Shown here: positions 1-64,000 of the stretch, piece by piece | Layout: every line of letters begins with the position of its first letter | How positions within the stretch are numbered: the stretch's first letter is position 1 | NCBI GenBank assembly: GCA_025457965.1 | Contig: JALOTJ010000001.1 | Span: 1,271-65,270, forward strand | Reading direction: 5' to 3' | Length of the DNA stretch: 64,000 nt | DNA from: Spirochaetota bacterium | Lineage (GTDB): Bacteria; Spirochaetota; UBA4802; UBA5368 | The notes under the pieces: generated by a model | The model's input: the letters and a program-made list of their open reading frames with translations, nothing else | The model's database searches: none | What the model was told of the DNA's origin: nothing | Made by a program: the position numbers and the translations under genes

Positions 1-90
1 ATCGTAGGCCACGGCCGCCCCGGTGATCCCTCCCCCGATAATGAGTATATCGAAAACCTCGCCCCTGTGTTTCTCAATGAAGCGTTCCAT
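1..90 (-). CDS. FAD-dependent oxidoreductase, N-terminal fragment; the gene continues beyond the left edge of the window
   Basis: Reverse complement of 1-90 reads MERFIEKHRGEVFDILIIGGGITGAAVAYD, a GxGxxG Rossmann FAD-binding N-terminus (GlpA/GlpD-like). ATG at 88-90 is preceded by AAGGAGG 6 nt upstream. Only 30 aa visible. Confidence 0.55.
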   Translation of the reverse strand, partial: MERFIEKHRGEVFDILIIGGGITGAAVAYD

Positions 91-93
91 CTC

Positions 94-834
94 CTACCTC
101 CTTTTCACGGGTCGCGCGCCGTAATTATTTTTATAAAAAGCGAATATTTCCCCCTCGGTATAGACCAGTACATCGGCCATAATCTTCCGGGCCTTTGCCG
201 GCTGTTTCGCGCGAAAGGCCTCGTAGAGTTCCCTGTGGAACCGCGCCGAGCGCCCGCGGTTTTTTGCGTCGCTGAAGTACAGATAGCCGTAGTCCCTGAA
301 GAGCTGATTGAAAAAATTCAGTATGAAGATATAGAGCATGTTGCCGCTGGCCCGGGCGACCAGATGATGCACGCGCAGGTCACGTTCGAGCATGTCATCG
401 TCTCCCTCGGCGAACGCGATCGCCTTCAACTCATCGAGCTGCCCGTCGGTCCTGCTTACCGCGGCGCGCGAGGCCATTTCCGGCACCAGTATCTTCCGAA
501 TCGCCAGCGTATCGGCCAGGATGCCCGGATCGAACACCTCGTCCAGGTACACGATCTCCTTGAAAAGCTCCAGGTTGCCGCTCTCGAGGTAATTTTTTAC
601 ATAGATGCCGTCGCCGTGGCGGATCTCGACCAGGCCCATTACCTCAAGCTTTTTAAGCGCCTCGCGAAGCGTGGCCCGGTTAACGTGCAGGTTCGCGGCG
701 ATTTCGCGCTCGGCGGAAAGCCGCTCGCCGGGCCTGAAGCGTCCCTCGACTATCCTGCCGATCATCTGGCTGACGATTTCCTCGTGGAGCCGGCTTCTCG
801 TAACCGGATCGAGCTTTGGGGCGGCTAGCGTCAT
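94..834 (-). CDS. GntR/FadR-family transcriptional regulator (winged HTH plus FCD-type C-terminal domain)
   Basis: HTH segment PGERLSAEREIAANLHVNRATLREALKKLE. ATG at 834 has GGAGGG at 5 nt spacing; the longer ORF to 906 starts with TTG and has no RBS. Confidence 0.85.
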   Translation of the reverse strand: MTLAAPKLDPVTRSRLHEEIVSQMIGRIVEGRFRPGERLSAEREIAANLHVNRATLREALKKLEVMGLVEIRHGDGIYVKNYLESGNLELFKEIVYLDEVFDPGILADTLAIRKILVPEMASRAAVSRTDGQLDELKAIAFAEGDDDMLERDLRVHHLVARASGNMLYIFILNFFNQLFRDYGYLYFSDAKNRGRSARFHRELYEAFRAKQPAKARKIMADVLVYTEGEIFAFYKNNYGARPVKRR

Positions 835-1107
835 CACATCCCTCCAGGCTATTGGTCGAATGGTCCGACCAATTTTCAAGGTATATACAATCACGGACGA
901 AGTCAAGGTTTTTATGATGATTGCTCAGGATTTTACGGCAGAACCGGACCAGCGGTGGATTGCGGTTCGGTCAACGACCGGTATTTCCGGAACTGATCAA
1001 TGTTTTCTAACGGTGGGACCCGAGTAATAGCCGGACACTTCGGAACTTGATTCTTTTACGTAATCGCCGGGGAATCCGGGCCATGCCCCGCTCCCCGGCG
1101 TATCGCT

Positions 1108-2229
1108 TCACGCACGGGTAAAACCCTCGATCGGCATGCGCAGGCTCACCGGTGCCGGGTAGCTTTTCACATAACCGACGCGCATGAGCATCGCTATCTT
1201 TCTCACGCCGATGCGCGCGGCGATTTCGTTTTTCCACGGCGCTTCCTGGAGCGCCTGTGTCATCGGGTGAACCGCGATCATTTTTTCACGCACCCTAAGC
1301 CCCATTCGCTGGAATGCTCGTCCCGCCTCCACGAGCGCCGCCGGGGAATTTCCGGTAAGCGGAAGCACCAGCCACCCGCCGCAGTTATCCACCTGCTTCT
1401 TCGCCATGGCGATGCCCTGTTCCCTGAAACTGTTTTCAAGGACCGATTGCCGTTCAAAAAAGCTACCCACATACCATCCCGCCATGCCGGTGATTTCCAT
1501 TGACGCGGGCGTCAATCCGTTCAGGTGGCTGCGCTGCTCCTTTTTTGACCAGCGGATCCAGTCGGCAAGCTCTTCCTGCGCCTCATTGCGCCACGTCTGC
1601 GCTTTGTTCGCCTCAAGCGTCGCCTCGGCAAGGTACTTCCCTTCGGCGGAAAGCCGGGGAATATAGATGAAGCCGCTGTGCTTTCCAGTAACAGAATCGA
1701 TATCCCCGCGCTCCAGTTCCCTTTTATTCATGCCGTTACGCACCGTGCGCCGCGCGCGCATTGCATCCACCGGGTACGCGATCTCGTCTGCCCGTGTGAT
1801 GCGCGTCTCGATGAGCGCCGTTTCGTGCGGGCTCTTTGCGATCACTCGATACTCCACCCGCCTGCCGTACGCGCCGGCGGCGATCACCAGGTTCTCCATA
1901 AAGGCCCCCATCGAGAGCATGACATCATGGTTCCCCGGATCGACCGCCGGGAGCCACCGCGAGCGCTCGGTGCCGATTGTCCACCTTCCCGGCCCCGTTA
2001 TCCGCACGGTCCACGGCTGTGTGTTGTGCCCGCTTGGCGCACGCGACGCGAGCCCAAGTATCGCCCGCTCCTCCTCGTCGAGCCGCCTCAATGCGTTTGC
2101 ACCCATGGCGGCTTCCCCTGCCTCATTCGCCACATCGCCCCCGAACGCCGGAACGAGGCGCGGAAGGGCCGTTGCGAGCACGACGCCTCCTGTTGTCAGC
2201 AAGAAACCTCTTCTAGTCGTTGTGTTCAT
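1108..2229 (-). CDS. Tat-signal nitroreductase-family protein
   Basis: N-terminus MNTTTRRGFLLTTGGVVLATALP is a twin-arginine signal. SGHNTQPWTVRI matches the nitroreductase signature. RBS GAAGAGGAA before the ATG. Confidence 0.8.
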   Translation of the reverse strand: MNTTTRRGFLLTTGGVVLATALPRLVPAFGGDVANEAGEAAMGANALRRLDEEERAILGLASRAPSGHNTQPWTVRITGPGRWTIGTERSRWLPAVDPGNHDVMLSMGAFMENLVIAAGAYGRRVEYRVIAKSPHETALIETRITRADEIAYPVDAMRARRTVRNGMNKRELERGDIDSVTGKHSGFIYIPRLSAEGKYLAEATLEANKAQTWRNEAQEELADWIRWSKKEQRSHLNGLTPASMEITGMAGWYVGSFFERQSVLENSFREQGIAMAKKQVDNCGGWLVLPLTGNSPAALVEAGRAFQRMGLRVREKMIAVHPMTQALQEAPWKNEIAARIGVRKIAMLMRVGYVKSYPAPVSLRMPIEGFTRA

Positions 2230-2248
2230 TGTTGTTCCTCTTCGGTCA

Positions 2249-2297
2249 ATTATAGAGCATATACTCTAATACTATATATAGAGCTATTACTCTATAT
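2249..2297 (-). promoter_or_regulatory. Putative -10 box (TATAAT on minus strand, 2249-2254) overlapped and flanked by two inverted repeats, upstream of the nitroreductase gene
   Basis: IR1 TAGAG-N6-CTCTA at 2253-2268. IR2 ATATAGAG-N6-CTCTATAT at 2276-2297 with perfect 8 bp arms. Both lie in an AT-rich stretch 20 to 70 nt upstream of the ATG at 2229. Confidence 0.4.
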
Positions 2298-2371
2298 TTC
2301 AAGAAATTTTTCGTAATATGGGTTTATTTTTTACGCTTCCAGTCCGGCGAAGTGCCACAGGCAGGCGGGGC

Positions 2372-3928
2372 TTACTTTTTTTCGATGTCGATTGACGCTA
2401 TGAGGTTTTTCAGGCTGTCAGCCATCCCTGAGAGTTCCTCGGTGCTTGAAAGCATCTCGTTCGCTCCGTTGGAGTTTACCAGGGCAACCTCGTTTATAGA
2501 GGAAATCGTTTTAACGATCTCGTCCGTCGCGATCTTATGTTCATGGGTGGCCGATTTGATCTCTTGGGTTTTTAAGTTAACTACTTCCACGTTTTTATTG
2601 ATTGTTTTATTCACCTCAAGCTGCATATCCATACGAGATGCGATCGCCTGCATGGCCTTAAAGTTTTCCGTTATTCCCTGGATGATGGAGCCGATGGTCG
2701 CAACCGTTCCTGTTACGTGGGCCTTCCCCTGGTGTATTTCCTTTTCGTTCACGCTGATGAGCTGGCTTATGTTCTTTACGCTCTGCGACGTTCGCTCGGC
2801 CAGCTTTGATATGGCGTCGGCTACCACGGCGAATCCCCTTCCCGCCTCTCCCGCCCGGGCGGCCTCGATGGCCGCGTTAAGGGATAGAAGATTGATCTGG
2901 TCGGAGATATCATTGATAATATTTATTATACCGGTCATCTCGCCGGAGCTGCTTTCTATATTGCTCATGCTTTGGTTCATCAGCCCGAGGTTTTTATTAC
3001 CGACCTGCGCCGAGTTCATGATGGCCTGCACCCTTTCATGCATGGACTCCACCTCTCCCTTCATCCCCATGATCGTATCGGTGAACTCGGCCATTTTAGT
3101 CATTAAAACACTCATCGCACCGCTCTGCGAGTCGGCGTTTGCCGAGATGTTCTCTATCCCCGCCGACATCTCCTCCATCGCCGATGTCATCTGCTCGACC
3201 GAGGAGGCCTGTGTTTGCGCATTATCGGAGAACTGCGTTGCCGTTGTTGACAGCTCGTTCGATGATGAGGCCAGTGAAACAGTCAGCGACCGCACGCTGT
3301 CAAGAAGCTTGATAATGATGCCTGATTTCTCCTTATTTATTTCCATCTCTCCGGATATTTCCTTCATCGCCGATCCTATGTTTTGAAGAATCACGTAACA
3401 CTGGATCACGATAAAAACGGTAAGGGCGAAGTGTGTGCCGATAATTTTTTTCGCGACCGCTGCGTCGATCGTATCGCTCAGAATAACAGCGCCCACCCCA
3501 AGGGCGAGGGTCATGACACCCACGACAATTACCGTAACACGGGTGCCAATCAACGCCGCGAAGATTATAAAAAGATAGGGGATGATAATACTTATAAATA
3601 ATGAAAGTTCCGTTTGATGCTTGCCCAACAGTATTTGAATGGCGATCGCCACGGTAGCGCCGACGGGAAGCAGATTCGCGGCAGCATAATAGCGACCGCT
3701 CTTGAGGAATGCCAATCCCACAATCCCGATCGCGATCAGGCTCGCGCGGGAGATAAACTCCGTGGAAAAAAGAGCGTAGGCAGACAGGCCGAGCATTACA
3801 CCGGTGGTCATAATCAATGTGGCGCTGATGAGCAATACAATATACAGGAAGGTCTTTGACTTTCTCTGTACAACTATGCCTGCCGTTGCATAACTTCCTA
3901 AGAAAAATCCCTCCAATCTTTTAAACAT
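2372..3928 (-). CDS. Methyl-accepting chemotaxis protein with a multi-pass membrane N-terminal sensor region
   Basis: C-terminal MCP signalling domain ([34 protein letters not shown]). About 6-8 predicted TM helices and no periplasmic domain. ATG at 3928 has RBS GGAAGGGGG; the ORF in the track extends to 3970. Confidence 0.85.
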
Positions 3929-4029
3929 ACCGCCCCCTTCCGCCGCTATCCTGACGCGAACGCATGACATTGAAGGAACTATTACGACAGAAAAAATTAA
4001 AATTCTTCAAGTCTTTTATGAATAAGCGG

Positions 4030-4677
4030 TCATCGGTTCTGCAAAATCTGCATCTTGAACATGCCGGCCAGCAGCGAACCGCTCGTCCTCATTTGCTTGA
4101 TTATCTCCTCACGGTTCTTGCCGGGATATTTGCGCAATGTAATCAGCAGGCCATTGAGTGAAGCGATATACATTCGCGCCAGCAGGCGCACATCGCTGTC
4201 CGGATTAAAACGCGTGAAATAGTTTACGATTTCTATCAGGAATACGCGAAAACTTTCGTTTATACTGCTCAGGACCTCATCGTTTAAAGTATCATCGATC
4301 ATGAAGTGGGTGCGCATTTTCAGGTTTTGCTCCTCTCTGGCGAAATGATCAATGATGATCATCGTTATCTCTTCCAGACGGAAATCCTTGCTCGCATTCA
4401 TTTCTTCCATGATCCTGACAAGCAAACGGTTATTGCTGCGAATGTATGCCTCGGCGTAAAGGCACTGCTTGTCGGTAAAATACCGGTAAATTGCCGTTGC
4501 GGTAATACCGGCTTCCTTGGCGATATGCCTCATCGTTACTTTATCGAAAGCCAGTTGCGTAAACACCCGTTCGGCCGCGTTTATGATAAGACTTTTCCTG
4601 TTATCGCGCTCAATTTCCTTTAACTTTGGGAAATTCATAGGTTCATAAACGACAGACTTCTTGTTTGTATGAGCCAT
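4030..4677 (-). CDS. TetR/AcrR-family transcriptional regulator
   Basis: N-terminal HTH RKSLIINAAERVFTQLAFDKVTMRHIAKEAGITATAIYRYF. Starts 3 nt after the stop of the upstream acyl-CoA dehydrogenase. Confidence 0.85.
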   Translation of the reverse strand: MAHTNKKSVVYEPMNFPKLKEIERDNRKSLIINAAERVFTQLAFDKVTMRHIAKEAGITATAIYRYFTDKQCLYAEAYIRSNNRLLVRIMEEMNASKDFRLEEITMIIIDHFAREEQNLKMRTHFMIDDTLNDEVLSSINESFRVFLIEIVNYFTRFNPDSDVRLLARMYIASLNGLLITLRKYPGKNREEIIKQMRTSGSLLAGMFKMQILQNR

Positions 4678-4680
4678 AAT

Positions 4681-5847
4681 TTATTCCCTTGAACTCAGCG
4701 AGAGATTCTCGCCGATGCGTTCCTTTATTGTTTCAACAGATTCAGCACCCGTCAACATGACAAGCGAATCGCGCAAATATCGCTGCGCGTCATATTCCTT
4801 TGCATACCCGTAGCCGCCAAGAACCTGTACGCAATTGAGGGAAGCCGTGCCTGCCGCCTCGACAGCATTAAGACGCGCTATGGCCGACTCGATAGTTATT
4901 TTCTCGCCATGATCATTAAGCCATGCCGCCTGGTAGGTGAGCATCCGGGCGCTCCTTATTTTAATCGCCATATCAACAAGCATATGCCGTACGGCACCGA
5001 AATCGACGATGGGTTTGCCGAACTGGACACGGTCTTTGGCGTACTGGGACGCATACTCGAAAGCCCCCTGTGCCATTCCGACGGCAACGCCGGCAACCTC
5101 AAGGTTCTCGGAATCAATTATACGCTCAAACTGTGTCCAGCCCTGATTGAGCATCTCCGGCCCGCCTAAAATATCCGACGCGCTCACGGCAACATCTTTA
5201 AAGGTGACCTGGCAGAGGTTAATGGAATCGAAGCCCACCTTTTCCATCGCCTGGATGCCTATTCCCTTCTTTTTTGAATCCACGATAAACATCGTCAGCC
5301 CCTGTGTATACTCCTTGCCCTGGTCCGTACATGCCAGTGCAAGGAGGTGGTCCGCCCGATCAGCCAGGCGGACCCATACTTTTGTGCCGCTTAACATAAA
5401 ACCGTCACGGGCAGCGGTGGCAATCGTTTTCACCGGGCTGATGCCGTATGCGTCTTCTTTTTCCCTGAGTGCATAAGCGAACAGAGACTCCCCCTGTACG
5501 AGAGCCGGAAGGAAGCGCCGTTTCTGCTCTTCGCTGCCCATGGCGGAAATGGTGTTTCCCCCGCAGAATGCTGAAGCGATAAACACCGCGGCAAGCGATG
5601 GATACAGGGAGGCAAGCTCTTCAACGACCAGCACCGCTCCCAGGGTATTGGGGCCTCCACCGCCGTATGCTTCCTGAATGGTCAGTCCGCAGAAACCCAT
5701 CTCCTTGATGGTCTTGAAAAGGTCGGAAGGAAACTGCCCCGACTCATCCAGTTTTTTTGCCACATCGCGCTGGCACTCCCTGGAAATAAAATTTTGAATG
5801 GTGTCCCTTATCAATCCCTGTTCTTCACTTAATGCAAAATCCATCAT
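4681..5847 (-). CDS. Acyl-CoA dehydrogenase
   Basis: ACAD fold across the whole length, with C-terminal YAKEYDAQRYLRDSLVMLTGAESVETIKERIG. True start is the ATG pair at 5847/5844 (MMDFALSEEQ) preceded by AAGGAG. The longer ORF in the track to 5979 overlaps the upstream gene. Confidence 0.9.
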   Translation of the reverse strand: MMDFALSEEQGLIRDTIQNFISRECQRDVAKKLDESGQFPSDLFKTIKEMGFCGLTIQEAYGGGGPNTLGAVLVVEELASLYPSLAAVFIASAFCGGNTISAMGSEEQKRRFLPALVQGESLFAYALREKEDAYGISPVKTIATAARDGFMLSGTKVWVRLADRADHLLALACTDQGKEYTQGLTMFIVDSKKKGIGIQAMEKVGFDSINLCQVTFKDVAVSASDILGGPEMLNQGWTQFERIIDSENLEVAGVAVGMAQGAFEYASQYAKDRVQFGKPIVDFGAVRHMLVDMAIKIRSARMLTYQAAWLNDHGEKITIESAIARLNAVEAAGTASLNCVQVLGGYGYAKEYDAQRYLRDSLVMLTGAESVETIKERIGENLSLSSRE

Positions 5848-5914
5848 AAACTCCTTATATTTTTCATTTACCATCGAGGCATACCGGGGAGCCTCCAGCA
5901 CCGCGGATACGCCG

Positions 5915-7486
5915 TCAAACCAGACGGTCCTTCCCTTTCCAGTAGGCCGCCCGCATGTTTTTTTTGTCAATCTTCCCAAGGTTTGTCAGCGGAATCTCTT
6001 TCCAGAATTCCACGCTCTTCGGTACCACCATGCTCCCCTTTTTGTCTTTGACAAACTTTATCAGTTCCTCGGCCGTCGCGGCCTTCCCCTCATAAAGCAC
6101 GACGATTGCTTTAACCTCTTCTCCCCATTTCTCATGCGGCACGCCGATAACGGCGACATTTTTCACCGAGGGGTGCCCATGAAGCACGTCCTCAATTTCG
6201 CGCGGATAAATATTAAAACCACCGCTGATGATCATATCCTTGCATCGGTCTACTATATAGAGGTAACCCTCTTCATCCAGCTTGCCCATGTCGCCGGTAT
6301 GCAGCCAGCCGTTTTTAATGGTCTCGGCCGTGGTTTCCGGGTCCTTTAAATAACCGTCCATCATGTTGATATGCTTTATGATTATCTCTCCGGCTTCTCC
6401 GAGAGACACGTCGCTGCCGTCTTCATTCACGATACGGACCTGGCACGGGAAACATGGTCTGCCGCATGAGCTGAATATACGCCTCTGCCTTTCAGGATCT
6501 TCGATGACGTGCGCCTCTTTTGGCAGACAGCACATCGCCATTGGCGCCTCGGTCTGGCCATAAAGTTGCGTAAACACCGGCCCGAATTTGGTGATCGCCT
6601 GTTTTAGCCGGTCGGGAGCGATGGCCGAGGCTCCATAGATGATATCCCGCCAGCTGCCCGTATCGTACTTGTCGATATCCGGATGGTCCATGAGCACATA
6701 GAGCATCGTTGGGACAAGGAAGGCCGAGGTTATTTTTTCTTTCTGTGTCAGATCCAGGAATTCTTTTGGATCGAAATGATCCATGATAAGGCACGTGCCG
6801 CCCCTGATCAGGACCGGTATCATCAGGCATCCCCCGGCATGCGTCAGCGGAGTCGCGAAGCAGAATACCTCATCATATTCCAGGCGGAATTCGAGGAGCT
6901 CGGTGATGAAGGTCCCCACCCAGGATCGATGCGATAACATGACACCCTTGGGCATTCCGGTGGTCCCCCCGGTGAAATAAATCCCGCACAAATCTTCAGG
7001 CGCAATCTCCACGCCAGGGCTTTCCGCCGGGTGGGTGTCGATGAGCGTCTGTAAATGCAGATGACCCGGGGGAATTTTGGAAGGATCTTCGGAGATACAG
7101 ATGAAGGTCTTCACCGTTTCCAGCTTCGGGATCATCTCCTTTACACGCGACAGCATCTTCTCATGGTAGATAAGCGCCTTGCATTCTGCCTTGTTCATCA
7201 TGTAGATATGATCGTCGTTCGAGAGCAGAACGGCCAGCGGGACCCGCACGATGCCGCATTTTGCCAGGGCGTACTCGGAAAAGACGTACTCGGGACAATT
7301 GGCCATCAGGAAGGAGATGTTGTCATTCTTTTTGAATCCTATTTTACTCAGGGCATTCGCGAGGCGATAGGCCTTGTCCTGCATCTCCGCATAGGTGTAG
7401 CACACATCTCCATATTTGATAGCGCGCTTGTTTTTATAAAACGTCACGCACCGATCATAGAGATCGCCAACATTATGACCCATCAT
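5915..7486 (-). CDS. AMP-dependent acyl-CoA synthetase/ligase
   Basis: AMP-binding motif YFTGGTTGMPKGVMLSHRSW. ATG at 7486 (MMGHNVGDLY) has RBS GGAGGG. Confidence 0.9.
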   Translation of the reverse strand: MMGHNVGDLYDRCVTFYKNKRAIKYGDVCYTYAEMQDKAYRLANALSKIGFKKNDNISFLMANCPEYVFSEYALAKCGIVRVPLAVLLSNDDHIYMMNKAECKALIYHEKMLSRVKEMIPKLETVKTFICISEDPSKIPPGHLHLQTLIDTHPAESPGVEIAPEDLCGIYFTGGTTGMPKGVMLSHRSWVGTFITELLEFRLEYDEVFCFATPLTHAGGCLMIPVLIRGGTCLIMDHFDPKEFLDLTQKEKITSAFLVPTMLYVLMDHPDIDKYDTGSWRDIIYGASAIAPDRLKQAITKFGPVFTQLYGQTEAPMAMCCLPKEAHVIEDPERQRRIFSSCGRPCFPCQVRIVNEDGSDVSLGEAGEIIIKHINMMDGYLKDPETTAETIKNGWLHTGDMGKLDEEGYLYIVDRCKDMIISGGFNIYPREIEDVLHGHPSVKNVAVIGVPHEKWGEEVKAIVVLYEGKAATAEELIKFVKDKKGSMVVPKSVEFWKEIPLTNLGKIDKKNMRAAYWKGKDRLV

Positions 7487-7577
7487 AGCTCTAACCCTCC
7501 ATTTCTTCGTCTTCAGAGCCCACTTGGCCGGCGAGTCACGCGCCGGCAATTCATGGAACATTCCACGAATAAGACAA

Positions 7578-9584
7578 TTATTTATAAAAATCTTTTTTAT
7601 ACAGCTTTACGGAAAGGCCGGTAAGGTCGGCCCATTTCATGGGTCCACCCTTGTCCGCCGGAAAGCCTATGCCCCATATGGCCCCGATATCAATCAGCCG
7701 CGGATCGGCGATTATCTTCTTCTCCAGAAGTTCATGGCCGGTAACCACGAAAGGAGTAAACAGCATCTGCTGAATCTCGGTCTCGCTGTATTCGGCCTTT
7801 TTACCGTCTGGATTGATCAAGGGCAGCACCTCGGGATCAACCTTGCCGTCTTTATCATAATATCCCTTACCGTTTTTGTTGCGACCCAGCCTGCCTGCCT
7901 TATAGACGTTTTCCAGAGAAGGCGGTGCTATCCTCTTGAGCGACTTGGTAAGCACCAGATATGAAGTATCTATTCCGACCTCGTCGGTCAACCGTACCGG
8001 CCCTACGGGGAGTCCAAATTTCATCATGGCGGTGTCGATGCTCTCGATACTTACCCCCTCCGCGAGCAGCTCGTAGGTTTTTATGAAGTATGGGAAAAGC
8101 ATGGCGTTTACCACAAAACCAGGATTGTCATTGCAGACAACCGGACGCTTTCTGAGCGCGGCAGCCAGTGCGATGAGATTATTGATGGTGTCCTCGTTCG
8201 TTTCCTTGCCGCGAATAATTTCCACAAGCTCCATCTTCCATACCGGCGAGAAGAAGTGGATCCCGGCGAAACGACCGGGATTCTTGACGCTTCCGGCAAG
8301 AAGATTGACGGGCAGGCTCGAGGTATTGCTCGCCAGGATACAATTTTCAGAAACTACGCCGCACAGCGACCGGTAGACCTCATCCTTGACCGCCGGGTCC
8401 TCGAACACCGCCTCTATCACCACATCCACGTCCTTAAACTCATCCGTCCATTCCGATACGGGAATAATCAGTTTCATGAGCTGGTCGACTGGCTGCGCGA
8501 GACGGCCCTTTTCAGCCATGCCCTCGAGGACCTTTTGAACCGCCGCTTTTCCGGGCTCGAGCGCCGCCGGGAGATCCTTAACCACAACCGGTTTTTGCAG
8601 TCTCCTCAATATTTCAACTACGATGCCGCGGCCCATGATGCCGAACCCGAGAACGGCGAACTTGTTCATCGATCCGGTCTTGAATCCCTTCGGAATCATC
8701 GTCTGCGGCTTGTCGGAATAGGTCTTCAGAAAGAAGGTATTGATCATGCCCCTGGATTCGGGCGATTTAAGGACATTCATGAAGCACTCGACCTCGAGCG
8801 CAAGCCCCTCCGCAATGGGAACTTTAAGGCCCTCCTTAATGGCCTGGAGCGCGTATTTGGGCCCCGGCAGCTCCCTGCCTCGCGATGCTTTAAGCACTCC
8901 CTTCGTGGCAGTGGCGATCACTTCGTCCAATCCCGCAAAGTCCTGCGCGGGCCTCTTTAGTTCAGCCCTGCCGGATACGATATCATTCGCAAATTCTTTC
9001 GCCGCGGCGAGCAGATCGGCGCTTTCCGGTACGAGTTTGTCAAGCAGCCCGGCTTCGAAACCCTTTTTCGCCGGCATCACCTGACCCTTGAGAATTATTT
9101 CGATCGCGGCATAGCCGATAAGCCGTGGCAGGCGCTGGGTTCCGCCGCCTCCAGGCATGAGGCCTACGGAAATTTCAGGCAATCCCACGAGGGTTTTGGG
9201 GCTGTCGGTGGCGATCCTGGCCGTCATCGCCAGTGCGAATTCGTACCCGCCCCCCATGCACGGTCCGTTGATCGCCGCCACCGTCGGAATGCCGAGGTTT
9301 TCCATCCGCAGGAAGAGTCGACTGAAACGCGTGCACCGTTCCTGGAATTTAGGATAGTCGGTAATGCTGTCTATAAGGGCCAGGTCCCCGCCCGCATGGA
9401 AAGAGCTCTTGCCCGAAATAAATACAACGGCCTTGTAATTCGATTTCTCCCGCTCCAGTCCGGTCAGCACCTCTTCGAAATCAATTACGGCCTGGTCGGT
9501 CCAGGTATTGACCGCCTCTCCGGGCACATCAAAACGAACCACGGCCAGATCATTTTGTTTTTCTAAGATAAATATCTTGGACAT
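7578..9584 (-). CDS. Bifunctional enoyl-CoA hydratase/3-hydroxyacyl-CoA dehydrogenase (FadB/FadJ-like)
   Basis: N-terminal crotonase fold (AVVFISGKSSFHAGGDLALI). Central NAD-binding KFAVLGFGIMGRGI followed by a 3HCDH C-domain. RBS GGAGGA. Confidence 0.9.
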   Translation of the reverse strand: MSKIFILEKQNDLAVVRFDVPGEAVNTWTDQAVIDFEEVLTGLEREKSNYKAVVFISGKSSFHAGGDLALIDSITDYPKFQERCTRFSRLFLRMENLGIPTVAAINGPCMGGGYEFALAMTARIATDSPKTLVGLPEISVGLMPGGGGTQRLPRLIGYAAIEIILKGQVMPAKKGFEAGLLDKLVPESADLLAAAKEFANDIVSGRAELKRPAQDFAGLDEVIATATKGVLKASRGRELPGPKYALQAIKEGLKVPIAEGLALEVECFMNVLKSPESRGMINTFFLKTYSDKPQTMIPKGFKTGSMNKFAVLGFGIMGRGIVVEILRRLQKPVVVKDLPAALEPGKAAVQKVLEGMAEKGRLAQPVDQLMKLIIPVSEWTDEFKDVDVVIEAVFEDPAVKDEVYRSLCGVVSENCILASNTSSLPVNLLAGSVKNPGRFAGIHFFSPVWKMELVEIIRGKETNEDTINNLIALAAALRKRPVVCNDNPGFVVNAMLFPYFIKTYELLAEGVSIESIDTAMMKFGLPVGPVRLTDEVGIDTSYLVLTKSLKRIAPPSLENVYKAGRLGRNKNGKGYYDKDGKVDPEVLPLINPDGKKAEYSETEIQQMLFTPFVVTGHELLEKKIIADPRLIDIGAIWGIGFPADKGGPMKWADLTGLSVKLYKKDFYK

Positions 9585-9685
9585 TTGAGTTCCTCCATCG
9601 AGTTGTTTACGGCAAGTAAAACATAATGGCTTTCCGATCTTCTGTCACGATTGCACTTTCATGCCGACCCGTACGGGGATTATGT

Positions 9686-10255
9686 TCAGCATGTTATCTT
9701 CCATTCGCAATACAGTCCGCACCCCAGCGTTTCCGGCGGTATCCTTACCGGTACCGCTTTCATGTTCGGATTAAAGTACGCGGTCTGGAAATCCATCATG
9801 CGCTGTTCAATTACCCGGCAGAAATTTTGCTCGCGGCCCTCGCCTTCCTTCACCAGTGCGTCAATAGTCGGACAACTTGTCGCCCGCATTATCCCATGGC
9901 TCCTGGATAACAGTTCGAGCTCCATGCGAATATTGCCCGCCCAGGCCATGAGCTGGGAGGCTTTGAAAAAGGCCTCGACGTCGTTACCGGTGATATTGAA
10001 CATCCGGGTGAGGTGTTTGAGCTCATAGCGCATGTGCTTTTCCCATACCCAGAGGTCCATCTCCATCGCTATCTCGTTGCCGAAGCGTTCTTTGGCCGCA
10101 AGGTACCAGAATCCATCCACCGCCAGAAACATCTTGCGGTAAAGATCGAGGCCTTTCAGTCTCATCTCTTCGCTGAAGGAGTCCCAGGTTAAATCCGGCC
10201 TGAATTCGCCGGCGTAATCAGTCATGCCCCCCATCTCATCCTCCGATGTTTGCAT
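9686..10255 (-). CDS. Conserved hypothetical protein with a C-terminal Cys cluster, inside the acyl-CoA operon
   Basis: 189 aa ORF with protein-like composition. Possible starts at 10255, 10234 or 10225. No family recognised with confidence. Confidence 0.55.
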   Translation of the reverse strand: MQTSEDEMGGMTDYAGEFRPDLTWDSFSEEMRLKGLDLYRKMFLAVDGFWYLAAKERFGNEIAMEMDLWVWEKHMRYELKHLTRMFNITGNDVEAFFKASQLMAWAGNIRMELELLSRSHGIMRATSCPTIDALVKEGEGREQNFCRVIEQRMMDFQTAYFNPNMKAVPVRIPPETLGCGLYCEWKITC

Positions 10256-10280
10256 ATTCCCCGGGGAATCTCGCTTATTT

Positions 10281-11299
10281 TTATACGCCCTTCAACCCCA
10301 CCGATTTGCTGATAATATTTTTCTGTATCTGGGTGGTCCCACCGCCGATGGAGAGAATCAGAATATCGCGAAGGTATCGCTGCATATCATAATCCATGGA
10401 AGAGCCGTCCGGACCGAGAATATTGACGCCCTGTCTGATGATGTTTTTACTCGTTTCCGCGGCGAAATACTTGCACATCGAGGTCTCTTTGGTCGGCGAG
10501 TACCCGGCGGCCTCTTTCCAGGCCGTGGCATAGGCGAAGGTCCGGGCCACCTCCAGCTCGGTGGCCATCTTTGCCAGGGTGTGCTGAATCGCCTGGGTAT
10601 CGGCCAGGGGATTGCCGCGCTGCAGCTTAGCGATCGCGTATTCGAGGGCGTCTTCATACGCCGCCTGGGCCATTCCGATCGCGCACGCGGACAGCACGAG
10701 CCGCTCCTGGTTCAGCAGCTTCATCTCCTGCTTCCAGCCATTATTGAGCCCCTTTTCCTGCCCGCCAAGTATGTACTGGGGCAACACCTTTACGCTGTCG
10801 TAATACACCTCGCAGGTATTCGACCCGTGATAGCCCAGCTTGTCGATCTCCTTTGTCGAGTATCCCTCCTGCTTCGTGTCCACGATAAACGACGTGATGC
10901 CGCCGTATTTCGACGGGCTCGTGCGGGCGAAGGTTATCGTGTATCGCCCCTGGTCAACTTCGGCAGGAACTCCTTCTTCTGTTCCGGGCTGCCGTTCACC
11001 GATATTATTTCATTTCCGTACAGGAGTATGTTCCCCAGGGACCAGCAGAGAACCGGCAGTCTTCTGGATATCTCTTCGAATATTATCATGAGATCGAAGA
11101 TATCCCCATCCATACCCCCATATTCCCCGGAGATATTAATTCCGCAGAGACCCATATCGACGAACTTCCTGACCAGGTCCATGGGAAATTTGCCTTCACG
11201 GTCTACTTCACGGGCCTTCTCGCGAGGGATTTCCCTCTCGACATAACTCCGTACACGCTCCCGCAGCTGGTCCTGTTTTTCACTGAATTTGAAATCCAC
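10281..11299 (-). pseudogene. Acyl-CoA dehydrogenase pseudogene with a frameshift and an internal deletion of about 60 aa
   Basis: N-terminal ACAD domain (GTG 11299 to stop at 10934, ending EQKKEFLPKLTRGDTR). The same gene resumes in another frame at 10883 with YTITFARTSPSKYGGITSFIVDTKQEGYS, which is the ACAD mid-domain, and runs to 10281. The segment carrying the xAFALTEPxAGSD motif is absent. RBS AAGGAGAT before the GTG. Confidence 0.75.
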
Positions 11300-11355
11300 G
11301 ATTACTATCTCCTTGCGATCACTCGCATGATCTGATCTATTTCCAATGCGTACTG

Positions 11356-11811
11356 CTACGCCCCGGACGATTTGCGGTACATGAGAAATTTCATGTCGAA
11401 GACCATTACCGTTTCTTCGCGCTGATTTTTGATCGTATACCTCCAGGTCTGCATGCCCTGGGTCGGCTTGCCCGTCTCTCGCCTGTCCACGACCTCAACA
11501 TTGTTGGTAATCGTATCGCCGATCTTCACGGGAGCGAGCATTTTCATGCCATCGACTCCCATCCAGGCGATTATCGAGCCTCCTTCCACCCTGGCGAGCC
11601 CGGCCATTCCGACCGCCATCCCGAAAATGAGAGGTCCATGGGCCACGCGCTCCTTCATCGGCGACCTGGCGGCAAACTCCCTGTCCATGTGAAGCGGATA
11701 AAAATCCATAGTCAGGCCCGCCCAGTTCACGATGTGGGTTTCGGTTACCGTTATTGAGGGGGTCTTAAAGGTGAATCCTGTGTCGAAATCATCCCAATAT
11801 TTATCCGGCAT
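11356..11811 (-). CDS. MaoC-like (R)-specific enoyl-CoA hydratase/dehydratase
   Basis: Hot-dog fold. RBS AAGGAGAAA. Confidence 0.85.
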   Translation of the reverse strand: MPDKYWDDFDTGFTFKTPSITVTETHIVNWAGLTMDFYPLHMDREFAARSPMKERVAHGPLIFGMAVGMAGLARVEGGSIIAWMGVDGMKMLAPVKIGDTITNNVEVVDRRETGKPTQGMQTWRYTIKNQREETVMVFDMKFLMYRKSSGA

Positions 11812-11857
11812 CGCTTTCTCCTTGATCCTGCGGATTTACCAGGCGACCGTTCAATCA

Positions 11858-12280
11858 TCACTTCAACGCAACGGGCCTGAATTTCGGCAATGTAATATCG
11901 TCATTGAGCTTTTCGAACACGACTTCCACGGGCATATCGCAACGCACATCCACGGGATCGCACCCGACGATATTGCTCAGCATCTGCACCCCTTTCTCCT
12001 GAAGTTTGACGATGGCGATCACGTATGGCATATCGTCGACGAACGCCGAAGGGCAATTGCTCTCCACCACCGTATATGAGTAGACGGTGCCTTTGCCGGA
12101 CGACTGGACCCATTCCAGATCATCCGAAAAGCAACTGATGCACGCGATCCTCGGATAAAAAATATTGGTGCCGCACGACCTGCACCGCTGATACACGAGC
12201 CTGCCTTCGCGGGCCGCCTCCCAGAATGGTTTCACCCAGGGATTTACCACCGGCGACGGTTTTTTAGGTTTATCCATCAT
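11858..12280 (-). CDS. DUF35 Zn-ribbon/OB-fold protein (thiolase-associated scaffold, BbsA/PhlB-like)
   Basis: CRSCGTNIFYPRIACISC zinc ribbon followed by an OB fold. RBS AGAGGAGG. Sits 13 nt downstream of a thiolase. Confidence 0.85.
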   Translation of the reverse strand: MMDKPKKPSPVVNPWVKPFWEAAREGRLVYQRCRSCGTNIFYPRIACISCFSDDLEWVQSSGKGTVYSYTVVESNCPSAFVDDMPYVIAIVKLQEKGVQMLSNIVGCDPVDVRCDMPVEVVFEKLNDDITLPKFRPVALK

Positions 12281-12293
12281 ATGCCTCCTCTTG

Positions 12294-13478
12294 TCACGGA
12301 ATCTCGGTTCCCAGGATGGTCACCTGCGCGTCCATGTACGTACCTCCCGTGGCCGTTTCCAGTGCGAAGCGGGCGTTCTTTACCTGCCTGTCGCCCGCCT
12401 TGCCCATAAGCTGGCGGACGGTTTCGACCATCAGCGCCACCGCTCCTCCTGCGCCGGTATGTCCCTGGGAGAGCATGCCGCCGTTCGTCGTACAGGGGAT
12501 TTTCCCCCCCGGCCAGGTGTCACCGTTGATAAACATTTTGCCACCCTGTCCCCGTTCGGCGAAACCGAGCTCTTCAAACCCTATCAGCTGATAAATGGGG
12601 TAGGAGTCATATATCTCGGCCACGTCGATTTCCCTGGGCGTAATTCCGGCCATTTCGAAGGCCATTTTCCCCGCCTTCGCCCATCCGAAGCGACTGACGT
12701 CCGGCTCCTGGGAGTAAACAAAATGCGTTACGGTTCCCCCTTCCCCGAGGAGATAGACCGGCCGGTCCGTGATATCCCGGGCCCGCTCGGCCGATGTGAC
12801 AATGAACGCGGCCCCGCCGTCGAACAGCATGTTCGACATCTTGGCCCGAAGCGGCGTGGACAGCATCTTGCTGGCCATCACCTCTTCAATGGTGAGGGGC
12901 TTTCTAAAGAAGGCGTTCGGATTGAGTTCCGCCCATTTGCGGTTCGAGACACAGATCGAGGCAAGCTCCTCGTCCGTGGTCCCGGTCTCGTACTTGTAGC
13001 GGTTTGTGGCAAGGGCCGCGATGGCCGAATAGTGCTGTCCGTACGGGACCTCCCATTCGCTCGAAATACCCGCCGTGGAAAACAGATCGATGCCGCCCTG
13101 GAGGCTCACGCCGGTGCCCAGCTTGTCCGCGTGGACGAACAGCACCGTCGAGGCGCCGCCGCTGTTTATGAGGCTCGCGGCGATCTCGAGCGCGCAGGTG
13201 CTGCTCGATCCGCCCGCGAAGATCTGTGCGTTCCTTTTGACGTTTTTCAGGCCCAGCTCCTCCACCACCCGGCATGTTACCAGCTCGGTATTGAAGGCCG
13301 GGCTGAAAAGCGCCGCGGTGGGCAGCACATAGTCTATGTCTTCCTTGTTGATGCCGGCGTCCCGTATCGCCATCTTTGCCGATTCGATCGCATAGCTGAT
13401 CGCGCCCGCCTCGGGGTACCTTCCGGTCGGGATTTCTCCTATGCCGACAAACGCGATCTTTCCCTTGAGGTTGCTCAT
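12294..13478 (-). CDS. Thiolase-like protein, SCP-x/nonspecific lipid-transfer-type (BbsB/PhlC-like)
   Basis: Thiolase fold with C-terminal GGAVALMVETVRQL. RBS GGGAGGA. Confidence 0.9.
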   Translation of the reverse strand: MSNLKGKIAFVGIGEIPTGRYPEAGAISYAIESAKMAIRDAGINKEDIDYVLPTAALFSPAFNTELVTCRVVEELGLKNVKRNAQIFAGGSSSTCALEIAASLINSGGASTVLFVHADKLGTGVSLQGGIDLFSTAGISSEWEVPYGQHYSAIAALATNRYKYETGTTDEELASICVSNRKWAELNPNAFFRKPLTIEEVMASKMLSTPLRAKMSNMLFDGGAAFIVTSAERARDITDRPVYLLGEGGTVTHFVYSQEPDVSRFGWAKAGKMAFEMAGITPREIDVAEIYDSYPIYQLIGFEELGFAERGQGGKMFINGDTWPGGKIPCTTNGGMLSQGHTGAGGAVALMVETVRQLMGKAGDRQVKNARFALETATGGTYMDAQVTILGTEIP

Positions 13479-13511
13479 GATATCCTCCCAGTCGATTGTT
13501 GCCGCCGCGGT

Positions 13512-14720
13512 TTATGCCCCATGCTTGCCCAGAATCGCGATACTGCACACGTTCATGAAGGGGAAGCCCCCGAGGTTATGGGTAAGCCCGAACCGCGGAT
13601 CCTTGAGCTGCCGCTTGTCCGCACGATTGAGCAGCTGTAAATACATCTCGTAGATCATGCGCATGCCTGACGCGCCGATCGGGTGTCCGAAACATTTTAG
13701 TCCACCGTCGATCTGGCAGGGAATTTTCCCGGTCGCATCGTAAAAGCCGTCCATGATGTCCTTCGGCGCCTTCCCCCGTTCGGAAATGTGCAGGTCTTCC
13801 ATGGTGACCAGCTCGGTGATCGAGAAACAGTCATGCACCTCGATCATGCTGAGCTCTTCCCGCGGATTTTTTATCCCCGCTTCCTTGTACGCGAGGGCGC
13901 TCGCCTTGTCGGTGGTCGTGAAATATGAGCCGTCCCACTGATTGTACGACATCTCTTCCCCGTTGCTGAGGGCCGTCTGCAGGGCCTTGACCGTTACGAT
14001 GTCCTTCTTCCCGAGGCTTTTTGCGATCTCGGGCGTGGTGACAATCGCGCAGGAGCTTCCATCGCTCACGCCGCAGCAGTCGAACAGGCCGAGCGGATAG
14101 GCCACCATGGGAGAATTGAGCACGGCCTCCTCGGTGACCGGGTTGCGCAGATGCGCCTTGGGGTTCAGCGCCCCGTTGGCATGGCTCTTCACCGAAACAT
14201 GCGCCATGGCCTTCTTTATGTCTTCCATAGGTATGCCGTACTTGGCCGAATACGCGCTGGCCAGCATGGCGAAACAGCCGGGAGCGGTCATGTTCGGAAA
14301 CCACAACTGGTTGGTGAGCCCCATGCCCGATCCGAAATCCGGCAGACCCGCGTATCCTATGTCCTTGAGTTTCTCGACCCCTATGGCAAGGCAGATGTCG
14401 TACGCGCCCGATGCCACCGCGTATACCGCGCCCCTGAAGGCCTCCGTGCCGCTCGCGCAGTAATTCTCGGTGCGCGTCACGCCGATTTTCGGCAGCCGCA
14501 GGGCTATCGCCGGGGGCAATCCGCTTTTACCCACGTTCACTTCATCGAGACACGAGCCGAACCACGCGGCCTCGATTTGCTTTTTATCAATCCCGGCGTC
14601 CGATATGCACTCCTGGAAGGCTTCCACCATCAACTCTTCCGATCCGCAATCCCATCGCTCGCCGAACCTGGTGCATCCCATTCCGATAATTGCGACCTTG
14701 TCTTTTATACCAGTTCCCAT
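13512..14720 (-). CDS. Thiolase (acetyl-CoA acetyltransferase-like, SCP-x type)
   Basis: VAIIGMGCTRFGERWD N-terminus. Active-site region NYCASGTEAF. C-terminal CFGHPIGASGMRMI. RBS AAGGGGGAT. Confidence 0.9.
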   Translation of the reverse strand: MGTGIKDKVAIIGMGCTRFGERWDCGSEELMVEAFQECISDAGIDKKQIEAAWFGSCLDEVNVGKSGLPPAIALRLPKIGVTRTENYCASGTEAFRGAVYAVASGAYDICLAIGVEKLKDIGYAGLPDFGSGMGLTNQLWFPNMTAPGCFAMLASAYSAKYGIPMEDIKKAMAHVSVKSHANGALNPKAHLRNPVTEEAVLNSPMVAYPLGLFDCCGVSDGSSCAIVTTPEIAKSLGKKDIVTVKALQTALSNGEEMSYNQWDGSYFTTTDKASALAYKEAGIKNPREELSMIEVHDCFSITELVTMEDLHISERGKAPKDIMDGFYDATGKIPCQIDGGLKCFGHPIGASGMRMIYEMYLQLLNRADKRQLKDPRFGLTHNLGGFPFMNVCSIAILGKHGA

Positions 14721-14731
14721 TGTATCCCCCT

Positions 14732-16189
14732 TTATCCCACGATTTCCGGGACGGCTTTCCAGAAATAGCCCCTGAATCCACGCATATCATCCTTGAGCCT
14801 GAGCCGGAAAGCCATAGTGACCGGCAGCCCCACCTTGACGTCGTCCAGCGCGCAATCGGTGAAATCAGCGAGCATCCGTCCGCCATCGGCGAAGGTGACA
14901 ATCCCATAGACTGCCGGCGGATCGATGGAGGCGGCAAGCATATCGCCGGTATACATGAGCACGCTGGCCTTCTTGTCCGTGAACTCATACGGATCCATTT
15001 CGCCTACCGCGTTGCATTCGGGATTGACGCACATCGGGGTGAATACGAACTGGGGGGTGCCGCACTTTCTGCACTTCCCGCCCACCAGGCCGATGAATTT
15101 CTTGCGGTTCCGCCACAGAACGGTCAGCGAAGTGTTCGGCGTAACCTCCCCGCGGATACCGAGGTCGCTTTCGCCGAGTTGCCTGAACGTGATAAACTTT
15201 TCGTAGCTCGTGAGCACCCGTTTGACCGCGAGGTGTCCCTTCACTCCCCTTGGGCCCTTGAAAGAGGCGAGTTTGTCGGTCGCCTTGAAGCACAGCACGT
15301 CACAGCCCTGCCCGAACCCGGCAAGCAGTATTTTGTCGCCCGGTTTCGCCGTTTCAAGCGCGGCCACGAGCATCAGCAGCGGATGCGCGGCGCCGGTATC
15401 TCCGCAGAGCTCGTGCATCGGGCTCTGCAGCTGTTCCGGGGTTATCCCGAGTTTTTTGGCTATCCCGTTATGGGTGGCCGCAAAATAACAAGGGTACACG
15501 ATTTTGGCGAAATCGCCGATCGCCATTTTGGTCTTCTTCAAAAAACCCGCAACCGCCTGGGGGATGATCTTGCCGAAGCCCTCGTCCCTTATCCAGCGCT
15601 CTTCCCAGCCGTAGTCGAACTCCTTGCCGGCGCCCCTGTAATGAGCGATGAAATCGCAGTTAATCGAATGACTGTCGATAAACTCGGCAATCACATCATC
15701 GCCTCCCAGGAGCAGCGCCGCCGCGCCGTCGCCCAGGTACATCTCGGACATGGTCGCCATCTTGGTCTTGCGCGTGTCGGCGGCGGCCACCAGCGCGCAT
15801 TTTTTATCGCCGGATTTCAGCGCCGAAAGGCCCGATATGAGCGCCGTGGTTCCGGCCTTCTGGCTCCCCGTGAAGTCGGCGCACGTGGTGCCCTCCTCGT
15901 TCACGTTGATCGCCGTGGCCAGAATGTCCGAATTGAGCCTGTCGGAAAACGGCATGGTGGTCGAGGCCATATACACCGCATCGACCTTCTTCCTGTCCTT
16001 CCCCTGCGCGCAGTCGATGGCGGCCGCCACGGCCATGGTAAGCGTGTCCTCGTCCCAGTTCGCCACCGATTTCTCTCCCTTGGCGGCGCCGAATATGACC
16101 GGCTGGTACCACGCCATGGTCTTCGCGATGATTTTACGTTCTATCCTGAGGCGGGGGATATATCCCCCGTACGATGTTATACCGATCAT
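14732..16189 (-). CDS. Archaeal-type HMG-CoA synthase-like condensing enzyme fused to a C-terminal DUF35 Zn-ribbon/OB-fold domain
   Basis: N-terminus MIGITSYGGYIPRLRIERK matches the archaeal HMGCS/PhlA-type start. C-terminus CRKCGTPQFVFTPMCVNPEC plus OB fold is a DUF35 domain. RBS AGGGGGATT. 11 nt gap to the downstream thiolase. Confidence 0.8.
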   Translation of the reverse strand: MIGITSYGGYIPRLRIERKIIAKTMAWYQPVIFGAAKGEKSVANWDEDTLTMAVAAAIDCAQGKDRKKVDAVYMASTTMPFSDRLNSDILATAINVNEEGTTCADFTGSQKAGTTALISGLSALKSGDKKCALVAAADTRKTKMATMSEMYLGDGAAALLLGGDDVIAEFIDSHSINCDFIAHYRGAGKEFDYGWEERWIRDEGFGKIIPQAVAGFLKKTKMAIGDFAKIVYPCYFAATHNGIAKKLGITPEQLQSPMHELCGDTGAAHPLLMLVAALETAKPGDKILLAGFGQGCDVLCFKATDKLASFKGPRGVKGHLAVKRVLTSYEKFITFRQLGESDLGIRGEVTPNTSLTVLWRNRKKFIGLVGGKCRKCGTPQFVFTPMCVNPECNAVGEMDPYEFTDKKASVLMYTGDMLAASIDPPAVYGIVTFADGGRMLADFTDCALDDVKVGLPVTMAFRLRLKDDMRGFRGYFWKAVPEIVG

Positions 16190-16198
16190 ATAATCCCC

Positions 16199-17644
16199 CT
16201 ATTTCTTTATCCCGGCCATGTCCTCGACGAGTTTCTTCGATTTGGCGATGATCTTTTTCGCTTCCATGAGAATTGTCATGCGCTCGGCGAACGGGGAGCC
16301 TTCTCCGTGCAGGCAGATCGTCTCGAGGTCACCTGCCGTCAGACGCCTTACCAGGTCGAACATGCGCAGCCGGTTCTCGGTGGAAACCTCGGGATTCGCC
16401 TGGAGATATTTTTCAATATCAGCGTGGGTTTCCGGGTTCTGCCAGTCGCGATATGTCGGCGCGGTGACGAGAAGGCCACCGGCGAGGTCCTGGATGATTT
16501 CCACGATCTTGTGATAGTTATGCGCGAAGTGATATTTCGCGATGTTGGTAGTGATCGGGTTCGGCACCGGTATCCCCGCGTGCATGACATAATCCAGACA
16601 TGCAGAACGCGACAGCGCGGTAAGGGTCTCAAGGTAAATGACGATCTCGGTGATCTTCTCCTTGACGTGCGGCGCGCCGGAAATGCCGTTATAGTCGGCG
16701 ATGGCGACGGCGATCCCAAGGAGTTGCTCGCTCATCGGTATACGATAGGCGCAGCCCGTTCTGCGGTGCATGAGGGCGAAATTATACACGCAGGTGGCGG
16801 CAACCTGCCACTCTCCGCAGAGGAAAACCCTGTCCCACGGTACAAAGACATCGTCAAAGATTATAAGCGAGTCGGTGTGCATCCTCCGAAGCTCGCTTCC
16901 AACGGGAAACTCATCGACGCTTATTCTGCCATGGAACGGGCGCACAATCTGGCGTATGCCTTTGGCATTGGCCGGAACGGCAACGGCCACCGCGTAGTCA
17001 CTGTCCTCGGGACCGCTCAGCGCGCGACACGGGATGGCGAAAAATTCATGGCAATAGGCGGCGCCTGTAATGTGAACCTTCGCGCCCCGGAGAACTATGC
17101 CATCCTTACGCTTCTCGACGATACGCAGGTTGAAATCAGGGTGCGCCTGTTTCGGATCCGATGGCCGAAGATGACGGTCACCCTTCACGTCGGTCACGCC
17201 CGCGACCACGCACTTGTCGGTCTTCTGAAGATACTTGCGATACTTCTCTATCCGCTCCAGATAAACCTTGCCGGCATCTCCGAGACTACGGGCTGTTATT
17301 GCGATCGCGTTCATCGCGTCGGCGCCGATATCGTGCGCAAGCGGAATATAGCCGTCGCCCAACTCGGTGGCCTTGATGATCAGATCAAGGTGCTTGAGTA
17401 GATCCTCGCCGTTCTTGGGCACATAATAATAACGGCTGATATTCTCGCCAAGCTCCTCATCATACACAAGCGCCAGATCTTTGTACTGCGGGTCCTCGGA
17501 CATATGATAATCGACGGCCACGGTTTCCACACAGGCTTTAAGATCCGGATCTTCGGCGACGTTTTCGATCTTCCTGCCCTTGTAGTATACAATTCTTCCG
17601 TCGTTTAAACTTGTCTTATATTCTTCCGGCGTCATTAAACCCAT
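16199..17644 (-). CDS. HpaB/AbfD-family flavoenzyme (4-hydroxybutyryl-CoA dehydratase/vinylacetyl-CoA isomerase-like)
   Basis: About 480 aa, the length and general composition of this family, with Cys/His residues placed as in AbfD (CVVAG, AAYCHEFFAIPC). Family call made from memory of AbfD; it is not motif-proven. RBS GGGAAGAGG. Confidence 0.65.
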   Translation of the reverse strand: MGLMTPEEYKTSLNDGRIVYYKGRKIENVAEDPDLKACVETVAVDYHMSEDPQYKDLALVYDEELGENISRYYYVPKNGEDLLKHLDLIIKATELGDGYIPLAHDIGADAMNAIAITARSLGDAGKVYLERIEKYRKYLQKTDKCVVAGVTDVKGDRHLRPSDPKQAHPDFNLRIVEKRKDGIVLRGAKVHITGAAYCHEFFAIPCRALSGPEDSDYAVAVAVPANAKGIRQIVRPFHGRISVDEFPVGSELRRMHTDSLIIFDDVFVPWDRVFLCGEWQVAATCVYNFALMHRRTGCAYRIPMSEQLLGIAVAIADYNGISGAPHVKEKITEIVIYLETLTALSRSACLDYVMHAGIPVPNPITTNIAKYHFAHNYHKIVEIIQDLAGGLLVTAPTYRDWQNPETHADIEKYLQANPEVSTENRLRMFDLVRRLTAGDLETICLHGEGSPFAERMTILMEAKKIIAKSKKLVEDMAGIKK

Positions 17645-17752
17645 GATTATAACCTCTTCCCTGTCAGGTTGTTACAGCATCGTTCGTCTGTACTCGGGGG
17701 CGCGGCATGCACCCGCATGCCGTTCGCCCCTGTCAGCCCTGCCTGCCGCATT

Positions 17753-19378
17753 CTACCAGTTCTTAATCCTTGCCGGCATGGCACGGTGATATGGCTTGAA
17801 GACCTTTTCTTCCATGCTGGATCCCATCATGCTGTCCACGCAAAGCGCCGCGCTCAATGCCGCCGCATCCACGCCGCAACCCCACAGGCGCTCGCCGTAC
17901 TGGTCGCCGGCGAAATACAGGCCATCGACCATCTGGGATTTAACATCGATCCGATCGTATCCGATCGGCTGGATCCAGGCAAAGGCGTGGTCGCTGCACA
18001 TCCACAGCATGAAGTCCATATCAGAATTCCACTTGTCGGCGCCGAAGGTCCTCTTCCACCAGTTCTCATTCCATTCCATCACCCGGGAGACCTTGTGCGG
18101 GTTCCGCATTTCCTCATGCGTCATGGCGGTTGAGAATATCCAGCCGTGCCTGTCCTCGGGCGCGGCCCCGGTCTCCTTGGTCAGACCGGGATTGGAATTG
18201 CTGCCCTTAGCCGTAGAGGCCAGGTTCCACAACACCATGTCAACGCATCCGCTGTAGCCTTCCTCCGCTCCGATGATATCCGGCATGTATATGAAGCTTC
18301 TTTCCTCGATGCCCTTCGCCGCCCAGACATCCGACTTCATGTTGCCGAACCCGGTAATCATGCCTGCCCCCCAGAATTCCTTCTGGACCCGGTCGACCAA
18401 CTCCTGAGGGAAGTAACGGGGATGGATCACATTCAGCATCTGCTTGGAGGGTATATTGCAGACCACCTTATCGGCATAGACCGTTTTTATACCGTCCGCG
18501 GTCTGATACGTTACGCCCTTAACCGCGCTGTTCTCGATGATCACCTCAACGACATTGGCGTTTCGCTGCACCTTTCCGCCCTTTTCATTCAGAACCTGCT
18601 CCATTAAAAGGGCGAATGAGATGGTGCCGGGATTGGCGACGGTGGCGCATGAGCCCTCAACCAGGTTCATCTTGATGTCGCCCGCGATGCACATATGGCC
18701 AAGTACGTCCGGCGCCGGGGTCATTCTAAGATCGGCCTGGCCCGTCTGGGACGCCGCAAGGACCTTTATGTAGTCATAGGCTTCCTTGTGTACGTTTCTC
18801 GCCTGCAGCCACTCCTCGAAAGACATATGCGCCGTCTGCGCAACATCATGGAATGTCATGGTGGCCATGTCCCTGAGGGCCCTCATGGTCGACTTGAAGC
18901 CCTCCGGGCTCATCCACCCGTATGGTTCGCCCTTGCCCACCTGATAGGCCTTGTTGCCTTTCTTGCAATCGACAAAAGCGAAGCCGACATTGCAGGGCAT
19001 ATCGACCGGTTTCTCGAGATAGTCCATCAGGTTGCGGATTTTGCCCTTATTGCCCCAGAACAGGCCGTGTCCGGTATCGAGCGTGGTGCCGTCGAACAGG
19101 CCCTTTTCGAAGCAGGTAGTGAGGTCCGGCGTACATTTCGGCACCCACGCGCCGATCAGGCCGAGGGCGCGCCTGAAACCGTTGGCGTCCAGCTCGAGCC
19201 CGTCGATGCTTACCTTGTTTCCCTTGCCGACAAACGACGCCAGACGCCCGCCGATAAACGGGGCCTTCTCGAGGACAAGCACCTTCTGATTGAAGTCCTT
19301 CGCGAGCAGGGCCGCGGAACCGAGTCCCGCCACACCGGAGCCGATGATGATAACATCATATTGTTTTTCTTTTGCCAT
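17753..19378 (-). CDS. FAD-dependent oxidoreductase of the phytoene-desaturase (CrtI-like) superfamily
   Basis: YDVIIIGSGVAGLGSAALLA dinucleotide-binding motif. 541 aa amine-oxidase/desaturase-like fold. RBS AAAGGTGA. Confidence 0.8.
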   Translation of the reverse strand: MAKEKQYDVIIIGSGVAGLGSAALLAKDFNQKVLVLEKAPFIGGRLASFVGKGNKVSIDGLELDANGFRRALGLIGAWVPKCTPDLTTCFEKGLFDGTTLDTGHGLFWGNKGKIRNLMDYLEKPVDMPCNVGFAFVDCKKGNKAYQVGKGEPYGWMSPEGFKSTMRALRDMATMTFHDVAQTAHMSFEEWLQARNVHKEAYDYIKVLAASQTGQADLRMTPAPDVLGHMCIAGDIKMNLVEGSCATVANPGTISFALLMEQVLNEKGGKVQRNANVVEVIIENSAVKGVTYQTADGIKTVYADKVVCNIPSKQMLNVIHPRYFPQELVDRVQKEFWGAGMITGFGNMKSDVWAAKGIEERSFIYMPDIIGAEEGYSGCVDMVLWNLASTAKGSNSNPGLTKETGAAPEDRHGWIFSTAMTHEEMRNPHKVSRVMEWNENWWKRTFGADKWNSDMDFMLWMCSDHAFAWIQPIGYDRIDVKSQMVDGLYFAGDQYGERLWGCGVDAAALSAALCVDSMMGSSMEEKVFKPYHRAMPARIKNW

Positions 19379-19443
19379 TTTCGATCACCTTTATGTTCTT
19401 CAAGTAGTTATACGAATACCGCACTCAAATGTTTTCCCGCATC

Positions 19444-20208
19444 CTATATCGAACCGCCCCCGTCCGCCACGAGGATCTGGCCGGTCATGTACGATGACGC
19501 TTCGGAAACCAGGAACAGGGCGATCCTGCCGATTTCCTCGGGCATGGCGATCCTCCGTAGCGGTGTATGCGACAATTCCTGTTTCATCAGGCTCTCATTG
19601 CTCCACAGGGCCTGGCTGAACTTGGTCTTCACCACTCCGGGGGCGATGGCATTTACGCGTACGCCGAATTCACCCAGCTCCTTCGCCATGGCGCGGGTGA
19701 GCATGCCTATGCCCGATTTACTGATGCAGTAGAGACCCAGCCCGATATCGGGGCTCACTCCTCCTACCGAGGAGATGTTAAGGATATTGCCCGATTTCTG
19801 CTGCTGCATGATCTTTCCCACCAGCATGCTGGTCAAGGTGTATCCCTTGAGGTTGGTGACCATGATCTGGTCGTACATCTTCTCATCCATATCGACCATA
19901 AGCCCCATGCCCGGGTTCGTGGCCGCATTATTGACAAGAATGTCGATCCTGCCGAATTCTTTCATTACGGCGTCCACCAGCACTTTGATCGTCTCGGCGT
20001 CCCGGTTATGGTAGGCAACCGCCAGGGCCTTGCGACCCATGGCGCGAATTTTTTCAGCCACAACGTCAAGGTCCGCCTGTTTCCGGCTCCCCACGACGAC
20101 ATCCGCCCCCGCATCGGCCAGCGCCAACGCAACGGCTTCGCCAATACCACGGCTGCCGCCGGTAACCAGCGCGACTTTCCCTTTTAATGACAAATACGAT
20201 GTATCCAT
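19444..20208 (-). CDS. SDR-family oxidoreductase (3-oxoacyl reductase-like)
   Basis: KVALVTGGSRGIGEA. NNAATN. YCISKSGIGMLTRAMA. ATG at 20208 has RBS GGAGGG. Confidence 0.85.
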   Translation of the reverse strand: MDTSYLSLKGKVALVTGGSRGIGEAVALALADAGADVVVGSRKQADLDVVAEKIRAMGRKALAVAYHNRDAETIKVLVDAVMKEFGRIDILVNNAATNPGMGLMVDMDEKMYDQIMVTNLKGYTLTSMLVGKIMQQQKSGNILNISSVGGVSPDIGLGLYCISKSGIGMLTRAMAKELGEFGVRVNAIAPGVVKTKFSQALWSNESLMKQELSHTPLRRIAMPEEIGRIALFLVSEASSYMTGQILVADGGGSI

Positions 20209-20278
20209 AGCAGTCCCTCCTGAATAATTAGTACCTGTACTGATGAAACCATGCACTGAGCGTCAATCAGCATGCCAT

Positions 20279-20331
20279 CAATAGTAACATATGTTAACAC
20301 CGTTTACACAAGTTAACATTGTTGTCAATAG
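20279..20331. promoter_or_regulatory. Composite palindromic operator: CAATAG-TAACAT-ATGTTAAC-N13-GTTAACAT-TGTTGT-CAATAG
   Basis: Perfect 8 bp inverted repeat ATGTTAAC (20291-20298) and GTTAACAT (20312-20319), flanked by direct CAATAG repeats. Lies between the acyl-CoA synthetase stop (20345) and the SDR start (20208). A related motif, AACATAAGTTAACAC, occurs at 24270-24284. Confidence 0.45.
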
Positions 20332-20344
20332 TTTTTTTCCCGCC

Positions 20345-22183
20345 CTATACAATCTCGGTCCCATTTTCAACATACATCTCATCGATGATGGATGAATACT
20401 TCGAGGTGACGACCCGCCTTTTGAGTTTGAGAGTGGGCGTCAGCTCTCCGGTCTCCTGTGTCCATTCATTGACAATAATACGGTATTTCTTTATCTGCTC
20501 CACCCGGCCGAATCCACGCATCCTCCCCGAGATTTCGCCTTCATATAGATCCCGGACCTGCTGATTCGCGAGGAGAGCGTCTCTCGAGTCGAAAACGATT
20601 CCCTTCTGTGCGGCCCATGCCTCAAGCTCGAGGAAGGCAGGAACGATAAGGGCCGTCAGATACTTTCTGTTATCGCCGATAATGGCGACCTGCTCGATAT
20701 ACGGGGATTCCTTCAGGGCGTTCTCGAGGTTCTGCGGTGCAATATTCTTGCCACTCGATGTGATGATGAGGTCCTTTATACGCCCCGTAATTATAAGGTT
20801 GCCGCCGTCATCGATCATCCCGGTATCGCCGGTTTTAAGAAATCCGTCGCTTGTGAAGGCCTCACGGGTCGCTTCCTCGTTCTTATAATACCCGACCATC
20901 AGCTGCGGCCCCTTTATGAGGATCTCACTCTCCGGCCCTATCTTCACGATCGTGTTTTTCACCGCGCGGCCCACGGTCCCGAGCCGTATGTGGCCGAGAG
21001 TGTTGAAATTCGTCACCGGGGATGTCTCCGAAAGACCGAACCCTTCGACGATGCTGATGTCCATGCCGATAAAAAACTGGGCGTCCAGCGGGTTGAGCGG
21101 CGCCCCTCCGCAACCGACATACAGCAGGCAGTCGATTCCCAGAGCGGCCTTAAGCTTGGAGAATATCAGCTTGTTGGCCAGCCGGTATTCGATGGCGAAA
21201 AGCCCCTTTCTCTTAACGCCGTTGCAAACATAGGGCATATTGCGCCTTCCGACCGACATCGCCCAGCCAAAAAGCGTCCTCTTGACCGCGGAAGCACCGG
21301 CGACTTTTGCGTACACCCCGGCCCGGATTTTTTCGAGCAGCCTGGGAACCGTGGCTATGAGCGTCGGCTTCGAGAGCTTCAGATCATCGAGCACGGTGTT
21401 GATGCTTTCCGCAAAGTACACTTTTATGGCGGCGAAAATCCCGCCATAGTAGACCAGCGTACGCTCGAAGATATGTGAGAGCGGGAGAAACGAAAGGACC
21501 CTCTGTTCATTGTTGATGAATTCCGGAAAGGCCGAGTAGTGCTGATCGATGTTGGTAATGATGTTGCGGTGCTTCAGCATGACGCCCTTCGGATCACCCG
21601 TCGTGCCCGAGGTGTAAATAAAGGTGATAATGGAGTCCGGATCGATCGCGTTGAGGCGTTTATCAAAGACGCCTTTGTCTTTGGCCTTTTTTCCGGCCTC
21701 AAGGGCCTCCCCGAAAGTCTTCGCCCCCTTGATCTTTTGATCGATTTCATCGAAAACGACGATATCGATCAGCTGCGGAAGGTCTTTACGAATCTCCATC
21801 ACCTTGTCGAGGTGCTCCCTGGTGCCCACGAAGCATATTCGCGAATCGGAATTGTTGAGGATATAGCGGGCCTCCTCCGGGGTGTTGGTGGCGTAAATCG
21901 GGACGGTGGTGGCGCCGATGGATATCGACCCCATGTCCGAAACCCACCACTCGTAGCGGTTCGGCGAAAAAATGGCGACCTTGTCCCCCGGGTTAATGCC
22001 CATGGAAACGCAATAAAGCCCTATCGCGCGCACCATCTCGTTCATCTGGTTCCATGAGATATCCTCGAAGGTGCCCTCCCTGGTTTTCTTCGCCACACAG
22101 GCCTTGTCGCCCATTTCCTTCACGCGTCGCTGAAAAATCTCCGGAATCGTCGTCGTGTTCGTTATTGTCGTATCTACTCTCAT
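20345..22183 (-). CDS. Long-chain fatty-acid--CoA ligase (AMP-forming)
   Basis: YTSGTTGDPKGVMLKHRNI AMP-binding motif. 612 aa. RBS GGGGGAGGGG. Confidence 0.9.
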   Translation of the reverse strand: MRVDTTITNTTTIPEIFQRRVKEMGDKACVAKKTREGTFEDISWNQMNEMVRAIGLYCVSMGINPGDKVAIFSPNRYEWWVSDMGSISIGATTVPIYATNTPEEARYILNNSDSRICFVGTREHLDKVMEIRKDLPQLIDIVVFDEIDQKIKGAKTFGEALEAGKKAKDKGVFDKRLNAIDPDSIITFIYTSGTTGDPKGVMLKHRNIITNIDQHYSAFPEFINNEQRVLSFLPLSHIFERTLVYYGGIFAAIKVYFAESINTVLDDLKLSKPTLIATVPRLLEKIRAGVYAKVAGASAVKRTLFGWAMSVGRRNMPYVCNGVKRKGLFAIEYRLANKLIFSKLKAALGIDCLLYVGCGGAPLNPLDAQFFIGMDISIVEGFGLSETSPVTNFNTLGHIRLGTVGRAVKNTIVKIGPESEILIKGPQLMVGYYKNEEATREAFTSDGFLKTGDTGMIDDGGNLIITGRIKDLIITSSGKNIAPQNLENALKESPYIEQVAIIGDNRKYLTALIVPAFLELEAWAAQKGIVFDSRDALLANQQVRDLYEGEISGRMRGFGRVEQIKKYRIIVNEWTQETGELTPTLKLKRRVVTSKYSSIIDEMYVENGTEIV

Positions 22184-22273
22184 GACCCCTCCCCCTTGTT
22201 GTTGTTATTTTTTTCTGATTGTTCCACCCGTCTTTCTCCGCGCGCCGCGCGGGGAGACGGCGACTGCCGCCCT

Positions 22274-24136
22274 TCAGGCGCTCGCGAAGCTCTCCTCGAA
22301 AATCTCGACGACGCTGATGTCTTCGCTCTTGATGGCCCTCACCACGGCATAGACCTCCGGAAGCACGTTCTTTATAAAGTACCTGGCGCTCGAAAGCTTC
22401 CCGGAGTAGAAGGCCGCGTCCCTGTTCTCCTTGACGAACGAGGCCCACGCGATCATATCGGCCGGGTTGACCTTGTTCGATTTCCCGATGGCGTCGAGTT
22501 TCCCCTTCGCGATACCTGCCTGCCACACGAGGATCCAGGCGCAGACTATCTTTCCCATCATCATCAGGAACGGATAGGCGTGTGCGATCGGCACAAAGAA
22601 CTTTCCCTGCTTGCCGCACTGGGCGAAAAACATTCCAACCTCGCCCAGGGCGTTGACGGCCTCCTGAAAATCCGGGACGAGATCGGGAAGCGCGTCCCTG
22701 TACAGCGCTATCGTGGAGCTCATCTCGGTCAGGAGCGCCATGAAGTACGCGCCCTTTTTCATCCCCAGCTTGCGGCCCACCAGGTCGAGCGACTGTATGC
22801 CGTTCGCCCCCTCATAGATGGACGCGATCTTCTCATCACGCATGAACTGGCATATCGGATAGTCCTCGCAGTACCCGTACCCGCCGTACACCTGCATGGC
22901 CAGCTCGGTGATTTTAAAACCGACGTCCGAGCAGTAGGCCTTGCAGATGGGCGTCAGCAGTTCCAGCACGCCGTTCCACTTGTCCTTCTCGGCATCGTCC
23001 TTCGCGACGGTCTCCCTGTCGATCGCGGACGCGGCGTAATACATAAGCCCCCTCATCGCGTCGACGTTCGACTTCATCCACAGCAGCATGCGCCGGACAT
23101 CCGGATGCTGAACGATCGGCACGCGCGGGGCCTCGGGGTTCTTCATGTCGAGCAGCGACGAACCCTGCAGCCGCTCCCTGGCATAGGAGAGGGCGTGCAG
23201 GTACGCCGTCGAAGCGCTCGTCAATCCCTGCATGCCGACGCTTATGCGGGCCTCGTTCATCATCTGGAACATGATCTTCATGCCCTGCCGCTCCCCGCCG
23301 AGGAGCTCGGCGTAGCAGTCGTCGTTGTCGCCGAAGTTTATGAGGCAGGTCGCGCTGCCGTGGATGCCCAGCTTCTCCTCGATCTTTCCGATCTCGTAGT
23401 CGTTGCGCCGTCCCAGGCTCCCGTCGTCGTTGACCAGGTATTTTGGGACAAGGAAGATCGAAATGCCCCCCGTTCCGGCGGGATCGCCTTCAATCCGCGC
23501 CAGGACCGGGTGTACGACGTTGTTCACCAGGTCGCTGTCGCCCACCGTAATGAACAGCTTGGTACCCTTAATCCGAAACGTTCCGTCGGGCTGCCGTATG
23601 GCCTTTGTCGTCAGGCTGCCGACGTCCGTCCCCGCGGCGGGCTCGGTGAGACACATCGTGCCGCCGAACTCGCCGGTAACCATTCTCGAGAAGTAGCGCT
23701 TTTTCTGGTCTTCCGTGCCGTAGGTAAGAACGAGGTGGGCCGCCCCCTCGGCAAGCCCCGGATACGACAGGAAGGAGAAATTATGCGCGAACCAGTCCAT
23801 CGAGGCGAAGCGGATGACCTGGGGCAGGCCCTGACCGCCGTACTCCTGGGGAAAGCACATCGAGTTCCACCCGCCCTCGACGAAGAGCTTATAGGGCCGG
23901 TGAAAACACTCCGGCACGTGCACCTGGCCATTCTCCAGTCGGCACCCCTGCTCATCCGACTCCTTAAGGGTGGGGAAGATCTCCTTGACCGCCAGCTTCT
24001 GCGCTTCGCCCATGATCATATCGAAGGTTTCGGTCGAGAAATCAGCGAAGTGCGGGGATTCGCACAGCGTCCCCACGTTGAGCATCTCATTCAGTACAAA
24101 TTGCTGGTCCCTCTCGTCCAAGATCAAATTTGCCAT
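22274..24136 (-). CDS. Large acyl-CoA dehydrogenase (about 620 aa, FadE/AidB-like, with an extended C-terminal domain)
   Basis: ACAD core (MCLTEPAAGTDVG; YGGYGYCEDYPICQFMRDEKIASIYEGANGIQSLDL). ATG at 24136 has RBS GGGAGGGG. First gene of the co-directional cluster. Confidence 0.9.
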   Translation of the reverse strand: MANLILDERDQQFVLNEMLNVGTLCESPHFADFSTETFDMIMGEAQKLAVKEIFPTLKESDEQGCRLENGQVHVPECFHRPYKLFVEGGWNSMCFPQEYGGQGLPQVIRFASMDWFAHNFSFLSYPGLAEGAAHLVLTYGTEDQKKRYFSRMVTGEFGGTMCLTEPAAGTDVGSLTTKAIRQPDGTFRIKGTKLFITVGDSDLVNNVVHPVLARIEGDPAGTGGISIFLVPKYLVNDDGSLGRRNDYEIGKIEEKLGIHGSATCLINFGDNDDCYAELLGGERQGMKIMFQMMNEARISVGMQGLTSASTAYLHALSYARERLQGSSLLDMKNPEAPRVPIVQHPDVRRMLLWMKSNVDAMRGLMYYAASAIDRETVAKDDAEKDKWNGVLELLTPICKAYCSDVGFKITELAMQVYGGYGYCEDYPICQFMRDEKIASIYEGANGIQSLDLVGRKLGMKKGAYFMALLTEMSSTIALYRDALPDLVPDFQEAVNALGEVGMFFAQCGKQGKFFVPIAHAYPFLMMMGKIVCAWILVWQAGIAKGKLDAIGKSNKVNPADMIAWASFVKENRDAAFYSGKLSSARYFIKNVLPEVYAVVRAIKSEDISVVEIFEESFASA

Positions 24137-24261
24137 ACACCCCTCCCTGTTGATTAGTAGATCACCCCATACACTTCCCCGCCCTCCATGAGATCCGGTC
24201 TTTCCATCCGCCGCTTCCCATGAACCGCCACGGGCAAACAAATATTAATGATGTTATCAAA

Positions 24262-24290
24262 ATGAAACAGTGTTAACTTATGTTATTATC
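24262..24290 (-). promoter_or_regulatory. Putative operator/promoter element upstream of the acyl-CoA operon (motif AACATAAGTTAACAC on the minus strand)
   Basis: AT-rich 100 bp stretch (24240-24340) 100-200 nt upstream of the first ACAD start. Contains the GTTAAC-centred motif shared with the site at 20286-20300. Confidence 0.35.
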
Positions 24291-24717
24291 ATTAATTAAA
24301 AGAATACGATGATATGTCAACATTTTTCTAAGTTTAGAAAAAATTCTTCCCCAAACAGCTTCGGCGCCCGCCCAAAGGCTCGATAATGGGGCATTTTGGG
24401 CTGTTGACAATGGAAATGTACACAAAGAGGGGCAAAGGTGATGAGCTATCTACCGCGACGGCAAAGCCCCGTTCAAAATCCTGCCGTAACAGGATGCGAA
24501 TTATACGCTTCCTCATCCCGGAGCAGTCGTTGATGGTATTCGACAGCACTGCTTCACGGAACTGCCAAACCGTGTTCCCGGCAAATGAGGGTGTGCAGGG
24601 AAATTCCTTATTCTAACATAACGAGCACAAAATCGGCTTCAAGGATTGTTCTTCGATCTCACTACGGCATTAATACTTTTAAAAAGTTTATGCCCTCGAG
24701 ACAAGCTCCAGGACGTA

Positions 24718-25332
24718 TTACTTCCCATACACGCTGTTTCCGTTATCCACCGCGTCCCTGTCGTACTCCGCCGGCGCCGCTTTGCCCACAAGCTTATAAG
24801 CCGACAGGGCATAATTCTTCGCCGTGCGGCATAAATCGATCGCTCCCTTGGGATGCGGCGAATCCAGCGCCGTTTTTGCGTCTTTTAAATTCTGACTCGC
24901 CATCTGCATGTATTTTTCGACCTTCTGATCATCCACATGATCGACCAGGTCGACGCCGACACCATCGACGAGCTTTTCGGTCCTCTCGACGTACTTCTTC
25001 GCGAGGCTCCGGTACAGCGCGGCCTGGATCTTCAGATAGTCATTGTATATGACAATTGCTTCCTGATATTTGGTTTGAATGAATTTAACTTTGCCCAGCC
25101 TTATCTGCTTCTCCGCCTCGGCAAACGACGCCAGGTCCGATGCGTCCCCGAAATTCCGCACGGGCACCTCGAGCGCCTTGATCTCCTTTTCGCAGCGTTC
25201 CCGCAGGTGTGTGGCGTCGGAGAGGTCGCTTGCGTAGACCGTCATCGCCGGTACGAGCATTGCCAGCACGGCGAGGGTCATAAAACCCGTGCGTTTTCGA
25301 TGTACGTTTCCCCGCTTACTAAACATGGCCAT
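24718..25332 (-). CDS. Secreted hypothetical protein (signal peptide, predicted helical)
   Basis: MAMFSKRGNVHRKRTGF-MTLAVLAMLVPAMTVYA-SDL has the n-, h- and c-regions of a Sec signal. RBS GGAGGA at ideal spacing. Confidence 0.6.
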   Translation of the reverse strand: MAMFSKRGNVHRKRTGFMTLAVLAMLVPAMTVYASDLSDATHLRERCEKEIKALEVPVRNFGDASDLASFAEAEKQIRLGKVKFIQTKYQEAIVIYNDYLKIQAALYRSLAKKYVERTEKLVDGVGVDLVDHVDDQKVEKYMQMASQNLKDAKTALDSPHPKGAIDLCRTAKNYALSAYKLVGKAAPAEYDRDAVDNGNSVYGK

Positions 25333-25570
25333 TCCTCCATTTCCCTAATGGTGAAAAGGTACATCCAAAAGGCAATAATTGCAAGGAAAGAAAAGGTACG
25401 ATTTAACGGGGTACATGATATAATTGAATAGAAAAGAGAAATAATAGAGTTTCTTACTTTCATTTTCAGCGAATTCCCGCTATCCTCTTTTTACCGTCGG
25501 TTACACATCTGCGATGCGCGCTTTATGGTCGGGTGTTGGTTCCGATACCATTCCAGGGAGACACGGAAGT

Positions 25571-26590
25571 ATGAACCGCAGACACTCCGCATATCTTCTG
25601 GTAGTCTGTATCATGACGGCCGCGTTCAATACGGCGACCTCCGCCGCGGCAATCCCTCCGCTTGCCGGGCGCGTCAACGACACCGCGTCGATGTTTTCCG
25701 CGCCGGTGCGCGTCGAGATCGAGAGTTTGCTCGCCGCCCACGAGCGGGAGACCACCAACCAGGTGGTCGTGGCGACTGTCCCCTCCCTCGAGGGCGAGGA
25801 TCTGGAAGGCTATTCCATCCGCCTCGCCGAGGCCTGGAAGATCGGGCAAAAGGGCAAGGACAACGGGGTGATCCTCCTCTTTTTAAAAGAGGACCGAAAG
25901 GTCCGCATCGAGGTGGGCTACGGCCTTGAGCACCGACTCACCGATCTCATCTGCGGAAGAATAATCAGGAATCATATCGTCCCGAACTTCAAGGCTGGCC
26001 GCTTCGACGAGGGGCTGCGCTCCGGGGTCGCGGCCGTTCTGGGAACGCTGAAAGGGGTGGACGCGGCGGTGGACGCGGTCGAAGCGCCCGTGGAGCCGGT
26101 GAAGGATTTCGGCTATTACGCGAATAACGCTCTTCAGTATATCGTCGCGGCAATCCTCATGGGAATCGCCGCGGCCTTCGTCGTGGGAATCCTGTACGTG
26201 TTTTTCAACATGGCGTTTTTCCAGACGGGTGTCGTCGGATGGGTTGGGTTCGTTGTGTTCACCCCGGTATTCTTCCCGCTCATGCTGTTCCCGGTAATTT
26301 CGGCGCTCAAATTCGCAGGGTGCGGCGACGGGTGTTTCACGACGGCCGGAATCGTGGTCGCCGGACTGCTTATCGGCATGAAAATATATTTCCTTCGGGC
26401 CCGGCGCGGAAAAACCATCGCCGAAAGATTTCGCATGGATTTATCCAGCAGCTCCGGCGGCGGGTCGTCCTACAGCTCCTCATCGTCATGGAGTTCGTCG
26501 AGTTCTTCCAGTTATTCATCGGGCGGCTCGTCGGGATTCGGCGGCGGGGGAGGGAGTTTCGGCGGAGGAGGGGCTTCGGGCTCGTGGTGA
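25571..26590 (+). CDS. TPM-domain (TLP18.3/YgcG-like) membrane protein with a Gly/Ser-rich C-terminal tail
   Basis: Signal/TM then TPM domain (SIRLAEAWKIGQKGKDNGVILLFLKEDRKVRIEVGYG), several TM helices, then a tail ending GGGGSFGGGGASGSW. ATG at 25571 has RBS GGAAG. Confidence 0.8.
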   Translation: MNRRHSAYLLVVCIMTAAFNTATSAAAIPPLAGRVNDTASMFSAPVRVEIESLLAAHERETTNQVVVATVPSLEGEDLEGYSIRLAEAWKIGQKGKDNGVILLFLKEDRKVRIEVGYGLEHRLTDLICGRIIRNHIVPNFKAGRFDEGLRSGVAAVLGTLKGVDAAVDAVEAPVEPVKDFGYYANNALQYIVAAILMGIAAAFVVGILYVFFNMAFFQTGVVGWVGFVVFTPVFFPLMLFPVISALKFAGCGDGCFTTAGIVVAGLLIGMKIYFLRARRGKTIAERFRMDLSSSSGGGSSYSSSSSWSSSSSSSYSSGGSSGFGGGGGSFGGGGASGSW

Positions 26591-26623
26591 TAGGAGTGAA
26601 CAACGCTTAAATCGGATCAATCC

Positions 26624-26764
26624 TCAATACCATAGCTCGCCAGTGGTGAGACAGCTGATGCATACCTCATCGTCCGGAATTTCCGAAAACCATCCAAGAA
26701 CACGCGCTTCGGGTTTCGGCCGGAAAAGCTCGGATACGACACACGTGTCAATCAGACAGCTCAC
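26624..26764 (-). pseudogene. Truncated VapC-type PIN-domain toxin remnant (46 aa then stop)
   Basis: GTG at 26764 overlaps the antitoxin TGA in a GTGA 4-nt overlap. Translation VSCLIDTCVVSELFRPKPEARVLGWFSEIPDDEVCISCLTTGELWY* is a typical PIN N-terminus (LLDTNVVSE..P...V..W). It terminates after about one third of a normal VapC. Not in the ORF track because it is under 60 aa. Confidence 0.55.
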
Positions 26765-27018
26765 AGCGTTATATCCCGCCCGCTTTCCATTATACGCGAG
26801 GTATCGATCTCCAACTCTTTATAGGGCCTTGAGAGAAGGACCGCTTTTGTGGAAAGGCCCGAATCCCTGACCTTTTTTTCATAGGTTGCCACTTCTATGA
26901 CATACACAATCGGCCTGTTGTTTTTCGTTAGAAGTTGCGGCTCTCCCTTCGCGGCCCTTTGGACGAGCGCGGAGAACCTGCTTTTGGCGCTTTTAATCTG
27001 CCATGTTGTTTTGGGCAT
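26761..27018 (-). CDS. Phd/YefM-family type II antitoxin
   Basis: WQIKSAKSRFSALVQRAAKGEPQLLTKNNRPIVYVIEVATYEK matches the Phd/YefM fold. 85 aa. Confidence 0.75.
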   Translation of the reverse strand: MPKTTWQIKSAKSRFSALVQRAAKGEPQLLTKNNRPIVYVIEVATYEKKVRDSGLSTKAVLLSRPYKELEIDTSRIMESGRDITL

Positions 27019-27194
27019 GGCTGCCCCGTAGTATGTCTAAAGTTTCTATAAATACTACTGGGTATTGGGCTTGAAGTCGAATATTTTTACAACAGGTATA
27101 AAGTGCCGGCATCTTAATTCGATACGTGTGAGTATCGGTCGAGGGTCATCATTGTTAATGGCTTCTTCGTTTTAAACCGGGAGCCGCGGCCCCA

Positions 27195-29864
27195 TCAAAC
27201 ATACACCTCGCGCGGCTTGCTCCCCTGCTGGGCGCCGATGTAGCCCCGGTCCTCCATGAGCTCGATGATGCGCGCCGCGCGGTTGTAGCCTATCGAGAGG
27301 CGCCGCTGCAGGTACGAGGCCGAGGCCTTCTTGGTCTCCTCCACGATCTTGAGCGCCTCCACGAAGAGCTCGTCGTCATCGCCCTCGTCATCTCCCGACA
27401 GCTCCTCCTCGAAGATGCCCGCGTCGATGTCGATGTAGTTGGGGTTGCCGAGCGAGCGCAAATGCCTCACCACCACCTGGATCTCGTCCTCGGAAACGTA
27501 TGCGCCCTGGATGCGCACCGGAAACGAGCTCATGGGCGACTGGTAGAGCATGTCGCCCTTGCCGAGCAGTTTCTCCGCGCCGTTCTGGTCGATGATGGTG
27601 CGCGAGTCGGTCTTCTGCGCCACCTGAAACGCGATGCGCGCCGGAAAGTTCGCCTTGATGATGCCGGTGATAACGTCGACCGAAGGCCGCTGCGTGGCGA
27701 GCACCAGGTGGATTCCCACGGCGCGCGCCTTCTGCGCGATGCGCGTGATGAACCCTTCGATCTCCTTCTGAGCCACCATCATCAGGTCGGCGAGCTCGTC
27801 CATGATGACCACGATGTACGGCAGGCGCTCGTACGAGTCGCCGTAGCCGGCCACCTTCTGGTTGTAGCGTTCGATGTCGCGCGTGTTGATCTGCGACAGC
27901 AGCCGATAGCGCCGCTCCATCTCGTACATCGCCCACTTCAGCGCCTTCGGCGCCACGTGCGGCTCCACGATCACCGGCGTGAGCAGGTGCGGGATGCCGT
28001 TGTAGAGCTGGAGCTCGACCATTTTCGGATCGACCAGGATGAAGCGCACGTAGTTGGGGTCGTAGTTGTAGATGAGGCTGGTGATGATCGAGTTCACGCA
28101 CACGGACTTGCCGCTTCCGGTGGCGCCGGCGATGAGCAGGTGCGGGAGCTTCTTGAGGTCGAGCGTTACGGGCTTACCCAGAATGTCCTTGCCCAGGGCG
28201 ACCTTCAGGCTTCCCGGGTACGTCTGGTATTCCTTCGCGGTGATGATATCGCCCAGGTTCACCATCTCGCGCTTTCTGTTGGGAACCTCGACCCCTATGG
28301 CAGATTTTCCCGGAATCGGCGCGACGATGCGCACCCGCGAGCCCGAAAGCGCCATGGCGATGTCGTCCGAGAGGCCCACGATACGGTTCACCTTTATGCC
28401 GGGCGCGATCTGCATTTCGTAGAGCGTAATGACCGGCCCGCGGTTGACGTTCACCACGCGCGACTCGATCCCGAAATCGTTCAGGGTGTTTACGAGGAGT
28501 TCGGAGTTCTTGATGATCTCGCTCTTCCAGCTCTCGGCGTCCGATGCCGAAGAGGGCTGAAGAAAAGCCGCCGGAATTATATAATCGCGATTGATGGCGA
28601 TCGTCTCGAAGACGCGCGGCCCGCTTTCCTCGTCGCCGAAATCAAAGGTCTGCTGGAGCTCTCCCGCCCCTTTCTTCGCGCGGGCGTTCTCTCGCCCCGA
28701 AACCGCGCGTTCGGCTTCGCGCCGTTCGGAGTCTCCTGAATTAACCGGCGCGGCCGCTGCGGCATCTTCATCTTCCACCGATATCGCTTCGGGGATCGCC
28801 TCATCATCGGACGATGCGCTGAAGCGGATCCGGTTGGTCGCGATCTGCGCCTCGACGGGCCTCTCGCTGTAGTCAGGATCGCCCGTTTCCACGGACACCA
28901 CGGGCTCCTCTTCATCGATTTCGATGGACTCAATCGATTCCGCGGAGTACGGCGTTGCATCACGGGATTCCGTTTCCGCTTCCGATATCCGGGTATCACG
29001 CCATTCGGTCATATCGGGCGACCGCCGCATCTCCACGATGCCGGCATCGCGGGCGGTATCGACGCCCCTTCCATCATCATAATACGTCTGGCACCCTTCC
29101 GCCGTCCGAAGCTCTTCGCCGGCCGGGGGCGCGATAAATTCCAGAAGCCCTATTCCCCGCCGGGGCGCATCCTCCCCATCGGGCACCACCTTTCCATGCT
29201 GCACGCGCACCCGTCGTTTGACCACCCATGGCGGTTTCGCCGCCCGCTTCACGTTCTTCCTCATCTCCTCGTCGATGCGGGTAAGCGGCGCGGAATCCGG
29301 GTCCCGGCGGCGCTGCAGCATGACGAAGGCCCCGCGCACCGCCGCCTGAAGTTTCCCGCCCGGGTAGGCGATGAAAAGCGACGAGAGCGAGAACACGCCG
29401 AGCATCAGAAGCGCCGCAAGGTTGAGTACCACCACCACGAGCGCGCCGCCGACATTTCCCATGAAGTGAGATAAAAACTGCACGAGATACATCCCCACAT
29501 ATCCGCCCGCACGCTGGGGCACTGCGCCGTGTCCGAAGAGTGCGCAGAGCGCGGCAAAACTCACCAGCAGGAATGAGAGCGCGAAGATGCGCTCCATCGA
29601 CCCCACGATATTCCCACTCTTAACGACGTGCCATCCGGCGAGCACGATGATCGCAACCAATATATAAGAAGAAATTCCGAAAGATATGTGGAGGAAATTC
29701 GCGATCCACGCCCCGAACGGGCCCATCAGGTTGCCCACCGGCCTGCTCTCGGAGAGCAGACGGTAATCGTCGATCGAAAAACTCGCAAGCGCGAGCAGGA
29801 GCATCAGCGAAAAGAGAAAAATAAATACGCCGGTGATCTCCTGAAAACGTCGATCGCTGGACAC
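27195..29864 (-). CDS. ftsK: DNA translocase FtsK
   Basis: N-terminal TM region and a long linker. Motor domain with Walker A GATGSGKSV. C-terminal gamma winged helix (LQRRLSIGYNRAARIIELME). GTG start with RBS GGAGGCGG. Confidence 0.95.
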   Translation of the reverse strand: MSSDRRFQEITGVFIFLFSLMLLLALASFSIDDYRLLSESRPVGNLMGPFGAWIANFLHISFGISSYILVAIIVLAGWHVVKSGNIVGSMERIFALSFLLVSFAALCALFGHGAVPQRAGGYVGMYLVQFLSHFMGNVGGALVVVVLNLAALLMLGVFSLSSLFIAYPGGKLQAAVRGAFVMLQRRRDPDSAPLTRIDEEMRKNVKRAAKPPWVVKRRVRVQHGKVVPDGEDAPRRGIGLLEFIAPPAGEELRTAEGCQTYYDDGRGVDTARDAGIVEMRRSPDMTEWRDTRISEAETESRDATPYSAESIESIEIDEEEPVVSVETGDPDYSERPVEAQIATNRIRFSASSDDEAIPEAISVEDEDAAAAAPVNSGDSERREAERAVSGRENARAKKGAGELQQTFDFGDEESGPRVFETIAINRDYIIPAAFLQPSSASDAESWKSEIIKNSELLVNTLNDFGIESRVVNVNRGPVITLYEMQIAPGIKVNRIVGLSDDIAMALSGSRVRIVAPIPGKSAIGVEVPNRKREMVNLGDIITAKEYQTYPGSLKVALGKDILGKPVTLDLKKLPHLLIAGATGSGKSVCVNSIITSLIYNYDPNYVRFILVDPKMVELQLYNGIPHLLTPVIVEPHVAPKALKWAMYEMERRYRLLSQINTRDIERYNQKVAGYGDSYERLPYIVVIMDELADLMMVAQKEIEGFITRIAQKARAVGIHLVLATQRPSVDVITGIIKANFPARIAFQVAQKTDSRTIIDQNGAEKLLGKGDMLYQSPMSSFPVRIQGAYVSEDEIQVVVRHLRSLGNPNYIDIDAGIFEEELSGDDEGDDDELFVEALKIVEETKKASASYLQRRLSIGYNRAARIIELMEDRGYIGAQQGSKPREVYV

Positions 29865-30119
29865 GCACCGCCTCCGATAGTATTCGAATGAAGATTGCGC
29901 AAAGAAACCGCGCGAGGGCGTACCATGCCCCCTTCGTATGTCGAGCCCTGGTATAGTATCGGCAGTTTACGACCCGGGATTGAGGAGGAAACGGGGCCCG
30001 GGCAATAGCGGGAAAAGGCAAAAGTGGACATGATGTTCACCGCGCACCGGGCGGCACGCTGATCAAACGGACGCCGGAACGCGCGGTCGACGCCGGTCAT
30101 ACGCGCTCCCGGGAGCGCG

Positions 30120-31778
30120 CTATATGTCCATTACCTGTACTTCTATGAGGGGATTGCGCCTGGTAAGGCGGAAAATGGAGTTTTTAAGGTGCTTCCTTAA
30201 AAACACGGTGATCTCCTTCTCCTGCGCGCCATCGGCAAGCATCCGGTGCGTCTGCGCCTGCACATCGGCGCGGATGGCATCGATAACCTTGATGTTCTTG
30301 CCCGCCACAAACCCCTTCGCCACTATCTCCGGCGGACGGACGAGCATTCCCTCCGCCGTCACCACCGTCACCAGCACGATCCCCTCGGCGGACATGGACT
30401 TACGGTCGTGTATAACGCCGTTTCCCACGTCCTCGATGTCCTGGCCGTCAACGTATATCTGGTTGAGGTGAAGCTCACCCGTCTTCTCGAATGACTTTTT
30501 TGAGAGCTCCAGGATGTCGCCGTTGCCGGCGATAATGCATCTCGACGATTTGATTCCCAGCGATTCCGCAATACGCACGTGCGCGCGAAGATATCTGTAC
30601 TCACCGTGGATCGGCATGAAGAACTTCGGTTTGGTGAGCGAGATCATGAGCTTCAGCTCCTCCTGCGAGGCGTGCCCCGACACGTGCAGGTCCTCGTCCT
30701 GCTCGTAAAAGACCTCTGCGCCCATCCTCATGAGCGAGTTTATCACCGAATACACCATTCGTTCGTTTCCGGGAATGACCGAGGCGGTGATGATGACCGT
30801 GTCTCCCGGCCCGGCGGCGAAGTGACGGTGCGTGTTGGACGCCATCCTCGAGAGCGCCGACATCGGCTCGCCCTGCGACCCCGTGCAGATGATCACGAGC
30901 TTTTTCTCCGGCAGCGAGTTCGCCTCCGCCACTTCGATGATCAGGTCGTCGTGGTACTCGAGGTAGCCCAGGCTGCGCGCTATCTCCACGTTTTTCAACA
31001 TCGTGATCCCGCTGATGACGACCCGTTTGTTGTACTTCTGGGCGGCATCCAGCACCTGCTGTATGCGGTGTATGTTCGAGGCGAAAGTCGCCACGATGAT
31101 GCGGCCCCTGACCGAGGAGAAAATCTCGAAAAGCCTCTCGCTTAAGATGCTCTCAGAGCGCGTGTACCCCTTGCGAAGCGCATTGGTGCTGTCCGACATG
31201 AGCAGCAGCACCCCTTTCTCTCCGTATTCCGCGAACTTGTATATGTCGGTAACCATGCCGTCCACCGGAGAATAGTCGATCTTGAAGTCCCCGGAATGGA
31301 TGATGGTGCCCACCGGCGTGCCGATCGCGATGCCCGCGCCGTCGATGATTGAATGGTTGACCCGGATGAACTCAACCATAAAAGCGCCCACCTGCATTTT
31401 GTTGCCGGGCGTCACCTCTATGAAGGTCGGTTTCTGCCGGGGAGGCCGCTCTTCCAGCCTGCTCTGTATCAGCCCCAGTGTAAGCCGCATGGCGAAGACG
31501 GGCGCCGAGACCTCCTTTAATAAAAAGGGGATGGCGCCGATATGGTCCTCGTGTCCGTGGGTTATGATTATGCCCTTTATACGGTGACGGTTTTTAACGA
31601 TATACGAAAAATCGGGGATGATGAAGTCGATCCCCGGAGTCTCCTCGGTCGGGAACATGATGCCGCAGTCGACGACGATGATGTCCTCCCCGTATTCGAA
31701 GACCGTCATGTTTTTCCCTATGGCGTCAAGCCCGCCAAGGGGCATTATTTTTACGCACTGATCTTTGACCTGTTTCAT
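30120..31778 (-). CDS. rnj: Ribonuclease J (metallo-beta-lactamase/beta-CASP)
   Basis: [29 protein letters not shown] and [14 protein letters not shown]. 552 aa. Confidence 0.95.
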
Positions 31779-32209
31779 ATTCCGCTGTGACCGAATCCTC
31801 CGTCGTTTCTCTCCGTCCGCGCAAGCGAGTCCACCGCTATAAAATCCGCCCGGTACACCCGCGCGAACACCATCTGCGCAATCCGCATACCGTGCTCGAC
31901 CACAAAAGGCTCACCGCCCAGGTTCGCCAGGATCACCTTCACTTCGCCGCGGTAGTCCGAATCGATCGTCCCGGGCGTATTGAGGCAGGTGACGCCGTGG
32001 CGAAGCGCCAGGCCGCTGCGGGGGCGTATTTGCGCCTCGTAGCCCTCCGGTATCTGAATGGCGATGCCGGTCGGGATGAGGGCGACGGCGCCAGGGGCGA
32101 TCGCGACCGGTTCGTCAACGCGGGCGAACACGTCGGCACCGGCGGCGCCGATCGTCTGATAGGCCGGTATCGACGCGCCGGGCAGCACGGTAATCCTGAC
32201 CGGAATCAT
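31775..32209 (-). CDS. dut: dUTP diphosphatase
   Basis: [27 protein letters not shown] and FGHSG motifs. 4-nt ATGA overlap with rnj. Confidence 0.95.
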
Positions 32210-32445
32210 TCCGCGGTGCCTTCCCGCCGCTTCCGGAAGTGCAGGCGCCCTGTATTTCGGATCGATTTACTCACGGGAGGATAATCCACACACATCGCCA
32301 TAAGGGTAAACACTTTTTTTGATCGTAAATACCTTCCCCGTTCCTCCCGGCGCACCGGGGACAATTTATCCGTATCGCCCTTGACGCGATGGAGGCCCGG
32401 TGCTACTTTAAACGGAATACACCATCGAACGTCCGGCAGGATACC

Positions 32446-33717
32446 ATGATCAGCACGGGAATAAAGCATCTCGACAGGTTGATAAGCGGCATCAAACTCG
32501 GAGACAACGTGGTCTGGCAGATCGCCAACGCGGTTCCGGTCGAGTACTTCATTAAAAGCTTTTTCACCAAATCGAACGATTTTCAGAACTCCATCATCTA
32601 CATCAACTTCAATTATTCGCCGCACACCATCTGCAAGCGCTTCGACGACATTTTCAAGAACTTCAACTTCATTCTCATCGACGCCTTCACCAACGGCAAG
32701 GGCAACGGCGACCCGGTCTTTCTCGATTTTTACCACAACGAGGAAGACTACGACCTCTCGCGCGTCATCCGGATACAGGACCCTCGTGACATCAACTCCT
32801 TCATCGCCACCCTGAACGACGTCCAGAAGGAGCATCGCGACGGGTCGTTCTACATCTTCGACAGCCTCACCGGCATGAACGAGCTCTGGCGGGACGAGCG
32901 CTCCGTGCTCGATTTCTTCGCCTTCACCTGCCCCAAGCTCTACGAGATGAACACGATCGCCTACTGGATCCTCGAGCAGGAGGCCCATTCCAAGGAATTC
33001 ATCGCCGGCCTCACGCACATCACCCAGATCGTACTTTCGGTCTACAACACCAGCTCAGATTATTACGCGCTCAAGATCCACAAGCTCGAGGACCGCCCCT
33101 CGACGAACATCAGCACGCCTCACGCTTTCCGCATCATCGACAGGGAGATCAGCTTTGAAGAGTCCGCCGAGGGCGATATTTTTAAAATCGGCACCAAGGT
33201 GAAGGAACTGCGAAAAGCGGCAAACATCACCCAGGCCGAGCTCGCCGCGCGCCTGGGCATGACCCCGGGAGCGGTCTCACAGATCGAGAATGATCTCATC
33301 ATGCCTTCGCTCAACACTCTCGTTCATCTGGCCGCGATTTTCAAAAAGCCCATCGAGCACTTCGTCAGCGCCGGGCTCCTGGAGAACGGCAACCGGGGAT
33401 TCACCGTTTTCAGGAAAAAGGACGCACGCCGGTTCTCCTCGAAAAACGCCCTGGTCACGGGCCTCGCCGACGAAAAAAGACCTGACTTCGCGCCATATCA
33501 TGTAACGCTCGAGGGGCACCAGGCGGTCGAGGGGCCCATTCTCCTGCACAAGGGCAAGGAGTTCATCGTCGTGGTGAACGGTTCGCTTTCGCTCACGATC
33601 GACGGGGAGGAGCACCTGCTGCGCAAGGGCGACTCCATCCTCCTGGAGCGCTCCTTTGTGGAGAAATGGGGCAACCGCGGAAAGAACGACTGTGAATTCG
33701 TCTACATCCAGTTTTAA
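32446..33717 (+). CDS. Three-domain regulator: degenerate P-loop-less KaiC/RecA-like domain, XRE-family HTH and C-terminal cupin
   Basis: N-terminus STGIKHLDRLISGIKLGDNVVWQ resembles KaiC/RadA STGIxGLDxxLGGG but has no GxxGxGKT. Middle IGTKVKELRKAANITQAELAARLGMTPGAVSQIENDL is a Cro/C1 HTH. C-terminus HKGKEFIVVVNGSLSLTIDGEEHLLRKGDSILLE is a cupin. ATG at 32446 has RBS AGGA. Confidence 0.75.
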   Translation: MISTGIKHLDRLISGIKLGDNVVWQIANAVPVEYFIKSFFTKSNDFQNSIIYINFNYSPHTICKRFDDIFKNFNFILIDAFTNGKGNGDPVFLDFYHNEEDYDLSRVIRIQDPRDINSFIATLNDVQKEHRDGSFYIFDSLTGMNELWRDERSVLDFFAFTCPKLYEMNTIAYWILEQEAHSKEFIAGLTHITQIVLSVYNTSSDYYALKIHKLEDRPSTNISTPHAFRIIDREISFEESAEGDIFKIGTKVKELRKAANITQAELAARLGMTPGAVSQIENDLIMPSLNTLVHLAAIFKKPIEHFVSAGLLENGNRGFTVFRKKDARRFSSKNALVTGLADEKRPDFAPYHVTLEGHQAVEGPILLHKGKEFIVVVNGSLSLTIDGEEHLLRKGDSILLERSFVEKWGNRGKNDCEFVYIQF

Positions 33718-33863
33718 CGCCATAAGCGCCCGGCCAGGAGCCATTGTCGTGGTGACATAATATTTACGCTTTTCCCCCGCACCAAAGCTGCCGATACTGT
33801 ATCAGTAGAACGGGGCCGTTCCCGGAGCGCGGAGAGGCGATGGTCTGACACAGCAGGAGGCAC

Positions 33864-34700
33864 ATGCGCAATCCCGCATCGCTCGAACGGTTCAACAACG
33901 CCCTGCGGCTTGAGAAGGAGGGGAACTACATCATGGCGATGCACGAATACATGGCTGCAATCGAAAGCGACGCCTCGAACAGGGAAGCGTACCTTAACCT
34001 CGGCTCGCTCTACTCACGGATGAACCGCCTCGGCGAAGCAATGGAGTGCTACCGGAAGGCGCTCGAACTGGGCGACGATTACCTTGTCCACTTCAACATG
34101 GGAAGCCTTCTCTACAAGACGGGTGAATACAAGCAGGCGGTACTCGCGCTTGAGAAGTCCAGAAGGCAGAACGGCTCGTTCACGCTCACCCTGCTCGTAA
34201 TGGGGCTTTCGTTCAGCCGCATGCGCAACCATGCGGCTGCGGAGTCCTGCTTCGCCCGGGTGCTCGAGCTGGACTCCGGCAACCGGGTGGCGCTCACCGC
34301 GCTCGCCATCATCGAACTGGACAGGAAGAACCACGAACACGCGCTCGAACTCATAGACCGTATCCTCGCGGCGGACTCCGCCAACGGCAGCGCGAGAAAA
34401 CTGCGCGCGGACGTCCTCTACCGCATGAACCGCCTTGACGAGTCCGCGAGCGAAATCAAATCGCTCAGGGACGAAGCAGACGACTACCGCTCCTACGACG
34501 ACTTCATCCGCTCGATCCCCCTCGAGATCTACACCGACCGGTATGGGACGATAGAGGACAAGATCGCCGCGCTGGGAGAAAAGGCCGCCCCCGGCGACCG
34601 GGACGGCCTGCTCAGCCTCAGCCTCTGCTATCTCCTCGCGGGGGATCCGGACCGGGCCATCGATCTTCTCTTCGAGGCGAAAAAGAGCATCCTTAACTGA
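33864..34700 (+). CDS. Tetratricopeptide-repeat protein
   Basis: Multiple TPR-like helical repeats (AYLNLGSLYSRMNRLGEAMECYRKALEL and others). RBS AGGAGG. Confidence 0.8.
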   Translation: MRNPASLERFNNALRLEKEGNYIMAMHEYMAAIESDASNREAYLNLGSLYSRMNRLGEAMECYRKALELGDDYLVHFNMGSLLYKTGEYKQAVLALEKSRRQNGSFTLTLLVMGLSFSRMRNHAAAESCFARVLELDSGNRVALTALAIIELDRKNHEHALELIDRILAADSANGSARKLRADVLYRMNRLDESASEIKSLRDEADDYRSYDDFIRSIPLEIYTDRYGTIEDKIAALGEKAAPGDRDGLLSLSLCYLLAGDPDRAIDLLFEAKKSILN

Positions 34701-34769
34701 AAAGGAGAAACGCTTTTCTCCGATAATGCTTGACATCCTCCATCGGAGCACCATAGGGTTCTCGCGGCG

Positions 34770-34843
34770 GGGCGATTAGCTCAGTCGGTTAGAGCGCCTG
34801 CCTCACATGCAGGAGGTCACTGGTTCGAGTCCAGTATCGCCCA
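34770..34843 (+). tRNA. tRNA-Val (anticodon CAC)
   Basis: GGGCGAT acceptor stem pairs with ATCGCCC. D-arm GCTCAGTCGGTTAGAGC. Anticodon loop CT-CAC-AT. T-arm GGTTCGAGTCC. 74 nt with discriminator A; CCA not encoded. Confidence 0.9.
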
Positions 34844-34966
34844 CAGCCCCGTAAGTCATCGTATCATACCGCGGTGGTTCGTGGAACCGGAAGTAAATAT
34901 AAAGACCCCTGCTCATCCGCATAATTGCGGCCAGAGCCGTCGAAAGATTCTCCAACAGGTACGGTG

Positions 34967-35173
34967 ATGAACATACCGGTTCTGCTCGATATCCTCGTCG
35001 GCAACAACGAGCTCACTCCCGAGCAGGCCAGACGGTCTCTCGCCATACAGAGGGACTCCAACAAGCTGATGGGCATGATCCTCGTCGAGGAGGGCTATAT
35101 CACCGGCGAAGTCCTGTGTAAATATCTCTCAAAGGAATACGAAGCCGCATTCGATCCGCGCACTCCCGATTAA
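34967..35173 (+). CDS. Small standalone GspE-N/MshEN-like domain protein (possible c-di-GMP receptor)
   Basis: 68 aa. LMGMILVEEGYITGEVLCKYL matches the LGxxLVxxGxIT...L...L motif of T2SSE_N/MshEN. A weaker first copy is VLLDILVGNNELTPEQARRSLAIQ. The RBS is only moderate. Confidence 0.45.
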   Translation: MNIPVLLDILVGNNELTPEQARRSLAIQRDSNKLMGMILVEEGYITGEVLCKYLSKEYEAAFDPRTPD

Positions 35174-35461
35174 TCGTCGCCCCTGCCGTCCCTTCGGAAA
35201 TATTGACAGGAAAACCGGCTTTATTCACGGTCCAGCTTCAGCTATATCCGACCTGCCGTGTAACCGGATACTACGGGGCATTCCCCGCTACCGGCGGCGA
35301 GCGCCCCGATAATCAGCCGGTTCGCAGGAAGTCTATTGTTAATGAAAGGTAAAATAATCTTATTAGTTGACATTCCCCGCTTCCTTTCCTTGAATATATA
35401 GCCGTCCGGGATAGGTTGTATAGCATATACTCGCGAAATAACCTGCTCTGCGGGGTTTTCA

Positions 35462-36709
35462 ATGCACAGGACCGAAAACGTCATCGATATTCATGGAATT
35501 CTCGACAGGGGGGATATCGTAAGCTTTTTTCAGCCGATCGTCTCGGTTAAAAAGAAATCGGTGATTGGCTTCGAGGCACTGAGCCGTGGTCTCGCGGAAG
35601 CCGACGCCGGCATGGTCTCTCCGCAGTTGCTTTTCGAATCGGCCGAAAAGAAAGGTCTCGCCACCAGCCTCGACCGCCTCTGCCGGGTGAAGGCGTTCGA
35701 AAGCTTCGGCGGACTCAAGAACGATCCCGACAGGTACATTCTCACCGTTAATATCGACCCATCCATCCTCGACGAGGGCACGGTCGGCTCAAACCACCTC
35801 AGGGAGCTCTCCCGTTCGCTCGGCATGCAACCCGGCAAGGTGCTCATTGAAATCATCGAGTCGAAGGTCGTTAACACAGAGGCCCTTAAGAAATTCGTGG
35901 CCCTCTATCATGAGTACGGATTCCTCATCGCCCTCGACAATATAGGCTCTGGGCTGTCGAACCTTGACCGTATCTCGATCATAAAGCCCGACATCCTTAA
36001 AATCGACAAGTCGCTCGTCCGGGGCGCCGCCGATCAGTGTCACAGCAGCGAAATCATAAAATCGCTCGTCGCCCTTGCCCACCGCATCGGCTCGCTTGTT
36101 ATCGCCGAGGGCGTCGAAACGGCCGACGAGGCTGTCGTCGCACTCGCGCTCGGCGTCGACATGCTGCAGGGGTATTACTTCGCCGAACCAGGGCCGCGTA
36201 TGGAACCACTCATGGACGGCATCGATGAAAAAATCGAGGCCGTTGCCGCGAATTTCAAGGAAAGGACCGTTAAGCGAATCAATGCCAAAAAATTGCAGTA
36301 CCGCAGCTACAACCAGATCATCAATACGCTGATAAGCGAGCTCTCGCGCATTCCCGAAGAGGAATACGATGAGGCGCTCGGGGCGCTCATCAGACCGCAC
36401 CCCGAACTGGAATGCGCCTATATCCTGGACGAGGACGGCATACAGGCGAGCGACACTATCTTCTCCTCAGCGAGCGGTGGCGATTCAAAAGGATTCTTTT
36501 TCCAACCGGGGAACAGGGGCACGGACCAGTCGTCCAAGGACTACTACTTCTTGCTGGCGGCGGGGCTGCCCAAGTACACCACCGCGCCCTACATCTCGCT
36601 CGCGTCGCGGAACATCTGCATTACCATATCGGTCGCCTTCCGCGACGTCAATTTCCGCAAGCGCATCCTGTGCATGGACATCATACAGGAAAACGGCATC
36701 ACCGCGTAA
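35462..36709 (+). CDS. EAL-domain protein (c-di-GMP phosphodiesterase) with an extra uncharacterised C-terminal domain of about 150 aa
   Basis: FQPIVSVKKKSVIGFEALSRG, LIALDNIGSGLSNL and IAEGVETADE are EAL motifs. Confidence 0.8.
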   Translation: MHRTENVIDIHGILDRGDIVSFFQPIVSVKKKSVIGFEALSRGLAEADAGMVSPQLLFESAEKKGLATSLDRLCRVKAFESFGGLKNDPDRYILTVNIDPSILDEGTVGSNHLRELSRSLGMQPGKVLIEIIESKVVNTEALKKFVALYHEYGFLIALDNIGSGLSNLDRISIIKPDILKIDKSLVRGAADQCHSSEIIKSLVALAHRIGSLVIAEGVETADEAVVALALGVDMLQGYYFAEPGPRMEPLMDGIDEKIEAVAANFKERTVKRINAKKLQYRSYNQIINTLISELSRIPEEEYDEALGALIRPHPELECAYILDEDGIQASDTIFSSASGGDSKGFFFQPGNRGTDQSSKDYYFLLAAGLPKYTTAPYISLASRNICITISVAFRDVNFRKRILCMDIIQENGITA

Positions 36710-36742
36710 GCAAACCCGTGCGGTTTATTAATCGGCCCGTCT

Positions 36743-37912
36743 TTACGGGGCCAGTTCACCCACACCCTCGCCGATGGTGCATTCGAAGACCTGCGGGGGG
36801 CCGCCGTACGCGCTCTGGAACCTCGCCCCGATCTCCCGTGCGAATTCCCCTGCGGCGGCGCCCGCCTCGAGCATGGTGATGGTGCACCCGCCGAAGCCGC
36901 CGCCCATCATGCGCGAACCGAAAACACCCGGCAGCGGAGCGGCCCATTCCACCAGCCGGTCCAATTCATCGATGCTCACTTCGAAATCGTCCCTGAGGCT
37001 TGCGTGAGACGCGTACAACAGGGCGCCCGCACCCGCATTGTCTCCGGAACGCATCAAACGATGAAAATCGAGCGCGCGCGCGTTCTCCGTCACCGCGTGT
37101 CGGGCGCGTTTCCGCTCCACGGCCGGCAGTTCGGGCGCCATCCGCTCATATTCAGCCGGGCCCAGTTCGCAGAGGTGATCGATACCGGCGCCCATGCCGC
37201 GCAACAGCGCGAGTGCCGATTCGCATTCACGGCGCCGGTCGTTGTAGCCGCTTTCGCGGAGCGAATGTTTGACCCCGCTGTTGACGAGCACAAAATGGAT
37301 GCGCGACGAATCGATAGTAAGATATTCGAACGAGAGGTCCCGCGTGTCCAGGAGCATGGCGCTGTCCTTTCTTCCGTGAATGACCGCGAACTGGTCCATT
37401 ATGCCGCAGGCGACCCCGGCATACTCCCGCTCCACGCGCTGTCCCAATTTCGCCAGCTCTACCGTATTGATGGGCAGGCCGAGCATCGAAAGCGCCCCGT
37501 ACAGCGTGACCGTGGTGACCGCAGCCGAGCTCGATACACCCGCTCCCGGCGGGATTGAGCTCAGGAAGCTCAGATCGAGGCCTTCATCCCAGTCGCTTCG
37601 GACCAGGGCAAGCGCCCCGGCCGGGTACAGCCAGACCTTCGGCACGACCGCACCTGCCCCGAAAAGTGAAAGCGGCAGATCGCCCGATGCATCGAAGCTT
37701 GCATCGTTAAAACGAAAGCGCTTGAGCGCATTTCTCGACATGCAGAGGTACACGGCCCTGTCGATAGCCGCGGGGAGGACATGACCGCCGTTATAATCGA
37801 CGTGCTCGCCGATGAGATTCATCCGCCCCGGACAGAAGAATACACGCACCGGACCCGTATCCGGGAAAACGGAACCGTGCCTCTCGATGAGCCGTTTCAG
37901 ATGATCGTTCAT
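36743..37912 (-). CDS. galK: Galactokinase (GHMP kinase)
   Basis: PGRMNLIGEHVDYNGG galactokinase signature. GHMP motif PLPGVFGSRMMGGGFGGCTI. Confidence 0.9.
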   Translation of the reverse strand: MNDHLKRLIERHGSVFPDTGPVRVFFCPGRMNLIGEHVDYNGGHVLPAAIDRAVYLCMSRNALKRFRFNDASFDASGDLPLSLFGAGAVVPKVWLYPAGALALVRSDWDEGLDLSFLSSIPPGAGVSSSAAVTTVTLYGALSMLGLPINTVELAKLGQRVEREYAGVACGIMDQFAVIHGRKDSAMLLDTRDLSFEYLTIDSSRIHFVLVNSGVKHSLRESGYNDRRRECESALALLRGMGAGIDHLCELGPAEYERMAPELPAVERKRARHAVTENARALDFHRLMRSGDNAGAGALLYASHASLRDDFEVSIDELDRLVEWAAPLPGVFGSRMMGGGFGGCTITMLEAGAAAGEFAREIGARFQSAYGGPPQVFECTIGEGVGELAP

Positions 37913-37956
37913 GGAAGTTTACAGAACGTCGTTTAAGGGATTACCGCACAGCGCGA

Positions 37957-38856
37957 TCAGACGCGCTGGAGGTGTCTGAAGAAGGCTCTGCCCTGGTCGG
38001 TCGTGTTGATGCATACGGCGTCGCCGTCGTTCGACTCGGCGTACTCAACCAGACCGAAGTGCCTGAACCAGGTAAACGGGTAAAAGTCCAGAAACGATAT
38101 CAGGAATACATCATCGCGCGCGCCGAATCCGGTCAGATCGAAGAATTCGCCGGCGATGGAGTCGAGGTTGAAGCGGCCGTTCTGCCTCATGATCAGGTCG
38201 ATCAGTATGTGCCTGTTATGCCTGAGCTCGCGCGCTGCCGCCGGATTGGAGGGGAAGATGTCCTCCCAGCGCACCTTGCCCCAGAACGCCGCGAACAGGG
38301 CGGGAAAGACGTTTTCCCCCGTATATTCAGGGCTGATGAGCGCGGAAGTGCCGGCGGTTTCGATTATTCCCGCCGCTTTCATCATGATCACGCACTGCTT
38401 GGCATAGATCTCCAGAAGCTCCGAATCGCCGGATTCCCTGAACAGGTCGGTATCGGCGATGGCATGGACGCACCCGTCATAAAACTCCTGTCCCAGACAC
38501 CTGCCCCGGGCCGCCCTCGCTCCGTTTTTCTTAATGGCATCCGCCACGAACCTGCACAGTCTGACGGCGAAACAGCCCTCCAGTCCCCGCCCCGAAACGG
38601 AGTCGTCGAAACGTGCGAATGTCCTGACGAAACCGCCCGCACGCGGGCGCGCGTCGTACATCCAGGCCTGCTCGCAACTGCGGTTTACCACAATGGAGAA
38701 CAGCGCCGATTTCTCGGCGCCCGGCATATTGACGAACATCCTGTCTATCTCTTTTGCGATCCTGCCGCGGGAAAAATCCATTGAAACGACCTGTTGAACG
38801 AGTAAATTAATTTCATTATCGCACTGGTGCCCGGCTTCACCATGGGTATGTTTCAT
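37957..38856 (-). CDS. Hypothetical protein
   Basis: 299 aa ORF with protein-like composition, Trp/Phe-rich. RBS AAGGGAGAA before the ATG. The antisense ORF 37972-38784 is Arg/Gly-rich and judged spurious. Confidence 0.55.
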   Translation of the reverse strand: MKHTHGEAGHQCDNEINLLVQQVVSMDFSRGRIAKEIDRMFVNMPGAEKSALFSIVVNRSCEQAWMYDARPRAGGFVRTFARFDDSVSGRGLEGCFAVRLCRFVADAIKKNGARAARGRCLGQEFYDGCVHAIADTDLFRESGDSELLEIYAKQCVIMMKAAGIIETAGTSALISPEYTGENVFPALFAAFWGKVRWEDIFPSNPAAARELRHNRHILIDLIMRQNGRFNLDSIAGEFFDLTGFGARDDVFLISFLDFYPFTWFRHFGLVEYAESNDGDAVCINTTDQGRAFFRHLQRV

Positions 38857-38923
38857 ACCGACAAGGTTCTCCCTTTTCTATATGTACGGCCCAGGAAGCG
38901 CCAATGGGAACAATTGCATGGTC

Positions 38924-38948
38924 AATTAATTTCTGTGAAATTAATTGA
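38924..38948. repeat. Perfect 11 bp inverted repeat CAATTAATTTC-tgt-GAAATTAATTG inside an AT-rich intergenic island
   Basis: Read directly from the sequence. The arms are exact reverse complements. Confidence 0.6.
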
Positions 38949-39168
38949 TAATCATTTATATTTAAATTAATTTAAAGTCAATGAAAATTTGAAAAAGCGA
39001 GCGGGAAAAGCAAAAAAAAACACTTTACCCGACCCGCTTGCGCCTGGTCCATCAAATCACCACAAGCTTTCGCGTTGTTCATAATAATAAAATTAATAAT
39101 AATCGATTATTGATCAGGTCACGTTCTTTGTAGTGCAGGATGCCCGGACAACGGAGAAGCGATCTCGG

Positions 39169-39200
39169 TGTGGATTAGTTTGTGATTAGATTGTGGATAA
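39169..39200. promoter_or_regulatory. Array of three DnaA-box-like 9-mers (TGTGGATTA, TGTGATTAG, TGTGGATAA) spaced 11-12 bp apart
   Basis: The third box is the exact reverse complement of the TTATCCACA consensus. The first matches 8/9 and the second 6/9. The one-helical-turn phasing was seen directly. Confidence 0.4.
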
Positions 39201-39242
39201 TTGTCGACAAGTGTTTCATTTATTACGGAATGTCTTTTTTAA

Positions 39243-39271
39243 TTGCAAAACCACGCGCATCGCCGTATAAT
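39243..39271 (+). promoter_or_regulatory. Sigma70-type promoter TTGCAA-N17-TATAAT placing the transcription start about 1-2 nt before the ATG at 39280 (leaderless)
   Basis: TTGCAA at 39243-39248, a 17 nt spacer, TATAAT at 39266-39271. The ATG at 39280 is only 8 nt downstream of the -10 box. Confidence 0.5.
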
Positions 39272-39279
39272 CAGGGACT

Positions 39280-40263
39280 ATGAGTATTTATTCCGCGATT
39301 GCGAAGGTCTACAGGCCCGCCGTTTTCCAGGGCGGCCTCGAAAAAAAAGGCTATTTCGAGGGCTGGTATTTCAAGCAGGTATCGGCCGACTCTCGTCGCG
39401 TGCTGGCGTTCATCCCCGGCGTTTCACTCTCCGGAGATCGTCACGCTTTCATACAGATGATCGATGGCATGACGGGCGAATCCCGTTATTTTTCGTACGA
39501 CCTGTCCGATTTCAAATGGAAAAAAGACCGCTTCGAGATCAACATCGGTCCAAGCCGGTTTAGCTCCGAAGGCATGTCAATTGACATACGCTCACAGGGT
39601 ACGCGCGTAAGCGGTACCCTCGAGTTCGCCGATGTGCGCCCCTATCCGGTAAAAACCCTTTCCCCCGGCATCATGGGGTGGTATTCGTTCGTCCCCTCCA
39701 TGGAGTGTTACCACGGCGTCGTCTCCATGGGGCACCGGCTTTCGGGAAGCATCAGCATAGATGACGATACAATCCGCTTCGAAGGAGGACGGGGGTATAT
39801 CGAGAAGGACTGGGGAACCTCCTTTCCCGAGTCGTGGATATGGCTGCAGGGCAACACCTTCCCGGACGGGGAGGCCTCGTTCATGCTTTCAATAGCGAAA
39901 ATCCCCTGGAGGGGAAGGCATTTCAACGGTTTTCTGTGCTTTTTATACGCGGGGGGAAAGCTTCACCGCTTCATGACCTACACGGGGGCTCGGATTAACG
40001 AGATACGCCTGGACGAGGGCCGGCTTTTCGTAACACTTTCCGACCGGCGATACCGGCTCTCCGTTGAGGCCCGGCAACTTGTCACCGGCGCCCTGGCCGC
40101 ACCCGCCATGGGGACCATGAGCCGCCCCATCAAGGAATGCGGCAACGCACGCCTGGTTGTGCGACTTGAGGACGCCGCGGGTCGCATTCTTTTTGAGGCG
40201 TCCGACGCAACCGCCGGGATGGAGGCGTTGGGCGACGTTATCAACCTCATCCGGAGGAAGTGA
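39280..40263 (+). CDS. Tocopherol-cyclase-like protein (bacterial homologue of the VTE1 family)
   Basis: GYFEGWYFKQVS matches the conserved FFEGWYFRVS segment of tocopherol cyclases. 327 aa. Confidence 0.7.
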   Translation: MSIYSAIAKVYRPAVFQGGLEKKGYFEGWYFKQVSADSRRVLAFIPGVSLSGDRHAFIQMIDGMTGESRYFSYDLSDFKWKKDRFEINIGPSRFSSEGMSIDIRSQGTRVSGTLEFADVRPYPVKTLSPGIMGWYSFVPSMECYHGVVSMGHRLSGSISIDDDTIRFEGGRGYIEKDWGTSFPESWIWLQGNTFPDGEASFMLSIAKIPWRGRHFNGFLCFLYAGGKLHRFMTYTGARINEIRLDEGRLFVTLSDRRYRLSVEARQLVTGALAAPAMGTMSRPIKECGNARLVVRLEDAAGRILFEASDATAGMEALGDVINLIRRK

Positions 40264-40649
40264 TGAATATGCACGACGCGCTCTTCTGGTTATACCTGGT
40301 AAATTCCGTGGTGCTCATCAACCATGAGATCGAATCGGCGTATTGGAGAGAATGGGAGCTCTTCAGGATTCCGGGAGGAATCACCGGATTTCTCCTCATC
40401 CATTTCCCGGTACTGTTTGTCATGTTTTATGGCCTGGCCTCCCTGAAGGAGAGAGAAACGACCGGGCTCGTCATTTCGCTCCTGGTGTCGCTGGGCGGAT
40501 TGTTCGCGTTCTGCGCCCACTCCTGGTTCATACGACAGGGACGCACGGAGTTCACGCTTCCGATATCGCGCCTTATACTGGCCGTCACGCTCGCGCTCTC
40601 TGTCGCGCAGGGGGCGCTCACGCTGTACCTGCTGCTGATGGGCGGCTGA
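40263..40649 (+). CDS. Small integral membrane protein (4 predicted TM helices), hypothetical
   Basis: Start overlaps the upstream stop in the GTGATGAATATG context, with GGAGGA 4 nt upstream of the ATG at 40263. Hydrophobic helices throughout. Confidence 0.6.
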   Translation: MNMHDALFWLYLVNSVVLINHEIESAYWREWELFRIPGGITGFLLIHFPVLFVMFYGLASLKERETTGLVISLLVSLGGLFAFCAHSWFIRQGRTEFTLPISRLILAVTLALSVAQGALTLYLLLMGG

Positions 40650-40731
40650 GGGTTCGCCGGCACGCATGGCCGCGGGCCGGACTTATCCGCGTTAAATCCG
40701 AACGATATGGAATATCACCGCGAGGATAAAA

Positions 40732-41511
40732 ATGAAAAACACCGAGACTCCGCAAACCGCTAACCCGGGGCTCTGGCTCGTCATCGCCGCCTCTTCCGGT
40801 GCGCTCTTCATCACCGGGTCATTTTTCTCGATCGACTGGATCAACTATCTCTACGGTACGAACAGCGTCTACCCTGCGTTCGCAAAGCCTGCAGTCTCAC
40901 TGCTCTGCGCCCTCATAGTGTTCGGCATCGGGAGGAACGGCCTGGGCTCGCGCGATACGCTCCTGCTCGTCGTTTCCTATATCTGCATAGTCATCGTCGA
41001 CGCTGCCATGAGCGTCTGGGTGTACCACGACGACGCTTCGCTTAAAAACGCCGCCTTCCTCATCGGCGCCGCGCTCTCAATCATAGCGCACGTCCTGCTC
41101 ATTATACGCCACGCGCGAGGCTTCCATTTCCTTCGCTCCGGCTCAACGTTCGCGCGCCGCGCCGCCTTCCCGCTCTGTTTCTATGTTCCGGTCGCTGTCA
41201 TCTTCATGTTCCTCGCCGCTCCGCTGCATGCCGCCGGGCAGTTCTATCCCTCGCTGTTTTACGCCCTCATCCTCACCACCTCGCTCTGGGTGGGATGGGA
41301 AACGGTCCGAAACCACCTGTTCCCCGCGCGAAACGCCTGGCTCATCGCGATGGGCGTCAGCTCCTGGTTCGCAACCGAGATAATCGGCGTGCTGTACAAC
41401 ATACGGGTAGAGTCGATAGCGCCGATCTGCATGATCATGACCTGGCTCTTCTACATGCCCGCGATCCTTCTCATCGCGCTCAGCGGTCACCGGTGGGGGA
41501 CCCGGGGCTAA
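40732..41511 (+). CDS. Polytopic membrane protein (YhhN/lysoplasmalogenase-like), hypothetical
   Basis: About 8 TM helices. RBS GAGGAT. Family assignment is tentative. Confidence 0.55.
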   Translation: MKNTETPQTANPGLWLVIAASSGALFITGSFFSIDWINYLYGTNSVYPAFAKPAVSLLCALIVFGIGRNGLGSRDTLLLVVSYICIVIVDAAMSVWVYHDDASLKNAAFLIGAALSIIAHVLLIIRHARGFHFLRSGSTFARRAAFPLCFYVPVAVIFMFLAAPLHAAGQFYPSLFYALILTTSLWVGWETVRNHLFPARNAWLIAMGVSSWFATEIIGVLYNIRVESIAPICMIMTWLFYMPAILLIALSGHRWGTRG

Positions 41512-41527
41512 GCACAACGGCCGACCC

Positions 41528-41983
41528 ATGGGCACGATCGATATAACCGGGGTCCCGCTATCCGGGATCGAAATTATCAGGCCCCTGTGGGAGAAACTCA
41601 GGCTCCACCACCTGCAGCGCGCGCAGCATTTCAGCGGGTACTACGAAACATTCACCTTCGGGAGGCGAATCGATAAGTTCCTTGACGAAGGTATCGATAG
41701 CAATATCGATGTCGCGCGTGACGGCGGGATTGTCATCGGCTACTGCATCAGCACGATCGACCGGCGCGGGCGCGGTGAGATCGATTCGCTTTTTATCGAG
41801 GAGAAGTATCGCCGCGAGGGTATCGGGACCGAATTTATGAGGAGGGCCCTCGATTGGATCGACGGCCGGGGCGCGACCGAAATCGCTATTGTCGTGGCCG
41901 CGGGTAATGAGGAAGCGCTTCCTTTCTACCGGAGATATGGTTTTTTTCCGGCATACACAACCCTGAAGCTGAAAAACGAATAG
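41528..41983 (+). CDS. GNAT-family N-acetyltransferase
   Basis: EEKYRREGIGTEFMRRALDWI is the acetyl-CoA binding motif. PFYRRYGF. Confidence 0.8.
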   Translation: MGTIDITGVPLSGIEIIRPLWEKLRLHHLQRAQHFSGYYETFTFGRRIDKFLDEGIDSNIDVARDGGIVIGYCISTIDRRGRGEIDSLFIEEKYRREGIGTEFMRRALDWIDGRGATEIAIVVAAGNEEALPFYRRYGFFPAYTTLKLKNE

Positions 41984-41992
41984 ATCCGGCAA

Positions 41993-42835
41993 TCACTCGA
42001 AGCGCATTGAAAGATCAAAGACCCTGACCGAATGGGTGAGGGCGCCGATAGAGATGAAATCGACCGCCAGGTCGGCGACCTCCCGGATGCGCCCCTCGTC
42101 CATGTTTCCCGAAACCTCGATCTTCGCGCGTCCGCCGATTATCGCTATCGCCTCGAGCATGGGCTCCCTCTCCATGTTGTCGAGCATGATGATGTCCGCG
42201 CCCGCCTCGGCCGCCTCGCGCGCCTCGGCCGTCGTGGTGACCTCGACCTCGACCCTGTAGCGCACCCCGTGGGCCGAGCGGACCTTCCGTACAGCCCCGG
42301 TGATGCCGCCCGCGGCCCTGATATGATTGTCCTTGATCATTACCATGTCGAACAGGCCCATGCGGTGGTTGGTGCCGCCTCCCGCCGCCACCGCGTACTT
42401 GTCGAGAAGTCGAAGTCCCGGCGCGGTCTTTCGCGTATCGAGTATGCGGATGGCCGTTCCCGCGACCAGTTTCATCGCGAGGTCGGTCCCGGTCGCTATC
42501 CCCGACATCCTCTGCGCGAAGTTGAGGGCGGTCCGCTCGCCGGCAAGCACCGCCGCGGTGCGCCCCGACACCATGAACGCCGTCTCGCCGCGCGCGATCC
42601 GCTCGCCGTCACTCTTCACCAGCGACACCCGCACCCCGGGATCCACGCGCCGATATACCATTTTAACGACTCCGCCGCCGCAAAAGACCCCGTCCTGTTT
42701 TGCGACCACCCTCGCCGTTGAGACCTCCGCTCCCGTGAATATCGCCTCCGAGGTAATGTCGCCCCCGCCTATGTCCTCCTTCAGTGCGGCATCGACAATG
42801 GGGAGGATATCGATTTCGTTCGGCATTGGTATCAT
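41993..42835 (-). CDS. nadC: Nicotinate-nucleotide pyrophosphorylase (quinolinate phosphoribosyltransferase)
   Basis: NadC fold ([19 protein letters not shown]; [10 protein letters not shown]; MLDNM). ATGA overlap with the uvrB stop. Confidence 0.9.
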
Positions 42836-44838
42836 TTTTTTGCCTTCTCCAGCAGGGACAGTTTCTTCTCGGCCTCCATCATCTGGTCGCGCAGCACCGC
42901 GGCCTTTTCGAATTCGAGGTTCGTCGCCGCCTCCAGCATATCGGTGCGGATGGTTTCAATGAGACCTCTAAGCGTTTCTGGATTCGAGGTGCGGTAGGCG
43001 TTTTTGTACTCGGCAACATATGAGTCGTACTCGTCGACGCCGCGGTATTCCCGCTCGATGATATCCAGGATTTCCTTCGAGATGGATGCGGGGGTGATTT
43101 CATGCTCCACATTGTAGCGGTGCTGTATCTCCCGGCGGCGGTTCGTCTCGTCGATCGCCGTACGCATCGAGGGCGTTATCTTTTCGGCGTACATTATGAC
43201 CGTTCCGGCAAGGTTGCGAGCGGCGCGCCCCGCCGTCTGAATGAGCGAGCGGGCAGAGCGCAGAAAGCCCTCCCTGTCGGCGTCGAGGATGGCCACCAGC
43301 GATACCTCGGGGATGTCCAGTCCCTCGCGCAGAAGGTTGATACCTACCAGGCAGTCGAACTCGCCCTTCCTTAGATCGCGTATGATTTCAACGCGCTCGA
43401 TGGTTTCGATCTCGGAATGAAGGTACTTCGCGCGGATGCCGGCATTTTCGAGATAGGCGGTGAGGTCCTCGCTCATCTTCTTGGTGAGCGTCGTCACCAG
43501 CACGCGCTCATTCCGCTCCGCGCGCCTGCGCACCTCGCCGATCAGGTCGTCGACCTGGTTTTGCGCCGGGCGCACCTCGATCGCCGGATCGATGAGCCCG
43601 GTGGGCCGTATCACCTGCTCCACGATACGCGAGCTCACGGAGAGTTCGTAATCCGCGGGGGTTGCCGAAACGAAAACGGCGCGGTCTATAATTCGCTCGA
43701 ACTCCTCGAAATAGAGCGGCCGATTGTCGAGCGCCGACGGAAGGCGGAAGCCGTATTCCACCAGGTTCGTCTTTCGTGAACGGTCCCCCTCGAACATGCC
43801 GCGCACCTGCGGCAGGGTGACGTGCGACTCGTCAACAAAGAGCATTAAGTTTCCCTTGAAATAATCCAGTAGCGTCGGCGGTGGCTCCCCCGCGCCCCGG
43901 CGGCCGATGATGCGCGAGTAATTCTCGACGCCCGAACAGTAGCCCATCTCCAGGAGCATCTCCATGTCGTAGCGTGTGCGGCTTTCCAGCCGCTGGGCCT
44001 CGAGCAGTTTGCCCTCGGCCTTGAGGTGCGCGAGCCGCCCGGCCAGCTCCTCTTCGATCATCCGTACCGTGACCTTAATCTCGTCTCCCGTCGAAACGAA
44101 GTGCTTGGCGGGATAGATATAGGTGCTGTCGACCTTCTCGATCTTCCTGCCGGTCAGCGGATCGGTGCGGTGTATGGCCTCGATCTGATCACCAAAAAAC
44201 TCCACGCGTACCGATTCCTGCAGGTAGGCCGGGTAAACCTCGACCATGTCGCCCCGGACCCTGAAAGTGCCGCGGGTGAAGGAGATGTCGTTCCGCGTGT
44301 AGTGGATGGCCACAAGGCGACGCAGCAGCTCATCGCGCCCGAAGTCGTCACCCACCCGCAGGGGGACGTGCAGCTTTTCGAAGTCATCCGGGCTTCCCAG
44401 TCCGTAGATACACGAAACCGAGGACACCACGATGACATCGCTTCGGGTCAGGATCGAGGAGGTCGCCTTCAGACGCAGGCGGTCGATCTCGTCATTGATC
44501 GACGCGTCCTTTTCTATATAAAGGTCCTGGGAGGCCACGTAGGCCTCGGGCTGGTAATAGTCATAGTACGAAACGAAATACTCGACCGCGTTCTGGGGAA
44601 AAAACTCCTTGAACTCACGGTAGAGCTGGGCCGCGAGGGTCTTGTTGTGCGTGAGGACCAGCGCCGGCTTCTGCACCCGCTCGATCACCTTGGCCATCGT
44701 AAAGGTTTTACCCGAGCCGGTAACGCCGAGGAGGGTCTGGTACTTCAGGCCCTCGCCGATTCCCTTCGCCAGGAGATCGATCGCGCGTTCCTGGTCACCC
44801 GAGGGCCTGTACCGCGATATCACTTTGAACGGGGGCAT
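42832..44838 (-). CDS. uvrB: Excinuclease ABC subunit B
   Basis: [33 protein letters not shown] and a C-terminal UVR domain. ATG at 44838 is 5 nt after the metW stop; the ORF in the track extends to a TTG at 44883. Confidence 0.95.
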
Positions 44839-44845
44839 GGTGCAT

Positions 44846-45490
44846 TCAGGAGGCGCCGGTGAATTTTTCGCCGTCAAGAACAAACATGCCGTACTGGGCG
44901 AACAGATTGGCCGCGGCGACGGTCGGCAGCGACACGCCCCCGACTCCGACGTTGAAGTGACGCTCTTTCTTGACCGGGTAGTGGTTCCCGCGGCAATAGC
45001 GCAGGAAGTCTCTTATGGTCAGAAGGTGGATGTTCGGCGACTCGTACCACTCGTACGGCAACAGCCTGTTCTTCGGCATGGTGCCCTTGCAGAGGAGCTG
45101 CAGCCGGATTTGATAGTACCCGAAATTCGGAAAGCTTATAATTGCGTTCTTACCGATACGCATGATCTCCGCCAGCACGTATTCCGGCTTTTTCGTGCTC
45201 TGCAGTGTCTGGTTGAGGATCACATAATCGAACGAGTTGCTCTTGTAATCGGCAAGGCCGTCGTCGATGTCACCCTGGTAGCAGTACAGGCCCTTCTCCA
45301 GGCACATGCTCACCCCCTCGGCCGAGAGCTCGACGCCATACCCGTCTATCTTCTTTACGCGCTGGAGCGTGTAAAGCAGCACCCCGTCGCCGCAGCCCAG
45401 GTCGAGTACACGCGAATGCGCGGGGACTTCCTCGATAATGATGTCGTACCCTGCGCGGATCTCGCCGCCGTGTTCAGCCGTGCTTTTCAA
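44846..45490 (-). CDS. metW: Methionine biosynthesis protein MetW
   Basis: [11 protein letters not shown] and MetW-like length. Overlaps the metX 3' end. TTG start; start uncertain. Confidence 0.85.
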
Positions 45491-46637
45491 ACTGGCTCCT
45501 CAGGAAGTTCGCGATATTGCGCTGTGTCTGCCTGTCGTCGAGAAGAAAGGTGTCATGCCCGGTGTCCGAATCGATCTCGGTATAACCAACGTGCTTGCCG
45601 CAGGCACGAAGGGCCCGCACGATCTCCCTTGACTGTTCGCTCGGGTAAAGCCAGTCGGAGGTATAGCTGATAATGAGGAAATCGGCCTCCACCTTCTCGA
45701 ATGCCGCGCCGAGACTGCCGTAATCGGCCTTCAGGTCGAAGTAATCGATCGCCTTGGTGATGTACAGGTACGAGTTCGCGTCGAAGCGGTTTACGAACTT
45801 TATCCCCTGGTGGTGCAGGTACGACTCCACCATGAACTCGGACTCGAAATTGAAGCTGAACAGGTCGGCGTCCTGCAGCCGGCGCCCGAATTTCTCGTGC
45901 ATAAGCTGTTCGCTCATATAGGTGATGTGGCCGATCATGCGCGCGAGCCCCAGCCCCGCCTCGGGCTTATTCCCCCCATAATAGTCGCCGCCGCACCAGT
46001 TCGGATCGCGAAATATCGCCTGGCGCCCCACCTCGTTGAACGCGATCCCCTGTGCGGAAAGCGAAGCCGAGCTCGCCAGGGGAATCGCCGAGGCGACCAT
46101 GCCGGGATACGAGATGCACCACTGAAGCGCCTGCATACCGCCCATGGAGCCGCCCGCCACCGCAAGCAGGCGGTCAATACCGAGATGCCGCACCAGATGG
46201 TACTGCGCGTTCACCATGTCATGAATCGTCACGATCGGGAAGCTCAGCCCGTATTCCTTTCCGGTGCCCGGGTCGATGGAGGCGGGCCCCGTCGATCCCG
46301 TACATCCTCCTATGACGTTCGAGCAGATAATGAAATACCTGTTCGTATCGAAGGTCTTTCCCGGGCCGACATAGAGGTCCCACCAGCCGGGATACAGATC
46401 ATCGTTGCTGTTATATCCGGCCGCGTGTGCGGAGCCGGAAAGAGCATGCAACAGGAGCACGGCGTTCGTGCGCTCCGCGTTGAGATTCCCGTAGGTTTCG
46501 TAGGCGAGCGTTACCGGCCCGAGACTCCTGCCGGAAACCAGCCGCATCTCATCCGGTATAACGGCGAAGGTGAAGTATTCGGTTTTGACAAGACCTACCG
46601 AGTCATCGGGTACGTCGAGTATTCCATTCGTCTTCAT
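45474..46637 (-). CDS. metX: Homoserine O-acetyltransferase
   Basis: LAYETYGNLN, LLHALSGSAHA and GGSMGGMQ (alpha/beta hydrolase nucleophile). ATG at 46637 preferred over the TTG at 46670, which directly abuts the terminator U-tract. Confidence 0.88.
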   Translation of the reverse strand: MKTNGILDVPDDSVGLVKTEYFTFAVIPDEMRLVSGRSLGPVTLAYETYGNLNAERTNAVLLLHALSGSAHAAGYNSNDDLYPGWWDLYVGPGKTFDTNRYFIICSNVIGGCTGSTGPASIDPGTGKEYGLSFPIVTIHDMVNAQYHLVRHLGIDRLLAVAGGSMGGMQALQWCISYPGMVASAIPLASSASLSAQGIAFNEVGRQAIFRDPNWCGGDYYGGNKPEAGLGLARMIGHITYMSEQLMHEKFGRRLQDADLFSFNFESEFMVESYLHHQGIKFVNRFDANSYLYITKAIDYFDLKADYGSLGAAFEKVEADFLIISYTSDWLYPSEQSREIVRALRACGKHVGYTEIDSDTGHDTFLLDDRQTQRNIANFLRSQFEKHG

Positions 46638-46671
46638 GCGTTCGCCCGGCCAAGCGGGTCTTCTCTCCAAT

Positions 46672-46838
46672 AAAAAAACCGCGTATCTGAAACAGGCGAT
46701 AGCGGTTTATTCTTCGATAAACTGCCATCCCATCTCCCGGATTGTCATCCGCTGGAGTTGGCACCTTCCCCCTTCCGGGGACGGTTGCCGTGGCTTCTCG
46801 GGGCCAGTCCCTCCACCACTCTGGATAAGATAGCGCGA
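46672..46838 (-). promoter_or_regulatory. SAM-I (S-box) riboswitch with intrinsic terminator expression platform upstream of metX-metW
   Basis: Minus strand reads CUUAUCCAGAGUGGUGGAGGGACUGGCCC-GAGAAGCCACGGCAACC...GGUGCCAACUCCAGCGG...GGGAGAUGGGA, followed by an 11-12 bp hairpin AAACCGCUAUC/GAUAGCGGUUU with a U7 run (plus strand 46672-46710). Confidence 0.85.
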
Positions 46839-47292
46839 TGTACAGGTACGCCGCCCGCGGCGGTGTCCGTAAGGGGCTCACTATGCGCCCCTTGCCAAAG
46901 CGATGTCAATAAAAAATGTCCGCTTTGCTTGCTGAAATATATCGCAAATTCCGCTCGTGAGCATCAAAAAATACGCTTCGCCGGCCGGGTTGCAAAGGTT
47001 TTCAACCTGGGTGAACGCCCTAATGCAAATATATACATTCATATTAATATGTCATGTTTCACCGATAAAATAAAGTTGACAACCTTCCCAACGGTTACGT
47101 AATGGACTTTGAGTAGTCAGGTTTGCATTGGAGTTGTTGCGGGACCCGGCAATACAGGTTTTTCCCGTCGCAGGCGCGGAAAGCCGTCCTATTCGCCATG
47201 GATGCAACAGATCTGTTCCGTGAGAGTTCATTGAGAACTCAATTTATCACCAGCGATTATCGTTTCATATCTAACAGAAGCGGAGGATTCTT

Positions 47293-49422
47293 ATGAATTT
47301 CGCCGGTTTGTACGATATGCCCGCCACCGACATCGCCCGCCAGATGTATTTTAATGTTGGCGGCCCGCATGGCTTCATGCGCTGGGGCATATACATCTTC
47401 ATGTTCGCCGCGTTCATCTATCTCGGCATCACCCTTTACCGTAGAATCATGATCTGGAGACAGGGAGCCGGAGAGCTTCGCACGGATTTCCATGAAAAAA
47501 GGATCTACGCGTTTTTCAAGTACATCATTTTCCAGGCCAAGGTGCTGCGCGAATCCTACGCCGGCATCTTCCACGTAAGCCTCTTCTGGGGTTTTATCGG
47601 CCTCTTTATCGTGACGCTGATCATCGTGGTGCAGGAGGACTTCACCGAGCTCTTCTTCCACACCAAGTTCATCTACGGTAACTTCTACCTTATATGGTCT
47701 CTCGCAGGGGACCTTTTCGGGATGGTCGTTCTCCTTGGTCTCGGCATGGCGATCTACAGAAGATACAAGGTGAAACCCTCCCGGCTCGACAACAAGATGA
47801 TCGACACCTTCGCGCTCGCGCTGATCACGTTCATCATCCTTACCGGTTTTTTTAATGAAGCAATGCGCATAGCCATCACGGACTTCCCGGTCTTTGAGGT
47901 ATGGTCGCCCTTCGGCTACATCATGGCATACGCGTTTTCATGGATAGGCAAGCCGGCCCTCGAGACGATGCACTACGTCAACTGGTGGTTGCACATGGTT
48001 TCGGCCTTCTCCTTTATCGGCCTGGTCGGCTCCGACAAGCTGGGGCACGTTACCACCACCATGCTCAACGTCTATTTTCAAAACCTCGACAACGAAAACA
48101 CGAAGACCAAGTACTCGATGAAGCCCATCTCGCCCGAAACCTTCGAGACCGCCGAGTCGTTCGGCGTTGGTTCTGTCGAACAGTTCACCTGGAAACAGCT
48201 CATGGACGGCGACGCCTGCACCCGCTGCGGCCGCTGTCAGGACAACTGTCCGGCGTACCTCACCGAGAAGCCGCTTTCTCCGAAGAAAATTGTCAACGAC
48301 GTCAAGGCGGCCATGGACGAACGTGTACCGAAGCTCATGGAAGCGAAGAAGGCCGGCCAGGACGGCGCGGCCGTCGAGTCGAAGATGCTCATCGGTGAGC
48401 ACGTGCTCGACGATGAAATCTGGTCGTGCACCAACTGCGCCGCATGCGTGGAGAACTGCCCGGTGCAGATCGAACACATCAACAAGATCAACGACATGCG
48501 CCGCTACAAGATTCTCATGGAAGGCTCCATGGCGCCCGAGCTCCAGACGACGCTCTCCAACATGGAGAACAACTCGAACCCGTTCGGCTTCGGCTTCGCG
48601 GGACGGGGCGACTGGCTGCCCGCCGAGCTGGGAGTCAAGACGCTTTCCGAGGATCCCGAGGTCGATTACCTGTACTATGTAGGCTGCTACGCGTCCTTCG
48701 ACAAGCGCAACCAGAAGATCGGCATCGCGCTCATCAAGATACTCCAGAAGGCCGGTTACAAGGTCGGCATCCTCGGCGCCGAGGAGGCCTGCTGCGGCGA
48801 CGCCGCCATGCGCGCCGGAAACGAGTATCTCTTCCACGCGCTGGCAACCCAGAACCTCGAGATATTCAAGACCTACGGGGTGAAGAAAATCGTCACCACC
48901 TGCCCCCACGGCTATAACGTGATCAAGAAGGAATACGCGAAGTTCGCCAGGCTCGCCAAGGGCTCGGACGGCGCGCCCCTCGAGGCGAATTACGAGGTGT
49001 ACCATCACACCGAGATCATCGCCGACCTCATCAAGAAAGGCACGATCAGGCTGGTCGCGCCGCTCAACGAGACCGTCACCTATCACGACTCGTGCTTCCT
49101 CGGCCGCTACAACGATATCTACGCGGCGCCGCGCGACATCATCAAGGCGATACCCGGAACCAAGATCGTCGAGATGAGCCGCAACCACCATCGCAGTTTC
49201 TGCTGCGGAGCGGGCGGTGCGCGCATGTTCATCGAGGAACACCTCGGTACCAGGATAAACCAGTTCCGGACCAAGGACGCCCAGGCGACCGGGGCCACGA
49301 AAATAGCGACGGCATGCCCGTTCTGCCTGACCATGCTCTCGGACGGCGCGAACGAGCTCGACATTCAGAATCTACAGACCTTCGACCTCGCGGAATATGT
49401 CCTTAACGCGATGGAAAAATGA
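47293..49422 (+). CDS. Membrane-bound heterodisulfide-reductase-like Fe-S oxidoreductase: NarI/HdrE-like cytochrome b domain fused to an HdrD/GlpC-like domain
   Basis: Five TM helices with conserved His at the N-terminus. CTRCGRCQDNCP and CTNCAACVENCP are 4Fe-4S ferredoxin motifs. Two CCG-type domains (YVGCY, CCGDA; HDSC, CCGAGG). RBS GGAGGA. Confidence 0.85.
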   Translation: MNFAGLYDMPATDIARQMYFNVGGPHGFMRWGIYIFMFAAFIYLGITLYRRIMIWRQGAGELRTDFHEKRIYAFFKYIIFQAKVLRESYAGIFHVSLFWGFIGLFIVTLIIVVQEDFTELFFHTKFIYGNFYLIWSLAGDLFGMVVLLGLGMAIYRRYKVKPSRLDNKMIDTFALALITFIILTGFFNEAMRIAITDFPVFEVWSPFGYIMAYAFSWIGKPALETMHYVNWWLHMVSAFSFIGLVGSDKLGHVTTTMLNVYFQNLDNENTKTKYSMKPISPETFETAESFGVGSVEQFTWKQLMDGDACTRCGRCQDNCPAYLTEKPLSPKKIVNDVKAAMDERVPKLMEAKKAGQDGAAVESKMLIGEHVLDDEIWSCTNCAACVENCPVQIEHINKINDMRRYKILMEGSMAPELQTTLSNMENNSNPFGFGFAGRGDWLPAELGVKTLSEDPEVDYLYYVGCYASFDKRNQKIGIALIKILQKAGYKVGILGAEEACCGDAAMRAGNEYLFHALATQNLEIFKTYGVKKIVTTCPHGYNVIKKEYAKFARLAKGSDGAPLEANYEVYHHTEIIADLIKKGTIRLVAPLNETVTYHDSCFLGRYNDIYAAPRDIIKAIPGTKIVEMSRNHHRSFCCGAGGARMFIEEHLGTRINQFRTKDAQATGATKIATACPFCLTMLSDGANELDIQNLQTFDLAEYVLNAMEK

Positions 49423-49503
49423 TTCAGCGTATTCACGCCCGTCCGGCATGGCCGGACGGGCAGTCTTTACAAATAAAAACTAATGGTAAAGGAGTGACTC
49501 ACT

Positions 49504-51855
<2,352 letters not shown>

Positions 51856-51963
51856 GATTGTTCATCGTTGAATCGTCTTGGAAGGCGGGGCCCTCATGCT
51901 CCGCCTTCCCTGTTTTAAACGGTGTGCTTTAATGTTCTCTTTTGCCACAGGCGGAGGTTTGCG

Positions 51964-52224
51964 ATGTTCGAAGCATTAATGCTTGTCTGTTTCGGGGCGT
52001 CCTGGCCGGCGTCCATTTATAAATCCGTCAAATTGAAGGACGTGCGGGGAAAGTCGAAGCTGTTCCTCTGGCTCGTGTTGACCGGTTATTGTTTCGGGAT
52101 CGCCAATAAAATCATCAATGGAATCGACTGGGTGATCATCTTTTATGTCGCGGTCGGACTGCTGGTGCTGGCCGACCTTGTTCTTTATTATTACTACTCA
52201 TCACGTCCCGGCAGCCAGCGCTGA
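51964..52224 (+). CDS. Small 3-TM membrane protein, possibly SemiSWEET/PQ-loop-like
   Basis: 86 aa. FGASWPASIYKSVKLKDVRGKS resembles the PQ-loop segment (PQiikiyktKS) with Q replaced by A. Three hydrophobic helices. The track ORF starts earlier, at 51922. Confidence 0.4.
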   Translation: MFEALMLVCFGASWPASIYKSVKLKDVRGKSKLFLWLVLTGYCFGIANKIINGIDWVIIFYVAVGLLVLADLVLYYYYSSRPGSQR

Positions 52225-52231
52225 GGCGCTG

Positions 52232-52975
52232 TTATCCCCTCAGCGCTCTCTTGCGGTAACGATCGAGTTCAGCCTTGAACAGTTTGGTTATTCCCGCGAG
52301 GTCCTGAAACTTCTTAACAGTGAAAAACGCCTTTATGATTTCCTTTATTTTAGTGTCGTCGTTCAGCTCCGCGACTTGCCTTTGTTTTGCGTTGAATACA
52401 TCGTCGCAATGCGCGAATATCCCCCGGATGACGGTCTCCGCGGGTGCCCCGGGCGGATTGAGCGGAAGCCCCGTTTTTCGGTGAATGTTCTTTAAAATAA
52501 GGGCGACGAGCGTGATAACCTTCCTCGATCGGTCTGCCGCCCTGTCGGTCATTATCTTTTGAAAGGCGTCGATAATGAGCAGATTCCGGTTTTTTACTTT
52601 TTGAAGAAGCTCCTCCCGGACGTCGGGGGGAAGCTTGTTAAATGCCGGCGGATGATGCGAATAAAAGGACTTCAGGTAATCGGCGGTAATCATGATCCTG
52701 CCGCCGAGCGAATCGTTGATCGAATCCCCTTCGATAAATGCCCGAAGCCGGTCCATGTCGATTTCAATAAGGGATCGGTACTCGCCAAGGAAATCCGGAA
52801 GCGCCATGTTTTCAATGAGGTACGCTATTTTCTTGCTGTCGTATACATCACTCCTGAAAAAGTAGTCGACCAGAAGCTGCCTGAACATCTCCTTCGCGTT
52901 TCCCGCAAGGTCGGGATTTTCCTCCATCTGGATGCAGATGTCGATGAGATTGTGGAACGTCTCTTTTCTGGCCAT
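52232..52975 (-). CDS. Hypothetical protein
   Basis: 247 aa ORF, alpha-helical composition, no family recognised. Confidence 0.5.
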   Translation of the reverse strand: MARKETFHNLIDICIQMEENPDLAGNAKEMFRQLLVDYFFRSDVYDSKKIAYLIENMALPDFLGEYRSLIEIDMDRLRAFIEGDSINDSLGGRIMITADYLKSFYSHHPPAFNKLPPDVREELLQKVKNRNLLIIDAFQKIMTDRAADRSRKVITLVALILKNIHRKTGLPLNPPGAPAETVIRGIFAHCDDVFNAKQRQVAELNDDTKIKEIIKAFFTVKKFQDLAGITKLFKAELDRYRKRALRG

Positions 52976-53174
52976 CTACCTTCCTTCCCCTTACACCTAT
53001 ACACGCGGTTCACGAAATGATCAAGAAATTTGTTTCATGTCGTTGAAAACTCGATTGACAATCAACAGCCGTCATGGTGCTGAATAGATTGTCGAATGAA
53101 TATTTGCTTTTTTTAAAGCATTTTTCATTCAACGCGAACCGTTATTCTCGCCCTCGGCGCCGGACGGTGCAGGC

Positions 53175-53996
53175 ATGATAAACAGAATTTTACAGACGAA
53201 AGAAAACATCGAACTGGACATACTGTCAGATTTCAACGACGACACCGTCCTGACTTTCGTCATTGAATCGCTCCGGCACGAGACGGATTCCCCGTATTCG
53301 GTCCTGCTCGAGACGATCTTCCATTATGCCACATCGGAAGACCGCGCCAAAGCCCTCTGGGACAGCATTACCGAGAATCGCACAGAGCTTTCCCGCAGTC
53401 TTGGCAGGCCGGTGAGCCTGAAAACCGCCGTCGTCGACCACTTCAGCACAACGGGCATGGACGTTGCCGTTTTTATCAAAGACAGCATGGCCGGTATCAT
53501 CGAGGCCGCGACGCACGATGGTCTTACCGGCGTCTTTACCCACGAATATATCGACAACGATCTCGACCGTGAATTCCAGAGGGCCAGGCGCTACTCGCTT
53601 CCCCTTTCGGTCCTTTTCATCGATATTGACAACTTTAAACGTTTCAATGATCTCTACGGCCACAAGGTCGGGGACCGGGTACTCGCCATGGTCGGTTCCA
53701 CCCTGAGGCAGTACGTACGCAAAATCGACTCGGTCGGCCGCTATGGCGGCGAGGAGTTCCTGGTGGTCCTGCCTCATACCGCCAGGCAGAACGCCATGAA
53801 GATCGCCCGGAAAATATCCAGGGCAATAAAGGAAATCACCTCGAAGGGAGGCGAACTGCCCGAGGGAGTCACCGTGAGCGTCGGCGTCGCGGAGCTCGAC
53901 CAGTCGATGAAAGACAGTTTCGTGCTCCTGGACCTGGCCGATAAGGCGATGTACAAGGCCAAGCTGCAGGGTAAGGACCGCTGTTGCGCCGGCTGA
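53175..53996 (+). CDS. GGDEF-domain diguanylate cyclase with an N-terminal helical domain
   Basis: RYGGEEFLVVLP is the GGEEF active site. LFIDIDNFKRFND. Confidence 0.85.
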   Translation: MINRILQTKENIELDILSDFNDDTVLTFVIESLRHETDSPYSVLLETIFHYATSEDRAKALWDSITENRTELSRSLGRPVSLKTAVVDHFSTTGMDVAVFIKDSMAGIIEAATHDGLTGVFTHEYIDNDLDREFQRARRYSLPLSVLFIDIDNFKRFNDLYGHKVGDRVLAMVGSTLRQYVRKIDSVGRYGGEEFLVVLPHTARQNAMKIARKISRAIKEITSKGGELPEGVTVSVGVAELDQSMKDSFVLLDLADKAMYKAKLQGKDRCCAG

Positions 53997-53998
53997 GG

Positions 53999-55006
53999 TC
54001 AGACCCGGGCGCTTACATCGATATCAAGCGGACTGTAGAGTCCCTTGCGGTAATAGCGGTACCCGATCCCCGCGACCATAGCCGCGTTGTCCGTGCAGAG
54101 CACCGGTGACGCGATGATGACTTCCTCGCCCTCCTCCCGTGCCCCGGCAAGCAGCTCCCGCAATCTCGCGTTGGCCGCCACCCCTCCCGCCACAACGATC
54201 CTGTTAATGCCGAATTCCCTGGAGGCCGCGAAAACACGCCGGACCAGTATCTCCAGTGCCCGTTCCTGGAACGAGTAGACCAGCTCACACCTGTCGGCCC
54301 GGGGATTCGCGCGCCAGTACTGTATGACGGCGGTCTTGAGCCCGCTGTAGGAAAAACGATAATCGCCGCCACCCGGTTCGGGCAGTATTTTCGGAAACAG
54401 CTTTTTCTTTAATACGGCCGTTCGGGCCATGCGTTCCACGACCGGACCGCCGGGATACCCAAGATCGAGCAATTTGGCGATCTTGTCGAAGGCCTCGCCG
54501 ACGGCGTCATCGACCGTCTTGCCGATAAGGGTAAAATCGGCGACCCCGCGTACCTGATACAATGCCGTGTTGCCGCCGGAAACCAGCAGACCGATATACG
54601 GGTAGACCGGCTCTCTTCCTTCGAGGAACGGCGCGTAAAGGTGCGCCTCGAGGTGGTTTACCGCGATCAGCGGGATGTTCATGGCATAGGAGATCGCCTT
54701 GGCCGACTGCAGGGCAATGAGCAGGGAACCGGTCAGGCCAGGTCGCTGGGTTGCCGCGACATAGCCGAGGTCCGCGAAGCTTACGCCCGCCTCGCGAAGA
54801 GCCCCGTCCACAAGGCCGTTGACTGTTTCCAGGTGCGCGCGCGAGGCTATTTCGGGCACCACACCGAAGTAAGCCTGATGAAGGTCTATCTGGCTGTAGA
54901 TAAGGTTTGAGAGAATATCCCGTCCATTCCGCACGACCGAAACCGACGTTTCATCGCACGAGCTCTCAAGTCCCAGGCCCAGCGTGTCACGATTCTTTGC
55001 CGACAA
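53999..55006 (-). CDS. tsaD: tRNA N6-adenosine threonylcarbamoyltransferase TsaD
   Basis: LGLESSCDETSVSVV, HLEAHLYAP and Kae1/YgjD fold. TTG start. Overlaps the upstream protease gene by 20 nt. Confidence 0.88.
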   Translation of the reverse strand: MSAKNRDTLGLGLESSCDETSVSVVRNGRDILSNLIYSQIDLHQAYFGVVPEIASRAHLETVNGLVDGALREAGVSFADLGYVAATQRPGLTGSLLIALQSAKAISYAMNIPLIAVNHLEAHLYAPFLEGREPVYPYIGLLVSGGNTALYQVRGVADFTLIGKTVDDAVGEAFDKIAKLLDLGYPGGPVVERMARTAVLKKKLFPKILPEPGGGDYRFSYSGLKTAVIQYWRANPRADRCELVYSFQERALEILVRRVFAASREFGINRIVVAGGVAANARLRELLAGAREEGEEVIIASPVLCTDNAAMVAGIGYRYYRKGLYSPLDIDVSARV

Positions 55007-56357
55007 CTTCTATCGCCTTTTTAAGCTGCGAGTCGAACTCGAGGTCAAACAGCGGCTGCTTCGAAAACCGGTAAATCTCGCTTTTTAGTATGTAATTGGC
55101 GCTTCTCTCGCTGATCGGGAGGTTGTGGCCCTTCAGAAATACCATGAATTCCTTTCTGTTTTCCGGTGTATAGCCCTTGTGCGTGTTTAAAAACGCGTCG
55201 ACCAGTTTTTCCCTGTAGATCGCGTTGACGTTTTTACGATCGTCCTCGGGAAAGCTTTCGGACGACACGACGAAATCCGGCTCGATGCCCTTGCCGTGTA
55301 TGGAAACCCCGGATGGCGTGTAATACTTGGCGATGGTCAGGGCAAGTCCTATCTTTTCGTTGAGGTTGTACGATTTCTGTACCGAGCCCTTCCCGAACGT
55401 CTTTTCGCCGACGAGTTTACCGCGCCTGTTGTCCTTTATCGCCCCGGCAAAAATCTCCGAGGCCGACGCGCTTCCCTTGTTAACGAGCACCACGAGCCCT
55501 CCCTTGTACAGCGTGGGCTTATCCGCAAGATACTCCTTGAAATTGCCAGTACCCTCGCGCCCGCGAGTCGAGACGATCATCTTCCCCTTGTCCAGGAAAA
55601 GCTCCGTCATTGAGATGGCCTGGTCGAGCAGGCCTCCCGGGTTCCATCGCAGGTCAACGATGACACGCCGTATACCCCTGGAATTTAAATCGCCAAGGGC
55701 CTTCTCGATTTCCCTCGAGGTGTCCGAACTGAAGGTCTTGACCTTGATGTAACCGGTATCGTGGTCTTTAAGAACATCGTAACTCACCGCATCTATTTTT
55801 ATGGGCATCCGCTCGAGGTCGAAGGTGATCGGATCATCGAACCCTTCGCGCACAACGGTCAGCTTCACCTTCGTATGCGGAAGTCCTCGGATCAGTTTTA
55901 TGATTTCCGGGAGGCTTTTGTCTTTGAGATCACTCGTGTCGATCTTCGTTATTTTGTCGCCGGCCTTTATGCCCGCCTTCATGGCGGGAGTATCGTTGAT
56001 GGGAGAGATTACGACGATCGCGCCGTCCTTCACGGTGATTTCGATTCCAACTCCCACGAACTTGCCGGTAGTCTCTTCTTTCAGTTCGGCGAAATCCTCC
56101 TCGTTGAGGAAGCGCGTAAACGGGTCGTTGAGGGCCTGAAGCATGCCCCTGATCGCGCCGTAAAACAGGTTCTTGGTCTCGACGGTGTCGACATATTCCG
56201 TGCGCACGATCTGGTAGACCTGGTGGAAATAATCAAGATAGCTGTGGGCCGGCTCGAGTGCCTCAGCCTTAAACGAGAGGTTTACCCCGAGAAAAAGGCC
56301 CGTGAGGAAAGCGAGTATCGTGAAGTGCAGACTGCGCTCGCGGATTTTTTTAAACAT
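54987..56357 (-). CDS. Carboxyl-terminal processing protease (S41 family, PDZ domain)
   Basis: N-terminal TM helix. PDZ (ISPINDTPAMKAGIKAGDKITKID). S41 core (VVLVNKGSASASEIFAGA, GKGSVQ). RBS GGGGGACGG. Confidence 0.9.
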   Translation of the reverse strand: MFKKIRERSLHFTILAFLTGLFLGVNLSFKAEALEPAHSYLDYFHQVYQIVRTEYVDTVETKNLFYGAIRGMLQALNDPFTRFLNEEDFAELKEETTGKFVGVGIEITVKDGAIVVISPINDTPAMKAGIKAGDKITKIDTSDLKDKSLPEIIKLIRGLPHTKVKLTVVREGFDDPITFDLERMPIKIDAVSYDVLKDHDTGYIKVKTFSSDTSREIEKALGDLNSRGIRRVIVDLRWNPGGLLDQAISMTELFLDKGKMIVSTRGREGTGNFKEYLADKPTLYKGGLVVLVNKGSASASEIFAGAIKDNRRGKLVGEKTFGKGSVQKSYNLNEKIGLALTIAKYYTPSGVSIHGKGIEPDFVVSSESFPEDDRKNVNAIYREKLVDAFLNTHKGYTPENRKEFMVFLKGHNLPISERSANYILKSEIYRFSKQPLFDLEFDSQLKKAIEVVGKES

Positions 56358-56377
56358 ACCGTCCCCCGATATAGATC

Positions 56378-56650
56378 CTAACGCCTCTGAAATATTTTTT
56401 CGTGTTTTTCTTTCTGCTCGACGGCCATATAGCTTTTCAGGTTCTCGTAATCGATTCCGTGCCTCGCGGCGGTCTCCCTGAAGAGGGTTTCCCTCTGTGA
56501 AATCGACTGCTTCTCGTCGAAGCCTTCTTCAAATTCACGCTGGAGGTAATCAGTCCAGACGGCCGCAAAATCCTTTTCGGTCACCGGCTCAACGGCACAG
56601 GCCTGGAAAATAAAGAATGCACACAGATATAAAACTGAAAATCGTTTCAC
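56378..56650 (-). CDS. Small lipoprotein/secreted protein, hypothetical
   Basis: GTG start with RBS GGGAG. VKRFSVLYLCAFFIFQAC is a signal peptide with a lipobox-like FQAC. The longer ORF in the track to 56761 lacks an RBS. Confidence 0.45.
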   Translation of the reverse strand: MKRFSVLYLCAFFIFQACAVEPVTEKDFAAVWTDYLQREFEEGFDEKQSISQRETLFRETAARHGIDYENLKSYMAVEQKEKHEKIFQRR

Positions 56651-56727
56651 GCTGATCTCCCGAATGTCGCGATCGGATTTATGGTACAAATCGGCAGGAA
56701 GGATTGTCGCCCGGCAGTCGTACCCTG

Positions 56728-57354
56728 TCAATGAATTAAATCGACCGCCTCCCCGGCGCACCGGTTGAGTATCTTTGCCGCAAAATCAGTGAGTATGCGG
56801 GCCGTCATCCCCCATATCTCGAAGTTTTTATAATAATAATGATAGACGTTGTACATGTGGCCCTCGAATTCGACCTGCTGCACTTTCGCGAATTCCCGGT
56901 TCGCGAAAATTGAAAGCGGCACCTCCACGTAGTCCTCGATTTCGTCACGGTTGATGGCATACTCATAGGGATGTGTGATGACGCCGATGTAGCTTAGCAC
57001 GTGGAAACCGGCGATCGAAATGAAGTCGTCGAAGCGCCCAAGCACATCCACGTCGGCAGAACGCACGCCCACCTCCTCCTCGGTCTCGCGAAGCGCCGTG
57101 CGGAGAAAATCGCCGTCGCTTTCATCATACCCCCCGCCGGGCAGCGCCATCTGCCCCTTGTGCGTGCCGACCTTTTCCGTCCTTTTGGTCAGCAGAACAT
57201 TCGCCTCTCCTTCCTTGTTCATGATGAGGATCATCACCGCCGCGGGGCGGAGGGCCCTTTTTTGAATCGCGCGCGGCGAGTGAGCGGAGAGCCGTTGCCG
57301 CAGATCTTCCTTGAAAGCGTTGAAATCATCTTCGCTTTGAAAGTTCATTTTCAT
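56728..57354 (-). CDS. NUDIX hydrolase (CoA pyrophosphatase-like)
   Basis: LPGGGYDESDGDFLRTALRETEEEVGV is the Nudix box. ATG at 57354 has RBS GGTGGAG. Confidence 0.8.
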   Translation of the reverse strand: MKMNFQSEDDFNAFKEDLRQRLSAHSPRAIQKRALRPAAVMILIMNKEGEANVLLTKRTEKVGTHKGQMALPGGGYDESDGDFLRTALRETEEEVGVRSADVDVLGRFDDFISIAGFHVLSYIGVITHPYEYAINRDEIEDYVEVPLSIFANREFAKVQQVEFEGHMYNVYHYYYKNFEIWGMTARILTDFAAKILNRCAGEAVDLIH

Positions 57355-57874
57355 ACAGGTCTCCACCATAAATATCATTGATAAGGATAGCAGGGAATTC
57401 AACGACCTCAATCCGGTAGACCGCCTCCGGCCCCAGTTCCGCGAAGGCCAGCACCTCTGACGACACGATCCTCCTCGCGAGATACGCGCCCGCGCCGCCG
57501 AACGAACTGAAATATACCGCTCCGCCTTCCATCATGACAGCGCGCGCCTCGGCGGATCTTTTACCCTTGCCGATAAAGCCTTTGATCCCGGCAGCGCACA
57601 TCGTCCCGGTAAACGGATCCATCCGGTATGACGTAGTGGGGCCGGCCGAGCCGATCGCCCGGCCGGGCGGCGCCGGGCTTGGCCCCATGAAGTAAATAAC
57701 CTGGCCCCGGGGATCGAACGGCAGGCCTTCCCCGTTATCAATCATGCCGCGCAGGCGCTCGTGCGCCCTGTCGCGCGCCACGTAAAGCGCGCCCGAGAAA
57801 AGCACCGCGTCGCCCGCGCGAAGCGGTCTGACCGCCTCCTCGTCGAGCGGGGTGGCGAGATGTATCCACTTCAC
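57326..57874 (-). CDS. Class I fumarate hydratase/tartrate dehydratase beta subunit (Fe-S hydro-lyase C-terminal domain)
   Basis: FumA/TtdB C-domain (GDAVLFSGALYVARD; GPTTSYRMDPF). ATGA overlap with the alpha-subunit gene. Confidence 0.85.
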   Translation of the reverse strand: MKWIHLATPLDEEAVRPLRAGDAVLFSGALYVARDRAHERLRGMIDNGEGLPFDPRGQVIYFMGPSPAPPGRAIGSAGPTTSYRMDPFTGTMCAAGIKGFIGKGKRSAEARAVMMEGGAVYFSSFGGAGAYLARRIVSSEVLAFAELGPEAVYRIEVVEFPAILINDIYGGDLYENELSKRR

Positions 57875-58749
57875 AGCACGGCCTCCGCGTAGCGCAGCGA
57901 ATGGCAGTTGAGGTTGAGCGCGACGGGAAGCGTGGCGATATGGGTCGGAGCCTCTTTAATGTACACCGCTGCCGCGGTGGAAGCCCCGCCGAAGCCAAGG
58001 GGGCCCACTCCCGTGGCGTTAAGGCGCTCGAGGATCCGTCGCTCGAGATCGGCATAGGAGGGGTTCGCGTGGCGGCTCCCGATGCCGCGCAGCACCGCCC
58101 GCTTTGCATTCACGAGCGCCACGTCCGCCGTGCCGCCGATACCGACGCCCAGGAAAAGCGGCGGACACGGATTCGGCCCGGCTTCGATAACGCATGCCTC
58201 GATATGGTCTATTATGTCTTCCGTGGTGGCGGTCGGCCTGAACATCTTCAGGAAGCTCATGTTTTCCGAGCCGCCACCTTTCAGGTATACCGTAATGCCG
58301 ATTCTATCGCCGGGGACTATCTCGGTATGGAGGAAACAGGGAGTATTGGTCCCCGTATTTTTACGCACCAGCGGATCGCCGACAACCGACTTGCGCAGGT
58401 ACAGCCGTTGGTAGGCATCGCGCACGCCCGCGTCAACCGCGTCGTGCAGATGATCCCCCTCGAGCGACACGTCCTGCCCGATGTCGCAAAAGACGATCGC
58501 CACGCCGCAGTCCTGGCACAGCGGAAGCCGGTCGGCCGCGGCAATGTCCGCGTTCTCGACAAGCACGCCCAGCGCGTGCCGTGCCGTCTCGGACTTCTCC
58601 CGCTCCCGCATGGCCGCGTACAACTCCACGACCCCGGACGGCATCCCGAAGCTGGCCCGGCCCACCAGTTCCGACACCGTCCGGCCGATGAGGTCTACCG
58701 AAACGGGACGTTTAGGCGCCATTCCGTCTCCCCGCCGCGCCGTCGTCAT
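57871..58749 (-). CDS. Class I fumarate hydratase/tartrate dehydratase alpha subunit (Fe-S hydro-lyase N-terminal domain)
   Basis: LPLCQDCGVAIVF is the 4Fe-4S ligand motif of class I fumarase. Start at 58749 or 58722; both overlap the hypC 3' end. Confidence 0.85.
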   Translation of the reverse strand: MTTARRGDGMAPKRPVSVDLIGRTVSELVGRASFGMPSGVVELYAAMREREKSETARHALGVLVENADIAAADRLPLCQDCGVAIVFCDIGQDVSLEGDHLHDAVDAGVRDAYQRLYLRKSVVGDPLVRKNTGTNTPCFLHTEIVPGDRIGITVYLKGGGSENMSFLKMFRPTATTEDIIDHIEACVIEAGPNPCPPLFLGVGIGGTADVALVNAKRAVLRGIGSRHANPSYADLERRILERLNATGVGPLGFGGASTAAAVYIKEAPTHIATLPVALNLNCHSLRYAEAVL

Positions 58750-58966
58750 TCATGACACGGTGATACTCATCCCAGGCGGCCTCTATCTCGCGGGCGGATT
58801 CCGGGTCGAGCTTTTCGATAACGAAGCCCGCGTGAATGATCACCTTGTCACCGACCACGACATCGGGCGTCATGGCGATATCAACGTATTTTTCAACGCC
58901 GTACGCCTCGGCGAGAGCGCGTGTACCCTCTATGCTTTTAACCGTCATTGGGATCGCAAGGCACAT
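58712..58966 (-). CDS. hypC: Hydrogenase maturation factor HypC/HybG
   Basis: The real start gives MCLAIPMTVKSIEG, the canonical MCLAIP N-terminus, with RBS AAGGAGAG. The longer ORF in the track to 58993 is rejected. Confidence 0.85.
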   Translation of the reverse strand: MCLAIPMTVKSIEGTRALAEAYGVEKYVDIAMTPDVVVGDKVIIHAGFVIEKLDPESAREIEAAWDEYHRVMNDDGAAGRRNGA

Positions 58967-59067
58967 GGAGCATCTCTCCTTTTCCGATGTCATTTCGCAA
59001 GTGAGGACTGTACGCTTCCACTACCGGAGTATAGCATATCGTCATATTCCGTGCGTTCCGCCGCGCT

Positions 59068-60069
59068 CTAGCATATTCGCGGCAGTTGTTCTTCTATTAA
59101 CAGGGGCAGAATGCGTCTTCCGCCGGTAGGTGTTTCAAGATAGGCCCTGCCGGGATAGGTGTCGCTTACGGTTCCGATGACCGCGGCATCCTTTCCTTCA
59201 GGATGCGATCGCATCAGATCGACGATTCCTCCGGCCTCCTCCCCGCGCACCACCATGAGCACCTTCCCCTCGTTCGCCGCGTAGAGCGGATCGATGCCGA
59301 GCATCCCGGAAACACCCTTCACCTCATCGCGCAGCGGCAGGCTCGTTTCGGCCAGACCGATGCCGAAATCCATTCCCTGAACGATCTCGTTCAGCACCGA
59401 GGCAACCCCGCCCCGCGTGGGATCGCGCATAAACTTGACACTCTCCGGGAACGCCGCAAGCACTTTGTCGACAAGCCGGTTCATCGGCGCGCAGTCCGAG
59501 ACGAGTCCCCGGCTGAAGCTCAGATCGTTGCGGAGCGCCATAATGGCGATACCGTGGTCGCCGATGAAGCCGCTGATAATGACCGCGTCTCCGGGCACGA
59601 TCGGCCGACGCTGCACCGCTCTCTCAAGTATACCAATACCCGCCGTATTAATAAATATTTTATCGGCCTTGCCCCTCTCCACGACCTTCGTATCGCCGGT
59701 TACGATCGAAACGCCGGCGCGGTCCGCCGCGCCCCTCATCGAAATCAGGATCCTCTCGAGCACTGCCGTTTCCAGCCCCTCCTCCAGAATCAGGGCGCAG
59801 CTCAGGTAGAGCGGCCGCGCACCCATCACCGCGAGGTCGTTCACCGTGCCGTTGACGGCGAGCGATCCGATCGTTCCGCCGGGAAACTCTATCGGCGTAA
59901 TGGTGAAGGTGTCGGTGGTGAAGGCGATCTTCCCGGCACCGACGGAGAGCACCGCCGAGTCGTCCAGCTGCACGCTCTCCGGCCCCAGTACGCGACGGAT
60001 CAATCCGCCGATCATCTCGTTCATGAGCTTTCCGCCGCTGCCGTGCCCCGAAAGTATCCGGTCCGCCAT
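59068..60069 (-). CDS. hypE: Hydrogenase maturation protein HypE
   Basis: AIR-synthase-related fold. SGHGSGGKLM N-terminal motif. TAATG 1-nt overlap with hypD. Confidence 0.9.
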   Translation of the reverse strand: MADRILSGHGSGGKLMNEMIGGLIRRVLGPESVQLDDSAVLSVGAGKIAFTTDTFTITPIEFPGGTIGSLAVNGTVNDLAVMGARPLYLSCALILEEGLETAVLERILISMRGAADRAGVSIVTGDTKVVERGKADKIFINTAGIGILERAVQRRPIVPGDAVIISGFIGDHGIAIMALRNDLSFSRGLVSDCAPMNRLVDKVLAAFPESVKFMRDPTRGGVASVLNEIVQGMDFGIGLAETSLPLRDEVKGVSGMLGIDPLYAANEGKVLMVVRGEEAGGIVDLMRSHPEGKDAAVIGTVSDTYPGRAYLETPTGGRRILPLLIEEQLPRIC

Positions 60070-61136
60070 TACATCCCCCCGTATTTATAGTATGCCGAAC
60101 ACGGTCCCTCGGACGACACCATGCAGGGCCCCACGGCATTCTCCGGCGTACACGCCGTACCGAAGAGGCCGCACCCGGTGGGAATGATGAGTCCGCGCAG
60201 CAGGTCGCCGCAGCGGCAGCCGGGGTGCTGGCGCGGCGCCGGCGGATCGACGGGAAAGCGCCGCGCGGCATCGAAGCCCGCATAACCGTCGCGAAGCGCG
60301 AGCCCGCTACCGGGAATGACGCCGATCCCGCGCCAGTGCGCTTCGCACTCCTCGAAAACGTCGTACATGATCTCCCTGGCCTTCGGGTTCCCGCCGTCGC
60401 GGACCACGCGCGCGTACCCGTTTTCGACGACGTTCCGTTGCTCCCCGATCATACGCACCAGATTAATCGTGGACGTGATGAGGTCGTACGACTCGAAGCC
60501 CGCCACCACGCATGGCTTGTGGTACGACTCGGCCACGAAGCGCCACGGCTCCACGCCGATGATCGCGCTCACATGCCCCGGAAGGATGAATCCGTCGATG
60601 CGCGTTTCACCGGCGTCGAGCAGGGCCTTCACGGCGGGAGGGGTGAGCTTGTTACCGCACAGGATGGAAAAGTTCAAAATGTTCCGCTCGCGCGCCCGCC
60701 GCACCGCCACGGCCTCGGTCGGGGCCGTGGTCTCGAAGCCCACGCTGAGAAACATCACCTGAACGTCCTGATTCACGGCGGCGAACTCCAGAGCATCAAG
60801 CGGAGAATACACCACCTCGAGCCTCATCCCGGTCGATTTCTCACGCGCCAGCGAGCTGTACGAGGACGGCACCTTGACCATGTCTCCGAAAGTGGCCACG
60901 GTTACGCCATGGACGCGCGCGATCTCGATCGCCCGGTCCAGGTAATCGTTCGGTGTTACGCAAACCGGGCAGCCGGGGCCGTCAATAAGCGAGAGTCCCT
61001 CCGGAAAAACATCACGCACCCCTGAGCGGAAAAATTCGGTGGTATGGGTGCCGCAGACCTCCATAATCCTGAGGTCGCGCTCGAGGCGAAGGGACCGAAG
61101 CCCGTCCGCCATCTCCCTGATCCTATCGCTTTTCAT
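60069..61136 (-). CDS. hypD: Hydrogenase maturation protein HypD
   Basis: CGTHT, GPGCPVC and FxPGHVS motifs. ATG at 61136 (MKSDRIREM) preferred over the longer track ORF that runs to 61301. Confidence 0.9.
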   Translation of the reverse strand: MKSDRIREMADGLRSLRLERDLRIMEVCGTHTTEFFRSGVRDVFPEGLSLIDGPGCPVCVTPNDYLDRAIEIARVHGVTVATFGDMVKVPSSYSSLAREKSTGMRLEVVYSPLDALEFAAVNQDVQVMFLSVGFETTAPTEAVAVRRARERNILNFSILCGNKLTPPAVKALLDAGETRIDGFILPGHVSAIIGVEPWRFVAESYHKPCVVAGFESYDLITSTINLVRMIGEQRNVVENGYARVVRDGGNPKAREIMYDVFEECEAHWRGIGVIPGSGLALRDGYAGFDAARRFPVDPPAPRQHPGCRCGDLLRGLIIPTGCGLFGTACTPENAVGPCMVSSEGPCSAYYKYGGM

Positions 61137-63411
61137 GTTGTATGATTTCCCTGGCCACCGCAATCTGGCCGAGCGCCAGGCAGCCGTCGTTGAAGGGTAT
61201 TTTTTCCGGAAGGTGGATGTCAAACCGTTTTTCCCGCAGGCCGTCGATGATGAGCCGAAGCAAAAGCCGGTTCTGAAACGCACCGCCGGAAAGCACGACA
61301 TCGTTAAGGCCGTCTTTACCGCGTATGTTCTCCGCCATCGCGACGGCGATCCCGGCGATCGCCGCGTGAAACGCGCACGCCGTTTCCTCGACGCTTCTGC
61401 CGGAAAGGCGGAGCGTAACGACGCGCTCCACCAGCGACTCCGTCGAAATCACCGCCGGGAAGCCTGCCGAAACCGGGATCACCCAGCCGTCATCAATCCA
61501 GGTTTCCGCACCGCGGAGCGCCGCCTCCTCGAGCAGCATCGCCGCCTCGGCCTCGGCGCTCACCGATTTCGCTATCCCGAGTATGGCCGCCACGCCGTCG
61601 AAAATCCTTCCGATGCTGCAGGTCTCGGGGCAGTTGATTTTCTTTTCGATCACTTCGCACACCATCACCGCCTCTTTGCCGCGGCGCATGATTGGATAAT
61701 CGTCACCGTAGCGCGCGCGCAGAAGGGCGATACCTATTTTCCACACGTCGCGGATGGCGCTCTCCCCGCCGGGAAGCGGGAAGTACGAGAAATGCGCCAG
61801 CCGCTCGAACTCCGTCCGGTCAGCGACCAGAAACTCGGCCCCCCACAGCCGCCCATCGGTGCCGTAACCGGTGCCGTCAAACGCTATACCGATGACACGA
61901 CCCGCCAGGTTCCGTTCTTCCATGACCGAGACTATATGCGCGTGATGATGCTGTACGGCGATCCTGTGCATCCCCAGGGCTTCAAGCTCTCCGGCTATCG
62001 CCGAGGTGAAATACCCCGGGTGCCGGTCGCACGCGACCGTCCGCGGCTCGAACCGGTAGATCTCCCCGAATCGACGCATCTCAGCACGGTAGAGAGCGTT
62101 CGCCGACGGCGACTCGAGGTCGCCTATGAACTGCGACATGACCGCCGACCGTCCGCGCGCGAATGCGAAGCTGCTCTTTAAATCACCCCCGGTGGCGAAA
62201 ACCTCCGGACCGTCCGCCGCTAGAAGCAGGGGTACGGGCACGTAGCCGCGCGAGCGCCGCGCGAAGAAGGGCATTCCTTTCTCCACGAAAAGGACGCTGT
62301 CATCGCTGAACTGCTCGATGTCCCTGTTATAGGTTATGAAAACATCCGCGATATTTCCAAGCTCTTCAAACGCCTGCCGGTCGCGGTAAATGATCGGCTC
62401 GTCCGCGACATTCCCGCTGGTCATGACAAGAACCAGATACCGGTCGACTCCGAAGAGCATATGCTGAAACGGCGTGTAGGGAAGCATGAGGCCGATGTAA
62501 CTCAGGCCCGGGGCCACATGCCGGCTCACCAGTGACGCCTTCTCTTTCATGAGGAGGATCGGCCGCTCGTGCGAAAGGAGAAGCCTTTCTTCGATATTTC
62601 CAATTTCCAGGAACGATTCAGCCCTTTCGACGCTTCCCGCCATGATCGCGAACGGCTTGAAGGGCCGCCCCTTGCGTCGCCGCAGTTCAATGACCGCCGA
62701 GTCGCTTTCCGCGTCGCAGGCGAGCAGAAAGCCGCCGACGCTTTTAATGGCGATGATGCGTCCCTCCCGCGCGTACTCAACGGTCATCCGCGCTATTTCC
62801 ATCGGGTCCGCCGAAAGCATCGTACCGCGGGCGTCATGAAGCTCGAGGCGGGGACCGCATGCCGGGCAGGCGTTCGGCTGGGTGTGAAAGCGCCGGTCGA
62901 GCGGATCACCGTACTCGCGGCCACAGATGTGGCACATGGTGAACAACTTCATCGAGGTGTTTTCCCTGTCGTAGGGAATGTCGCGCACGATGCTGAAGCG
63001 CGGGCCGCAGTTGGTGCAGGTGATGAAAGGATAACCGTAGCGCCTGTCGGCCGGATCCTTAAGCTCGGCGAGGCATTCAGCGCAGAGCGCGCTGTCCGGG
63101 GGTATGATGGCCGAGCGCTCATCGAGCTCTTCGCTTTTTTCAATATAAAAGCCATCATAATCGGCCGGCAGTTCATCTTCGATGCTTATCGAATCAACGC
63201 GTGACAGCGGCGGAGGGGCGCCACGTATCTCCTCGACGAAGGAGTCGAGGCTTGCCGTATCCCCCTGCGCGTGCACCAGTACGCCGCGGGTGTCGTTACG
63301 TACCGATCCCGTTATGCCGTATTTGAGCGCGACACGATAAACAAAGGGACGGAATCCGACCCCCTGAACGATGCCGGTGATGCGCAGGCGTATGTTCTGT
63401 CCGTTCTTCAT
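61123..63411 (-). CDS. hypF: Carbamoyltransferase HypF
   Basis: Acylphosphatase domain (IQGVGFRPFVYRVALKYGITGSVRN), two CxxC Zn fingers, YrdC and Kae1-like domains. The first ATG is at 63411; the track ORF starts with TTG at 63438. Confidence 0.9.
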   Translation of the reverse strand: MKNGQNIRLRITGIVQGVGFRPFVYRVALKYGITGSVRNDTRGVLVHAQGDTASLDSFVEEIRGAPPPLSRVDSISIEDELPADYDGFYIEKSEELDERSAIIPPDSALCAECLAELKDPADRRYGYPFITCTNCGPRFSIVRDIPYDRENTSMKLFTMCHICGREYGDPLDRRFHTQPNACPACGPRLELHDARGTMLSADPMEIARMTVEYAREGRIIAIKSVGGFLLACDAESDSAVIELRRRKGRPFKPFAIMAGSVERAESFLEIGNIEERLLLSHERPILLMKEKASLVSRHVAPGLSYIGLMLPYTPFQHMLFGVDRYLVLVMTSGNVADEPIIYRDRQAFEELGNIADVFITYNRDIEQFSDDSVLFVEKGMPFFARRSRGYVPVPLLLAADGPEVFATGGDLKSSFAFARGRSAVMSQFIGDLESPSANALYRAEMRRFGEIYRFEPRTVACDRHPGYFTSAIAGELEALGMHRIAVQHHHAHIVSVMEERNLAGRVIGIAFDGTGYGTDGRLWGAEFLVADRTEFERLAHFSYFPLPGGESAIRDVWKIGIALLRARYGDDYPIMRRGKEAVMVCEVIEKKINCPETCSIGRIFDGVAAILGIAKSVSAEAEAAMLLEEAALRGAETWIDDGWVIPVSAGFPAVISTESLVERVVTLRLSGRSVEETACAFHAAIAGIAVAMAENIRGKDGLNDVVLSGGAFQNRLLLRLIIDGLREKRFDIHLPEKIPFNDGCLALGQIAVAREIIQHEKR

Positions 63412-63677
63412 ATCAAAGTTACTTTGACATGAATACAATAGACCCGATGAGTCAATTATATTCCGTCATCTTCGCATTTCCATATATTTGACTTGTTTCA
63501 AAACTCGAGGATGATCGTTTCCCCGTTATGAAACAAGGTTATTGTGATTATTGGTTCCAAGGGGGGCAACCGGAAACCCGTATATATAGAGACTCCGGTC
63601 AATGCTTACAATACCACATCTTTAATCGCACTCAGCGGTCCATTAAACAATTTTATTATTGCGTTCGGGTGAACCTC

Positions 63678-63694
63678 CGGTACCATTGCTGCAC
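63678..63694 (+). promoter_or_regulatory. Weak sigma54-like -24/-12 element (cGGtAC-N5-cTGCA) about 50 nt upstream of hypB
   Basis: GG at 63679-80 and GC at 63691-92 have the correct 10-nt spacing. Matches 9/12 of TGGCAC-N5-TTGCA. Confidence 0.2.
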
Positions 63695-63741
63695 CGGTTG
63701 AAGGGAATGACCAGAAATCACATGCCGTATATGAGGCCACC

Positions 63742-64000
63742 ATGGAGATCAAGGTTCTTAAAGACATCCTCGCGTCGAACGAAAGCCGGGCGGAGGAGAT
63801 ACGCACACTCCTGAAAGAGAAAAAAATCTACATGATCGACCTCATGAGCTCACCGGGCTCTGGTAAGACCGCACTGCTCGACCGGATCATCGGCTCGCTT
63901 AAAAACCGCTACCGAATCGCCGTAATCGAGGGCGACATCAAGACCACCAGGGACGCGGAGCGACTTGCCGGGCACGACGTTCCGATCATACAGATTGAGA
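63742..64000 (+). CDS. hypB: Hydrogenase nickel-incorporation GTPase HypB (N-terminal part; continues beyond the right edge)
   Basis: IDLMSSPGSGKTALL is the P-loop of HypB. RBS GAGG before the ATG at 63742. Confidence 0.85.
   Translation, partial: MEIKVLKDILASNESRAEEIRTLLKEKKIYMIDLMSSPGSGKTALLDRIIGSLKNRYRIAVIEGDIKTTRDAERLAGHDVPIIQIE

Follow-up and report, generated by a model that had tools for sequence, protein, structure and literature searches.

The block from position 2372 to about 24300 of the window (the whole stretch of 64,000 nucleotides that was analysed) appears, on balance, to be a horizontally acquired catabolic island, encoding a modified form of beta-oxidation for a CoA-activated carboxylic acid whose breakdown the ordinary cycle cannot complete. 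Judging from the homologous loci compared below, the cassette occurs, with nearly the same gene order, in anaerobic fatty-acid oxidisers of several phyla, most of them syntrophic. Assignments of reactions past the family level rest on analogy with known systems, and the best reading by such analogy is that the pathway targets a beta-blocked and/or gamma-functionalised acyl-CoA. The leading candidates for the substrate are methyl-branched acids and fatty acids with an oxo or hydroxy group in mid-chain; an isoprenoid or unsaturated substrate, as had been suggested earlier, is possible. We found no literature description of this cassette and no characterised orthologue of its SDR, AbfD-like protein, flavoprotein, Thl2 or HMGS-like::DUF35 protein.

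From the methyl-accepting chemotaxis protein (MCP) gene to the large acyl-CoA dehydrogenase (ACAD) gene, 17 minus-strand genes were delimited from ORFs and Pfam domains (2372-24241, about 22 kb; Table 1). The ORF list bore out the 17 consecutive ORFs and the order given in the original prediction, and all the protein families that it named hold at the level of Pfam domains, with E-values from 1e-9 to 1e-79. The prediction had placed the MCP gene within 4030-24136, and this had to be corrected as the gene lies at 2372-3970. With gene starts fixed by orthologue lengths, the 16 intergenic gaps, in transcription order, were 90, 133, 65, 108, 9, 11, 33, 13, 46, 56, 25, 101, 88 (or 16), 70, 3, and 59-101 nt. 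The largest is therefore no more than about 135 nt, but the gaps are not mostly under 20 nt as claimed, since only four or five of them are and the median is about 60. The TetR gene does start 3 nt past the ACAD stop (4681 versus 4677). Promoter and terminator scans across the body of the block performed no better than on shuffled sequence. Further minus-strand genes flank the cluster at 94-906, 1108-2229, and 24718-25332.

Table 1. Features of the catabolic block and its upstream region (positions in the window).
Feature	Coordinates	Strand	Evidence or description
Large ACAD, ~620 aa, Acyl-CoA_dh_C extension, first gene of block	22274..24136	-	Pfam
Acyl-CoA synthetase 1 (ACS1), long-chain (FadD11-like), AMP-binding_C_3	20345..22183	-	Pfam
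Classical SDR (Ser/Tyr-x3-Lys)	19444..20211	-	Pfam adh_short_C2 1.5e-58
FAD-dependent oxidoreductase, amine-oxidase / phytoene-desaturase / GDI superfamily ('CrtI-like')	17753..19378	-	Pfam Amino_oxidase 5e-10, residues 17-514
AbfD/HpaB-family flavoprotein, Fe-S-less clade	16199..17644	-	Pfam HpaB_N 5e-75, HpaB 8e-54
HMGS/PhlA-like domain fused to C-terminal DUF35	14732..16189	-	PDB matches
SCP-x/archaeal-type thiolase Thl1	13512..14720	-	NCBIfam PRK06157 686 bits (cut-off 403)
Thiolase-fold protein Thl2 without nucleophilic Cys	12294..13478	-	PDB matches, motifs
Stand-alone DUF35 (rubredoxin-like Zn ribbon + OB fold)	11858..12280	-	Pfam zf-ChsH2 2e-16, OB_ChsH2_C 1e-22
MaoC-type (R)-specific enoyl-CoA hydratase, single hot-dog domain	11356..11811	-	Pfam MaoC_dehydratas 4e-19
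ACAD pseudogene	10281..11299	-	N-terminal part 10934-11299, C-terminal part 10281-10883, different frames
DUF6125 protein (earlier 'hypothetical protein')	9686..10255	-	Pfam PF19620 8e-9
FadB/FadJ-like bifunctional enoyl-CoA hydratase / (S)-3-hydroxyacyl-CoA dehydrogenase	7578..9584	-	Pfam ECH_1 + 3HCDH_N + 3HCDH
Acyl-CoA synthetase 2 (ACS2), PRK06187 long-chain-fatty-acid--CoA ligase subfamily	5915..7489	-	Pfam AMP-binding 2e-79
Acyl-CoA dehydrogenase ACAD3, 387 aa from ATG	4681..5844	-	Pfam ACAD N/M/C domains
TetR-family regulator	4030..4677	-	Pfam TetR_N 2.5e-14
MCP, last gene of inserted block	2372..3970	-	Pfam MCPsignal 4e-31, C-terminal
53-nt imperfect palindrome, outer arms ATTAATGAT / ATCATTAAT	24244..24296	.	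Repeat search

In a related spirochaete contig (L090), the genes o299-GalK-EAL-RNaseJ-FtsK-TPM-TPM-NTR-GntR are contiguous and no cassette is present, and the same NTR promoter palindromes are found there as at this locus. Since the flanking genes are adjacent in L090, the whole block, TetR and MCP included, is an insertion. Its distal half has a foreign composition, with GC3 of 0.59-0.68 versus 0.73-0.82 in host genes. The genome belongs to an uncultured member of the Spirochaetota, as the named UvrB relatives (72-93% identity) are all labelled Spirochaetota or Spirochaetes. No integrase, att repeats or tRNA was found at the island borders. Homologues of the cassette genes are not scattered in other genomes; the order SDR / AbfD-like / thiolase-like / DUF35 / MaoC / ACAD / FadB recurs across phyla. 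It is shared by Desulfobacterota (Syntrophales L003, L007, L008, and L089, Syntrophaceae L011, Desulfomonilaceae L009), Bacillota (Desulfovirgula L016/L088, Syntrophomonas L017), and Chloroflexota (L012, L014). Desulfovirgula has nearly the same order, DUF6125 and large ACAD included, and in locus L094, whose AbfD-like protein is 85% identical, the gene order is that of the window, with the flavoprotein and without NMO, but the ACAD is intact. Spirochaetota UBA4802 MAGs have been reported as candidate syntrophic fatty-acid degraders. The window also encodes an HdrD-like FeS oxidoreductase and an H+-PPase.

As had been predicted, the gene content of the cluster covers every activity of beta-oxidation. 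By their sequences, the two synthetases, the two intact ACADs, the FadB-like enzyme and a complete Thl1 are assigned to a standard cycle. The mechanical ORF of the large ACAD reaches a TTG at 24241; the same architecture is found 3' of FadB in L088, with homologues at 51-54% in L007 and L045. ACAD3, whose mechanical ORF extends up to a TTG at 5979, has orthologues at 44-52% identity in L007, L008, and L017, and its NCBIfam matches are all under cut-off. ACS1 matches NCBIfam FadD11 at 371 bits, under cut-off, and in several relatives its counterpart lies within a Liv-type ABC transporter operon, the transporter being absent here. For ACS2, the PRK06187 cut-off of 476 was exceeded (487 bits); an alternative ATG is present at 7561 and orthologues in L007, L008, and L089 are 61-68% identical. 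The FadB-like orthologues share 50-65% in nine related cassettes, and Thl1 carries the catalytic motifs NYCASG, HDCF, and CFGHP, all conserved in its orthologues. The DUF6125 gene occupies the same position in L088 and L094, and a single-sequence structure model of its product was unusable (pLDDT 42).

The presence of unusual accessory enzymes was also confirmed, although several of them differ from the proteins after which they had been named. The AbfD-like protein was aligned with AbfD (1U8V), using residue roles from bioRxiv 10.1101/2020.02.05.935528. Among the [4Fe-4S] ligands, C99 has no Cys counterpart, C103 is replaced by Asp and C299 by Tyr, while H292 is kept; among the catalytic residues, E257 is replaced by Asp, and Y296 and E455, which are important in AbfD, by Gly and Ile. 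The family assignment thus stands, but three of the four residues are lost both among the cluster ligands and among the catalytic positions. The replacement of these six residues rules out the known type of 4-hydroxybutyryl-CoA dehydratase. Although such substitutions could be read as inactivating, they are invariant in 19 orthologues, indicating a new function instead and a distinct clade rather than a decayed gene. A survey of 80 genomic loci showed that a broad AbfD-family branch carries [D/E]103/Y299, and in the Fe-S-less clade the HpaB/ACAD fold, T190, and H292 are all retained. The SDR is closest to DHRS4-type carbonyl reductases (PDB 2hq1; DHRS4 2zat/3o4r/5ojg) and, wherever the flanks of an orthologous cassette were usable, its gene lies beside or close to the AbfD-like one. 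In relatives, the pair is usually accompanied by a superfamily flavoprotein and/or a FabK-like FMN reductase; the genes for this reductase and for the ABC binding protein, present in most relatives, are absent from the whole 64-kb window. The flavoprotein here matches Pfam Amino_oxidase/NAD_binding_8 and no NCBIfam model at cut-off, and its family is conserved in anaerobes (50-89% identity). Its AF2 model (pLDDT 92) best matched 3ka7, MAO, and GDI, with TM of 0.5-0.63 and identity of at most 16%. 'CrtI-like' therefore holds at the superfamily level only, as the protein resembles CrtI/PDS no more than it does MAO or GDI.

We propose that the SDR and AbfD-like pair would handle a gamma (C4) function. 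The SDR would interconvert 4-oxo- and 4-hydroxyacyl-CoA, and the AbfD-like flavoenzyme would turn the 4-hydroxy (or 3-enoyl) ester into 2-enoyl-CoA, with the invariant His104/Asp105/His293/Cys298/Tyr300 standing in for the [4Fe-4S] Lewis acid. The enzyme would thus be the equivalent of LvaD/LvaABC and ACAD10/11, but would need neither a cluster nor ATP. We know of no precedent for elimination of a 4-hydroxyl that is neither phosphorylated nor activated by a Lewis acid; the handling of 4-oxo/4-hydroxyacyl-CoA by an SDR and an ACAD-fold enzyme does have precedent in the literature.

The block could also be an ordinary long-chain fatty-acid beta-oxidation operon, its extra genes encoding auxiliary enzymes for unsaturated fatty acids, which we regard as unlikely. 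The AbfD-like protein would then retain only a vinylacetyl-CoA-type delta3,delta2-enoyl-CoA isomerase activity, the SDR, the flavoprotein or, in relatives, the FabK-like reductase would be a 2,4-dienoyl-CoA reductase or a double-bond isomerase/saturase, and MaoC would serve the D-3-hydroxy 'epimerase' route. AbfD is bifunctional and includes an isomerase activity, which fits with the retained fold, T190, and H292. The FabK-like enoyl-thioester reductase is near-constant in the cassettes of relatives, but its gene is missing from the window. Eukaryotic 2,4-dienoyl-CoA reductase is an SDR yielding 3-enoyl-CoA, and amine-oxidase-fold FAD enzymes include a linoleate isomerase, both of which count for this explanation; the present SDR, however, with its classical Tyr-x3-Lys, is nearer to carbonyl reductases than to dienoyl-CoA reductases. 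ACS1 is of the long-chain type, and the cassette hosts Syntrophomonas, Syntrophales, and Desulfomonilaceae, like Spirochaetota UBA4802, are discussed as long-chain fatty-acid degraders, but the binding-protein-dependent ABC importer adjoining ACS1 in relatives suggests a more soluble substrate. Moreover, this explanation leaves no role for the ACAD/MaoC/DUF35/Thl2 unit or for the SCP-x-type thiolase complex.

That unit, made here of the broken ACAD, MaoC, DUF35, and Thl2, is contiguous and conserved in relatives, where the MaoC gene always adjoins those for DUF35 and Thl2. In NCBIfam, MaoC resembles the PaaZ hydratase domain and RipB/Ich, though under cut-off, and the stand-alone DUF35 is presumed to be the partner of the aldolase-like Thl2. 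Two thiolases had been predicted and both proteins have the fold, but only Thl1 has the catalytic motifs, as Thl2 has Gly at the position of the nucleophilic Cys. Thl2 matches 4u4e (4e-65), CtSal 9myr (1e-45), and TcLtp2 6ok1 (3e-36), and its motifs GGSS, YDSY, and SQGHTGAGG are invariant in eight orthologous loci. Sal has YDCY and Ltp2 YDHF, each works with a MaoC hydratase and a DUF35, and the C304S variant of Sal is inactive (PMC12329534). Because Thl2 has Ser where Sal needs Cys304, and His where Ltp2 has the acid Tyr344, its activity as a retro-aldolase of the Sal/Ltp2 kind remains a candidate one. The unit would perform dehydrogenation, hydration, then retro-aldol cleavage of a beta-hydroxyacyl-CoA refractory to oxidation and thiolysis, for example a tertiary carbinol from a beta-branched chain, thereby mirroring ChsE/ChsH/Ltp2 and Shy/Sal on steroid side chains. 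The HMGS-like::DUF35 protein best matched the PhlA-type subunits 9skh (5e-37) and 5m3k (2e-35), followed by archaeal HMGS (6esq_I, 7e-24) and DUF35 (6esq_E, 5e-12). Gln, Pro, and Asp occupy the positions of the HMGS Cys, His, and Asn, and orthologues do not conserve a Cys or His there either. Hence, the predicted family and DUF35 fusion were right, but the catalytic residues of HMGCS are missing. PhlA and MucA likewise are without the E-C-H-N tetrad (PMC12960953), and from its sequence the domain looks like a PhlA-type scaffold, which would serve Thl1 in an assembly like PhlACB or the archaeal thiolase/HMGS/DUF35 complex.

The likeness to steroid side-chain modules, together with the SCP-x type of Thl1, would also suit the degradation of an isoprenoid, terpenoid, alicyclic or steroid-side-chain-type acid, a more specific form of the earlier suggestion, to which we give a rather low probability. 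Here, the SCP-x thiolase would cleave off propionyl-CoA where the chain has an alpha-methyl branch, the hydratase-aldolase unit would do so with acetyl-CoA at beta-methyl (tertiary) carbons, and the flavoprotein, whose superfamily includes carotenoid desaturases and isomerases, would saturate or shift isoprenoid double bonds; as seen above, it is no nearer to CrtI than to MAO or GDI. For the anaerobic degradation of limonene, an HMGS-superfamily enzyme has been proposed to break a C-C bond at a tertiary carbinol, but the HMGS-like domain is catalytically dead here. The island also encodes no ring-cleaving hydrolases, carboxylases, or enzymes for a ketone/aldehyde product, steroid degradation needs many more genes, and the invariable SDR and AbfD-like pair is left unexplained.

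The ACAD pseudogene, already recognised as such in the original prediction, results from a frameshifting internal deletion. Compared with the intact 380-aa L003 orthologue, residues ~120-165 (~140 nt) are missing; in tblastn with this query, residues 1-119 fell in one frame and 166-380 in another, with a junction near 10943. An otherwise identical metagenome contig (L001) is the same up to the junction, then retains the deleted stretch, so the lesion arose recently, is peculiar to this strain or reflects an assembly error. This deletion, and the FabK-like and binding-protein genes missing from the 64-kb window, would be expected of an eroding, largely non-functional cassette remnant. We consider this very improbable, since the remaining 16 genes are all uninterrupted ORFs of full length whose motifs are conserved, L001 retains the undeleted ACAD, and two other island ACADs could substitute. 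L094 moreover has the same arrangement with an intact ACAD, indicating a stable variant, not decay. With no FabK-like gene or ABC transporter and a broken unit ACAD, the modified beta-oxidation pathway may nevertheless be incomplete in this strain.

Finally, the inclusion of the TetR and MCP genes within the inserted block is consistent with their belonging to the unit, and an ACAD-TetR-MCP trio also stands beside a cassette in L087 (34% and 29% identity). A hydropathy scan of the MCP revealed about six hydrophobic segments (residues 40-201) and no periplasmic domain. TetR would regulate the block by acting at the palindrome that precedes the first gene, and the MCP, embedded in the membrane, would drive chemotaxis toward the substrate. 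The palindrome is located 110-160 nt upstream of the first ATG, and its half-site motif occurs twice there and once elsewhere in the 64 kb versus 0.14 expected. A promoter-like match at 24276-24248 overlaps it, making this region a candidate operator and promoter.

We looked at the ORF list and its translations over the whole minus-strand run and found that the genes follow one another unbroken from 24241 down to 2372. Every protein family named in the original prediction was recovered by Pfam, and the TetR gene does start 3 nt past the stop of the ACAD gene. Contrarily, the gaps, described as mostly under 20 nt, proved to be longer: with starts placed by orthologue lengths, only 4-5 of 16 were below 20 nt, with a median of about 60 nt and a maximum of about 133 nt. 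The MCP gene also had to be placed outside the interval 4030-24136 that had been assigned to the cluster. A full beta-oxidation set had been announced and is indeed present, with acyl-CoA synthetase, ACAD, enoyl-CoA hydratase, 3-hydroxyacyl-CoA dehydrogenase and thiolase, the motifs of the thiolase Thl1 being intact. The SDR is of the carbonyl-reductase type. For DUF6125, the single-sequence AF2 model (pLDDT 42) was unusable.

Genes of the minus-strand island, listed from its upstream end (window positions)
Gene product	Position	Strand	Evidence
Large ACAD with Acyl-CoA_dh_C extension	22274-24136 (from its ATG)	-	Pfam
AMP-binding synthetase (ACS1)	20345-22183	-	Pfam
SDR	19444-20211	-	Pfam
NAD_binding_8/Amino_oxidase flavoprotein	17753-19378	-	Pfam
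HpaB_N+HpaB protein (AbfD-like)	16199-17644	-	Pfam
KASIII/HMGS-like protein with C-terminal DUF35	14732-16189	-	Pfam
Thiolase-fold protein Thl1	13512-14720	-	Pfam
Thiolase-fold protein Thl2	12294-13478	-	Pfam
DUF35	11858-12280	-	Pfam
MaoC	11356-11811	-	Pfam
ACAD, split into N-domain ORF and C-domain ORF	10281-11299	-	Pfam
DUF6125	9686-10255	-	Pfam
FadB-like ECH+3HCDH	7578-9584	-	Pfam
AMP-binding synthetase	5915-7489	-	Pfam
ACAD	4681-5844	-	Pfam
TetR	4030-4677	-	Pfam
MCP	2372-3970	-	Pfam

Relatives of the UvrB encoded in the window are 72-99% identical to it, and every named one is labelled Spirochaetota or Spirochaetes. On these UvrB relatives we rejected Syntrophales as the host, an idea that the hits to the AbfD-like protein had raised at first. 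The closest labelled homologues of the cassette genes belong to Syntrophales and 'Deltaproteobacteria' (80-86% identity), homologues at 85% or more being unlabelled. Metagenome contigs were scanned with the window FtsK, which led to L090, a 218-kb contig of a related spirochaete sharing FtsK (77% identity), RNase J (85%) and GntR (76%) with the window. Its gene order is o299-GalK-EAL-o278-RNaseJ-FtsK-TPM-TPM-NTR-GntR, NTR being an Acg-family FMN oxidoreductase gene, and the cassette is missing from it. Nucleotide homology between the two ends at about 2074, inside the NTR gene, and restarts at 25652. Since L090 is contiguous without the cassette, the block from the MCP to the large ACAD (21.9-23.3 kb) is an insertion relative to this contig, and the inserted block includes the TetR and MCP genes. 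GC3 was 0.59-0.68 in the MCP-to-DUF6125 half only, host genes being at 0.73-0.82. No flanking direct or att-like repeats were found at the island borders, and no integrase or transposase domain among the ORFs scanned. No tRNA lies at the borders either, the sole one, tRNA-Val (cac) at 34770-34844 (+), being about 10 kb from the island border, away from the site of insertion. A 204-aa protein (24718-25332, minus strand) with a signal-peptide-like N-terminus is encoded between the TPM gene and the island; it gave no Pfam match and has no counterpart in L090, where a second TPM paralogue is found instead.

A beta-oxidising spirochaete is not unprecedented, because MAGs of the Spirochaetota class UBA4802 were listed in a 2026 survey as candidate syntrophic degraders of butyrate and long-chain fatty acids (PMC13248872). 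No ETF genes were identified in the 64-kb window. Elsewhere in it, an FeS oxidoreductase with Fer4 and two CCG domains (HdrD-like; 47293-49422, plus strand) adjoins a membrane H+-pyrophosphatase (49504-51855, plus strand). Both are typical of syntrophic fatty-acid oxidisers. A gene (45474-46670, minus strand) whose product, judged by eye, resembles homoserine O-acetyltransferase (MetX-type) is preceded by a SAM riboswitch (46727-46831, minus strand; Rfam RF00162, 89 bits).

We then compared the island with other genomes. Homologues were collected with the AbfD-like protein, giving contigs and 80 genomic loci (L007-L086), and all window proteins were mapped onto the loci. In these relatives the genes were found to be syntenic and not scattered, the point on which the reading as a functional cluster had been staked. 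In the window the string Thl2-DUF35-MaoC-ACAD is contiguous, its ACAD being a pseudogene, and seven or more related loci have it contiguous too. With FadB adjacent or close, it was observed in Syntrophales or 'delta proteobacterium' (L003, L007, L008, L089), Syntrophaceae (L011), Desulfovirgula of the Bacillota (L016/L088), Syntrophomonas (L017) and the contig L094. The pair made of HMGS-like::DUF35 and Thl1 was also found in L003, L089, L011, L088, L094 and L095, and the flavoprotein in L005, L006, L009-L012, L014, L016, L017, L087, L094 and L095. The Desulfovirgula locus L088 has nearly the gene order of the window, including DUF6125 and a large ACAD after FadB.

Some members of the relatives' cassettes were missing here. 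A FabK-like FMN reductase of the NMO family is near-constant in the relatives (L003, L006, L007, L009, L012, L016/L088, L017, L087, L089), often between Thl1 and Thl2, and is 60-84% identical among nine loci (TIGR03151, 171 bits); this frequent member is absent across the whole 64-kb window. So is the Liv-type ABC importer with a Peripla_BP_6 binding protein that surrounds the homologue of the synthetase ACS1 in relatives. NMO loss could be taken as a sign of decay, a view weakened by L094, whose AbfD-like protein is 85% identical to ours: it has the same NMO-less, flavoprotein-containing order with an intact ACAD of 389 aa, and the NMO-less layout is for this reason a stable variant. Genes for MBL-fold hydrolases recur near the cassette in L003, L006, L017 and L087.

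The copies of the flavoprotein in Syntrophomonas UBA1368 and L087 share 82-89% identity with ours, but their AbfD-like proteins share only 66% with the one encoded next to it here. To that AbfD-like protein, Syntrophales copies from cassettes lacking the flavoprotein are 80-83% identical. The cassette is a mosaic. Altogether, it is real, conserved and probably horizontally transferred, a candidate gene set whose order is kept in a spirochaete as well as in Desulfobacterota, Bacillota and Chloroflexota, and the island would represent a catabolic capacity passing between syntrophic guilds. In the literature, we found no description of the cassette or of the Fe-S-less AbfD relatives described below, and no characterised orthologue was found for its accessory proteins.

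The AbfD-like protein aligned end to end with C. aminobutyricum AbfD (1U8V residues 2-490, 4e-71) and Nitrosopumilus 6VJR (4e-61), and the HpaB_N + HpaB (ACAD-like) fold is full length (Pfam, 5e-75 and 8e-54), in agreement with the family that had been proposed. In AbfD, a 4-hydroxybutyryl-CoA dehydratase and vinylacetyl-CoA delta-isomerase, C99, C103, C299 and H292 are the [4Fe-4S] ligands, and T190, E257, Y296 and E455 are catalytic (bioRxiv 10.1101/2020.02.05.935528). In the window protein, C99 has no Cys counterpart, C103 is replaced by Asp and C299 by Tyr, H292 alone being kept; at the catalytic positions T190 is kept (as Thr or Ser), E257 becomes Asp, Y296 Gly and E455 Ile. These ligand and catalytic substitutions rule out a canonical AbfD (4-hydroxybutyryl-CoA dehydratase, EC 4.2.1.120 / 5.3.3.3). 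The known ligand and catalytic set is lost, but the replacements are identical in 19/19 orthologues (65-97% identity) and do not reflect decay. His104, Asp105, His293, Cys298 and Tyr300 are also invariant in the orthologue alignment, and an identical protein was found on two short metagenome contigs. The active site is conserved and different, in a gene that has not decayed.

Among the 80 loci, the canonical C/C/H/C set was in the minority, most of the AbfD-like relatives retrieved being without the full ligand set. The branch with Asp/Glu103 and Tyr299 is large and includes Dehalococcoidia, Actinomycetota, Asgard archaea, Methylomirabilota, Binatia and others. A second, Desulfobacterota-rich branch keeps C103 and has Lys/Arg at 299. 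AbfD and its relative have in common the two Pfam domains, H292 with T190, and a setting among CoA-ester enzymes; they differ in three of the four [4Fe-4S] ligands, replaced invariantly in a large clade, and in the SDR partner found in orthologous cassettes. In the orthologous clade (at least 57% identity), the SDR gene adjoins the AbfD-like gene or is at most one gene away at all loci whose flanks could be used. In the Fe-S-less branch as a whole, it was adjacent in only 15 of 51 loci, so that the tight pairing appears limited to the orthologous cassette; the distant loci L014 and L020 gave no common neighbour theme, with naive ORF calls that are unreliable in high-GC loci. In public metagenome annotation the name '4-hydroxybutyryl-CoA dehydratase' is attached to thousands of members of this clade, and the enzyme of that name commonly serves as a marker of 4-hydroxybutyrate pathways. 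Because the cluster ligands are missing, such use is unsafe for the clade, and the AbfD family as a marker of these pathways in metagenomes looks unsafe.

Together, the AbfD-like protein and the SDR may convert a C4 oxo or hydroxy group, or a 3-ene, to the 2-enoyl-CoA. Two solutions for gamma-hydroxy or gamma-oxo acids are known, the radical [4Fe-4S] AbfD and the kinase-plus-ACAD systems LvaABC and ACAD10/11. In the Lva pathway (PMC6692424) as in ACAD10/11 (PMC10802472), an SDR works with an ACAD-fold enzyme and a kinase is required. LvaABCDE and mammalian ACAD10/ACAD11 follow the logic proposed here, with an acyl-CoA synthetase, an SDR at C4 and an ACAD-fold flavoenzyme leading to the enoyl-CoA; in contrast to the cassette, a kinase makes a 4-phospho leaving group and the flavoenzyme is a true ACAD, not an HpaB/AbfD protein. 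No kinase is encoded in the island, and the likeness of the cassette to these systems would be a functional one. We consider it rather unlikely that the Fe-S-less clade (Asp/Glu103, Tyr299, His292) forms with its SDR a third, cluster-free and kinase-free 4-hydroxyacyl-CoA dehydratase system, unrecognised so far. If this were true, the cassette as a whole would define a route, not described so far, by which anaerobes degrade mid-chain oxygenated or branched fatty acids, with 10-hydroxy- or 10-oxostearate and cutin/suberin monomers as example substrates, and horizontal transfer would have carried it to syntrophs of four phyla or more, spirochaetes among them.

The neighbouring flavoprotein had been called CrtI-like. 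It matched NAD_binding_8 and Amino_oxidase (5e-10 each), the latter at full length but weakly, and carotenoid NCBIfam models gave 27-40 bits against cut-offs of 283-1000, over the first 50 residues or so only. The nearest structures to its AF2 model (pLDDT 92) were 3ka7, an uncharacterised archaeal oxidoreductase, monoamine oxidases and Rab-GDI, with TM of 0.5-0.63 and identities of 16% at most. No CrtI or PDS structure was present among the top 50 Foldseek hits, and the sequence match to PDS 5mog was 0.003. The superfamily, with its N-terminal FAD-binding beta-alpha-beta motif and two-domain fold, is therefore retained, without the specific similarity to a carotenoid desaturase, isomerase or saturase. 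By inspection, the FAD motifs are intact, and about 80 positions are invariant in 30 homologues; the protein is predicted to be a functional flavoprotein.

The label HMGCS also had to be given up. The HMGS-like domain is closest to the PhlA-type subunits 9skh (5e-37) and 5m3k (2e-35), the archaeal HMGS 6esq_I being weaker (7e-24), and the C-terminus matches the archaeal DUF35 subunit 6esq_E. Compared with 6esq_I, the Glu is kept (DED) but Cys is replaced by Gln, His by Pro and Asn by Asp, leaving the Glu-Cys-His-Asn tetrad incomplete; in orthologues, the Cys and His positions vary, with Leu or other residues. HMG-CoA synthase or lyase-type cleavage by this domain, an idea prompted by work on limonene degradation (PMC12583861), is ruled out, as Cys, His and Asn are missing. 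The E-C-H-N tetrad is lost in PhlA and MucA too, and PhlC and MucB keep CxS and GHx without HDxF (PMC12960953). Of the two predicted thiolases, Thl1 stood up, with NYCASG, HDCF and CFGHP all conserved and the PRK06157 cut-off passed. In the archaeal thiolase/HMG-CoA synthase complex (6esq/6et9), in PhlACB and in MucABC, a thiolase-fold catalytic subunit, an HMGS-like protein and DUF35 are found side by side, as here, and the HMGS-like part of the cassette is most similar to PhlA, equally without the tetrad. Unlike PhlC and MucB, Thl1 keeps the HDCF of true archaeal ACATs; unlike all these systems, the cassette has its DUF35 fused to the HMGS-like C-terminus and a catabolic context, not one of mevalonate or antibiotic synthesis. 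Thl1 and HMGS-like::DUF35 thus look like a hybrid of two known types, a true thiolase beside a dead HMGS, and may form a scaffolded thiolase complex.

Thl2, contrarily, is a thiolase by fold only. Its GGSS aligns with the A-C-A-S of thiolase 7yvy, which puts a Gly, invariant in orthologues, at the nucleophilic Cys, and an invariant YDSY (residues 290-293) replaces HDCF. Without the nucleophile, a true thiolase is ruled out. Its PDB neighbours include the bile-acid aldolase CtSal (9myr, 1e-45) and TcLtp2 (6ok1, 3e-36). Sal has YDCY, its base being Tyr302 and its acid Cys304, and its C304S variant is inactive; Ltp2 has YDHF and uses Tyr294 and Tyr344; a DUF35 domain and a MaoC hydratase are the partners of each (PMC12329534). 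Thl2 has Ser at the Sal Cys304 position and His at the position of Ltp2 Tyr344/Sal Gln352. As in ChsE1-E2/ChsH1-H2/Ltp2 of Actinobacteria and Shy/Sal of Comamonas testosteroni, ACAD, MaoC-type hydratase, a DUF35 zinc-ribbon/OB domain and the thiolase-fold protein are together, with Gly for the nucleophilic Cys and the Tyr of YDxY/F kept. The differences are that YDSY has neither the Cys304 of Sal nor the His of Ltp2, with His at the position of the Ltp2 acid Tyr344, that DUF35 is a separate 140-aa protein unfused to the hydratase, that MaoC is a single hot-dog domain of 151 aa, and that the hosts are strict anaerobes with no other steroid genes nearby. By its anatomy, the Thl2 unit is a candidate aldolase module in which one defining feature of each characterised aldolase is missing.

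The ACAD of this unit had been read as a pseudogene, and it is one. We mapped it by tblastn with the intact 380-aa orthologue of L003, a Syntrophales MAG: residues 1-119 and 166-380 lie in different frames, with the junction near 10943. About 140 nt, a length not divisible by three, have been deleted, and with them the start of the middle domain. L001, a metagenome contig otherwise 100% identical, reads through the junction with the expected ...GEIMFSFAITEPNAGSDA..., and the lesion is for this reason strain-specific or an error of the source assembly.

With the steroid side-chain systems as precedents, the aldolase-like unit (ACAD/MaoC/DUF35/Thl2) would cut at a beta-hydroxy carbon that cannot be oxidised. 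In anaerobic limonene degradation, cleavage at a tertiary alcohol has been proposed (PMC12583861). Another comparison is peroxisomal D-specific beta-oxidation of 2-methyl-branched acids by MFE-2 and the SCP-x thiolase, in which an SCP-x-type thiolase, an SDR and an (R)-hydratase of the MaoC type occur together, as here, and where these enzymes likewise stand beside an L-specific FadB system; in the cassette, however, the SDR is linked to the AbfD-like protein and not to MaoC, the components are separate proteins, and no racemase was found in the island. The main rival is that the extra genes are auxiliaries for unsaturated fatty acids, an isomerase and a dienoyl-CoA reductase, which accounts for the FabK-like gene and for the hosts but leaves the aldolase unit unexplained. 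Mid-chain oxygenated or methyl-branched acids, on the reading proposed here, would need exactly the functions of the cassette. Fatty acids that are unsaturated, methyl-branched or bear a mid-chain oxo or hydroxy group make up a large share of the lipid input to sediments, peat and digesters. How strict anaerobes complete the beta-oxidation of such acids is poorly known. Three new enzyme variants stand out in the cassette: the AbfD relative without the Fe-S ligands, the thiolase-like candidate aldolase with its YDSY motif, and the pairing of an active thiolase with an HMGS-DUF35 scaffold whose HMGS is dead. The analysis corrects three protein labels and brings to light one annotation problem that is widespread.

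Finally, we looked at regulation. A 53-nt imperfect palindrome, with outer arms ATTAATGAT and ATCATTAAT, occupies 24244-24296; the first ATG follows 110-160 nt downstream, and a promoter-like match overlaps the palindrome. Besides its two occurrences there, the half-site is found at one other place in the window, with 0.14 expected by chance, which makes the palindrome a candidate operator for the island TetR. Promoter and terminator scans inside the block performed no better than on shuffled sequence. In the MCP, about six hydrophobic segments were counted and a periplasmic domain is lacking, an architecture that would suit a membrane-soluble ligand. An ACAD-TetR-MCP trio adjoins the cassette in L087 too, at only 34% and 29% identity. 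Outside the island, two 16-nt palindromes, TAGAGTAATAGCTCTA and TAGAGTATATGCTCTA (2253-2294), lie upstream of the Acg-family FMN oxidoreductase gene (1108-2229), whose product has a Tat-like N-terminus. The motif pair is kept in L090 (15875-16278), and the GntR/FadR-like regulator encoded next to this gene (94-906) probably has its operator there.

Follow-up and report, generated by a model that had tools for sequence, protein, structure and literature searches.

Two candidate DUF35-scaffolded thiolase-fold modules in an acyl-CoA degradation cluster of a Spirochaetota genome

PfACAT/HMGS-DUF35 is a complex of P. fluorescens in which HMGS and DUF35 are fused, the HMGS catalytic tetrad (Glu, Cys, His, Asn) is absent, and the ACAT displays Cys, HDxF and GHx (Liao et al., Nat Commun 2026, PMC12960953). 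In vitro the pair carries out acetoacetyl-CoA thiolysis only; neither HMG-CoA nor acetoacetyl-CoA is made and acetyl-CoA is not condensed. It represents a group of 1,001 clusters without adjacent secondary-metabolism genes, found among 1,030 mined bacterial clusters with co-localised HMGS, ACAT and DUF35, and in the view of the authors such pairs are an "evolutionary intermediate" without a pathway. HDxF is required for thiolysis and is gone from PhlC and MucB (PMC12960953). In CtSal of the Shy-Sal system, which has a Cys-less SCP2-thiolase fold, the change C304S abolishes activity (PMC12329534).

The window (the whole 64,000-nucleotide stretch of DNA that was analysed, from a Spirochaetota MAG) contains a minus-strand acyl-CoA cluster of 17 genes, with two modules inside it that are termed here Module A and Module B (Table 1). 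The gene order is ACAD(655), ligase, SDR, flavoprotein, AbfD-like, Module A, Module B, ACAD pseudogene, DUF6125, FadB-like, ligase, ACAD, TetR. There are thus two acyl-CoA ligases, three acyl-CoA dehydrogenases (ACADs), a FadB-like protein and TetR, and a FadR-type regulator is found ~3 kb outside the cluster. Domain profiling showed no PKS or NRPS genes in the cluster and no mevalonate-pathway genes among the profiled cluster genes and flanking ORFs; steroid-ring genes and bbs or bss genes are not present. Promoter-like and terminator-like sites occur at chance frequency. A tblastn comparison with the intact 382-aa ortholog from locus L005 places a frameshift in the disrupted ACAD at about position 10943, and residues 120–165 of the ortholog are absent.

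Table 1. Features of the minus-strand cluster, with positions in the window.
Feature	Position	Strand	Basis
Same-strand cluster	4030..24241	-	ORF calls and domain profiles
Acyl-CoA ligase	5915..7561	-	PRK06187, 487 bits vs cut-off 476
Disrupted acyl-CoA dehydrogenase	10281..11299	-	two ORFs
Module B	11356-13478		
Single-hot-dog MaoC (R)-specific enoyl-CoA hydratase	11356..11811	-	PF01575, 4.4e-19
Free DUF35, C4 Zn ribbon and OB fold, presumed partner of Cys-less protein	11858..12280	-	domains and ribbon
Cys-less SCP2-thiolase-fold protein, putative 3-hydroxyacyl-CoA retro-aldolase, MCU0843304	12294..13478	-	motifs, solved relatives
Module A	13512-16189		
SCP2/archaeal-type 3-oxoacyl-CoA thiolase, predicted Module A catalyst, MCU0843305	13512..14720	-	profiles and motifs
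Fusion of HMGS/PhlA-like domain (about residues 1-340) with DUF35 Zn-ribbon/OB (about residues 358-481), probable Module A scaffold, MCU0843306	14732..16189	-	profiles, solved relatives, AF2
AbfD/HpaB-family flavoprotein	16199..17644	-	1u8v 4e-71, 6vjr 4e-61
FAD oxidoreductase, amine-oxidase/phytoene-desaturase (CrtI) superfamily	17753..19378	-	domains, solved relatives, AF2
SDR (FabG-like)	19444..20256	-	profile matches; orthologues alongside Module B in many loci

All four open reading frames reported in a first-pass annotation of this DNA (fusion, two thiolase-fold proteins, free DUF35) exist at the coordinates given there, on the minus strand. Their setting among AbfD/HpaB-family, CrtI-superfamily and beta-oxidation genes on one strand is confirmed, with a spacing of 9–108 bp in a check that took in the flanking genes named there. 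The proposal of a non-standard acyl-CoA catabolic cluster is also borne out, and the synteny is kept in other lineages: the whole cluster order is found in locus L017, and in L005 it is kept for the part that fits the contig.

We interpret the region as two independent DUF35-scaffolded thiolase-fold modules in an acyl-CoA degradation cluster, Module A thiolytic with a dead HMGS scaffold and Module B a hydratase/retro-aldolase, and place the probability of this reading at about 0.6. From the domains, residues, gene order and co-occurrence described below we infer complex formation, the scaffold role, the aldolase chemistry and the kind of substrate.

The Module A fusion displays FabH/HMGS-type domains followed by a C-terminal PF01796 (E=1.5e-8) and zf-ChsH2 (E=5.8e-4), with a Zn ribbon of the form CRKC-x10-CVNPEC. 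Its best solved relatives are PhlA (9skh, 5e-37; 5m3k, 2e-35) and archaeal HMGCS (6esq_I, 7e-24), and residues 358–481 match archaeal DUF35 (6esq_E, 4.5e-12). In the AF2 model (pLDDT 86) residues 369–481 are all-beta, and the N-domain superposes in Foldseek on PhlA, archaeal HMGCS and MucA with TM scores, normalised to the target, of 0.81–0.87. Profiles, solved relatives and model agree with the earlier description of an N-terminus like archaeal HMGCS/PhlA and a DUF35 C-terminus, and the domains match the architecture of the archaeal thiolase/HMGCS/DUF35, PhlACB and BbsAB group to which it was assigned.

The proposed active HMGCS-like Claisen or retro-Claisen enzyme, by contrast, is not upheld. 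In the alignment the fusion has T, Q, P and D at positions E82, C114, H238 and N270 of the M. thermolithotrophicus HMGCS; the Cys, His and Glu on which the first-pass annotation had made an active enzyme depend are missing. None of the 120 closest homologues (0/120) matches HMGS at even one of these sites, and the residue in place of Cys varies (Q/L/T/M/I), which fits a dead site. The fusion also scores below the cut-offs of both archaeal HMGCS models (194 vs 244 and 122 vs 353).

The adjacent thiolase (PF22691, E=8e-30; PF00108, E=2.4e-16; NCBIfam PRK06157, 686 bits vs a cut-off of 403) has a full catalytic set, i.e. Cys88 in CASG, H296-D-C-F and G-H346-P, and its best solved relatives are 7yvy and 6esq_A (4e-54 for the latter). 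Its gene comes immediately after that of the fusion in 19 of 21 loci; the remaining two are truncated by locus ends. The HMGS-like domain, without any of its catalytic residues, probably scaffolds an ordinary degradative thiolase. The thiolase would be the sole catalyst, in thiolytic cleavage of a 3-oxoacyl-CoA, and the fusion, a fossil HMG-CoA synthase-DUF35, would be its obligatory partner, taking the position that HMGS and DUF35 have in the archaeal complex. Further beta-oxidation enzymes, e.g. SDR or MaoC, may dock on it as well.

In Module B, the Cys-less protein (PF22691, E=2.9e-54) has GGSSS at the nucleophile site together with Y290-D-S-Y and G-H340; the YDSY and GH are invariant in 120 of 120 Cys-less homologues. 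The nucleophilic cysteine is absent, and this protein therefore cannot be a thiolase. Of the two SCP-x-type thiolases of the first-pass annotation, only the Module A protein stands as such. The best solved relatives of the Cys-less protein are 4u4e (3.7e-65), CtSal (9myr, 1.4e-45) and TcLtp2 (6ok1, 3e-36); its YDSY aligns with YDHF of Ltp2 and YDCY of Sal, and His340 with the acid Tyr344 of Ltp2. The free DUF35 (PF01796, E=1.4e-22; PF12172, E=2.1e-16) has the ribbon CRSC-x10-CISC, and the MaoC protein carries a hydratase-2 Asp/His motif (TMDFYPLH).

The triad of Cys-less protein, DUF35 and MaoC is kept in nearly all of 80 loci from Spirochaetota, Desulfobacterota, Alpha-, Beta- and Gammaproteobacteria and Actinobacteria. 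DUF35 adjoins the Cys-less gene in all loci long enough for this to be tested, with the exception of L089, and MaoC accompanies the two in every sufficiently long locus. The Cys-less protein is 66–86% identical over the 80 loci, and 75–99% identical among its 120 closest database homologues. In most loci examined the triad and the fusion–thiolase pair are separate, which is contrary to the single three-part set first proposed. The triad is also present in MAGs of Steroidobacter, Terricaulis, Acidimicrobiaceae and Woeseia, lineages which we take to be aerobic; it is thus found in both anaerobic and aerobic-type lineages, and the suggested restriction of the pathway to anaerobes does not hold.

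Many loci extend the triad to a unit of five genes, with a CrtI-superfamily flavoprotein and an acyl-CoA ligase on its flanks; the order within the unit (flavoprotein, Cys-less protein, DUF35, MaoC, ligase) is kept across distant phyla. By co-occurrence and gene order, the ligase that comes after MaoC in this unit is the ortholog of the one listed in Table 1. Gene order ties the flavoprotein to Module B and not to Module A: in the Steroidobacter and Acidimicrobiaceae loci that were mapped it lies directly upstream of the Cys-less gene, and its position in the Terricaulis locus is the same. Its AF2 model has a pLDDT of 92, and the nearest solved folds (3ka7, 3nrn, MAO and PDS 5mog) are ≤16% identical. 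Of the four [4Fe-4S] ligands of 4-hydroxybutyryl-CoA dehydratase, the AbfD-like protein retains only H292; the other three are replaced (C99 to G, C103 to D, C299 to Y), and these changes recur in 30 orthologues (C103 to D in 29/30, C99 to G in 28/30). No aldehyde dehydrogenase and no ketone-processing enzyme turned up among the conserved neighbours.

Judged by its residues, Module B looks like a hydratase/retro-aldolase, the Cys-less protein being the putative aldolase. MaoC would hydrate an enoyl-CoA to the 3-hydroxyacyl-CoA, and the Cys-less protein, held by DUF35, would cleave this by retro-aldol reaction, which yields a short acyl-CoA along with an aldehyde or ketone. Tyr290 is the candidate base, and His340 or Ser292 may be the acid or oxyanion partner. 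The module would work with the CrtI-superfamily flavoprotein and the acyl-CoA ligase. A retro-aldol route serves where oxidation of the 3-hydroxyl is impossible or needless; the earlier proposal of an unusual C-C cleavage to deal with a blocked beta-position can be retained in this form, but not as an HMGCS-like step.

Two residues complicate this assignment. The Cys-less protein has Ser at the position of CtSal Cys304, so that aldolase activity would require an acid catalyst unlike either of the known types. The second Tyr of Ltp2 is here a His, as canonical thiolases keep, and the site could thus be a degenerate thiolase and not a rebuilt aldolase. The Cys-less protein might be a silent structural pseudo-thiolase, either paired with an active thiolase or serving only to tether MaoC by way of DUF35. 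The missing nucleophile and the Ser where Sal needs Cys favor this, and pseudo-enzyme partners are common in the superfamily, Module A being an example. It is nevertheless unlikely, as the identity across phyla is tighter than that of the fusion scaffold (55–83%), the active-site YDSY and GH are invariant, and the Module A thiolase is not nearby in most loci.

A biosynthetic role of the modules, in reverse beta-oxidation or a fatty-acid-synthase-like assembly, appears improbable. An archaeal FAS complex (KT/DUF35/SDR/MaoC) is built of the same parts, some fusion homologues (P0095, P0102, P0103, P0118) have an SDR fused onto them, and NMO/FabK-like enoyl reductase genes adjoin some homologues. 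Against this are the two ligases, three ACADs, FadB-like protein and TetR of the cluster, the nearby FadR-type regulator, and the failure of the P. fluorescens complex to condense acetyl-CoA (PMC12960953).

Decarboxylation of (alkyl)malonyl-CoA-type substrates by the Cys-less protein is similarly doubtful. Its family is frequent in MAGs of Smithella, Syntrophales and Desulfatibacillum, groups whose alkane degraders need alkylmalonyl-CoA decarboxylation; the family is, however, equally present in aerobic-type lineages, and a decarboxylation has no role for the invariant MaoC partner. In the thiolase superfamily, proteins without the Cys can catalyse such reactions, and the trypanosomal SCP2-thiolase-like protein TbSLP (YDCF) does so slowly with malonyl-CoA, as cited in PMC12329534, but CtSal is without such activity (PMC12329534).

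Very little weight can be given to one ternary thiolase/HMGCS-like/DUF35 channeling complex with Claisen or retro-Claisen action on a branched CoA ester: the architecture is of archaeal type, PhlA and archaeal HMGCS come nearest in fold and the genes are adjacent, but the four catalytic residues are replaced family-wide, scores are below the HMGCS cut-offs, the P. fluorescens equivalent yields neither HMG-CoA nor acetoacetyl-CoA (PMC12960953), and each half of the set can occur on its own. It is just as hard to credit Module A as a PhlACB/MucABC-type Friedel-Crafts C-acyltransferase acetylating a small-molecule acceptor, since, although the fusion N-domain matches PhlA best in both sequence and fold and both lack the tetrad, the window thiolase keeps the HDCF needed for thiolysis, matches PhlC weakly (E about 1e-20), and has ligases, ACADs, FadB and TetR as neighbours and no PKS/NRPS.

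With the archaeal HMGCS complex (6esq) the window proteins share three folds and a Zn-ribbon/OB connector (TM 0.87 for the fusion N-domain, target-normalised). Unlike there, the HMGS-like domain has no intact active site and carries DUF35 as a fusion; by these residues a channelled two-step condensation would be impossible. PhlA and MucA (5m3k, 9skh, 9vbo), the closest solved structures to the fusion N-domain, are likewise without the tetrad, but PhlB is a separate protein, HDxF is lost from PhlC and MucB, and their genes lie in a polyketide or NRPS cluster instead of among beta-oxidation genes. BbsAB (7pxp) also combines an SCP2-type thiolase having HDxF with a DUF35 subunit, but the window proteins score far below the BbsA/BbsB cut-offs (38 vs 250; 131–147 vs 750).

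Module B resembles ChsH1-ChsH2-Ltp2 (6ok1) and Shy-Sal (9myr; PMC12329534) in the Cys-less SCP2-thiolase fold, the first-position Tyr of YDxF/Y, DUF35 and a MaoC hydratase. It differs in that DUF35 and MaoC are separate small proteins and not one fusion, in the motif (YDSY vs YDHF in Ltp2 and YDCY in Sal), in His vs Tyr344 (Ltp2) and Gln352 (Sal), and in its flavoprotein and ligase partners.

In the Sulfolobus KT/DUF35/SDR/MaoC complex (bioRxiv 10.1101/2024.07.05.601840) a DUF35-bound thiolase docks SDR and MaoC, and the same gene set is near many bacterial homologues. The SDR-fused homologues are a parallel to it, as are loci in which the fusion and thiolase are accompanied by two MaoC genes and an SDR, but the Sulfolobus complex is archaeal, biosynthetic and without an HMGS-like domain. 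PfACAT/HMGS-DUF35, compared through its published description, shares with Module A the loss of the fusion tetrad, an adjacent SCP2-type thiolase with Cys, HDxF and GHx, and no PKS/NRPS nearby. Unlike it, the window pair is in a large Spirochaetota beta-oxidation cluster beside a second DUF35 module, a context that argues for a working catabolic thiolase over an "evolutionary intermediate".

Profile searches bear out the gene list of the first-pass annotation. The genes in question all lie on the minus strand with intergenic gaps of 9-108 bp, and they are part of a longer same-strand cluster (see the table). The fusion, thiolase and Cys-less proteins are the NCBI entries MCU0843304-06 of a Spirochaetota MAG. 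The proposal of an unusual catabolic acyl-CoA context also holds; the 17-gene cluster includes ligases, ACADs, a FadB-like protein and TetR. No specific NCBIfam equivalog was found for the ligases, ACADs, FadB-like protein or MaoC. Since the ligase and ACAD models are unspecific, no substrate can be read from these genes. A pim-like dicarboxylate operon is at most a lead: one homologous locus (L010) resembles it in having two ACADs, FadB, a ligase and a thiolase, but no Pim equivalog scored above its cut-off.

Features of the acyl-CoA gene cluster and their positions in the window
Feature	Coordinates	Strand	Description
Same-strand cluster	24241 down to 4030	-	Delimited by profile searches; order: (1-5) long ACAD, FadD11-like ligase, SDR, amine-oxidase/CrtI-superfamily flavoprotein, AbfD/HpaB-family protein; (6-8) fusion/thiolase/Cys-less/DUF35 genes, MaoC, broken ACAD; (9-13) DUF6125, FadB-like protein, second ligase, ACAD, TetR
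Fusion	14732-16189	-	FabH/HMGS-type domains and C-terminal DUF35
Thiolase	13512-14720	-	SCP2-type Thiolase_C_1 domain; encoded directly downstream of the fusion
Cys-less protein	12294-13478	-	SCP2-type Thiolase_C_1 domain
Free DUF35	11858-12280	-	PF01796 1.4e-22, PF12172 2.1e-16; C4 ribbon CRSC-x10-CISC
MaoC	11356-11811	-	
Broken ACAD	10281-11299	-	Adjoins MaoC; two ORFs, 121 + 200 aa, junction near 10943
DUF6125 protein	9686-10255	-	Flanked by the broken ACAD and the FadB-like gene
ACAD	4681-5979	-	Listed TTG start gives a 65-bp overlap with the ligase gene upstream
Antisense ORF	14690-17401	+	903 aa, over the fusion and AbfD-like genes
Sigma-70-like site	17675-17646	-	GTAACA-18-TATAAT, 10/12; best match of the region

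A promoter and terminator scan gave counts at chance level (15 vs 12.4±2.7; 19 vs 18.6±4.6), and thus provides no usable evidence on operon boundaries. The best sigma-70-like match falls within the 108-bp gap that directly precedes the AbfD-like gene, where it may be an internal promoter. The broken ACAD has an intact 382-aa orthologue (88-90% identical) in L005, another of the homologous loci; relative to this, residues 120-165 are missing and the two halves are in different frames. It represents either a deletion pseudogene or a MAG assembly error. The DUF6125 protein has a same-position orthologue only in L017, a locus in a Deltaproteobacteria MAG. L017 keeps the entire gene order of the window cluster, its Cys-less protein is 84% identical, and the conservation of order across phyla suggests lateral transfer of the cluster. 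For the ACAD at 4681-5979, profile matches begin at about residue 46, and the true start is probably some 45 codons downstream of the listed TTG. The antisense open reading frame shows no gene evidence and is a shadow ORF, a kind common in G+C-rich coding DNA.

The thiolases, the HMGCS-like protein and the DUF35 proteins had been read as one ternary complex. A scan of species-representative genomes for the Cys-less family yielded 80 loci with 66-86% identity. The fusion and thiolase pair is found in only a minority of these, and the Cys-less gene is missing from most loci that were found via the fusion. Because the two groups of genes mostly occur apart, the "set" is composed of two modules, and a single ternary complex is not upheld. 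Module A comprises the fusion and the thiolase, and Module B the Cys-less protein, the free DUF35 and MaoC. Both modules often have as a neighbor an NMO/FabK-like FMN protein, which may be an enoyl reductase (L004, L008, L009, L051 and some 40 of the 80 loci of Module B); the window cluster lacks it.

The claimed architecture of the fusion is confirmed. Its best solved relatives are PhlA (9skh, 5e-37; 5m3k, 2e-35) and the archaeal HMGCS 6esq_I (7e-24), and residues 358-481 find their best solved match in the archaeal DUF35 6esq_E (4.5e-12). Superposed on PhlA, archaeal HMGCS and MucA, the AlphaFold model (pLDDT 86) reaches target-normalized TM scores of 0.81-0.87; it ends in an all-beta domain. 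The active condensing reaction that was proposed for this protein does not hold. The catalytic tetrad of M. thermolithotrophicus HMGCS is E82/C114/H238/N270 (PMC12960953), and alignment to that enzyme shows T/Q/P/D at these positions in the window fusion. Across the 120 closest homologues no tetrad position holds the HMGS residue: T occupies position 82 in 118 of them and P position 238 in every one, D or E stands at position 270 in 119, and the Cys position varies (Q, L, T, M, I). The fusion is also below the cut-offs of both archaeal HMGCS models (TIGR00748 and PRK04262), with 194 vs 244 and 122 vs 353 bits. Judged from these residues, the HMGS-like domain is dead, and the first-pass annotation had itself named a missing Cys/His/Glu triad as grounds for refuting its reading. 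Public databases label proteins of this family "3-hydroxy-3-methylglutaryl CoA synthase", but none of the 120 homologues can be an HMG-CoA synthase, and a mevalonate/HMG-CoA step read from such proteins in metabolic reconstructions is wrong.

The thiolase partner displays a complete catalytic set, i.e. Cys88 in CASG, HDCF at 296 and GHP at 345, and passes the PRK06157 equivalog (686 bits, cut-off 403). The adjacency of the two genes was assessed in 21 inspectable loci; in 19 the thiolase gene comes immediately after the fusion gene, and the other two end at the locus edge. The surroundings of the pair vary, with MaoC pairs, an SDR and a CoA transferase in some loci and ACAD in others. Here the dead-HMGS/thiolase pair lies in a full beta-oxidation cluster that is conserved across phyla. 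This context suggests a working catabolic thiolase, in contrast to the idle "evolutionary intermediate" put forward in PMC12960953. Four fusion homologues (P0095, P0102, P0103 and P0118) carry an extra C-terminal SDR domain, for a total of about 800 aa. At L004 positions 10001-12400 the gene for one of these (P0095) is followed by the thiolase and then by the NMO/FabK-like gene. This suggests that the putative fusion scaffold is able to recruit further beta-oxidation or reverse-beta-oxidation enzymes.

The Cys-less protein of Module B has GGSSS at the site of the nucleophilic Cys, aligned with GGASS of CtSal, and YDSY where thiolases have HDCF; the GH histidine is kept. YDSY and GH are invariant in 120 of 120 homologues. 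The best solved relatives are an uncharacterized Sphaerobacter protein with YDSF (4u4e), CtSal (9myr) and TcLtp2 (6ok1). The steroid side-chain aldolases Ltp2 and Sal have no nucleophile; their base is the Tyr of YDHF or YDCY, and Tyr344 (Ltp2) or Cys304 (Sal) serves as acid catalyst (PMC12329534). The window protein likewise lacks the nucleophilic Cys, with Gly at that position, and has the base Tyr (Tyr290 in YDSY). The component list of MaoC, DUF35 and Cys-less thiolase fold is the same as in ChsH1-ChsH2-Ltp2 and Shy-Sal; here the partners are adjacent separate genes and are kept in nearly all 80 loci. The most economical reading of Module B is hydration by MaoC and then a putative retro-aldol cleavage of the 3-hydroxyacyl-CoA by the Cys-less protein. 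Against it, the acid catalyst would differ from both known types, as His340 is at the Ltp2 acid position and Ser292 at the Sal acid position, and the C304S change inactivates CtSal (PMC12329534). No function has been described for the Cys-less protein, which ranks with the best-conserved products of the cluster. Should it prove to be an aldolase, it would extend the chemistry of Ltp2/Sal, so far steroid-only, to a general environmental pathway and would offer a new scaffold for C-C-cleaving or C-C-forming biocatalysts.

The Cys-less gene is followed by the free DUF35 and MaoC in all loci long enough to test, bar one; a Syntrophomonadaceae locus has the Cys-less gene without DUF35. The hosts of the 80 loci include Smithella and other Syntrophales, Desulfatiglandales, Desulfosarcina, Desulfomonile, Desulfatibacillum and Steroidobacter, as well as Woeseia, Terricaulis, Rhodoferax, Zoogloeaceae, Acidimicrobiaceae and Pseudomonadales. 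With aerobic-type lineages among them (e.g. Steroidobacter, Terricaulis, Acidimicrobiaceae), a restriction to anaerobes does not hold. Cys-less copies with 83-84% identity were also seen in a Methanotrichaceae MAG (L018, 3.3 kb) and a Methanomicrobiaceae MAG (L047, 1.5 kb); these short contigs most likely came from bacteria of syntrophic consortia and were mis-binned.

Three mapped aerobic-type loci, in Steroidobacter, Terricaulis and Acidimicrobiaceae MAGs, show the order flavoprotein, Cys-less protein, DUF35, MaoC and ligase, with the ORF map incomplete in places. As the flavoprotein heads the Cys-less unit there, the window CrtI-superfamily flavoprotein belongs functionally with Module B. 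Its earlier designation as "CrtI-like" is correct at the superfamily level (PF01593) and does not extend to full-length likeness to the CrtI family: it scores 23 vs 238 bits against crtI_fam TIGR02734, at the N-terminus only, and the nearest folds of its model (pLDDT 92) are uncharacterized archaeal oxidoreductases, Rab-GDI, amine oxidases and plant PDS, all with ≤16% identity. The AbfD-like protein matches AbfD (1u8v, 4e-71) and was compared with it at the [4Fe-4S] ligands Cys99, Cys103, His292 and Cys299. Three of the four are missing (C99->G, C103->D, C299->Y) and only His292 remains. The same changes are found in 30 orthologues (C99->G in 28, C103->D in 29, C299->Y in 30), and a genuine AbfD was rejected. 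On its ligand residues the protein cannot be a classical radical 4-hydroxybutyryl-CoA dehydratase; it is a possible FAD-dependent isomerase-type candidate.

In 22 aerobic-type Module B loci (L037-L081; e.g. L051 13556-15912), genes for an ACAD and an APH-family kinase come after the ligase. None of these 22 has the AbfD-like gene, which occurs only in Syntrophales and Desulfobacterales-type loci. LvaA with LvaC is the bacterial counterpart of the ACAD10/11 route. The combination of kinase and ACAD resembles this route, which acts on 4-hydroxyacyl-CoAs (PMC12440821, PMC11342911). This hints at a 4-hydroxyacyl or 4-oxoacyl intermediate, a lead rated low because the pattern could equally be phylogenetic.

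The five-gene unit was seen in Spirochaetota, Syntrophales/Smithella, Desulfobacterales, Steroidobacter, Terricaulis, Woeseia and Acidimicrobiaceae, and no description of it was found in the literature. It may tentatively be read, with a probability of about 0.3, as a widely distributed CoA-dependent hydratase/retro-aldolase pathway with a third type of aldolase site (Tyr/His, YDSY...GH). Such a pathway would remove C2/C3 units from beta-blocked acids, for example isoprenoid-type 3-methyl-branched or ring-substituted alicyclic acids, and 4-hydroxy/4-oxoacyl compounds would be handled by the Fe-S-free AbfD-like enzyme in anaerobic hosts or by APH-kinase/ACAD in aerobic-type hosts. A conserved aldehyde dehydrogenase or ketone-processing neighbor for the aldolase product was not found in the profiled loci.

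Several known systems can be compared with the fusion and thiolase of Module A. The window proteins score below the equivalog cut-offs of the BbsAB thiolase (BbsA 38 vs 250; BbsB 131 and 147 vs 750). A connection with the thn operon, which serves anaerobic naphthalene breakdown in Desulfatiglans TRIP_1, was set aside: its MaoC and thiolase genes are beside reductase and hydrolase genes without a DUF35 or HMGS-like partner. In PhlACB/MucABC the thiolase subunits have lost HDxF (PMC12960953), whereas the window thiolase retains HDCF, and no polyketide/NRPS genes were found in window positions 1-34.7 kb.

A closer match comes from a survey of 1,030 bacterial clusters carrying genes for HMGS, ACAT and DUF35, 1,001 of them without adjacent secondary-metabolism genes (PMC12960953, Nat Commun, January 2026). 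The characterized example from the latter is the P. fluorescens PfACAT/HMGS-DUF35 pair, in which HMGS-DUF35 is fused and lacks the tetrad and PfACAT keeps Cys, HDxF and GHx. The in vitro activity of the pair is limited to thiolytic cleavage of acetoacetyl-CoA, and it makes neither HMG-CoA nor acetoacetyl-CoA (PMC12960953). Compared by published description, the window pair has every sequence feature reported: an HMGS-like domain with DUF35 and without tetrad, and a thiolase that keeps the catalytic Cys, HDxF and GHx. A putative activity by analogy is thiolysis of 3-oxoacyl-CoA without condensation, as a complex. The neighbors of the pair recall the Sulfolobus complex, in which an SDR and a MaoC dehydratase bind to a core of thiolase and DUF35 (bioRxiv 10.1101/2024.07.05.601840). 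From the dead HMGS domain, the complete thiolase, the likeness to PfACAT/HMGS-DUF35 and this docking parallel, we infer that the HMGS-DUF35 protein would serve as scaffold for a degradative thiolase, as in homologous complexes. Module A belongs to a kind already described in 2026 (PMC12960953), and Module B is an uncharacterized variant of the steroid hydratase/aldolase kind.

Follow-up and report, generated by a model that had tools for sequence, protein, structure and literature searches.

An AT-rich island on a spirochaete chromosome is probably a compound control region with candidate operators for an orphan gene family

The AT-rich island that separates the orphan gene X and galK (minus strand) from a divergent, tocopherol-cyclase-like cassette (plus strand) is, in our judgement, probably a compound region of transcriptional control; it lies on the chromosome of a spirochaete that has not been cultured. 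A comparison of five related spirochaete lineages makes three separate modules recognisable. The first would most readily be the promoter of the X-galK pair with its palindromic operators, the second a conserved set of two or three DnaA boxes, and the third a leaderless promoter that serves the inserted cassette. The sequence features, their conservation and their exclusive tie to the X gene family are direct observations.

Results

Composition of the island

Within the 64-kb stretch of DNA that was analysed (the window), the island at 38857-39279 has a GC content of 0.381. The lowest-GC 400-bp stretch of the window, 38901-39300, has a value of 0.362, and the runner-up 0.415. A previous sequence-only reading had described the island as strongly AT-rich, and it is the most AT-rich DNA in the window; the accompanying figure of more than 60% GC was wrong, as the window has 56.6% GC. 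That reading also chose the right class of interpretation when it considered a heavily regulated promoter. The palindrome and the AT-rich repeats, however, are part of the divergent minus-strand promoter of X and galK and not of the promoter of the tocopherol-cyclase-like gene.

Promoter and palindromic sites of gene X

Gene X (37957..38856, minus strand) is followed by the galactokinase gene galK (36743-37912, minus strand), an order that is also found in the distant relatives L139 and L160. The start of X at 38856 is supported by the N-terminal motif MK...INLL, which is conserved in distant homologues. The -35 hexamer of the predicted X promoter (P_X), TTGACT (38976..38981, minus strand), is invariant in the five close lineages and forms part of an 18-mer, TTGACTTTAAATTAATTT, that immediately precedes at least 11 distant homologues of X. 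These homologues are 31-53% identical to family members and reside in differing neighbourhoods. The conservation of an 18-nt stretch of -35 and spacer from genomes of 35% to genomes of 59% GC is rare among bacterial promoters.

The promoter spacer is filled by the candidate operator unit O1, a 16-bp perfect palindrome read from the sequence (TTTAAATTAATTTAAA, 38961..38976), and the AATTAATT core is placed at +9 from the start of the -35 hexamer in every family promoter. TAAATG (38953..38958, minus strand), at a 17-nt spacer, is the probable -10 element; TATAAA at 38955-38960, with a 15-nt spacer, is an alternative. Hexamers of the type TAnnTG/T are aligned at the 17-nt distance in the family promoters (TACATG, TATATG, TATGTT and TAACTA). 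Nevertheless, TAAATG is atypical, and a consensus promoter scan did not call P_X, which counts against the model. Upstream of the -35 hexamer we found a UP-element-like A/T-tract region (38983..39025, minus strand) with T-runs that are conserved in the five lineages, including one at 39012-39020 on the X strand; the distant family promoters have A/T tracts in the matching place. Neither a terminator nor a stable RNA fold was detected in this tract region. The AATTAATT core, the 16-bp palindrome and the minus-strand promoter for the upstream gene had not been mentioned in the sequence-only reading.

Two further candidate operator units, O2 and O3, make up a conserved perfect palindrome with 12-nt arms and a 3-nt loop (TCAATTAATTTC-ACA-GAAATTAATTGA, 38922..38948; TCAATTAATTTC-TGT-GAAATTAATTGA on the plus strand). 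Their AATTAATT cores are 15 bp apart, a spacing that recurs in L155 and L158, and the palindrome occupies about +1 to +25 relative to the predicted start of P_X. No other perfect hairpin-type repeat in the window is as long, and arms of at least 12 nt arose in only 2 of 100 shuffles that preserve the local composition. An inverted repeat had been reported here before; it is real and perfect, although it begins at 38922/38923 instead of 38924 and its arms comprise 12 nt, not 11. The palindrome is invariant in the five aligned lineages except for one loop base; an additional relative, L083, has one uncompensated arm change. In L139 and L160 one TCAATTAATTTCA unit, located after the -10 element, takes its place.

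The core motif is virtually confined to this locus. AATTAATT occurs four times in the 64 kb, each copy within 38805-38972, and across 14 family loci we counted 37 copies in the promoter zones versus one in about 164 kb of flanking DNA. The palindromic sites overlap X's own promoter and are specific to X, with cores at +9, +35 and +50 from the -35 start. Over about 300 nt (39000 to 38701), comprising the TTGACT -35 hexamer, the AATTAATT dyads, the X leader and some 50 codons, the mean pairwise identity in the five lineages amounts to 85-95%. In comparison, the window and L089 agree at only 34% of the fourfold-degenerate sites in galK, and the synonymous sites of neighbouring genes are saturated. 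The promoter-operator stretch of X thus appears to be under selection. Judged from the sequence, the palindrome and the AT-rich repeats are an operator set specific to the X gene family. A literature search for AAATTAATTT as a described operator retrieved nothing relevant.

Farther upstream lies a conserved AT-rich block, here termed block C (39076..39118; CTGATCAAT...TTATTATTAATTTTATTATTATGAACA on the X strand). It is 83-93% identical to the relatives, while the flanking segments reach 33-62%, and it holds one near-copy of the AATTAATT core (one mismatch) at about -115. A small RNA or terminator between block C and the T-run was considered and dismissed, as the folding z-score is about 0 in five lineages and no terminator was called. 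Two small open reading frames in the island (47 aa, plus strand, 38827-38970; 34 aa, minus strand, 38978-39082) were likewise discarded, because 1-nt indels and a frame change in L085 show that the frames are not kept in relatives.

The X protein family

X is a 299-aa orphan protein with two predicted winged-helix domains. A Pfam search with 16 members at E-values up to 5 gave no match, and a PDB profile search gave no relevant sequence match. AlphaFold models have a pLDDT of 82 for the full length and of 92.5 for residues 91-299, and show two helix-strand-helix-helix-wing units. The high-probability Foldseek matches are all winged-helix DNA binders (F93, PadR/LmrR, MarR/AbfR and ArsR/HlyU), with probabilities of 0.8-1.0 and target-normalised TM-scores of 0.5-0.63. 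Since the E-values of these matches are weak (0.08-0.5), the case for a winged-helix fold depends on fold probability and the order of secondary-structure elements. On the strength of these models X is a predicted DNA binder.

The attempt to place X in a named family failed: Pfam, the PDB profile search, Foldseek against PDB and viral models, and an exhaustive profile search all gave no link. The X family comprises about 140 clusters (50% identity) in a set of 1.84 billion representatives, and wherever a source names an organism it is Spirochaetes or Spirochaetota. The distant homologues L094 and L096 have GC-rich leaders in which we had suspected a c-di-GMP riboswitch by eye, but this found no support in two Rfam searches.

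Leader and early codons of X

The predicted 5' leader of the X mRNA, supported by its conservation pattern, is about 90 nt long (38857..38946, minus strand). It contains a conserved GCGCUUCCUG that could form a helix with the SD-like AGGGAG (38869-38873), with a variable loop in between. Conservation extends into the coding region, and the first ~52 codons of X (38701..38856, minus strand) have unusually conserved synonymous sites, with a fourfold-site identity of 0.76-0.86 in the first 60 codons versus 0.43-0.47 in the remainder of the gene. The fourth AATTAATT core is situated here, at 38805-38812 in the codons for E-I-N-L-L, and is broken in L092. An Rfam search of 38300-39800 at E-values up to 10 returned nothing below E = 0.2, and at gathering score the whole window gave nothing in the island.

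DnaA boxes

The second module is an array of DnaA-box-like 9-mers on the minus strand (39169..39200), recognised by its conservation: TTATCCACA (39200-39192), 2 bp, CTAATCACA (39181-39189), 3 bp, and TAATCCACA (39177-39169). The 9-mer at 39192-39200 matches the DnaA box exactly, as no other site in the 64 kb does; that at 39169-39177 has one mismatch, and the middle one has three. The triplet had been noted before, and all three 9-mers are indeed present with an exact last one, but the middle one is not kept as a box in relatives. In the whole window there are 16 sites with at most one mismatch to the DnaA box, where about 8 are expected. By frequency in the window alone, the boxes are therefore not significant, and their significance derives from conservation in relatives. 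These have two perfect or near-perfect boxes 3 bp apart and carry TTATCCACAttcTTATCCACA together with an inverted TGTGCATAA 24 bp further; the array of the window lineage is weaker. The boxes are retained as such while the intervening sequence drifts. Their distance to either promoter differs between lineages, from 42 to about 90 bp towards the cassette and from 194 to 389 bp towards X. More distant X-family loci have no DnaA boxes.

DnaA or another regulator had been suggested to serve the tocopherol-cyclase promoter from these sites. However, the array is retained in L089-L091, which lack the cassette. As the boxes persist without the tocopherol-cyclase gene, they are not simply regulator sites of that gene.

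Escherichia coli DnaA prefers in vivo a double DnaA box of direct 9-mers 2 or 3 bp apart (PMC11317965), and such double boxes occur outside oriC at nrdA, purH, polA and at DARS1 upstream of uvrB (Stringer, Fitzgerald & Wade 2024, PMC11317965). The direct TTATCCACA-like 9-mers of the window are 2 and 3 bp apart, so that the array is a candidate double DnaA box, by analogy a DnaA target away from the origin. Like the E. coli sites, it consists of two to three direct TTATCCACA-like 9-mers in an intergenic position away from the origin, and the window's relatives carry the ideal form TTATCCACAttcTTATCCACA. It differs in that the host is a spirochaete, that the array is known here from sequence, that it persists with or without the divergent gene, and that the window copy is degenerate (0, 3 and 1 mismatches).

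Leaderless promoter of the cassette

On the plus strand, both a promoter scan and conservation point to a sigma-70-type promoter of the tocopherol-cyclase-like gene, TTGCAA-N17-TATAAT (39243..39271), whose -10 box is separated by 8 nt from the ATG at 39280, just as had been described from the sequence. The proposal of a leaderless promoter gains support from a conserved geometry (TTGyAA-N16-18, -10 box, 7-8 nt to the ATG) that recurs in four lineages, the window's being shared with L082, L092 and L085, although the intervening sequence is not conserved. No Shine-Dalgarno sequence or conserved purine-rich box precedes the ATG in these four lineages, and the start codon is consistent with the N-termini of homologues. 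The mRNA of the gene is thus predicted to be leaderless.

According to Pfam, the four-gene cassette (39280..41983, plus strand) encodes Tocopherol_cycl-like, DUF6713, YhhN-like and GNAT proteins. Among GTDB species representatives, the nearest homologues of the cyclase-like protein belong to other phyla and are about 50% identical (at most 52%).

Discussion

From these data a mechanism for the X promoter can be proposed, in which protein binding, transcript starts and the direction of regulation are all predictions from sequence. A dimeric DNA-binding protein would occupy the 12-16-bp AATTAATT-based palindromes, which are interleaved with P_X: one fills the spacer, two form the 12-3-12 palindrome, and a fourth may sit within the coding region, about 140 nt farther along. 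Binding would repress P_X by occlusion and perhaps also by looping. The most likely occupant of the dyads would be X itself. Because X has two predicted winged-helix domains, autoregulation of P_X is our leading inference, although X is proposed from its predicted fold and another conserved factor could take its place. In this way an uncharacterised family becomes linked to a precise candidate DNA site, the AATTAATT dyads. The arrangement recalls autoregulated repressors of the PadR, MarR and ArsR types, where the first gene of the operon likewise encodes a winged-helix protein (predicted in our case) and gene-specific palindromes cover the spacer and the +1 region of its own promoter. In contrast to these, X lacks sequence similarity to any of the three families, comprises two winged-helix units plus an N-terminal helical region (about 300 aa), and has a AATTAATT core and a TTGACT-dyad 18-mer that are conserved far more deeply than usual operators. 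Simple operator occupancy, however, explains only incompletely why strong conservation runs about 150 nt into the coding region.

An alternative, which we consider rather unlikely, is that the conserved stretch works chiefly as RNA. A 12-bp AU stem at the 5' end of the X mRNA would then block decay, protecting the transcript from 5'-end-dependent degradation (RNase J is encoded at 30120-31778), and pairing of GCGCUUCCUG with the AGGGAG ribosome-binding site would gate translation; both effects would be compatible with the operator model. The predicted transcript start indeed coincides with the first bases of the palindrome, a CUUCCU:AGGGAG helix appears in the minimum-energy fold of four of the six lineages, four of six leaders fold better than their shuffles (z -2.5 to -3.1), the predicted loop is the sole variable part of the leader, and the conserved synonymous sites of the first ~50 codons fit as well. 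Yet none of the 71 predicted pairs in the leader and early coding region shows a compensatory change, the covariation term is unfavourable, Rfam gave no match, and the arm change in L083 is left uncompensated. The palindrome being invariant, its DNA and RNA roles are inseparable by covariation. The single TCAATTAATTTCA unit of the distant relatives L139 and L160 is unable to form a hairpin, which argues for a DNA site, as does the recurrence of the 15-bp core spacing in L155 and L158; others keep a spacer unit that is equally incapable of forming one, and the spacer palindrome of the window lies upstream of any transcript. We thus favour, with some reserve, candidate operators that act as DNA sites and not as an RNA hairpin. 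It is less likely still that these dyads are bound not by X but by a protein of the Fur/PerR/BosR family or an AT-preferring nucleoid-associated protein. TAAATTAATT matches the Borrelia BosR repeat TAAATTAAAT (PMC3037356) at 9 of 10 positions, the sub-palindrome TGATAATCA (38946-38954) with its flanks matches the Fur box at 12 of 19 positions in a hand alignment, and the AT-richness of the island, the highest in the window, is shared with such boxes. But a global regulator should have other sites, and the near-absence of AATTAATT elsewhere (no copy in the other 63.5 kb of the window, one in the family flanks) therefore counts against it, as does the way in which the motif travels with X through genomes of 35-59% GC and changing neighbourhoods. 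Moreover, the BosR site is a direct TAAAT repeat, whereas the island has an inverted AAATT-AATTT without a regulon-like distribution, and no Fur-family gene was seen in the window.

The DnaA boxes next to AT-rich DNA raise the question of a replication origin. The island is unlikely to be one, and the doubt already voiced in the sequence-only reading is borne out by skew, gene orientation and gene content. We regard it as highly improbable that the locus is, intact or as a remnant, the oriC of the chromosome, a secondary origin or an iteron-type replicon that has integrated. In the last case X would be a Rep-like initiator with two winged helices, and the inverted repeat would serve it to repress its own promoter. 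The layout does resemble the iteron plasmid origins of pPS10, F and R6K (RepA/RepE/Pi) in its DnaA boxes, AT-rich block, repeated dyads and inverted repeat over the promoter of a tandem winged-helix protein of about 300 aa. In the relatives a GC-rich stretch and then AT-rich DNA come after the inverted DnaA box, and Orc1/Cdc6 is among the Foldseek matches of X. Against this, the GC skew is negative throughout the 64 kb, and the cumulative skew falls monotonically through 39 kb without a turning point. On either side of the island most genes are on the minus strand, and they do not diverge from it. The context is chromosomal, syntenic and of housekeeping type (ftsK, rnj, uvrB, nadC, tsaD, H+-PPase), and dnaA, dnaN, gyrB, parAB, rpmH and plasmid genes are missing among the annotated genes of the window, as had been claimed before for dnaA and dnaN. 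No RepA, RepE or Pi structure appears among the top 50 Foldseek matches, the Orc1 match has an rmsd of 13 A, and X has no sequence similarity to any Rep family. Instead of tandem 17-22-bp iterons there are 12-16-bp palindromes at irregular spacing, the only repeats of such a length being weak 22-nt ones (73% identity; spacings 26 and 125 bp). Finally, most X-family members, the more distant ones, lack DnaA boxes, and by eye no DnaA-trio array abuts the two to three boxes, which are about 65 bp from block C. The combination "AT-rich plus DnaA boxes" is here a false positive for origin-finding programs and as such an annotation hazard.

Nor does the array fit a titration site well. datA has five DnaA boxes plus an IHF site, whereas at most three boxes are present here, and no exact IHF consensus was found by eye in 39100-39170; the earlier suggestion of a datA-like site is thus weakly supported. 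With oriC, datA and DARS the island shares DnaA boxes adjoining AT-rich DNA, but it has just two to three of them and lacks a DnaA-trio array, a skew switch, dnaA and dnaN. That the DnaA array, the AT-rich block and X with its dyads form a spirochaete-specific replication-control module, either a locus that handles DnaA in the manner of DARS or datA or an origin, dormant or secondary, for which X would be an accessory initiator or regulator, is in our opinion very unlikely; if true, the island would be more than an ordinary transcriptional control region. As part of the compound control region that we prefer, the array, some 200 bp upstream of P_X, would bind DnaA and so link either a promoter nearby or the local pool of DnaA to the replication cycle. 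We know of no DnaA site away from the origin that has been described in the spirochaete phylum; for such an action of DnaA, the conserved double box offers a concrete candidate.

The third module resembles leaderless bacterial mRNAs in that the -10 box ends 7-8 nt before the start, an SD sequence is missing, and the geometry is kept while the sequence drifts. It departs from them in its surroundings, and the start is a predicted one: neighbours such as X carry SD-like sequences, and the leaderless start is therefore a gene-specific feature. The promoter may have come with the insertion of the four-gene cassette or may have evolved afterwards.

A probable composite control region between gene X and the cyclase cassette

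The AT-rich island (38857-39279) is the divergent intergenic region between gene X, a minus-strand ORF of 299 aa (37957-38856) with galK (36743-37912, minus strand) 44 bp after it, and a plus-strand gene of the Tocopherol_cycl family (39280-40263). As noted in the sequence-only reading, the region is AT-rich; it harbors the most AT-rich 400 bp of the window (GC 0.362 at 38901-39300; next lowest 0.415), but the window mean is 56.6% GC rather than the more than 60% assumed for the genome. The observation is real and, judged by conservation among relatives, non-random. A heavily regulated promoter had been considered, and the island is best read as a composite region of transcriptional control. 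Its parts would be a promoter-operator, deeply conserved and probably autoregulated, for galK and the orphan gene of a predicted winged-helix protein; a double or triple DnaA box that is likewise conserved; and a leaderless promoter serving an inserted cassette. The mechanisms are of known kinds; the X protein family and its operator are undescribed.

The window represents an ordinary piece of chromosome, with genes for ftsK, RNase J, uvrB, nadC, tsaD, H+-pyrophosphatase, fumarase, hypE/hypF and fatty-acid oxidation, as well as metX/metW preceded by a SAM riboswitch. Proteins identical to those of the window occur in metagenome contigs only, and the X homologues stem, where the source gives a name, from 'Spirochaetes' or 'Spirochaetota bacterium'. 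The SAM-I riboswitch (89 bits, 46727-46831, minus strand) constitutes a leader of the kind usual for methionine biosynthesis; downstream of it are the gene for a metX-like alpha/beta hydrolase (45474-46670) and metW (44846-45490), both on the minus strand. A perfect 11-3-11 inverted repeat at 49437-49461, just past a gene end at 49422, is probably a transcription terminator. In the region 12291-17401, a simple ORF picker detected long ORFs on the plus strand only, with an unusually low third-position GC of 0.55-0.58 vs 0.7-0.8 elsewhere.

The X promoter and its dyads

Along the minus strand, the first element within a conserved stretch is TTGACT (38981-38976), the -35 box of the predicted X promoter (P_X). 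The perfect 16-bp palindrome TTTAAATTAATTTAAA (38961-38976) fills the spacer, and a -10 candidate, TAAATG, lies 17 nt after the -35 box (alternatively TATAAA at 15 nt). Next come a TGATTATCA sub-palindrome, a 12-3-12 palindrome, roughly 90 nt of leader, GGGAG as an SD-like sequence and the ATG at 38856. Some gene callers pick Met26 as the start of X; the ATG at 38856 is the true start, since distant homologues keep the N-terminal 'MK...INLL'. The 12-3-12 palindrome, TCAATTAATTTC-TGT-GAAATTAATTGA, is the perfect repeat that had been described with 11-bp arms at 38924-38948; it is genuine, yet its arms measure 12 nt (38922-38948). No other perfect hairpin-type repeat of the window is longer, and its arm length was reached in only 2 of 100 shuffles preserving local composition. 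An 8-bp palindromic core, AATTAATT, had been missed: its four copies in the 64 kb all fall within 38805-38972, one of them inside the 16-bp palindrome.

We compared lineages with X identities to the window of 89% (L082), 81% (L092 and L083), 73% (L085 and L098) and 68% (L089-L091). In the alignment an unbroken stretch of about 300 nt, from 39000 down to 38701, shows a mean pairwise identity of 85-95%, exceeding nearly every coding segment of X or galK. Since fourfold-degenerate sites are poorly kept between the window and L089 (34% identical in galK, 47% in the rest of X), strong selection acts on the nucleotide sequence of this stretch. Farther upstream, conservation is limited to three islands with variable DNA between them, namely an A/T-tract region, the AT-rich block C (39076-39118) and the DnaA boxes. 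In L092 an insertion of about 190 bp separates the boxes from block C. This insertion (about 370-560) consists of a pair of hairpin repeats rich in GC, …CCCGCTGCAGGCGGG… and …CCCCCCGCCGCAGGCGGGGGG…, and resembles a REP-like or miniature mobile element.

Scanning JGI metagenome contigs with the 18-mer TTGACTTTAAATTAATTT gave at least 120 matches. Among the 80 loci listed, most are chance occurrences in genomes of 22-47% GC. At no fewer than 11 loci the 18-mer immediately precedes an X homologue sharing only 31-53% identity with family members, in genomes of 36-59% GC with differing neighbouring genes; it is also present in L096 and L097, two loci found via the X protein. In distant X-family promoters the 17-nt position is taken by an aligning TAnnTG/T hexamer, and there are A/T tracts ahead of the -35 box. 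The sequence comparison thus supports P_X as a promoter with an atypical -10 box.

Across the family loci, dyad cores occur 37 times in promoter zones vs once in about 164 kb of flanking DNA. Counted from the start of the -35 box, the distant loci L139 and L160 share core positions +9, +35 and about +169 with the window, and L155 and L158 carry two cores 15 bp apart, which is the spacing within the window palindrome.

An RNA-level role of the X leader would be a secondary mechanism, compatible with the operator model. The predicted X transcript would start at the palindrome and form a 12-bp 5'-terminal stem; moreover, the conserved GCGCUUCCUG can pair with AGGGAG across the sole variable part of the leader, a helix that appears in the minimum-energy fold of four of the six lineages. 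Such a mechanism could also account for the conserved synonymous sites in the first ~50 X codons. Yet none of the 71 predicted pairs shows compensatory changes, the one palindrome-arm change in L083 is uncompensated, and no Rfam match was found. Furthermore, L139 and L160 keep a single unit at the post -10 position, which cannot form a hairpin there, and DNA recognition is therefore favoured over an RNA stem.

In the early coding region (38701-38856), fourfold-site identity amounts to 0.76-0.86 vs 0.43-0.47 in the rest of the gene, and an invariant hairpin-capable GCGCCGAGAAATCGGCGC lies at about 38703-38720 by alignment. An internal operator, mRNA structure or recombination may be the cause. 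The distant X leaders in L094 (3400-3520) and L096 (230-400) are GC-rich and contain two GNRA-capped hairpins, GGCCGUAAGGCC and GGCCGGAAGGCC, enclosed by an AACCCG...CGGGUU helix. This resembles a structured cis-regulatory RNA, but it matched no Rfam family.

X as a putative autoregulator

Sequence relatives of X were found neither in Pfam or NCBI-style families nor in the PDB. With an E-value cutoff of 0.001, an exhaustive profile search against 1.84 billion representatives yielded 140 clusters, 139 of them at 1e-10 or better; the family is thus compact and has a sharp edge. Confident AlphaFold models (pLDDT 82 at full length; pLDDT 92.5 and pTM 0.89 for residues 91-299) predict an N-terminal helical region followed by two helix-strand-helix-helix-wing units. 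Foldseek returned no match at E <= 0.001. Its high-probability matches are all small winged-helix DNA binders (STIV F93, LmrR/PadR, AbfR/MarR, HlyU/ArsR and AspA), with no plasmid Rep protein among them. From the models and these matches we infer DNA binding by X. On that basis the dyads, found with the X gene everywhere, would serve as operators for X itself, and X occupying the spacer and the +1 region would repress its own promoter. The literature yielded nothing on the operator motif.

As in the window, galK follows X in L139 and L160, and in L094 and L096 the neighbours of X include a GGDEF protein and a TPR protein that is orthologous between them. Because of these neighbours one may speculate that the operon responds to a sugar or c-di-GMP-related signal. 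The TPR protein of L094 and L096 has 277-278 aa (47-49% identity), and the window has this TPR protein and an EAL protein near X. Recurring neighbours, kept despite deep divergence, are found at 33864-34700 and 35462-36709 (both plus strand) in the window, at 4579-6500 in L094, at 1960-3910 in L096, and in L139 and L160.

DnaA boxes and the question of an origin

The three 9-mers pointed out earlier (39169-39200) are in place and read TTATCCACA-at-CTAATCACA-aac-TAATCCACA on the minus strand, with 0, 3 and 1 mismatches to the DnaA box. The outer boxes are the same in L082; L092, L085, L098, L086, L088 and L089-L091 carry TTAT(C/T)CACA-tt(c/g)-TTATCCACA, followed after 24 bp by an inverted TGTG(C/T)ATAA, and the DNA between the relatives' boxes is not conserved. 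L089-L091 retain the boxes without the cyclase cassette, the intergenic region being flanked directly by nadC, and more distant X-family loci lack them. The boxes thus belong to the chromosomal locus in this clade and not to the whole X family. In E. coli, ChIP-seq showed DnaA to bind almost exclusively direct box pairs 2-3 bp apart, as at nrdA, purH and DARS1 upstream of uvrB, and a spacing change of +1 bp abolishes binding (PMC11317965). Since the island arrangement fits this double-box rule exactly, DnaA binding may reasonably be assumed. The boxes, centred about -83 to -106 relative to the cassette promoter in the window, vary among lineages in their distance to both this promoter and P_X. 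They may regulate the cassette promoter or X-galK, or play a small part in DnaA handling; as a titration site, the island is not a convincing datA analogue.

An origin had been deemed unlikely, and we agree. No dnaA, dnaN, par or plasmid genes were found among the window genes, plus-strand GC skew is negative throughout with no cumulative turning point at 39 kb, and the minus strand carries most genes on both sides of the island. A replication origin is therefore very unlikely and was rejected. That the boxes and X act together in replication control is highly improbable.

A probable leaderless promoter for the four-gene cassette

The proposed TTGCAA-N17-TATAAT promoter is present, with 8 nt between the -10 box and the ATG. 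Its counterparts are TTGTAA-N17-TAGAAT in L082 (8 nt), TTGTAA-N16-TATGAT in L092 (8 nt) and TTGTAA-N18-CATCAT in L085 (7 nt). The intervening bases are unconserved in the four lineages, none of which has a Shine-Dalgarno sequence ahead of the cyclase ATG, and the start codon matches the N-termini of homologues. Together with the shared geometry, this comparison supports the suggested leaderless mRNA. The promoter precedes four plus-strand genes (39280-41983; Tocopherol_cycl-like, DUF6713, YhhN-like and GNAT), which represent an insertion or deletion relative to L089-L091 (68% X identity; compare L089 2633-3940). For the cyclase, the nearest reference homologues belong to other phyla (Thermoplasmatota, Bacteroidales) and show about 50% identity, which suggests that it was acquired horizontally.
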